From Protoeuglena noctilucae (taxonomy: Eukaryota): 36,563 bases of DNA. The stretch's first letter is position 1, and each line of letters starts with the position of its first letter. Below are positions 1 through 36,563 of this stretch, one piece after another. The notes under the pieces were generated by a model that was not told the DNA's origin, ran no database searches, and was given only the letters and a program-made list of their open reading frames with translations. The DNA is taken from assembly GCA_958009085.1 (NCBI GenBank), contig OY253677.1:992001-1028563 (forward strand). Reading direction: 5' to 3'. The translations under genes and the position numbers were made by a program.

Positions 1-112
1 ATCTCGCCACGGTGGCCTGGCCGACCCGCTTTACCCGCCCCACTACTGGTTCGTGTTCTGCAAAACCTACGAGGCCTGGCCCGTCGCCACGCCATTCCGG
101 CCCCGCACTCAC

Positions 113-456
113 CCGCGCGCTCCGTGCCCTTCTCGCGCAGGACCTGGTAGTCCTGCGCGGACAGGATCTTGGCCCACGTGCTCTCGGGCGTCGACTTGTC
201 CAGCTTCTCCGCCATGGCGCAGACCGAGGTGCGCAGGAAGCGGGGGTATCCTGCAAACGAAGGCCTTATACGCGCGTTCGGAGTAGCACTGCGGGCCTGG
301 ATAGAGCGAAACGGTGCAGACGCATCCGTGGCCACGCCCTGGAAACGGGTGCTCCCGCCCGCGGCATCGGAGCTCGCCGGGCCAGATCCCCTGTGCATCG
401 AGGACAGAAGCTAGCAAGGGAAACGTGGCGATCAGCCAAGGCCGGCAACAGTGCAT
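113..456 (-). CDS. MSRB: Peptide methionine-R-sulfoxide reductase MsrB, 5' part only (continues past the left edge)
   Basis: Exons 456-378 (GC donor) and 250-113 (GT donor) give MHCCRPWLIATFPLLASVLDAQGIWPGYPRFLRTSVCAMAEKLDKSTPESTWAKILSAQDYQVLREKGTERA(G). W..IL...Y.VLR.KGTER is the MsrB/SelR N-terminal signature. Not in the ORF track. The first exon is less certain; an alternative ATG lies at 215. Confidence 0.8.
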
Positions 457-936
457 AAGCGACCCGCACGATTGAAAAGCCGTGTGCCGCGCCCACGACC
501 AGGCTCGAGTCGCCCGTTTCCTCAAGCACCGCTATCATAATGATGTCTGCTATCTGGGCCGCGGATCTCCCGCTCACCGGGGACCTTGGTGGTGCCCAAC
601 ACCGTGCGAGCCAGGGACGGCCTGGCGAACGTGGCCATGGGGCGCCTGTGATGCGATTCCGCTGCTGCCGGACGACCTTGGTGGCACAAGCTCAGTAATA
701 AATGATGGCACCTCGCCGGCTGCGATCATGGCCGGACCGGTCGGACTGACCCTGAGTCCGGGCCGCGGCCGGTGTCGCAGGCGCTGTCGGGGGGTCGCCC
801 TTGGTAGGGAAGAGAAAAACGGACGCGCAGTGTCGCGCAATCTGCCGGAACCGGCCAAGTTAGTGTGCGCGGGCTGGCCCACCTCGCGGCAGCCGAACCT
901 CGCGCTTTCGCGCCTGTCACCTGACGCGTAAGAACC

Positions 937-3900
937 ATGTCGAAGACGGTGAAGATGAAGGGGCTCACGGTGAGGAACCTCGTGGCTCCCCTTGCCACGC
1001 GGATGGGCACGCGCCAGTGCGCCTCGCAAGCGGCCTGGCCCCGCACCTGATGGACGCTGCGAGGCCCCAGCCCGCACCTTACCCTGTCCGTGACGTGGAC
1101 GCTGGGCCTGGTTTCCTGACGCGGGATTCCAGGGCGCGAGTGGGGCGCTTCAAAAGCGCGCAAGCTTTTCTTCCCTCCCGGCGACATCTGCGCCCGGCTC
1201 TTTGCGCGCATCCGCATGAGTTGCTTTGCGACAGCTGGCTCGCGAGTGCAGTCCCTCACAAGCGTCGGTGCAGGGGCGCTAAAGGGTCGGGTCTGCTCTG
1301 CGTGTCCGTCCTTGCCTGCGGAAGCCGCCCGCATTCGGCCCTCGGCGCCTCTCCCGCAGAACTTCATCCAGGAGATTCGGGATTGCACGTCTAAGGAGCA
1401 GGAGGAGGCGCGCGTGGCCAAGGAGCTCGGCAACATCCGGTGAGGGCAGCACTCCTCGCGCGCCGCCTGCGCCCCGGTGCCCGGATCCGCGCCTTGCGCG
1501 CGCTCTTGCAAGAACCGGATGCATTCGTGCCGGACCCGATCGCCCCCGCCCCGCGCGCAGTGCGAAGTTCAAGGCGGAGAAGGGCGTGTCGGCATATGAC
1601 CTCAAGAAGTACACGTGGAAGCTCATGTACATCCACATGCTGGGGTATCCGATCGAATTCGGGCACATGCAGGCGAGCGAGCAGCGGGTCGGCGCGACGC
1701 CGCGGGGGCGGCGACACCGGGCGTGCCTGCGCTGCCCGCGCATGGCTGTGCAGAGACCCGGCGAGGCAAAGCAGTGGCCCCCTGCGTCTCTCATCCCTCT
1801 TCCTCACCTGTGAGACACCTGGCCCACTCCTCTGCTCCCCCAGGCCCTGGAGCTCATGTCCGCCCCCGCGTATGGGGACAAGCAGGTGGGGTACATGGCC
1901 CTGTCGCTGATGCTGGCGGAGGACCACGAGTTCTCCCGGATGTGCATCAACAGCATCAAGAGCGACCTGCTGTCCAACAACGAGGCCTCCATGTGCCTGG
2001 CCCTGGCCTTCGCGGCCAACCTGGGCAGCGCCGAGTACGCCGAGGCACTGGTGAGGAGGGTGGGCTGGGAGTGGGTGTGGGAGAGCAACAGGGTAGACTG
2101 TGACGAGGCACTGGTGATGATGAGGGGGTGGGTGGAAAATTTTACTGGTGCGCTGGTGACCTGGGTCACCTCGCCTGACCCAACTCACTCCCCCACTCCC
2201 TCATGCCTCGCCCCTCCGTGCCCCCAGATGCCGGACCTGGAGCGCATCGCCACGCAGAGCTCCCAGCGGCCCGTCATCCGCAAGAAGGCCGCCCTGACCC
2301 TGGCCAAGTTCGCCCGCCGCGCCCCCGACGCCGTCAACCTCGACCTCTGGAGGCGCGCCCTCCCCGTGGCACTCGAGACCCGGGACCTGGGGATCCTCCT
2401 CACCCTCGCCACGCTCCTGCAGGTGCGGGGAAGGACAGGGAGCTGTCGCTGCCGCAGAGCACGCAGGCTGGTAGCTACGCTGGGAAGGCAGAGAGGGCGG
2501 CTACATGCCAGCGCCACACCACCCCAGAGTGTCACCCGATCGTCATTGCCACCCTTCGCCACCTCGTCGTCACTTGCGTCTCAACTGCCACCCCTTCCTC
2601 GTTCCCCCAGGTCATCTTGGAGCACCACGGCCCCTCGGGCTTTGAGCCGTGCGCCGCCCGCCTCCTCGACACCCTCCGCCGCATGGTGGTGCGCCCGGAG
2701 GAGGACAACGCCCCGGGGGTCGCCGTCACCCGCGACTACACCTACTACGGCATCCCGTCCCCCTGGCTCCAGGTCAAGTGCCTCCGGTGCCTGCAGTACT
2801 TCGACCTCACCACCAGCATCGACCTGGGCTCCCTCTCCCAGCTACTCCACCAGCTCCTCGGAGCGTCCGCATCCAAGTGAGACGGGACAGCGGAACAAGT
2901 AGGCTATTACGACTTGACAGCATAGATGCAAAAGCAATTGCACCTATCATGGACAGTATCTACCAGTACCTCATCGCCCCTCCCACCCCACTCTTTCTCC
3001 TCACAACATCCCCCCCCTCCCCCCCAGCACCTCCACGTGGCCCCCCGGCAAGGTCAACGCCCTCTTCGCGGTGCTCCTGGAGGCGGCCTCCCTGGCAGTG
3101 CTGGCGGAGGCGGGGGGCGGCCCCCTGTCCCTGGCCACGTCGTCGATGCTGGGGCGCATGGTGGAGGGCAGCGACGCCAACCTCAAGTACCTGGGGCTGG
3201 AGTACCTGGGCAAGATGGCCAGCATACCGGGGATGCAGGCCGCGCTGGCCGGCATGGAGGTGAGTCTAAATCAGCATGCGGTGATATGGGCCATGCTCTG
3301 GTCTAGGTAGCCAGCGAAGCTACTGGACGCCATCGTTTCCCGCTCGCCACCCCCACCCTCACTCTCACCATCACCCTCACCCCTCACCCTCATTGCCACC
3401 CTCAATGCCACCCCCACCCCCACCCTCACCCTCACCCTCACCCTCACCATCACCCTCACCCCCGCCCTTCCCCCCCCCCAGTCCTTCCTCCTCGGCTCTT
3501 TGGCTGACGAGGACACCTCCATCCGCCGCCGCGTGGTGGACCTCCTCTTCCTCGTCTGCACCGACCGCAACGCCAACGCCGTGGTCAAGGAGCTCCTGGC
3601 CTTCCTTGGGCACGCGGAGGTGGCGGTGAAGGAGGACGTGGCCCTCAAGGCAGCGGTACTGGCGGAGAAGTTCGCGCCGGACAACAAGTGGTACGTGGAC
3701 ACCCTCCTCACGCTGCTCAGGTGAGGGCATGGCAGTGGTAGGTGGAGACCCTCCTCACGCTGCTCAGGTGAGGGCATGGCAGTGGTAGGTGGAGACCCTC
3801 CTCACGCTGCTCAGGTGAGGGCATGGCAGTCAACACCCTCCTCACGCTGCTCAGGTGAGGGGCAGGAGCGGGTGCGGGTGCGTGGCAGTGCGGGTGCAGG

Positions 3901-6441
3901 TGCGGGGGTCGTGCATGGGCAGGACTGAAAATACAAGCACTCTGCGCCACATGATAAACGCTCTACGCATCATCACTGACAATATCCATTAACCACTCTC
4001 CGCCCATCCTCCTCTCCCCAGGGAGGGCGGCGAGTACGTGGGCCCGGACATCTGGCAGCGGGCGGTGCAAGTGGTGACCAACGACGCGGCCCTGCGCCCC
4101 TTCGCGGCCGAGCGCAGCCTGGCTGAGCTGGAGGAGGGCGGGGTGCTGTCGGACTACTTTGTGAGGCTGGCGGGATACCTGCTGGGGGAGTACGCGAGGG
4201 TCACGGCGCTGGAGGCCGAGCGCGTGCGGAGGGTGAGGGAGAGGGGCATGCGGGGAGGGGTGCGGGTGGAGATGGGGATGGGCTGCGACAGTGCGACCGA
4301 CTGCTGTAGCAAGGAGGGATGATGGCAGTGGACCGGTGACCAGTGACCAGTGGCCATGCCGATGCACTGCTATGAGGAACGGCCTAGGTGAAGGGACCCC
4401 TGACATACACAACGTAACCACCCCACACCCCCTGCCCTTCCCCAGGTGCTGATGCAGCGCTTCCACCTGGCCAGCCCCGAGACGCAGGCGGTGCTGCTGT
4501 CGGCCATCACCAAGATCTGCGTCTTCCCAGGCAAGGCTGGCACCTCCCCCGCCACCCAGGCCGAGGTGCGGGGGCTCCTGCAGAGGCTCAGCCACACGGC
4601 GCATCCGGAGCTGCAGCAGAGGGCCGTCGAGTACCTAAAGCTACTGGTGAGGGCGGGGCTGTCAGGGGTGGGGGTAAACTTGCTGAGCCAGCCAGGCTGC
4701 CTTGTAACAGCTCGCTCGCCCTTCAGCCCTTGTGCACGACTGCTGTCCTCCATGTCAAATCTACCTCTCACCCCGCTCCTACCCTTACTCCACCCCGTTC
4801 GTTACCACCCCCAGTCCGACCCCTCTGGCCAGCGTGCCCAGACCGTCCTGGCCACGATGCCCCGCTTCCCACCCCGGGAGTCCTTCCTCCTCCGACGCGT
4901 AGCTGCCAGGGGGGCACCCAGCCCGGCTGACGCCGACGCGGCCGCCCAAGGCGAGCAAAGATGTGAAGTTGACATGAGGGTGCAACATGTAGATGGCACA
5001 TGGTATTTAGCGATTGACAGACACTAGTGATACCAGGCGACGGGGACAGCGCTCACTCCGTCTCTACCCCTCCCTCCCCAGGCCTCTCCGCCCTTTCCGT
5101 GTCCCTCCCCACGCAAGAGGGCGACATGTTAGGCATGGCCCCCTCCACCTCCACCTCCGCCAGCAACGCCCGCCCCGCCCCCTCCGCCCCCGCCGACGGC
5201 ATCGACGCCCGCCTCGGCCCCAGCCAGCCCAGCCAGCCACCCCGCGCCGTCAACAGCCACCCCGCCCTTCCCTCCTCAAACGGCGGACCCCCCTGTGGCC
5301 CCCCGGACGCCCCCGCCGCCTCCGCCCCCTCCCCGGACGGCCTGGTCCGCAACGAGGCGTCCCTGCGCGGGTGGCCCCCCGGCCTGCGCAAGCTCTGCGT
5401 GGGCGACAGCGGGGTGCTCTATGAGGACGCGTGCCTGCAGGTCGGGATGAAGGCGCAGGTCGTGGGGGCGGTGGGGCGGCTCATGCTGTACCTGGGGAAC
5501 AAGTCGGGGGTGGCGCTGGTGAGGGGGCGTGGGGGCTGTGTCGATGGCCGGACAGGCCACGCACGGAGGGTCGCTTTTCTTTGGCACAGTCGCTTTCCTC
5601 AGGCACAGCGTAGCGTGCTCGCGGACCCTTCACTGCCTCCACGCCCATCCCTCCTGCCGTGTCATCGCCTCTCCTCCCGCACACCTCAGCTGTCCATCCA
5701 CCACATGCCCCTCCCACCCCCGCAGACCCAGCTGTCCGTGTCCATCCACCCCGTCCCGCCCGGCTACCGCGCCCAGCTCCTCGACCAGGCCCCCCCGGCC
5801 CTCAGCCCCGGCCAGCAGCTGCCACTCAAGGCCGCCGTGGCCGCGCGGGCGCCCTCCCTGCCCCTCCCCACCCTCCGCATCGCATTCCTCGGACCCCAGG
5901 GACCCGTCCAGTGCGCCGTGCCACGTGAGCCCCGCGCTCTCTGCAAGCCAGGCCTGCCCCACCCCGCGATCTCCCACGCCCCACCCCCTGCAGTCCCTCA
6001 CCCGCGCCCCTCATGTTACTGCCCCTCATGTTACTCCCCCTCTCCCCCGCAGTCCCCGCCGTGCCCCCCCGCTTCGCCCAGCCCGCCCCCGGTCTCTCCC
6101 GCGAGGCCTTCTTCGCTGCGTGGCGCGCCTTCCCCCACCGCGCCCAGCGCTCCGGCCAGGCCGCCGCGCCCCTCCCCCCCGACCGCGTCAACGCCGCCCT
6201 GTCCCTGGCCCGCCTGCACCCGACGCCCCTCATCGACCCCAGCCCCGACAATGCCGTGGGGGCCGCCACGCTGCCCTTCGAGGCCGCGGGGGAGGTGCGC
6301 GTGCTGGCGAGGGTCGAGGTGGAGCCGGGCGCCCGGCAGCGGTTCCGCGTCACGGTGGCCGCGGGGGGCGGCGCGGGGGTGGACGGGGCTCCCGTGGCGG
6401 AGTGGACGGCCGCGGTGGTGGCGGGGGTGCTGGAGGGGTAG
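937..6441 (+). CDS. AP2A: AP-2 adaptor complex alpha subunit (alpha-adaptin), 14 exons
   Basis: Exons 937-969, 1360-1439, 1561-1672, 1844-2050, 2228-2422, 2611-2876, 3028-3259, 3482-3720, 4022-4232, 4446-4646, 4815-4950, 5082-5518, 5726-5924, 6053-6441 join in frame. Motifs MKGLTNFIQEIR, KELGNIRAKF, KKYTWKLMYIHMLGY..EFGH, KQVGY, YTYYGIPSPWLQVK, DTSIRRRVVDLLF, ELQQRAVEY, and ear domain GVLYED..LQVG.K. Confidence 0.95.
3347..3463. repeat. Degenerate (CACCCT)n hexamer microsatellite in AP2A intron 7
   Basis: Directly visible run caccctcaccctcaccctc... with variants caccat, cactct and cacccc. Confidence 0.9.
3687..3861 (+). repeat. 47-bp tandem repeat (3 full copies plus 1 shortened) spanning the AP2A exon 8/intron 8 junction
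   Basis: Unit agtggtaSgtggaSaccctcctcacgctgctcagGTGAGGgcatggc. Donor copies at 3721, 3768, 3815 and 3855. Confidence 0.95.
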
Positions 6442-6590
6442 GGTAGGGGCGCGAGATGGGGATGATAGGATCGCGCTGTGTTCGCGAGTCGCTCTTCAAT
6501 GACACAAGGGATGGCGGGTGGTGCACGCGTGGTAGAAAAGGAAAAGCGCACGACGCGCAGTGGCCGTCGGTGCAAGCGTGCTATAGAAAA

Positions 6591-7140
6591 TCACTCCGCC
6601 CGTCCCAGCACGAGGTCCCGCGTGGCCTCTATGACTGCCATGGCCTCGTCCACCACCTCGGACGGCATTTGCGGGACTGCAGACAGCGCCTTCCGCAGGT
6701 GCCCCGCCATGGTGTCGAACTGTGCGTCCCCGAAGAGCTGGGACGCTTGCAGCGACTGCGGGCGATGCACGAGGGTATAGCCAGCTGGCACAGAGGGCAC
6801 AGAGGGCCGCAAGCAAAGCGAAGTTGAGCCGTGCACGCACCTTGTGAGCCGGCCCAAGGCTTCGCCCTGCGGTGCGCACGGGTGCACCGAACACGAGCGA
6901 GAGGAAGCCGACCTCCTCGGCCCGCAGCTGCTGCAAGTTGGGGCAGCGGCTCAAAAGGGCCGCGAGGGACTTGTCGCCCTGCAGCCGGGTGAAGTAGCGG
7001 TCCACCAGCGACGCGATGGCCTCGTCACCCTGCGAACACGGACGGCAGTGCGGTTACATGATGTGCACCTTTGGCTTCTGCGAAGAATGGCGAAAGAGGT
7101 TCACCTTTCCCGGTCCTCCCAACCGGTCGTAAAGGGTCAT
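6591..7140 (-). CDS. Group I truncated (2/2) haemoglobin, 129 aa, 3 exons
   Basis: Exons 7140-7105, 7029-6841, 6755-6591 give MTLYDRLGGPGKGDEAIASLVDRYFTRLQGDKSL...GFLSLVFGAP..TAGRSLGPAHKSL...FDTMAGHLRKAL...ATRDLVLG. LYDRLGG, GR.L..AH (proximal His F8) and FD..AGHL are trHbN hallmarks. Confidence 0.9.
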
Positions 7141-7611
7141 GGCATGCACCGTCGCTATTCCATTCGCACGCTGTCGTTTTCGTGGCTGTGCAGGTAGACG
7201 GAGCGGGGCAGATAGCAGCTCTCCGCAGCAATTTCCTGGCTCGGAAACTCGTGCATGTCAGGGGGGGAGCCAGAGCATGTGTTCGCACGCGCACGTCTCT
7301 TGTCCCCCGTATTGCTGATTCACCCGTTTGGCGTTGGAGAGGGAGGTCGTCTGAGATTGCTCGTGCCCAGGTGAGCAACTGCCGCCCCCATCCTCCGCAG
7401 TCGCGCGAAAAGTTGGGCGGAGATTCACACGAGCATTCTGCTGACCACAAGCATCGCGCCAGTCGCTCAGGAGCTGCGGTGGGGCAGAACTGAGGTCGTT
7501 GGCCCCACGTCTGCGCTGCATGCAGGCGTTAAAGGCCACGAGAGAGAGCGGGGCGCGTGGGCACGAGTCGCATTCCTCAAACGCGAGGTGGTCGCAGACC
7601 TGGCGGGGATC

Positions 7612-8311
7612 ATGGCGTACAACTTGTACCAGGTTCAGCTGGCCAAGGCCTGGGCCCAGGTCAGCAGGCCCGTGCGGCGTGGCCACGCCATCCGTCGCGC
7701 TGTCCCCTGCTACGCCTTGCTTGCGGCAGTACCGCGGACGCCCTCCGCGCGCGTCAGGCCACGGAGCGAAACCACTTCCTGAGCCTTCCTCGGCCTGCGT
7801 CGCCCTCCGCAGCGCGTGGACAAAGAGAACGCCATTGCCGAGAAGTTTTGGCTTCAACGCGCGCTGGAGAGTGGGCTGGCCAAGGAAGACGACGCGGCGA
7901 GCGAGGTACGGACCGGCACATGCGGCGCGAGCCTGCGCGCGGCGGGAGTCTACCGCGACAACCCTGGTCCTCCCCTCTGTGGAATTTCAGGTGTCGAACG
8001 CATCGAACCGTACGGGGAGCACGGCGTTCACTGGATTCACATCCAAGACGTCCTATCTCAAGACGAAGCTGACGGCTCTGGAGGAGCTCCTGCTCCAGGT
8101 GCGTCAACGCCGTCATCTTCGCGCGTGTGTCCTTCGTCGGCTGGCCTGCCCGACGCCGACCGCCTCCAGGGATGCGTGCAAGTGACCGTTGGATCCCCGC
8201 GCGATGTCCGCGCAGGAGAAGGTGAAGAGGGAGCAGCTGGAATCGGAGCTGAAGAAACTGAAGGACGCAGGGACGCCGGCGACGGGCAACGCCACCCAGG
8301 CCGCTTCCTGA
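7612..8311 (+). CDS. Small hypothetical protein (114 aa) with C-terminal coiled coil, 4 exons
   Basis: Exons 7612-7659, 7813-7905, 7991-8098, 8216-8311, all phase-0 GT-AG joins: MAYNLYQVQLAKAWAQRVDKENAIAEKFWLQRAL...YLKTKLTALEELLLQEKVKREQLESELKKL. Family not recognised. Confidence 0.75.
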
Positions 8312-8625
8312 GAAGCGCAAGGAGGGCCACGAGTAGAGGCAGCGCTTGTATGCATGTAGGCGTCCACGTGTTTTTTATAAGAGACGCGACGAACACCAGT
8401 TTCTTCCCCTTTGTGCTTGAAATAGGTCACATTGATGGTTGGAACGTGATGTCCATGGCTCCGGCAGCCGAATCAGGACGACGGTGCAGGTGCAACACGC
8501 AAGTGTGTCGTGAGACTGACCCAAACGCAATCAAGTATTGTCTCAGGGCATGTAGACTCTTAGGAAGCGTCACTTCTCGCTCAGCGAACCCATGGGGACG
8601 AGTCTCGTAGCCTGTGCTGAGCAAT

Positions 8626-10119
8626 ATGGCCACCGGGGACACGGCCGTGGCTCAACCGACCCACCCCTCGCCGCAAGATGTGAATGAGGATGATGAGCCG
8701 TGGGAAAGCGACGGGCGAGTTGCAAGGCTCACCCGTCACGCCCGTCATGGGCGTGGCTGGCTGGCCTTTCGTTTGTCGTTGCTGAAGGGGCCCCCCTTCC
8801 ATGGTCCCGGCGCGTCGCCAAACCCTGCATTTCGGTAGCTTGCTCGATCTTTGCGATTTCTGCCATCCGCAGGGAAGAGCGCGCGCGGAGGAATCGGAGG
8901 CGCGTGGAGGAGCTGCGCGAGGGTGCTGCGCCCGTCTGCGGCGTCTGTGGGGAGCGCCCGAGCCGTTACTGCTGTCCGGGCTGTACACAGCGCTTCTGTG
9001 GGTTGGATTGCTCGAGGCAACACAAGAAGGACGCCGGATGCAGGTGCGGCGCGTCCGCCGCTTGCCACAGTTGCCACGAGCAGTTATGGCCGCTCGACAC
9101 GGCCCCTCGCTGCCCTTTCACGCCCTCAGTGGCAAGAGGGATCGCACGGCGTTCGTGTCGCTGCCGGAGATGGACTCCCGGCACTTGCACTCGGACTACC
9201 AGCTGCTGGAGGAGACGGCGCGGGCCGCGGACAACGCCAAGCGGCAAAGGCCCGCGGGACCCGACCAGGTCCTTCCACGGGTGTGTTTCCAGCGCAACAC
9301 TTGCCCCTGCCGTCTGCCTCGCTCATCCAGGTCCTGCCCCAGCTGCTGTGCTGCCTGTCTACAGTGCACCCTTCCGCCACCCTTGTGCCCCAGGCCCGGT
9401 CGCTCCTTCGGCAGCACGCAGCGGGTCGCGGCATCGAGGTCCTCTTCCAGGCCCCGGGCATGGAGCGGTCGCGAGCCAACTCCTCGCGCGTTGTGGGGGG
9501 CGCTGCGGAGTGGACCGTGCAGTGGGCCTTCCTGGGGGCGCCGTTGCGGCTGCTGACGAAGAGGGCGCACGAGAAGCGTGAGGTCGGGAAGCTGCTCCGA
9601 CAAGTCTTGGTGAGGGGAGGACGGTGCTGTGTGTGGAACTGTCGTGCTTGATGCACAGCAGGGTTACAAATCCGTAAGACTGCCTGTGCACCACCCTGTG
9701 CGCCCTGCTGCCGTGGCCCATGCCCGTCAGTTGAATGCCTTCTCCGCGTCGCTGTCCTGCAGGACACGAGCAAGCCTGGGGCGGCGCAGATGGCCCACGA
9801 GCTGAGGCAGTATGTGGACGCGCTGGCAGAGGCGGCGGAGGGAGTGGGGTGCCTGAAACTACTCATGCGCGCCGAGCGGCGACCTGCCAATCAGCCGGGG
9901 TACTACGCGGTGGACCCCGAGGCGGCGCTGGGGGACGTGCTGAGTGGCAAGGTGGTCGTGGAGTTCCCCACCATCGTCGTGGGACTCCCGGGGGAGGCAG
10001 AGGGTTTGCCGATGATCGCGCAGGGGGGCATGGAGCTCAAGGTGTATGAGGATACGAAGGGTGACAGCGACACGGACGCCCAGCGTGCTGCACTGGACGG
10101 CGGCGCCTTACCTGCATAG
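8626..10119 (+). CDS. ZNHIT6: Box C/D snoRNP assembly zf-HIT protein (BCD1/ZNHIT6-like), 5 exons
   Basis: Exons 8626-8714 (GC donor), 8873-9043, 9130-9280, 9394-9609, 9763-10119. zf-HIT CGVC..RYCCPGC..FCGLDCSRQHK..GCSGKRDRTAFV, LHSDYQLLEE, GMERSRANSS, WTVQW, L.DVLSGKVVVEFPTI.V. Confidence 0.9.
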
Positions 10120-10303
10120 CTTGGGGCCCATCACGCGCGTGTAGTCAGTCGCTGAATCCCTGATGCCGGCGACTCGTAACGGAGATCGATTAAGCACGTG
10201 GAAAATTTGCCTTAGCTTTGGATTTCGTGCAAGGGCGAGCGTGTGGCCTAGGAGCCAAAGAAAGGGTTCACATCATCGATTAGCTGAAACTTGCCTTTGA
10301 CAG

Positions 10304-12594
10304 ATGACGAAGCGGCGCGTCACCTGCGAGGTGGTGGCGGGGGGCGACGGCCGGCTTGCTCCGTTCGCCGTCTACTTTCCCTCCGGCCATCGCCCCACGG
10401 TGAGGCGTCGCAAAGGGCAGGCAGCGCACCATTCGCTTGAAGTCCTGCTGCCGGAGCAACTCGCCGCCGGGCTCAGCCGCTCGTTGTGCGGCGCGTGCAC
10501 GTTGCCGGGCGTGACAATTCCCATCGCTCCGCGATGCACGAACGCCGATGCTTTGGGTCGCCCTGGCATGTGGACCTTGATATCTGTCGCTTGGCGTGCG
10601 ATTGCCTGGTTATATCCACGGGTGATGCGCCTGACGAGGTGCGCCTTGGCTGCTACTGCTGAATCGACGTGCGACTGCGCTCATTCTGCCGGTCTCGGGA
10701 TGCAGGATGACGAAAGCTTCGAAGTGCATCAACACGTGTCGAAGCGACACCACTACGTCGTCGCCGGAGAGCGGGAAGGGGTCGCGCTCGTGGGCGAGAC
10801 CAGCGGGGCTGGGGAGGGACCGGCGAGCCAGTTCGCGGTGGGGCTGCTGGACCGCGCATCGGGGAAGCTTCGGGTGTGTCTGCCAGAAGGGCTGGGCTTC
10901 GCCTGCATGGAGGTGCGGGTGGAGGGGGTGGACTACGTGGCGGGGGGGCGGGCGGACGGGCGGGCAGATGAGCTCACGCGGGAGGAGCGGGTCGCCCGCA
11001 ACAAAGCCCTAGTAGCGGAGGTGACGGCGCGCACGTCCCGGCATGCGGGCGCGCTGCCGCGTCCCGAGCCTCGCTAAAGCGCCGGCTAACCCTCGTGCCG
11101 CAGTTCGGGTCCCTTCGGCGGCGGCGGCAGATGAACCTCAAGGAGGGCGCGGTGGTGCACGAGGGCGCGATCGCCGGCTCCTGCGCGCTGACACAGATCC
11201 TGACGGAGGCGGGGGAGAAGGCGGCGGGGGAGGGACTCACCAAGGAGAAGGCGAGGGCGCGGGTGCAGGTGCGGATGGCACCGGGCCATTGCAGCAGTGG
11301 GATGACTCATAAGTTGTCGTCTTGTCTGCTCAGGTGCTGGCTGCGGCCCACGGTCATCGGAACCTCCCGCCCCACGACCCGACCGCGCGGTGGCCGTGGC
11401 AGGCCTACCCCTGGGAGGAGCTCTGCCCGGCGGGGCCCGCGCAGTCCCTGCGGACGGACGAGCTGCTGCGTTCCGCGGCCAGCCCTTCTGCCATGGAGTA
11501 GCTCCAGGGTGGCAGCGACTTCAACGGCTACGTGCGGTGCGTGGCGTGCGTGGTGCCATGAATCGCCGTCTGATCTTGATGCGCGGTTCCTTGCGAGGGA
11601 AGATCTTGCGGGGCATTGCATGGGCTCGCTGGGAATCGAGGGACGGACTGACCCGTGCGGCACCTCGGGTGCTTCCCCCTTCATCAGCCCCCGCCCTGGC
11701 TTGCCCCCCCAGGTCCCGCGCGGTCGTGCTGCGCGGCATCCGGGACAAGGACGCCCGCCGCCGTGCGGCCAACTGGCTCGCCTTCGTCCACCCTCTTATG
11801 GTGTACTGGCGCGCCCCGGGAGTGGGTGAGCGGGCAGGGTGGCCATGCGCCACGACATGACGCGGCTTTAATGCCTACGTTTGGATGGCGAGCTTGGCAA
11901 GCGAGTCGCCTGGTTTAGGGAGATGCAAGGGCTTCTCCCCTGGCTCCCGCAGTGCCATACCCGGAGGACGGCCTCGGGGAGCTGGCAGCCAAGTGGAACT
12001 GCCCTGAGGGCGTCGTGGACTGGATGCTGTCGACATTTGCGTCGCGGCAGCCGAGCGAGAGGGAGCCGGGGAAAGAGAGCTTCGTGCGTTCCAAGGTGCC
12101 CTTTCCGCTGGGTGGTCGCGGGCGGCTGAGCCAGTGCATGCCCCTGCTCTGCCGAGCGCTCGTCGCTCCTGGCCGCGACGCAGGACAAGAAGGACCTGCT
12201 GACATGCTACGTCTTCGTGGCCGCGCTGGGCGCCGAGGAGTGGGCCATGGAGGACACGGTCTTTGACGAGCTGCGGTTCGCGCTGAAGGCCGACGCCAAG
12301 AACCTCGCCAAGGTCGCCAGGTGATGGCGTGGCGCGCGTGGAATAGCTGGCGTTGGCGTCAACGTCTCGCTTGACAGGCCTCGCGCGCGCCTGCCCCGTC
12401 GCAGGGAGCTTGGGTGCGACGTCAAGAGCTCCCAGGCGAAGGCGAAGGACGGCAGCGCCATGTACAAGGTCGGCCTCCTGTCCGCACGCGGAGGGGAATC
12501 CGACAGGCGTCTGGAGGACTGCTTTAACCAAGCCCAAGCTGCAGCGCGCGAGCCGGCGGTAGGGTTTTGCCAATGCTGCTTCTGGCGCAAGTGA
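10304..12594 (+). CDS. RPA49: RNA polymerase I-associated A49/PAF53-like subunit, 8 exons; disrupted as assembled
   Basis: Exons 10304-10399, 10706-11020, 11104-11250 (or 11268), 11334-11536, 11713-11825, 11953-12095, 12184-12320, 12405-12594. Motifs VYFPSG, QFAVGLLDRASGKLRV, NKALVAEFGSLRRRR, NLPPHD.TA..P.QAYP, KDLL..YV, RELGC. In-frame TAG at 11499-11501 and a likely +1 base near 12526. Confidence 0.75.
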
Positions 12595-13199
12595 CGCGCG
12601 GGCCGAGGGTCACGGAAAGGGGCATGCCGCCCATGACTCCTTCAAATCACGATCAAATTGCGACTGCGGGCCCCGACGCTCGCCGATCCCGGCGCACCCA
12701 TGGGCTGCTAGCGGCCGCGGCGCACTCGGACCTGCCTGAACTTGCCCATTCTGCGCAAGGGAGCGACGTCCTCATCTCATGCGGCCTGGTTTCGACGCGA
12801 ATAACCCCACGGTGCTGTTGAATTGCGCGGAGAGGACGCGGACGGGAAGTTCGGGTGCTGACAGGTGCGTTCAGGGCCTTTGGTCGGCCGTTTGCATTCC
12901 ATCCATCGCAGTCATACCTAGGAGAACGCGGCGCACCTCGCCGCGGAGCGCGACATCCGCCCTCGCCCCCTTTTCTAAGTGCCATGTCCCCAAGCGAGCT
13001 GCACGCGGCTATATGACGAGTCGATCAGCCAGCTCTTTGCGTGCCTAGGCGCTGCGCCCCCCGCGGCCCCGCCCTCCTGCGCGGCCGCGGGCACCCACAC
13101 CCCGGGCACCGTTCTGCGTGTGGCAATCCGTCCTGTCCTGCGACGCAGCCAATCTCGTGCCCCTCTCCGCAGCCCATCGCGGTTCTTTGTCAGGAGCGG

Positions 13200-14765
13200 A
13201 TGCGGCGCGCGAAGCGTCCTGGCGGGCGGGCCCTGCTGTGGCTGTTTGTGGTTGCGGCGCTCGTGCTGACGGCGGCCACCCAGACGTCCGTGCTGCCCGC
13301 TGACTGGCCCGCGGAGGGCCCGGTCCCCAGCAAAATCGAGTTCGTCAACACCGGCGTTTCGTCGGGGGCCACAAACGCCCACATGCCGCCAACCCAGGCG
13401 AGTCTAGGGCAGCCGCTGAGGGTTGTCTGGCTCAGCTGGCTGCGGGGCGTCGCTGCTAAACAAGAGACATCCCCGCTATGTTGCAGGACCGAGGGCGCAC
13501 TCTCCGTGACCAGATAAACGTCGCCACGACAGGTGACGAGGGGGCGGGGTGGTTCGTTAATGCGATGCATGCGTCGTCATCCCATCGTGACAAACTACCG
13601 TGATCCCCAGTCGATGGATGCATCTGTCATCTACCATGGGTTTCCTGTCGATGACTTGTTTCTCTCTTCTCAACCAACTCCTGCCAGTGGCAGTGGCAGC
13701 ATCGATATCCTGTCCTCCATTCCCCATCCCACGTGCCCGCGATGCCCTTAGGTAGCACCGCATCCGTCGTCACTTCTGGCAACCCAGCCACGGCCGCGAC
13801 CCCCGCCGCACCCCCAACCGCCGCGACCCCCGCCGCACCTCCGCCTGCCGCGCCCGCCGCGCCTGCCGCCGTCCAAGTGAACATCGTGCCTGCCGCATCC
13901 ACGACCACCACCACAACCACCACCACTACTACGGCAGCCCAAGTGAATTCCACGGTCACCGCCCCGAGCAGCCCCCCTGACGCGCCTCCCACTGCGGCAG
14001 GTGCCCAGGGACGCGTAATGATGACCTCACCTCGTCCCTCTTACCCCACCCCGCCATCCACTGCTCGCAGAGACCTCTGCCTACGCTTGAATGCGAGGGC
14101 GTGGGCATTGATTGCGCCGCCACCGCTTGCCCACTCCTCCCGAGGCCCGCTGCCCCGCAGGCGGACTGGGCGGGGCGCTGGGCGCGCTGGGATCCTCGGC
14201 GCAGAAGCTGACGTTCGGGTCCGGGGTGTTCGGGGACTCGCCCTTCGTGGGGTCCACCGTGAGCATCAAGCAGTTCACTGGCAGTGGCGGCGCGGGGGTT
14301 GGAGGAGGGCAGAACTGTGCCGGGCGAGTGGCTGCATGATTTGAGGAGCCTTGTTATGTTCCACTTGGCACTACTGTCACCCTACCATGTCCCGGCTTCG
14401 TCTCTCTCCCCAGCACCTGCGACCGGGCGGGCGTCATTGCGTCGTGCGGGGGCGTGGCGTCCGGCAGCCCCCTCTGCTGCCAGGCGCTGGCGGGCGTGTC
14501 GTCCTGCCTCTGCAACGGGCCCTTCTGGTGTGGCCTCCAGAGCGCCGTTCCCAACCTGGCCGGGGTCATCCAGGTGCCCTGCGCAGCCACCGCTGCTGCT
14601 GAGCATCCGCTTGCCATGGCACTGCATACTGATGCAGTGCAAGAAGACATAGCTGAGCGTGCGGTGGGGAGTATCTCACGTCTCGATGCGTCCCTTCCGC
14701 AGAGCTGCATCGCCAAGGGACAGGCCCCGCCCACGATGCTCCCGGCGCCCCCTCCCTCGTGCTAA
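13200..14765 (+). CDS. Secreted Ala/Pro/Thr-rich protein with C-terminal nsLTP/prolamin-like Cys motif, ~292 aa, 6 exons
   Basis: Exons 13200-13397 (GC donor), 13487-13532, 13752-14000, 14161-14323 (GC donor), 14414-14573, 14703-14765 join in frame. Signal peptide ALLWLFVVAALVLTAA, then TPAAPP repeats and poly-Thr, then C-X3-C-X8-C-X9-CC-X8-CLC-X5-C-X15-C-X17-C. Confidence 0.75.
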
Positions 14766-15180
14766 CGCCCACCGGACTCTCCCTGGGGAGGGGCCGCGCC
14801 TCTTTGGCCCTGGAGTGACCCCGATAGGTGATTCCACGGCGCATCGAGGCGTCCGGCCCTCCCCTGCACTCTGCCGTGAGGAGAATTGCACTGGACACGG
14901 GGCGTGGCTGCCATACGCATCACGGCATTCCCCATCCGCATGTGACCCCTAGCTGTCGTAGGTCAGCGCGCGGGTCGTGGCGCCTTTGAAGGTCCGCGGG
15001 GCAAGGGGCACGACGTGGGCAGAGAGGAAAGCATCGGCAGATGAACCACGCCGCCCGGGCAAGCATCGAGAGAGAAGGAACATGAGACACCATTGACCGT
15101 CACGACAGACAAAGAGATGGCATGCGGCAGTCCCTGCCTGGCCAGGACAGCCCAGCCCCTCTTACGCCCATCAGTCTCTC

Positions 15181-16167
15181 TCAGTCTCGCTTCTTGTCCC
15201 CCTCGTCCGTGTCGTAGATGGTGCGCCCCGTGCCCCGCTTGAAGAGAAATTTGCGCCCGTTGCTCCTCTCCGGGTCCAGCTCCAGCGCCGTCATCTTCTG
15301 GATGATGAAGAGGAGCTCCGAGAGCTCCTTGGGGGAGAACCCACTGGCAATGAACCCACTCAGCTGCGGCAAGGGATGGGCTGCCAGATGTCGAAAGACA
15401 CACCGGCGAGGTCGCTGTCCTGGCTCAGGCATCTGCACAGAGCACCAAGCCCCGCCCGGGAGGCAGCCATGCACGCGCACCCGGATGACGATGGAGGGGA
15501 TGAAGTAGCAGAGGAAGGCGAAGGCGATCCACCCGATCTTCTGGTCGATGGGAAGCCGGCGAATGTACCACACGAACCCGCCCATGATGGCGAGGAGCAC
15601 CAGGGCCGTGCCAGCCACGTGGAACATGCTCGGGAGCTTGGTCACCACGAACCTGCCGCGCACGGACCATGGGAGAGGAAGGGTCAGCACGCCGAGATGG
15701 TGAGGGTGTCTGTGGATGGATGCGCACTCACAGCACGCTACATTGCTCCGTCAGCGAGCTGCTGCGCCGCTCACGTGGGGATGGGCCGACCGTCACCCTC
15801 GATCCTGCAGTCCGCGCGGTACGTCCACTTCCGCAGCTTCCTCATCACCTTCACGACCTGCACGTGCGCATCGTCCACCGAGGATGACGTCCGACAGAAA
15901 ATCCGAGCGCACGATCGGCTGCACGTGCTGCCCCCAAAGTTGTTGCATGCCTCTGTCGGGCCCGCCCACCTTCTCGTCGAATCCGATGAGCTCCACGTTG
16001 CTTTCGTCGACAAATATCAGCGCTGGCTCAGGTTCGGGGGCGCTGGAGGCCTCGGCAGGCTTCGGGTCTGGCCTCGCACGCCGGCTTGTGACGGGGACAT
16101 CCTCGAGCTCCTCCTCGCTCGACTCTTCTGAGCTGCTGCTCGTGGGGAGCTCCTCGACGGTGACCAT
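15181..16167 (-). CDS. Hypothetical two-pass membrane protein, 211 aa, 4 exons
   Basis: Exons 16167-15970, 15857-15775, 15652-15481, 15363-15181 join in frame with GT-AG sites. Acidic N-terminus; hydrophobic segments VAGTALVLLAIMGGFVWYI and IGWIAFAFLCYFIPSIVI. Confidence 0.75.
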
Positions 16168-16581
16168 CGCGTCAACAGCACGCCCGTCAGCGGAGAATGT
16201 GGATTGCTCGCACCGGGAAGGAACACTGGTCGGCGTAAGTGCGCAGGTCCCAATCACGAGCCATACGAGCACAAGTCTGAGCTCAGCAAAGGTAGTAGAT
16301 GCAGCCAGCGACAGGGCAAACGGTCACACAAATGTCCTTTCCAGGAAACACACTGCTGGCGTCCTGCGCTGGCACACCAGTTTCGATCTGCATCCCGTCG
16401 TGACTCGCTTGGAAGCTAGCAAGGATGAATGCACGACTGCTGCCATGAGCGATCAAATTCTGTGTCGCTAGCTTCTAGCTGTCACAAGCGAGGCCCGCAC
16501 GCTCTCTTCTGCGACAAATCTTTGCAACTCAAACCGATCCGCTGCGCCGAGTGTATACATACGACGTACCCGCGCCCTGCC

Positions 16582-17508
16582 ATGCGTCCCACGGAAGGCG
16601 GCCATCTCGCATGGGTCCTGCCCCGCCTTCTCCTGCTCTTCGTCCTGGCCCTGCTTCTCCTCGCCACCACTGCGTGCGCTAGGCGCATCACCATCGGCGA
16701 CGACATCGGAGAGGACGCCGAGGACCTGCGAAGATGGGGCCTCAAGTCGGGGCAGGAGGTGCTGGACGACCTCAATGAGCGGAGGCGGCAGCCTCCCGCC
16801 CACACCGTCGATATCGGCCGGCTCGGCGACGAGGGCTACATGCGGGAGATGACCCTGGTCCGTGGCTGCGCCTGGCCTGTGTCGAGCGAGCCTCAGCTGG
16901 GAGGCTGGTGATGACACCCACCTGCGCCACGCTTCCCACGAGAGACACGCGCCCCTGTCACTGCAGAGGAACATCCGCGGCCCGACGTTGACGTTCGTGC
17001 GGCTGGTGCCCGACGCGTCCCGCGTCCAGTCTGCCGTGGAGCGCCTGGCTCGGCTGTGGACGGAGAAGCTGCGGTCGGGGCAGGTCGACGTGCGCTTCTA
17101 CGCCGCGAGCCCGCAACAGATCGTCGCGGTGGTCGATGATGCCGAAACCGCCCTGCTCCTGCGGGACTTCTTGCTGGCCGAGCCGCTGGTGTACGAGTGG
17201 GAGGTGGAGGCGAGTGGGCGCGTGTGTGCAGGACGTGTGGGGCTGCTGTCCAGGAAGAGCCCACCCTGGCAGCGGCCCATCAGAAGGCCGCTGACGCTGG
17301 TGGCCTTGCACCTGACCCAGGGTGGTCTCCTCGCCCATTGCAGCGGACGCAGTTCCGTCGTGTGGAGGACACGGTGCCGTACGAGGAGCTGGACCCGGTG
17401 GCGGACCGGATGCGCGCGGCAGAACGGGCCGCTGAAGTGCGGGACAGCACGCGGCGCTGGCAGGAACGGCGGGCAGTGGGGGCAGGGGACGAGATCGCCG
17501 ATCTGTGA
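16582..17508 (+). CDS. MESD/Boca-like ER chaperone, 227 aa, 3 exons
   Basis: Exons 16582-16857, 16967-17209 (GC donor), 17344-17508. Signal peptide; GPTLTFVRL...LARLWTEKLRSGQVDVRFY...LRDFLLAEP.VYE.EVE..QFRR matches the MESD core; ends in IADL (xDEL-like). Confidence 0.75.
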
Positions 17509-17573
17509 TGGCAATGGCCGTTGATTCTTGGATTTACGCAGGTTGTTAGGCTTCAAAAACCTTCCATGCATTT

Positions 17574-17578
17574 TGTAA
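17574..17578 (+). promoter_or_regulatory. Candidate chlorophyte-type poly(A) signal TGTAA after the MESD-like gene
   Basis: TGTAA 66 nt after the stop codon; UGUAA is the known major poly(A) element in many chlorophytes. Also seen at 27547-27551 after the SLP stop and at 31643-31647 in its copy. Confidence 0.45.
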
Positions 17579-17997
17579 ACCAGATGCAAATGGATCTCGA
17601 GTCTGAGCATGAAGGGGGGGCGTCGCGGGTTGGCCCCTGGTTACAGACGCCTGACAAGGAGCTCTCAGCCTTGAAGTGCGGACCAAAACGCATCCTACGC
17701 ACGCTTCGTGATGTCTGCTTAGACACAGGCCCAGTGGTGTGCGCATTTGCGGCCGCTGCGAGGCAGGGTATGCAGCGGCACGTGCTGGACGCACTCGAGC
17801 GCTTTGCGTCGCCTGGGCGCGGCTGTGCACCCAGCGCATGACGCTGCAAGTCCATTTCTTACCACATAATATGTTGCGGTAGCCATCGGTAGCAACTCGG
17901 ATCCTTTACCAAGCTCTCGGGGTCGACTTATGTGACTATCAACGTCCCCGCCGCGTCGCTTCGGGTGGCAAAGTGGTGTCCTAGGACTGTCGCCGAC

Positions 17998-20900
17998 ATG
18001 TGGATCATTGTCCGTTACTCTGTGGGCTTCCTGCGCGCCACTACGCTGCACGTCCTGACAGCATGCGAGCAGGCAAGGAATCGCTCGCGCATCTCTGCGA
18101 CGCCGCTGCGAATCGCTGCGCCATCATGTCGGCAGCTCTTTGCATTCGATGCCGTATTGATGGTTACCACCATGCTGCGCGCCTGCAGGTCCTTTCGGCG
18201 GTGGATCCGGCCTCCCGCCTGCAGTGGCTCGTGGCGCACACCCAACAGGTCCTAGCGTGGCTCCTCGCCTGGGGCATCGCCCTCTTTGGCAAACTCTCCT
18301 GGTCCCTTCTCGCAACTGTCTCCTTCCTGACGCTCCTGGCCGCCCTAGTCCTCACGGTGCGGGCCAGCGCAGTCGCCTCTCGCCCCCAGCAGACCAAGAC
18401 GGCAAGTCGTCACCCTCCCCCCAGCCTCCCCGCCCCAGGTCGCCCACGCCAGGGCTTCCCGAGAGCGCCGCAGGCTGGCGCGATCGCTGCGCCGCGCCCG
18501 CGCCCGCCTGGCCGACGCGGACGTGGTGCTGGTCACGAATGCCGAGCCCGGGGAGTGGCTGAACAAGATGCTCGTGCAGTACTGGCACTCGTTCGTGCAC
18601 CCCAAGCTCCTCAACACCATGCTGCGCAGCGTCCAGGGCAAGCTGGACGAGGTGGTCGACCAGGGCGTCCTGTCCCTGTGGGTGGAGAAGTTCCACCTGG
18701 GACTAGCGCCCCCCGTGCTGGTGAGATGCGGAGGCGACCAGCAGGGACGCAGCTGCAGAGTTACGTGCAACACCGTTGCCTGACCTCATACGCATGTCTG
18801 CCGACGCCACCCGCGCAGTCCAACTGGAAGGCCTACGCGCACCGGGACGGTTCGAGGGGTCTCGCGCGCCTGGAGGTGGACGTGCACTTCGCCACTGACC
18901 AGGCGGACATCGAGGTGACATGGGAAGGGTGCCTGTCGGGCGAGGAGATAGGGGAGAGGAGATATAACCCCACGTGCATTAGTGGGCGTGTCATGAGCGA
19001 GGGGCATGCTTGGTGCGCCCATGCTGCCTCCGTGCACATCCCCGCTTGCCTTGCCCCCGCAGCTCAAGGGCCAGGGCAACATGGTTGGCTTGGCGCAGGT
19101 CATCATCTCTGGTCTCGCAGTCGAGGGTGAGGCGGTGCTCCCTCGACAATGCACACCCAGCATTGCATGCCTATGTCAACTAAGGCAGTCCTCATCCCCA
19201 TCCCGCCCAGGCAAGCTGGCCATGTACCCCGTCGCCAACCAGCGCCTGCTCGTGTTCGGGTTCAAGGGCAGCCCCGAGGTCAGCCTCGACTACAAGATCT
19301 TCATCGGGGCCAACGAGACGCACAAGCTCAACATCGGGGCCGTGCTGCCCATCCGGAGCATCGTCGAGAACCTGTTCAAGGTGAGGACAGCGACCGCATG
19401 GCATAGTGCGTGTGTGGCGACGTAGGAAGCACGAACAGGGGTACGCTGCAGACTGCAGGAGAGGGTCAAAGGCTGTGGTCGCTTGCTCCCTGCGTGCGTG
19501 ACCACGTGCCCCTCGCGTGCTGCCTGCAGGACCTGATGATTGAGCCCAACCGACGCTGCGTGGGACTGGAGCTGCAGGTGCGCCGAGGATGCCTAGTGAC
19601 TAGCGCAGGGGGCGTTGGGTAGCAAACAATGCATGCTTGACCAGACCCATGCATTGGTCGTCACTGGTGCTCTGCTCCGTCTCTTCGGCCCGTGCCAGTG
19701 TCGCCCTGTGTCATCACCTGACCGCCCCTCGCACTCCTCGCCTCCCCTGCAGGACCTGAACCGTGACCCCGTGGTGGGGAGCACGGCCGTGCGCGTCAAG
19801 GGCGTGAGCGGGGTGCGGCCCACGCAGGGCCGGCGCCTGCAGGTGGACGTCACCTGCAAGGACTGGTCCCGCACCGCGCAGACGTCTTTCGACGGACCCG
19901 ACGCGGCCATCGACGAGGCCTTCGTCATCACCATGGTGACACCGGCAGCAAAGCAGTTGACAGCTTCCATTTCCGCCAAATGTGCTTCCATCTGCCCCTC
20001 CCATGTCGTCCAACCCCACCTCCCACTCCTCTGCCACCCTCTCAGGCAGAAAAGGCGTACACCATCGACGTGGTGCTCCGCGACCGCGGCCGCTCCGAGC
20101 CCCTGGGCCGTGCCCGCCTCGAGGTCAACTTCCTCAGCGACGGCTCCACCGCCTTCTGGGGCTCCGGCCTCGACGGCTCCCCCGTGGCCCGCCGCGTGGC
20201 CCCCTTCGAGTCATGGGAGGTGGCCCTGGCCGTCATGGCACCCGACGAGGAGGGGCGGCCCAGGGTCACGCGGGGGGCCGTGCACCTGGCCGCCACGCAG
20301 CAGGGGTGGAGGTTCGCGCAGAGGGCGCCCCCGGAGTTCGTGTGCTATAGGCGAGAGGGATGGGGCATGCGCAACGCAGGTCTCCCATCACATGCCTGAC
20401 CCCCCAGCCTATCTCCCACATTCCGCCTCCCCCAGGTCCCTGGGCCCTCGCACGCTCCTTCTCCTGGTGGTGGAGGCGGAGGGCCTCCCCAAGCACGTGG
20501 CCAGCGCCTACGCCAGCGTCACGTACGGGCCCCTGCGCGTGGACACCCACAAGTGCGAGAACACGCAGCGGCCCGTGTGGAACGCGTGGATGAAGGTCGA
20601 GGAGAGCCCGAACCCGGGGCTGAGGTGAGAGGGCCTGCGGAGAACAGACTGCCGCTGTGGTAGAGTCAGTGACATCTTCGGCTCAACAACTGAACAACTG
20701 CTCCTCCGCACCCCAGGCGCGTCAAGGTGCAGATCCGCAACGCCACGCGCGGCGTCAAGTCCGACGAGCCCCTGGGCCACGCCTGGCTTGCCCTGGACGC
20801 GGTGCACGAGTGCCACCCTCTGGACCAGTGGCTGGACCTGGAGGGGCCCGCCAAGGGGGGCCGCGTGCACCTGGTGGCCGAGGTGCGCCCGGGGAGGGCA

Positions 20901-22667
20901 GACCAGGTGCCCCTCCCCGCCTACCACAACCGGTGAGTGGTCCACACTGCAGAACCTGTCATTCTGTCAGAGGTCCACCCACCCACTCCCTTCTTCAGCA
21001 CTCACGCTCTCCCCCGCCCCACGCCTGGCACCCCCTAGGTCGGGCACCGAGGTCCTGGAGGTGGGCGTCCGCATGGCCCGTTCCCTCGCCGACCGCGCGT
21101 CCATCTTCCGCCCCCGCGTCAACGCCTTCGCCATCGTGTCGTACGGCCTGGAGCGGCGGCGCACCGACTACGTCCGCGACAGCGTCAGCCCCGTGTGGGA
21201 CCAGACCTACACCTTCCCCTTCGAGGAGGGGCGCCTCCTGCAGGTCGAGATATGGAACCGGTGAGGCCGTGCGATGGTGTGAGGGACTGCAATGATGTGC
21301 GATACTTGAGTGCGAATGCAGCTGTGCCGCTCAGTCGTCGTTGCCGCCCTTCTACGCCCCATGCCACCCCTCCCCCCCGCCGCCCCTCCCCAGCACCCAC
21401 GTGGGCTTCGCGCGCAGCCTCGCGTCCCTCGAGTACATGGGCACGCTCCTCCTCAACCCCAGCCTCCTCAGCACGGGCGTCCTCTTCGAGCAGTGGCTGC
21501 CCCTCGAGGGGGTGCACAACGGGGAGGTCCTTCTCAGGTGAACTGAGAACTCCCGCACTTCAAACGCCTCCTCAGCGTCGTCCGTGGCACAGGCAGAGCA
21601 GTGACTATGGACATGCCTTGTCACAGCCTGGCACCGGCCAAGCAGAGAGTGCGCAGCCGTGCCATAAACCGACCCCCAACCCCTACCCTGTCACCCCCCA
21701 GGTGTCGCCGCCACGCCCCCCCCGCGGACCGCCTGGTCCCAGCCACGGCGGGGGGCCTGGACCACCAGCGGAGGCACGTGGAGACGGAGGCCGCGATGCG
21801 GGAGGCGTGGGACAAGGAGCGCCTGGCCAGGGCCGCCGAGGCGCAGGACAAGCTGTACAAGAAGTCCGTGGTGAGTCGTGACATGGGGCGGGGTGTGTGG
21901 TTCTCATCGACAGCAGCAGGAGAAGGGACGTGGGGCGTGGGCCATGCAGCGGTGCGCGTGAATGCCCATCGCGTTCCGTCTAAGGCAAACCCATGAGCAC
22001 GCTCGGCCAACCCATGCTTCTCATGTCCCCAGCTGCGGGAGGACGAGGCAGCGGAGGTGCTGCGGCGGGCCGAGGAGCGGGGCGCCGAGCGGAGCGTGGC
22101 AGCAGCAGAGGCGCGGGGGGCGGCGGGGCAGGCGGGGGCGTCCGGGCGCGTCCGTGGCTGGGTGGACCTGGGGTGGCAAGAGGAGATGGCGGGGGAGCTG
22201 TACGGGGGGGGCACATCAGCGTCGGCGGAGACGCGCGGGGGCGACGCGGGGGCCGCTCCCGGCGCAGGGCCCCGCGTGCTGCGGCCCTGGGAGGTGCACG
22301 GAGACGTGTGGGACGTGCGCAAGCGGGTGGCCGAGGCGTCAGAGCGCGAGGCGGCGCTGTGGCGGGAGCTTCAGGAGGTGAGGGACAGGGGCTGACTAGG
22401 TTGATCCCTCAGCGTGCGGGGTCATTTGCGCGAGCCAAGCCAAACCAAGCACACGCACCCCTTGCTCGGCAGGAGCGACCGCGGCGGCGGGAGCTGGAGT
22501 CGCGGGAGTCGGCGCGGCTGGCTGCGGAGGCGGCGCGGGCCCGGAAGGGCCGCGGGGTCTTACGACGGCTGATGGGCCGGGGGAAGCCACGGGCTGCACA
22601 GGTGCCCACGGTGCCAGGGGACCCCGCTGCGCCATCGACCGAGGCGCACACGGCGAAGAGCTCCTGA
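17998..22667 (+). CDS. Synaptotagmin/tricalbin-like protein: N-terminal membrane anchor, SMP domain, several C2 domains, coiled-coil tail; 16 exons
   Basis: Exons 17998-18072, 18189-18356, 18439-18720, 18819-18914, 19063-19126, 19211-19380, 19530-19577, 19753-19935, 20046-20350, 20436-20624, 20717-20932, 21039-21260, 21394-21537, 21702-21870, 22033-22377, 22473-22667 join without stops. EPGEWLNKML..YW and EKFHLG.APP (SMP); VVEAEGL..NTQRPVWN, SDEPLG..DQWLDL, SVSPVWDQTYTF (C2). Confidence 0.85.
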
Positions 22668-23238
22668 CACCCAGGTTGTCGTTCCAGCTTGTCGCTCCGC
22701 AGCCTTTCCGTGTCCCTCCTGCATGACGGGTGATAGCTGCCTGGATATAGGACCCATCTTCAAGGCCCATCCGCCCATCGGTCGAAACAGCAGACTGGCG
22801 CCAGAAGCAGCCGGTGGCAGGCTTGGCTAAAAGCACCGGCACAATTGCGATTAAACAGCTGCCTCGCGACCAGGCTCGCCTCCGTGCATCGGATCCGCGT
22901 CAAGAAACACCAGGCGCCGGCGAAAAGGGCAGCCCGTGCACAGCCGTTCCGGTCGCACTACGTTACTTTTCTGGCGGGTGATCTTGCCGCAGCGGCACTG
23001 TCCGGCCAGGCCAGGTCCGGCCTCCATTCCAGCCACAAACCAGCGCCACAAGTCCTCGCAGCCACCGCGCGAGCGCGCCCGGTTTGGGTTAGGCCCGGTA
23101 CGCCGCCTGTCGTTTGTGGACGTCATAAACGTCTGCCTTGTTGCGCCGGTCGCAGGGTTGGGTGTCTCCGCGCGGGCATGGCGGTGCAGGCACAACACGC
23201 ACCGCAATCTGCGCTTGCAATCGCGCGAGGGCGCGACG

Positions 23239-25346
23239 ATGAGCGGCGACGAGCCGGAGCGCCCGGGAGCTTCTATGGCAGGGGATGGCGTCGTCTCGGG
23301 GCGGGATGGTGCCGGCGCGGAGGATCGCGGGGGCGTCAGGGCACTCCCTGTGGACGGCCCGGCCAGCCACGGCGCGCATCCTCGGATGGACGACGACGGG
23401 GAGGAGGACGAGCCGGGCCATCTCTCATCAGACGCCGATTCCATGGGCAAGTCGCGAACGGCGCCGCTCTCGCTGGGACCGCGTTCTACGCTGGCCACCC
23501 ACCGTCCCTCTCCCCGCCCTAGCTGACTCGCTGGCCCTTGTCCCCGCGCGCCCAGACTCGAGCGAGGAGGAGGAGATGGTGGCGTCGCCGCTGCGCGTGC
23601 TGCTGGTGGAGGACGACCCGCTGACCACCAAGGTCGTGCGGGCGCTGCTGCGGGCGTGCGGGTACGAGGTCCTGCTGGCCAGCAACGGGAGGCAGGCCAT
23701 GGGTGAGGCCGGGGATGCGCTAGGACCGGCACCGCGGGTGTCTTCAGAGCACCCCGCCGCCCCACACAGTGCAGCACCATACGCGACCCGTCCCTCTGCC
23801 CCGCACAGATGTGATTGACCGCGAGGGTGGCAACGTGGACGTGGTGCTGACGGACGTGCTGATGCCGGAGATTTCGGGGTTCGAGCTCCTGATCAACCTC
23901 ATCCAGCAGCCCCAGTACGCCCACATCGCCATCATCCTGATGTCGTCCTCGTCCTCCCAGGCGAGCTGAGCTGGGCATGAAGCAGGGGCGCGCAGCGACG
24001 TGGTCAGGACTGTGGATGGTTTGACTGTGGATGGTCTGTAACTCGCCCCCCACTGCCCGCCCTGCCCCAGGACATGGTGATGCGTGCGCACGAGGCAGGC
24101 GCCGCGGACTTCCTCTGCAAGCCCGTGAGCCGCGAGGCGGTGCTGGAGCTGCGGCGGCACGCCCACGCGCACCGGGACACGGGGCGGAGTCGCGAGCCGT
24201 CGGACGGGGCGGCGGGGGCACGGGGAGCGGGGTCGCCCGTGGCTGAGGGGGCGGGGAAGCGTGGGGAGGAGGCGGGGACGAGCAGCAGCCAGGGGACGGG
24301 TGAGATGGGCGGTGGCATCGCGCGAGCATGGGCTGCGTGCGGCATGGGGTGTGAGTGACGTGCGGCTTAGGGATGCTTTCGCATGCCATGATGTGGAAAT
24401 GGAATGTTGTGCTTGGTTGGCATTGCAGAGGGGCCACGGACGCGGCGGACGAGCATCCCTGGGCGGGAGAGCGGCGGCGCTGTGGAGGGCGCGCATGGGG
24501 CGGGGGAGGAGGGCGGACAGGCGGTGCAGAGGTGAGGGGGTGGCACGGGAACGGGAGAGGGGAGCAGTGTGCCTCTGGGATGGCAGCCATCGCAACAGGC
24601 GGCGATGATCCATATCGTCGCCTAACCGCAGGCTGCCTCGCGCACTGATGGAGCTGTCGATGATTGGGGCCGAGCGCGAGCGGCTGAGGCAGGCCGGCGG
24701 GGTCGACCCCAGCGCGCAGGCCTTCCCCCGGCCAGGCCCGCGGTCGGCCTTCCAGCCCTTTCAGTCTTTCCAGTCCTTCGCGGCGCTGGTGCCTCGCCCC
24801 GTGCCGCGCCCCTCCGCGGCTGAGCCACGGGGACCCGTGTCCCCTGGGGGGGCAGCCACGGGATCCCCAGGCGCATGGGGCGCGGAAGACGAGGGCGCGC
24901 TGTCGCGGGAGGGCGCACTGGCGCTGACGGACCTGGGGCGAGGCGCTGCGCCTGCGGACGGGGCCGGCATGGCGGCAGAGGCGCAGCACTTCTTTGCAGC
25001 GGTGAGGCATCTTGACGTGGGGAGGCGTCGCGGGTGGCTGCGAGCCCGGGCGTTCTCGCGCTGAGTCCCTTTGCCTACTCCCCCGCCTCAGTTCCAAGAG
25101 GCGCTCAAGCAGGGCCGCGTGCTGAGCCCCGGCGGGCGGCCGGCCAAGAGCGCGGCGGCCGCGGCAGCCCGGGCGGCGGCCCTGTCTCGCTTCCGCGAAA
25201 AGCGCAAGAACCGCACGTTCCAGAAGAAGGTCCGGTACGAGTCTCGCAAGAAGCTGGCCGAGCAGCGCCCTCGCATCGGGGGGCAGTTCGTCAAGCAGGA
25301 GGTGGCCGCGGCGCTGGCTGCGGTGGAGCTGGCCGCTGGGAAGTGA
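23239..25346 (+). CDS. TOC1/PRR-like clock response regulator (receiver + CCT), 487 aa, 7 exons
   Basis: Exons 23239-23446 (GC donor), 23556-23702, 23809-23960 (GC donor), 24071-24299, 24429-24531, 24632-25001, 25092-25346. [78 protein letters not shown]. Confidence 0.92.
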
Positions 25347-25656
25347 CGCCATCAGCATGCTCACTCATCGGACTCCTTTGTGTCTTTCTGTGCGGATGAC
25401 CCGGATGTGTCGGACCGATGTTCTTTTGCCAGTCGGAGCGCAATGTGCTGTGGTTTCGTTGAAAGACATCTGACGCCCTGGCGCGGCCTGCACACTACTG
25501 CGCAAACCCAGCGTGGCTGTCAGCCGTTCCACGTACAAATTTGCGCGTTTGAGCTGAAGTTGGAGCCAAACATCGGGGTCGCTGCATACTCCGTGGGACG
25601 CTAGATCGAGACGCCATATCATGGTAGGATAGTCTAACCCAAATCTTCAAGCGCAG

Positions 25657-27530
25657 ATGGACCGGGGCGCGGCCCCGCGCGTCCGCGCGCTTGCTGTGAC
25701 CTTCGCACTGCTCTCATGTCTCCTGAACGCGCTGGCGTTCCAGGCGAGTTCTTTTTGCATTCTGCGTGGCCCTTCAGCACATCTCAACATACAACGATCG
25801 CTGGCTGCCCTATCCAACCCCTCCTGACTTCACAAGCCCTTTCATGAGCCTCGTGCATTCGCAGCTCCCTCCATTCCCTCCCAAGGACTTCCTCTCGCAC
25901 GATGTGACTGCCTCGCCACCCCAGCCTGGTGAGGGACCTCTCCTCAGCCCAGGAAACACAGCTTCGCATCACCCACGCTTGTTACATGTACCCTTGCCCC
26001 GACCTGCGTCGCCGCAGCTGCATATATGCCCAACCCGCCACCTCGCCTCGTGGCCATCGGAGACCTGCACGGTGATCTGTCCGCGGCACTGGCGACCCTG
26101 GAGCTGGCCGGGGTGGTGGCGCCTGGCCACGGGGGCCGCATCGACCGCACCGTGTGGGCGGGTGGGGACACGCTCGTGGTGCAGATGGGGGACTTCACGG
26201 ACCGGGGACCCAGCGAGATTAAGGCGAGGGCACGTCGATGGGGTGATAGAGACGGTCATGGGGATCGCTGCCTGGTCAGTCGGACCGACGAACGCACGAC
26301 TCACTGTGATGTCATGCACCTAGCTTCCTCGTCCCTCTGCAGATTCTGCTGCTGATGCGGTGGTTGGCGTCCCAAGCGCGACGCGAGGGGGGCGACGTGG
26401 TCATGCTGCTGGGCAACCACGACGCCATGCAGGCGAGGGCAGCGGCCGCAGACCAGGGGCACGGAGGCATGCACCTCGCTTGATGTGGTGGCAGTCCGAG
26501 CCTGTGCCTGGCTTGTTTACCCACACCCCAGGTGGCGGGTGACTTCCGCTACGTCCACCGGATGGCCTACCAGGAGACCGCGGCCCTGCTGCCGGGGCTG
26601 ACGGACGAGCAGCGGAGCAGCCCCGAGGCCCTGCGGCAGGCGCGACGGATGCTGTGGGGCCCGGGGGCTCCCGTGGCGGCGGAGATGGCGTGGAACCCCA
26701 CGGTGCTGGTGGTGGGGGACACGCTGTTCGTGCACGGGGGCCTCTTGCCAGGCGAGGGGCGTGGATGGGGCGCAGTGGCTCGTGCCATGCAAAGGACACG
26801 CTGACTGCTCACGTCTATGCCACTTCTGGGCCTCAGGGCACCTGGACGGCCCGGGTCTCCAGGGCATGAACGACGACGTGGCTGCGTGGATGTGGGGCGC
26901 GCCGGTCGAGCGCCCCGCCCAGGGCCACGGCTCGCTGCCCTCCATCTACGCCGACTTAGAGGGCCCCTTCTGGCAGCGCCTGTACTCCAACCTGCCCAGC
27001 AACTTCGTGGCCAGCGAGGCGTGCCCCACGCTGCAGGAGACGCTGCAGAGGGTCAGGTGCGTCCGCTGCAGCACTGGGCTCACGTGGGTGCGAGGCGCCC
27101 CCTGCACTTGCGGCATCTGCGTTCTGGTATCTCCGTCTCGCAGCGACTCGTGGCCGGGGGAAGGTGGGCCTGTCGTCCGCCGCATCGTCATGGGCCACAC
27201 CCCTCAGGTGACGGCACAGGGGCCAGCAAGTGGGCCAGGCATGGTTTCCGGTGTGGCCCCTGGTGATTGTCGGGCGGCATCCCTCAGCGCACCCATCCCT
27301 CGCAGGTGGAGCTGACACCCGGGCTGTTTGGGTCGGGGGCGCGCCTGCTGGGCATCAACGCCGTCTGCGACGGGGCGGCGTGGCGCATCGACGCCGGCCT
27401 CAGCGCCGGCATGTTTGGCGCGGACCCGGAGGTGCTGGAGGTCACGTGGACGGACCGGGACGACGGGGGCGCGGCGTCGACGGTGCGCGTCATCCGGAGC
27501 GATGGTGGCAAGGGTAAGGACGAGCTGTAG
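25657..27530 (+). CDS. Shewanella-like (SLP/Shelph) PPP-family metallophosphatase with signal peptide and C-terminal KDEL, 384 aa, 8 exons
   Basis: Exons 25657-25743, 25886-25928, 26018-26223, 26343-26432, 26532-26751, 26837-27056, 27144-27207, 27306-27530. Motifs GDLHGD, GDFTDRG, GNHD, GDFRYV, FVHGG, GPFW.RLY, MGHTPQ, RIDAGLS. Confidence 0.9.
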
Positions 27531-28124
27531 CGGGCGGGTGCCAGGGTGTAACAGCCGGCCGCATTCAAGGACTGTGACTGCAGCGCGCGGGTGCCAGGGT
27601 CTGACAGGCGCACGCAAGGACTGTGCTGGGAAAGTAGGGCAGCCCGCGATCAATGCGATTTCGGGGCCCCTCAGAGCGCAATTGGTGGCAGCGAAAAAGA
27701 CTGCATGCGCCATGGCAAGGGGAAGGAAGCACAAGTAGGAGAAGCACGACAGCGATGGCAGGCGTGCGCTTGCCTGGGGTGGCAGGTTTCAGCGACGGGA
27801 CCTAGGCCACGCCGCCATGTTGCATAGCGCTCCGCAGCACACGATGGCTGCCGTTGCTGCGGTCGATGCCCGAGGGTCCCGCGCCGTCGTCCTGCGGGGG
27901 CTCCGCGGCCTTGCGCTTGCCCTGGCGGCCGTTGGTCGCGGCGCCAGCCTGAGGGGCGAGGCGGGGGGCGGCTGGCCCGGCCGCCGCAGCTCCGCCCGGC
28001 TGCTGTGCCTGCGCCCCGTCCACCGCCTCAAACAAGCCATCCAGCAAGCGCACGTGGGCTTCGGGCACGTGCAGGGGGCCTCTGAGCGGCTTGGTGGGGT
28101 CGAACTTGAGGGTGGAGAAGAAGA
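27238..28124 (+). repeat. Direct repeat copy 1 (~0.89 kb)
   Basis: Matches 31341-32239. Contains the SLP last intron end and last exon, the intergenic spacer, and the 3' 323 nt of the HSP70-like CDS. Confidence 0.95.
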
Positions 28125-31040
28125 TGAGGTTGGGCATCTGCACCTCCAGGTCGGGCGTGACCGTCACCCCTGCGCAGTCGTGCTGGTCAGGGAAAGCAAT
28201 GGAGATCCCCAGACCGGCGCCGGCGCCTTTCCTGGGCTTCGAAAGGACCTTGAACTGCGGTGATCCCGTCTTAAGTTTCTTTGCCGCTTTGATGATGGGC
28301 CACGCCTCAGGCACCGGCACGTTCTGCGGTCCACGGGCAGCGCAGCATGGAGCTTGGGTCAACATGCGACGCACTCGCTCCGCAGGGAGACCTCAGCAGC
28401 GAAACTATGCCTCACCAGCGTCGGTCCGAGGATGACGGTGTTTCCGTTCATTCCTGGCAGTCTCGCGCCTAGAATGAGCTCCACCTCCGCGCTTTCCCTC
28501 GACTCCATGGACTTGTCTTGAAGCGAGAAGTACTCGTTGCCGGCCGGTGTTTCCACAACCTGCGGGTGCATGCTAGTGCCTGGCGCTGAGAGGCCGGTCC
28601 GTGGACCGGCGCTTGCGCGTCCCAACCAAGCCTCCATGGCAGTGGGCGTCATCACCTCGTTCGCGTCCAGCCAATTGTAAGCGGCGGCGTTCTTGCTGAT
28701 GTCATGGTACTGCAGCCCGAGCTTAATTTCATCGGGCAGCCTGCCCATCTCGAGGCGCTTGGCCATGTTAATGAGCCCAGACAGGACCTGTTGAGGCGCG
28801 CAGATGTATGGTGAGGCATGCACTCAGTGATGGATGCGAGCGGAAGGTGGCTTTTTAAGAGCACCGGAAGACTCACCATGCTGCCTGCACCCATGCTGCC
28901 CTCCGTGAGGCGCGTGTTGCCCAGCTCCTCGCAGTATGCCCTCAACTCCTCCTGCAGGTTCCACGTCTTGAGGGCGCCACCCGACCCCACGACGAGGAGC
29001 TGGCACTTAGCGGGCACCTTGCTGCGGGGAGCCAGATAAGGCACAGGTTTACAAGCTGCTTCTGGCGAGAGGCACGGTGGCGTTGCTAGGTTGATCACGT
29101 ACCTGCGCGCGTTGCGCAGGAGGTCCTTGATGGCCGAGATAGGGCTTCCCATCTCGGTGGCATCCCCGTCCACGGTGTTGAGCTGCTCCCACAAGGCACT
29201 CGTGGGCACGCACAGCTCGGGCTCGTCGACGTCCTCGTCCTCCTGCTTCGCCCCGCTCATCTTGTTCGCCTGGATGACAGCCTCCTTGAGCGGACCCGTG
29301 AACTGCCTCAGGCTGATCTGGTAGTACTCAAGCTCCGGACGGAGATCTTTCTTGGCGTCATTCACCTCCTTTGCAGTCAGGTGGCGGCCGATCGCCAGAG
29401 CTGGCCCAGCTTGGAGCAGCCTCTCCCTCGCAATCTTGAGCAGCTTCTCCGTGACCACCGTCCCACTCATGGCCGTCGTGCTGGCGTAGCTGATGATGAA
29501 CAGCCCGCCCTTGGCGCACCTGGACAGGGCCCCGTCGGTCGTCCGGCCTCCGACGTCCAGCACAAACACATAGTTTCCCTTTCCGCACAGACCGAGCGCC
29601 GAAGGGGGCAGGGCCCAAGAGGTGGCGATCGCCTCGTTTGTGACGTGCACGTGGAGTGGGATGCTCTCCACCTGCAATGGCGTGAGAGGGACAGTGCTGC
29701 TGAGCACAAGAAGCTGACCTCCATGAGGTCTCTCCCCAACTCTAGACGTGCAGAACACGCACCAATTCCATGGCGTCGTCCTTGGCCTCAGATGCGCTGC
29801 CCGCGCCCTGGTCAGCAGTCTGAGGAAGGCACGAACTCAGCGCGTACCGGAGCGCACGCTTCACCGCCCTCCTGACCAGCTCGCAGACCATCGCCGACAG
29901 CTGGTCGTTGGTGTACTCTGCGTGCATGGCAGAATTTGATGACATTAGAAACACAAGTAGTTAACTGCAACTGGAGGGATCTGACTGGATGCCAGCCACG
30001 TCACAGAGCGCTCAACTGCAGCATAGCCCCGTCCCTGCGGTCAGTCCACGCACCGACGTCTTTGCGTGATGTGGGGCGCTTGAGGCTCCGCTCGTCGAAG
30101 CGCGGAAACGCCGCAAGGACAGCAATGCCCTCGCCCCGCATGGTTGCCAGCAGCTTGGCAAGAGAGGCCGGGCCGCCCGATCTGATGTCCTTTGCAATGC
30201 AGTCGTGCCACACGTGCCTCATAGCGGCGTACACGGTGTACTCATATTTCGCCACCAGCCTCTTGAGGTCATCGTCTTGCTCACTCGCATCCAACACCTC
30301 CATCCACGTGCTGTACCTCAGCCTCTCTGCCATATCTGCAGTAAGCAGTCCCGCCTTGGCATCGCGAATCACGTTGTTCTTGATCTCCCGCTTCTCCTCG
30401 TACCAGCATGTGACAGGATCGCCGCCGTTCATGTACCTGCAGGGGGCTAGGAGAAATGTCGTACCATTTCCCCTACACATAAACCAAGAGTTTCTGGCCC
30501 AGCGAGGCGCGCCCCAACCAAACCAGCTCACTTGTTGAAATCTTGCACGGGAAAACACGCCTGTCCTGTCACAATCAAGTTGCGCATTTCGTGCCGGGAC
30601 ATGACGGTGCCCTTGTGAATCTCTGAGCCCATGTCCAGCGTGAAGACCACACCTGAAGCATCCTACAGGCACCCGGGGAGGGGCATCAGCTTGGAGGCGT
30701 CGGCTGCAGTCTCCCGCATTTGACAGGCCGGCGCCATAAATAATCTCCGCATCGTGACTTATCCATTCGTTCCAACGATCGACATGGCCATAAACAAGGC
30801 GAGGGAGGACGAAGGTCGCGGCGATGCGCCCTAGCAGGGCAAGGGCATAGCTCAGCGTAGACCCAGCGTAGTGCTCACCAGGAGGCTCCCGCCCGACGCG
30901 GCCGCGGCCCCTTCCCCGCCCGGTGCCGCACCGCCCTCATCGACATCTCCCCGCTCCGTTCCACGGGTCCTCGCTCCAGGAGAGCGCCCACCCAGCCGCG
31001 CCGGGCGTCCGGAGTGTGCGCCTTGATACGAAGTACGCAT
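27802..31040 (-). CDS. Divergent HSP70/actin-like (ASKHA) ATPase-fold protein, ~780 aa, 9 exons
   Basis: Exons 31040-30879, 30662-30532, 30436-30054, 29917-29763, 29671-29103, 29021-28877, 28787-28656, 28559-28416, 28323-27802 join in frame (2343 nt). Phosphate-1 VVFTLDMGSEIHK, connect-1 VTNEAIATS, phosphate-2 VFVLDVGGRTTD and adenosine-like LLVVGSGG occur in the expected order. Confidence 0.75.
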
Positions 31041-31401
31041 CGCCGTCGCGATTGACCGGCGAAATAGGTAAATCAATCGCCACAATAAACACCCAACGTC
31101 GGGCGCCCTCTCGCCGAAGTACAATAGGGTGAAGCACGGTTAGGGCGGCTCGCGATTTTTTCGATTTGCGATGACTCGCCTCACTCACGACGCTGAAACC
31201 GACGCGTCCAGACTCCGGAAGAATGGCGAGGATTCCCCACGCGCCCAAGCTGTTAAAGCCAGGGCGAAGGTAATGCCCTCCGGTACTACCCCCAGGGTCG
31301 TCCCCGGTCAGACGCCTGGCTTCCTCCAACACGAGGGTCTGGCATGGTGTCCGGTGTGGTGACTGTCAGGCGGCATCCCTCAGCGCACCCATCCCTCGCA
31401 G

Positions 31402-31626
31402 GTGGAGCTGACACCCGGGCTGTTTGGGTCGGGGGCGCGCCTGCTGGGCATCAACGCCGTCTGCGACGGGGCGGCGTGGCGCATCGACGCCGGCCTCAGC
31501 GCCGGCATGTTTGGCGCGGACCCGGAGGTGCTGGAGGTCACGTGGACGGACCGGGACGACGGGGGCGCGGCGTCGACGGTGCGCGTCATCCGGAGCGATG
31601 GTGGCAAGGGTAAGGACGAGCTGTAG
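31402..31626 (+). pseudogene. Orphan duplicate of the SLP phosphatase terminal exon with intact acceptor
   Basis: Same as 27306-27530 (VELTPG...GKDEL*), preceded by ccctcgcag. Confidence 0.8.
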
Positions 31627-31916
31627 CGGGCGGGTGCCAGGGTGTAACAGCCGGCCGCATTCAAGGACTGTGACTGCAGCGCGCGGGTGCCAGGGTCTGA
31701 CAGGCGCACGCAAGGACTGTGCTGGAAAAGTGGGGTAGGGTTAGCCCTGGGGTAGCGCACGATCAATGCAATTCTCGAGGTACTCTGAAAGCGCGACTGT
31801 TGGCAGCGGAAGCGACTGCGTGCGCCATGGCAAGGGGAAGGAAGCACAAGTAGGAGAAGCACGACAGCGATGGCAGGCGTGCGCTTGCCTGGGGTGGCAG
31901 GTTTCAGCGACGGGAC

Positions 31917-32239
31917 CTAGGCCACGCCGCCATGTTGCATAGCGCTCCGCAGCACACGATGGCTGCCGTTGCTGCGGTGGATGCCCGAGGGTCCCGCGCC
32001 GTCGTCCTGCGGGGGCTCCGCGGCCTTGCGCTTGCCCTGGCGGCCGTTGGTCGCGGCGCCAGCCTGAGGGGCGAGGCGGGGGGCGGCTGGCCCGGCCGCC
32101 GCAGCTCCGCCCGGCTGCTGCGCCTGCGCCCCGTCCACCGCCTCAAACAAGCCATCCAGCAAGCGCACGTGGGCTTCGGGCACGTGCAGGGGGCCTCTGA
32201 GCGGCTTGGTGGGGTCGAACTTGAGGGTGGAGAAGAAGA
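31917..32239 (-). pseudogene. Duplicate 3' fragment of the HSP70-like gene
   Basis: FFSTLKFDPTKP...HGGVA* as in 27802-28124, with two substitutions seen; upstream homology stops abruptly at 32239. Confidence 0.8.
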
Positions 32240-32444
32240 CGCAGCCCTGGAGATGCTTTCGCATTTTGTGCCGCAGCGCCAGTAGGTCGTCCCCCTCCGC
32301 GACCCCATGCCTCCTCCGCGTCGATCGCCACCCCCGCGCTGATTCCGGCGACTGCTTTAGCCACTACGCGCCCGTTGATCTAGCGAAAGCGACGCGGGAA
32401 GGGAGGGTCTTTTTGGTTGGGAGGTGCGAGTGCGATCGGAGGTC

Positions 32445-35202
32445 ATGGCGGACAACGAGTTCGCGGAGGAGGAGGTCCTCGACTTCGACGAGGAGCAGGA
32501 GCAGCAGGTGAACCTCCCGCGACGACCAACCATCCACGCTGGGCGGGAAGGGTCCCCCGGCCGAGGCGATGACCGTGGCGTGGCAACCGGCGGCTTCCGT
32601 GGCGCTAAGAAGCTCACGGAGGATGCGCGGGCCCCGGGGTCCCGGAGAGCGTGCTCCGCAGGAGAGGCGTTTCGAGCCGCGCTCATCAGAGCCCGCCCGG
32701 ACCCTCCCGTCGCCCGTCGCCTGATGTATGTGCGGAAGCGGGGGCTTTCCGGCCCTGGTCTGCGCCGGGCAGGTCGGTGGGTCGTCTTCCGTCGGAACGG
32801 CCCGGCCGCGACTCGCCTCACCGCGCGCCGGCCGCTCTCGCTTCGATGATGGAGTGTTGGCGGCAGTCGCCCCACGCTCGCCCGTCTTGATCTGCCTGGG
32901 ACGCCTTCGTCTGTCTTCCTCGCCCTCTCGCGGCCCCTGGCGCCCCCTGCGTTGCTCTTCGCCCGCCTTCGTCTTTCTGGTTGGGTTGTCCGTGTTCTGG
33001 CGCTTTCTCGGGTGCACTGGCTTGCGGGCGGCGGACGTTGGGGTCTTTGCGCTTGTTGCCCAGCCTCGCGCGCCTGCTGCGGCCGCACGGGCCGGCGCCC
33101 TCGTCGCCGGACGGGATATGGGACCGAGGGTGGAGGCGGGGTGGCGGGTGGCCGCGCCCCGCACCCCGCGCGGAGGGGGGGCCCTCACGCCTCGAGCGCG
33201 CCTGGGGCGGTCCTCGCGGGCAGGGCCGCGGCCCGGCGTCCGTCCGGCCGGCGACGGGGCGTCCCCGCGGTACCGGCGCGGCGCTGTCTGGACGGATCGC
33301 CTGAACACCGCCCGCGGCTGCTCTTGGGGTCCCACAGGTCGGCCACGCACATGACGACGGCGTCGCCACGGCCAAGGGGGACACGTACGCCGGCGCCGCG
33401 TCCGTCGGGTGGCGCGAGTTCGCCATCAAGGTGAGCGCGGCGGGGCGGGGCTGGGCATGGGCGGGGACGCATCTTGGGAGTGCTGGCCCCGGTTGCATGG
33501 GTACGCTGCCCTGCCCTTCCGCCCCCGACTCCCCCCGTCTGCTCGCCGCAGGAGGAGCTTCTGAAGGCCATCCAGGAGGCGGGGTGGGAGCACCCCTCGG
33601 AGGTCCAGCAGCAGTGCATCCCCAAGGCCATCGCGGGCGCGGACGTCATCTGCCAGGCCAAGGCCGGCCGCGGCAAGACGGGCGTGTTCGTCATCTCGCT
33701 GCTTCAGCAGCTGGACGTGGTGGAGACGGAGGACGGCAAGGACAAGGTGCTCAACGACTGCAAGGCGGTGGTGATGTGCCACACGCGCGAGCTGGCCCTG
33801 CAGATCCAGGGCGAGTTCAACCGCCTCAAGTCGCACCTCAAGAACATCCGCGTCGAGACGTTCATGGGGGGGGTGCCGGAGGAGAAGGACGTGGCCAAGA
33901 TCCAGGCGAGGGGGGTGGTGCTGCGCCGCCTTGGGGTTGCCGGGGCGGGGGGCGTGGTGCGAGAGTGCCCTTGCCTGGCACAGCGTGCCGCGCTGGCACG
34001 TCGGCCTCCCCCTTCCCACGCCTCCCCGCTTCCCTCTGACCCCCGCAGAAGGCCCAGCCCCACATCGCGGTGGGCACGCCCGGCCGCCTGAAGGCGCTGG
34101 TGAAGAAGGGGGCGCTGAAGCTGGCCAAGCTGCAGTTCTTCGTGCTGGACGAGTGCGACAAGATGCTGGAGAAGGCCGACATGCGTTCGGACATCCAGGA
34201 GGTGTTCGTCCGCACCCCGGTGCAGAAGCAGGTCCTCATGTTCACGGCCACGCTGCCGGCCGAGATGCGCACGCTGTGCAAGAAGTTCATGCGCAAGAAC
34301 CCCCTGGAGGTGCTGGTGGACGACGAGAAGGAGCTGACCCTGCACGGCCTGGTGCAGCACTACGTGTCGCTGGAGGAGGACGGCAAGAACCGCAAGCTGT
34401 TCGACATCCTCGACATGCTCGACTTCAAGCAGGTCGTCATCTTCGTCAAGACGCCCAAGCGCGCAGAGGCGAGGAGGGCTGGGGGGACTTGGGGAGTCGG
34501 TGGCGTGTTGGTAGCCACATAAAGGGTCCGCGCCCTGCGTGGCGGGGATGGACACAAGCTGCGCCCCTCCCCGCGCAGGTGCTGGCCAAGCTGATGCGCC
34601 AGGTCAACTTCCCGGCCATCTGCATCCACTCGGCCATGACTCAGGATGAGCGGAGCAAGAACTTCAACGCCTTCCGCTCGGGGCAGGTGAGACCTGAGAG
34701 CCGAGCTGCGTGGTGCAGCAGCGACGGGGTGCTGGGCCCCGGGAGAGTGACAGGGGCCCACGACTGCGTCCTAGCGGCGAATTGCCTGGTCATAGGCGCC
34801 AGTTAGGCAGGGACGCGCGTGCGGCGGCACCTGAGAGCGCTGACGGCCGGGCCGCCCCGCCTGGGACTGCAGGAGCGCATCCTGGTGTCGACGGACCTGG
34901 CCGGCCGCGGCGTGGACGTGGTGGGCGTGAACGTGGTGATCAACTACGACATGCCCGCGGACGACGACAAGCACGGCAAGGGCGACGACACGTACCTCCA
35001 CCGCGTGGGGCGCGCGGGGCGGTTCGGCACCAAGGGCCTGGCCATCACGTTCGTGGCCACGGAGGAGGACCAGCGCGTGCTGCAGAAGGTGCAGGAGCGG
35101 TTCACGGTGGAGATCAAGCCCCTGCCGGAGCAGATCGACAAGAAGCTCTACTTCCACTCCGACAACCTCTACGACCGCGACAACATCGTCGAGGAGTTCT
35201 GA
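32445..35202 (+). CDS. UAP56: DECD-box RNA helicase UAP56/SUB2/DDX39, 455 aa, 6 exons
   Basis: Exons 32445-32507, 33338-33430, 33552-33905 (GC donor), 34049-34468 (GC donor), 34579-34686, 34873-35202. [76 protein letters not shown]. Confidence 0.95.
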
Positions 35203-36365
35203 GCTGGTTTGTAGAGCCGGCAAAGGGGTTGCGAGCCAAGCGGCTCGGGGGCGCGCCTAGCGGAGAGCCAGCGGCCGGGTTGAAGCTGGCCGACGCTGCC
35301 CAACAGTGCATGCTGATGTGTCCATGGGTCGGCTGCATCCGCATGCGCCCGCTGTCGTCTTGCTTGCTACAGTTTCACTTCAAGAAAGAGCCGGCACTTT
35401 CGTCAGTGCCGAGCCGGGCTAGGCTGTGCTATCCGTGGGCGCGCGAATGGGCGCACGCGTGCATGGGAAAGGTCTGCGCCTAGTGGTGCGCTGCCGCCGT
35501 CCCCTCTAGGGAACAGGGCGCGGAAACTGGGTGTTTGGGGCAGGCGGCCCCGCAAGCCATGAGCCACCAGGCTTGCGGGCGCCCGCCCCAGGCCACGCCA
35601 GGGCCCAGGGCTGCCCCCGTCTACCGCCACAGAGACGGGGGCAAGGGGAGTGCGCGAGAGCGCTGGAAACCTGTCGCCGCCGCCACAGCGACTCGCGAAC
35701 GTAGTAAAGAGAGTAGGGGTCATAGGGGAACTGCAGCTCAAGGGCCGTGCAGCATGGGGGTAAGGGCGACGCGCGAAAGCAGCGTCGGGAGTCGTCGTCG
35801 GGCGGCCGGCCGAAGCCAGCCGCAGAAAAGTGCCTGGTAACTACAGGCGCAGCGGACCCCCCCGCTGAGGGGGGCCGCTGCAGGCGCGCACCAACAGCCC
35901 GCGCAGCCCGCCCTTCCCCACCCCGTGGAGATAGCTAGATACCGGGGGTGGGGCCGGGACGGGCGGCGCGAGCCCGGAGGGCGCGCCGGGGTCGTCGGAT
36001 GTATGTGGGGGCACAGTCAGGCAGAGGCAAGAGGGCATGGCACAAAACAAAAGCTAAGGGCGTGGGAGTCACAAGTGCGTGCACAAGCATGGGGCGGACC
36101 GGGGCCGACTGCCGACCGGCTGCCGCGGCAGTGGGCCCGACTGGGCCGCGCGGGGCTGGCCGCAGGGGCGCTGGCCGCGGGGGGCAGGCGTCGGCAGGGC
36201 GGGCCCTGCGCTGTCAGGAGCGCGGGGGGTGGCACCTGCCAGGCAAGACGAGGGGGCCTCTCCAGATGCGAGGCCTCGCTAGGCAGCCTGCGCCGGGTGG
36301 GTTGCTGCGGCGTGGCCGGTGCCCCATGCCCCATCTCCCGCACGTGTGGGGCGCGTGGGTGCGCT

Positions 36366-36491
36366 TTACGGAGCGTACGACCGGGCGTGGATGTGGGTGC
36401 CCTTCTTCGAGTCGTACTTGTCCTTGAGGTACAGGGCGTCGCGGTCGGAGATGACGCGGCCGGGCCAGGGGAGGTCGTAGTCCTGGAACAC
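36366..36491 (-). CDS. Terminal exon of an unidentified gene that starts beyond the right edge
   Basis: Acceptor ccaccccag followed by GC3-rich VFQDYDLPWPGRVISDRDALYLKDKYDSKKGTHIHARSYAP*. Frame inferred from codon usage. Confidence 0.65.
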   Translation of the reverse strand: MFQDYDLPWPGRVISDRDALYLKDKYDSKKGTHIHARSYAP

Positions 36492-36563
36492 CTGGGGTGG
36501 ATGACGGGTGGGGAGGAAGGTGAGACCAGTGACTGGCGAGAAGGACGGCGAGGGGAGCCGGGG

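Follow-up and report, generated by a model that had tools for sequence, protein, structure and literature searches.

GC-AG introns have a frequency of 0.37–0.87% in five model species, and their 3' signals are those of GT-AG introns (Sheth et al., 2006; PMC1557818). A small number of GC-rich algae have high rates, as the first-pass annotation of this DNA had correctly stated. In Emiliania huxleyi the GC-donor share is 50–56% (56% of 241 curated junctions) and the GC/GT ratio is about 60/40, a trait that the authors ascribe to genome GC content (Feldmesser et al., 2014; PMC4028052). In Micromonas pusilla CCMP1545 the share is 25.6%, and the GC donors emerged only after RNA-seq could place them (van Baren et al., 2016; PMC4815162). 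Among pelagophytes, GC-AG introns are reported at 14–17% in Aureococcus and about 14% in Pelagomonas, and at 0.32% in their low-GC relative Aureoumbra (bioRxiv 10.1101/2024.10.30.620910). GC content alone is insufficient, as Micromonas commoda RCC299 is GC-rich and yet has 1.5% GC-AG introns (PMC4815162). Since high rates are already published, the window described here, which is the whole 36.6-kb stretch of DNA that was analysed, is a further example and not a new phenomenon. All shares given below for the present alga refer to this single window.

With nuclear DNA of about 63% GC or more taken as the mark of GC-AG-rich algal genomes, the window agrees: it has 62–72% GC in 2-kb steps, and 66% is given for the alga. 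Its genes are intron-dense, with up to 15 introns per gene. The best named protein matches of the window are green algae. In a tree of 28 UAP56 sequences, which held no Micromonas sequence, the window and three environmental sequences formed the sister group of Pedinophyceae sp. YPF-701 (support 100/100); the branch was long and the tree covers one gene. The window was not grouped with the named prasinophytes. The YPF701 genome has 70% GC according to its preprint, and the word 'splice' is absent from the preprint text. No paper on splice-site usage in pedinophytes was found in the literature searched, subscription papers and supplements being outside the search.

RNA evidence was provided by contigs from two marine metatranscriptome samples (X3 and X4) of one study and concerns region 8001–28000, for which 15 of 44 joints were listed. 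Every listed joint was present in contigs of both samples. For eight of these 15 joints GC..AG is the sole possible cut. They fall exactly at the donors of the following introns (on the + strand, as are all introns below unless stated; a slash marks the donor cut): 8715..8872 in a BCD1-domain gene (cgg/GCGAGT), 17210..17343 in a Mesd-like gene (gag/GCGAGT), 23447..23555 (tgg/GCAAGT) and 23961..24070 (cag/GCGAGC) in a PRR-like (receiver + CCT) gene, and 25744..25864 (cag/GCGAGT), 26224..26342 (aag/GCGAGG), 26433..26531 (cag/GCGAGG) and 26752..26836 (cag/GCGAGG) in an SLP-type phosphatase gene. The eight donors had all been proposed from the DNA, with the use of nearby GT donors named as the outcome that would speak against them; the joints fit only GC..AG. 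The remaining seven joints listed are GT..AG: 9044..9129 (cag/GTGCGG), 16858..16966 (ctg/GTCCGT), 23703..23808 (tgg/GTGAGG), 25002..25091 (gcg/GTGAGG) and, in the SLP gene, 25929..26017 (ctg/GTGAGG), 27057..27143 (cag/GTGCGT) and 27208..27305 (cag/GTGACG). RNA joints were seen for all seven introns of the SLP gene, and the earlier count of four GC donors out of seven was borne out.

None of the listed joints was present in the DNA-like run X6, a contig of which is colinear across 8432–27302, and no alternative letter at the +2 positions was observed in any run examined. The X1 contigs are unspliced, hence uninformative on splicing. Two more GT-AG introns of the BCD1 gene, 9281..9393 (cgg/GTGTGT) and 9610..9762 (ttg/GTGAGG), were placed by arithmetic on contig coordinates: a 216-nt gap in the coordinates of the X3/X4 contig records equals exon 9394–9609, which matches the BCD1 profile, and the profile runs from 76 to 85 over the second intron.

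The UAP56/DDX39 helicase gene has two GC-AG introns, 33906..34048 (cag/GCGAGG) and 34469..34578 (gag/GCGAGG), together with three GT-AG introns, 32508..33337 (830 nt), 33431..33551 and 34687..34872. All five are supported by a transcript-derived protein, P0004, which is identical at 460/460 residues to the six joined UAP56 exons and is carried by a contig of 1,559 nt, compared with a genomic span of 2,773 nt. Within 60 nt there are also GT sites in frame, eight near donor 33906 and seven near donor 34469. Conserved domains run on over the cuts: the DEAD profile from 92 to 94 over the 33906 junction, residues 264 to 265 of PDB chain 1xtj_A over the 34469 junction, and the Helicase_C profile from 64 to 67 over the last GT-AG intron. 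The nearest related loci to the UAP56 exon, three in number, are 80–82% identical with 68–70% GC and read straight through both GC-intron positions; an exact 28-mer of this exon had no match in metagenome contigs.

In conclusion, introns in this window are spliced at GC donors, and these sites are real: introns that start with GC and end with AG are removed from the mRNA, at eight sites according to RNA joints and at two according to a transcript-derived protein. A GCATCC-like donor is the criterion for the U12 type (PMC1557818); all 17 GC donors of the curated + strand set read GC[GA]AG at +1 to +5 and none is GCATCC-like, which rules out U12-type introns for 17/17.

Other GC-AG introns were placed by gene models, in part with homologues. 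In the AP-2 alpha adaptin gene, intron 1673..1843 (cag/GCGAGC) is supported by the gene model and by the Adaptin_N profile, which continues from 46 to 48 over the junction, and the homologue P0002 aligns there without a gap; intron 4951..5081 (aag/GCGAGC), in the adaptin hinge, comes from the gene model only. A model restricted to GT donors breaks at both. A search for protein homologues of an adaptin exon gave a best match of 51% identity, and a search with an exon of the C2-domain gene gave none; the alga's own long proteins for these two genes are thus absent from the collection searched. In this C2-domain gene, the first intron, 18073..18188 (cag/GCAAGG), is a gene-model intron with which an X4 contig piece stopping at 18068 is compatible, if the cut is left-shifted, on one side of the joint only. 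Intron 20351..20435 (tag/GCGAGA) of the same gene is supported by the model and by P0124 (61% identical) and P0125, which align ungapped over the junction, where the GT-only model breaks. A further protein, P0123 (99% identical), was set aside as uninformative, being an unspliced ORF. Introns 13398..13486 and 14324..14413, in a gene for a secreted low-complexity protein, are from the gene model only, X3/X4 depth being absent over 13337–14670, which spans both donors; the GT-only model breaks at 13398 and replaces the second intron by 14219–14413.

Two proposed introns are less secure. The candidate GC-AG intron 11251..11333 of an A49-like gene, a gene-model call that had been flagged as ambiguous from the start, is indeed so, with a rival GT donor (cag/GTGCGG) in frame at 11269. 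On the minus strand, intron 251..377, located 5' of the MsrB reading frame, does have the donor motif at 377, but the intron itself is weak: a 13-nt micro-exon (390–378) is required within an N-terminal part that lacks conservation, and the ATG at 215 is a possible start of the MsrB ORF. Three GC calls of the gene finder were rejected. In place of donor 18363 the curated set has GT 18357, which is backed by P0124, and introns 79–140 and 31226–31401 were dropped as lying within a spurious model and a truncated duplicate.

Compared with the model that allows GT and GC donors, the GT-only gene model scored 170 units lower, split five genes (adaptin, C2, PRR, SLP and UAP56) and omitted the 5' portion of the gene for the secreted protein, with the breaks at GC sites. 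It recovered 6/15 RNA joints versus 12/15, among the joints listed. As it broke five of ten multi-intron + strand genes, gene prediction for this genome must permit GC donors.

The curated set holds 62 + strand introns, of which 17 have GC donors (27%, 95% CI 17–40%) and 45 have GT donors. A total of 82 donors had been proposed previously; this number did not hold, as the recount gives 62 on the + strand plus about 9–11 minus-strand GT donors, that is about 71–73, but the accompanying estimate of the share did, at about one-quarter to one-fifth. If a genome-wide GC-AG share of at least 10% is taken as the mark of the GC-AG-rich algal genomes, 17/62 lies above this value within the one window. 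Among RNA-supported introns 10/22 are GC, versus 7/40 among introns known from models only (P = 0.035). This difference means either that some GC donors are missed by the models or that they are more frequent in well-expressed genes. It should be noted that the model-only donors (40/62) were selected in part with a donor matrix, which gives an advantage to GC donors close to the consensus, and that RNA support covers few introns.

The alternative that a few genes inflate the share locally, with a genome-wide GC-AG share raised only slightly, to a few per cent, would fit the restriction to one window and the fact that SLP (4/7) and PRR (2/4) supply much of the RNA-supported GC set. We consider this very unlikely, since GC donors occur in nine of ten multi-intron + strand genes and the 95% interval of 17/62 starts at 17%.

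The donor motif announced for these introns, G/GC(G/A)AG, is present at all 18 positions listed for it (377 being on the minus strand). On the + strand of the window GGC[AG]AG occurs 63 times, compared with 42 ± 6.5 expected; 17 of these are donors and 21 are unused within exons. The motif alone is therefore no proof, and the claim rests on the RNA and homology evidence. In exons, 21 unused GGCRAG contrast with four unused GGTRAG, so that a factor beyond the donor hexamer picks the sites.

In published U2-type GC-AG introns, as a general rule, the mismatch at +2 is compensated at other donor positions (Sheth et al., 2006; PMC1557818); compensation is thus not peculiar to this alga. In the window, RAG at +3 to +5 was found in 17/17 GC donors versus 25/45 GT donors (Fisher P = 0.0005), and in 10/10 versus 6/12 in the RNA-supported subset (P = 0.015), which agrees with the earlier remark that GT donors vary more. 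Compensation had been proposed at -1, +4 and +5. Positions +3 to +5 are more constrained in GC donors, but a role of -1 is not upheld: nearly all donors of either class have G there (17/17 GC and 43/45 GT donors), so this position does not compensate. Over the nine positions of CAG/GTRAGT, GC donors have 6.76 matches and GT donors 6.73. When +2 is left out the values are 6.76 versus 5.73 (P = 3e-5), and 6.80 versus 5.83 in the RNA-supported subset (P = 0.007). GC donors therefore gain one consensus match elsewhere, as expected if position +2 mispairs with an ordinary U1, and the equal complementarity of the two classes to the U1 consensus points to an ordinary U1.

These results lean against the proposal that the spliceosome is altered, by a U1 whose 5' arm can pair with a +2 C or by changed U1C, U6 ACAGAGA or Prp8 contacts, so that C at +2 is no defect. 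The GC share observed here, which far exceeds the 0.4–0.9% of model organisms (PMC1557818), would be accounted for in this way. A C-pairing U1 would, however, abolish the compensation or move it to the GT donors, whereas here it is the GC donors that require an extra consensus match, their total complementarity to the standard consensus equals that of GT donors, and GT is still in the majority (45/62). An altered spliceosome is therefore decidedly unlikely, and it is so in the same measure that a heritable change at the step where the 5' splice site is read (U1 5' arm, U1C, U6 ACAGAGA box or Prp8) cheapens C at +2 in this lineage. If it did, the cheaper C would have let GC donors spread to 25–45% in ordinary, non-repetitive introns, the highest GC share among regular introns of the green lineage. 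An Rfam search of the window gave no match at all, and hence no snRNA gene.

The interpretation that we favour, with a probability of about three in four, is that these are ordinary U2-type GC-AG introns of a GC-rich, intron-dense green alga, amounting to about one-quarter of regular non-repetitive introns, with a compositional cause and a standard U1. GC-biased mutation or fixation pressure would convert T at +2 to C. The C would survive only where G at -1, R at +3, A at +4 and G at +5 pair sufficiently with the standard U1 5' arm, good pairing elsewhere absorbing the single mismatch. A threshold on U1 pairing of this kind would bring GC and GT donors to equal total U1 complementarity. Splicing at GC, a high share of GC donors and their stricter +3 to +5 positions are observed in the window; that mutation bias and a complementarity threshold, with a standard U1, are the cause is what we infer.

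In M. pusilla CCMP1545, 79% of the GC donors belong to D-IE1, and 9.7% of regular introns have GC donors (PMC4815162), a precedent for a repeated intron family (introner elements) carrying the GC donors. Such a family is extremely improbable here. When each of the 62 introns was compared with every other, two short matches (16 and 26 nt) were found in 1,891 pairs, so that the introns of the window are not repetitive and membership of the GC donors in an introner family was not found among the 62 compared. Comparison of the window with itself showed just one duplication and one tandem repeat.

GC donors could also be maintained by selection as weak sites for regulated splicing, through intron retention or alternative donors. 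They are reported as enriched in alternatively spliced animal and plant genes (PMC2490688), in E. huxleyi abundant GC donors are described together with frequent intron retention (PMC4028052), and the better-expressed, RNA-supported genes of the window are the richer in GC donors (10/22 versus 7/40). In contrast, no alternative joint was seen at GC introns among the 15 of 44 joints listed, in contigs that are blind to retention, and the equal complementarity suggests that GC donors are overall no weaker than GT donors. Maintenance by regulation is unlikely.

The equal U1 complementarity of GC and GT donors makes these introns a clean natural data set on the pairing that a 5' splice site needs, one that could also gauge the trade-off between GC-biased mutation pressure and this need. 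They resemble generic U2-type GC-AG introns in that C at +2 is offset by a better match at other donor positions, but the frequency of the latter is about 30–70 times below that of the window (PMC1557818). The pelagophytes Aureococcus and Pelagomonas likewise combine raised GC-AG shares with GC-rich DNA (63–70% genome GC); unlike the window, they are stramenopiles with less than one intron per gene, for which the shares come from annotation-based prediction (bioRxiv 10.1101/2024.10.30.620910). As in E. huxleyi, which is marine with 65% GC, GC-AG introns are mainstream in ordinary genes and the acceptor AG is kept; ab initio models under-call GC donors in E. huxleyi (PMC4028052) and may do so here. 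E. huxleyi is, however, a haptophyte with 56% GC donors, and the present case is a green alga with 27% in the curated set and 45% in the RNA-supported set of one window. M. pusilla CCMP1545, also marine, GC-rich and green, has a near-identical overall share of 25.6%, but there the GC donors lie for the most part (79%) in D-IE1 and genes have about one intron (PMC4815162), whereas here the trait is found in ordinary, non-repetitive introns, up to 15 per gene, and not in introner elements. The window adds to the few GC-rich algae in which GC-AG is a mainstream splice type a core chlorophyte that is pedinophyte-like, has many introns in each gene and may represent a separate lineage.

A gene finder in which T and C were weighted equally at donor position +2 was built for the window, and its output, together with Pfam scans of individual exons, gave tightly packed, intron-rich eukaryotic genes in DNA of 62–72% GC across 36.6 kb. 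These are MsrB and a truncated globin (both minus strand), AP-2 alpha adaptin (937–6441), a BCD1-domain gene, an A49-like gene, a gene for a secreted low-complexity protein, a Mesd-like gene, a large C2-domain protein (17998–22667), a receiver plus CCT (PRR-like) gene (23386–25346; CCT motif E=4e-19), a Shewanella-like (SLP) phosphatase (25657–27530) and UAP56/DDX39 (32430–35202). The receiver domain and CCT motif at 23386–25346 are combined as in the pseudo-response-regulator clock genes of plants and green algae. No Rfam RNA family was found in the window.

The motif G|GC[GA]AG was read at 18 of the 18 positions where the first-pass annotation had placed a GC donor. Public sequencing runs containing the window included the marine metatranscriptomes X1–X4 and the DNA-like runs X6–X9; contigs of X1, X3, X4 and X6 aligned to 8001–28000 gave 44 joints. 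Among the 15 of these 44 that were listed, GC..AG was the sole possible cut in 8 and GT..AG was found in 7, and every listed joint was carried by both X3 and X4, two samples of one study. The RNA-joined GC donors (8715, 17210, 23447, 23961, 25744, 26224, 26433 and 26752) exactly match claimed ones. The X6 contig, DNA-like, is colinear with the window over 8432–27302, and no variant letter was observed at any +2 position in any run. All seven SLP introns were seen as RNA joints, which bears out the claim that four of the seven have GC donors. The GT introns 9281–9393 and 9610–9762 were deduced from the contig coordinates, which skip 216 nt, the length of a BCD1-domain exon. An X4 contig piece ends at 18068, as expected of a left-shifted 18073–18188 cut; its partner was not among the pieces listed.

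Although X1 was deposited as an RNA library, its contigs over 8001–28000 are unspliced at many introns (for example, 25979–28000 spans five); it contains either DNA or plentiful pre-mRNA of the window organism. X1 and X3 contigs both depart from the window upstream of 11152, within an A49-like exon, suggesting a paralogue or a structurally different locus. In the Mesd-like gene, an X3 contig has an in-frame 9-nt insertion behind 16710.

The UAP56 introns were assessed with P0004, a transcript-derived database protein identical at 460 of 460 residues to the six exons joined at the modelled junctions. The contig encoding it is 1,559 nt long while the gene covers 2,773 nt of genomic DNA, so the contig is spliced and the GC-AG introns at 33906 and 34469 are both used. 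Eight and seven in-frame GT sites, respectively, occur no more than 60 nt from these donors, and PDB and Pfam coordinates are unbroken over both junctions. At donor 1673, the Adaptin_N profile runs from 46 to 48 over the junction and one homologue aligned without a gap, as did two relatives (61% and 35% identical) at donor 20351. The same two relatives favour GT donor 18357 over GC donor 18363, the gene finder's choice, which was rejected. Donors 4951, 13398 and 14324 are predicted by the gene models only, 11251 competes with an in-frame GT donor at 11269, and 377(-) is a weak candidate requiring a micro-exon of 13 nt within a leader sequence that is not conserved.

GC donors account for 17 of the 62 curated plus-strand introns (27%, 95% CI 17–40%), for 10 of the 22 with RNA-derived support, and occur in 9 of 10 multi-intron plus-strand genes. 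The minus strand adds about 9–11 GT introns; the total thus falls from 82 to about 71–73, with a GC share of 1/4 to 1/5. Barring GC donors from the gene model cost 170 score units: adaptin, the C2 gene, PRR, SLP and UAP56 were fragmented at claimed GC sites, the secreted-protein gene lost its 5' part containing 13398, and 6 of the 15 RNA joints were recovered, versus 12 with GC allowed. That the window's introns form a repeat family is contradicted by the 1,891 intron pairs compared, which gave only two short matches. In conclusion, frequent GC-donor introns are confirmed in the window, and the interpretation first placed on them is partly supported.

Repeats of other kinds were observed. An 883-nt segmental duplication (95.7% identity; 27261–28124 and 31357–32239) copies the last SLP exon, which ends in ...KDEL, together with the 3' portion of the final SLP intron and the beginning of the adjoining gene on the minus strand. 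Its second copy resembles a truncated gene fragment, and X6 contigs break at 27261–27302. Inside adaptin intron 3721–4021, a tandem repeat (3687–3861) carries several copies of the exon end and donor (...CTCAG|GTGAGG), hence a string of identical candidate GT donors, and the gene finder split the gene there. A long C-rich CACCCT-type microsatellite (3340–3480) fills adaptin intron 3260–3481, and many window introns end in CCCCAG or CCGCAG.

The first-pass annotation had proposed compensation at GC donors. RAG occupies +3 to +5 in 17/17 GC versus 25/45 GT donors (p=0.0005; RNA-supported introns, 10/10 versus 6/12, p=0.015), in agreement with this proposal. Exon position -1 does not compensate, as G is near-invariant in both classes (17/17 GC, 43/45 GT, 60/62 overall). 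Against the nine-letter donor consensus CAG|GTRAGT, GC and GT donors match at 6.76 and 6.73 positions, and excluding +2 at 6.76 versus 5.73 (p=3e-5; RNA-supported subset, 6.80 versus 5.83, p=0.007). This equal complementarity fits an ordinary U1 and argues against a U1 preferring C at +2; a hypothetical altered snRNA is disfavoured. An ordinary major spliceosome with ordinary U1 is the simplest reading: the GC-biased genome would drive T to C at +2, and C would persist where the remaining donor positions pair sufficiently. The GGCRAG hexamer by itself is not diagnostic of a donor (63 plus-strand copies versus 42 +/- 6.5 expected). In 13.4 kb of coding sequence, 21 unused exonic copies of GGCRAG were counted and only 4 of GGTRAG, so that GC site choice needs something beyond the hexamer.

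The UAP56 exon has its best named relatives in green algae, headed by Pedinophyceae sp. YPF-701 (73%), whose nuclear genome is given as 70% GC in a preprint (10.1101/2021.10.04.463119). In a 28-sequence UAP56 tree, the window protein and three environmental sequences are sister to YPF-701 (100/100); as this is one gene with a long branch, a pedinophyte affinity is suggested tentatively. The closest environmental relatives of the exon (80–82% identical, 68–70% GC) are continuous over both UAP56 GC-AG intron positions (L001:1925–2344, L002:3001–3420, L003:2438–2857), being either intron-poor at UAP56 or transcript contigs. A search of open-access literature turned up nothing on nuclear splice sites in pedinophytes. 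These results are useful mainly for annotating the window organism's genome, and as one comparative data point.

Frequent GC-AG introns are already known from other organisms, and the window is a further case. Sheth et al. (2006) state that GC 5' splice sites offset their +2 mismatch to U1 by fitting the consensus better elsewhere, and GC-AG introns make up 0.37–0.87% in model organisms (PMC1557818). Reported shares are 56% of 241 curated junctions in E. huxleyi (PMC4028052), 14–17% in Aureococcus, about 14% in Pelagomonas and 0.32% in Aureoumbra (bioRxiv 10.1101/2024.10.30.620910). In M. pusilla CCMP1545 the overall GC-donor share is put at 25.6%, with introner-element introns at 43.5% and regular introns at 9.7%; M. 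commoda RCC299 stands at 1.5% (PMC4815162).
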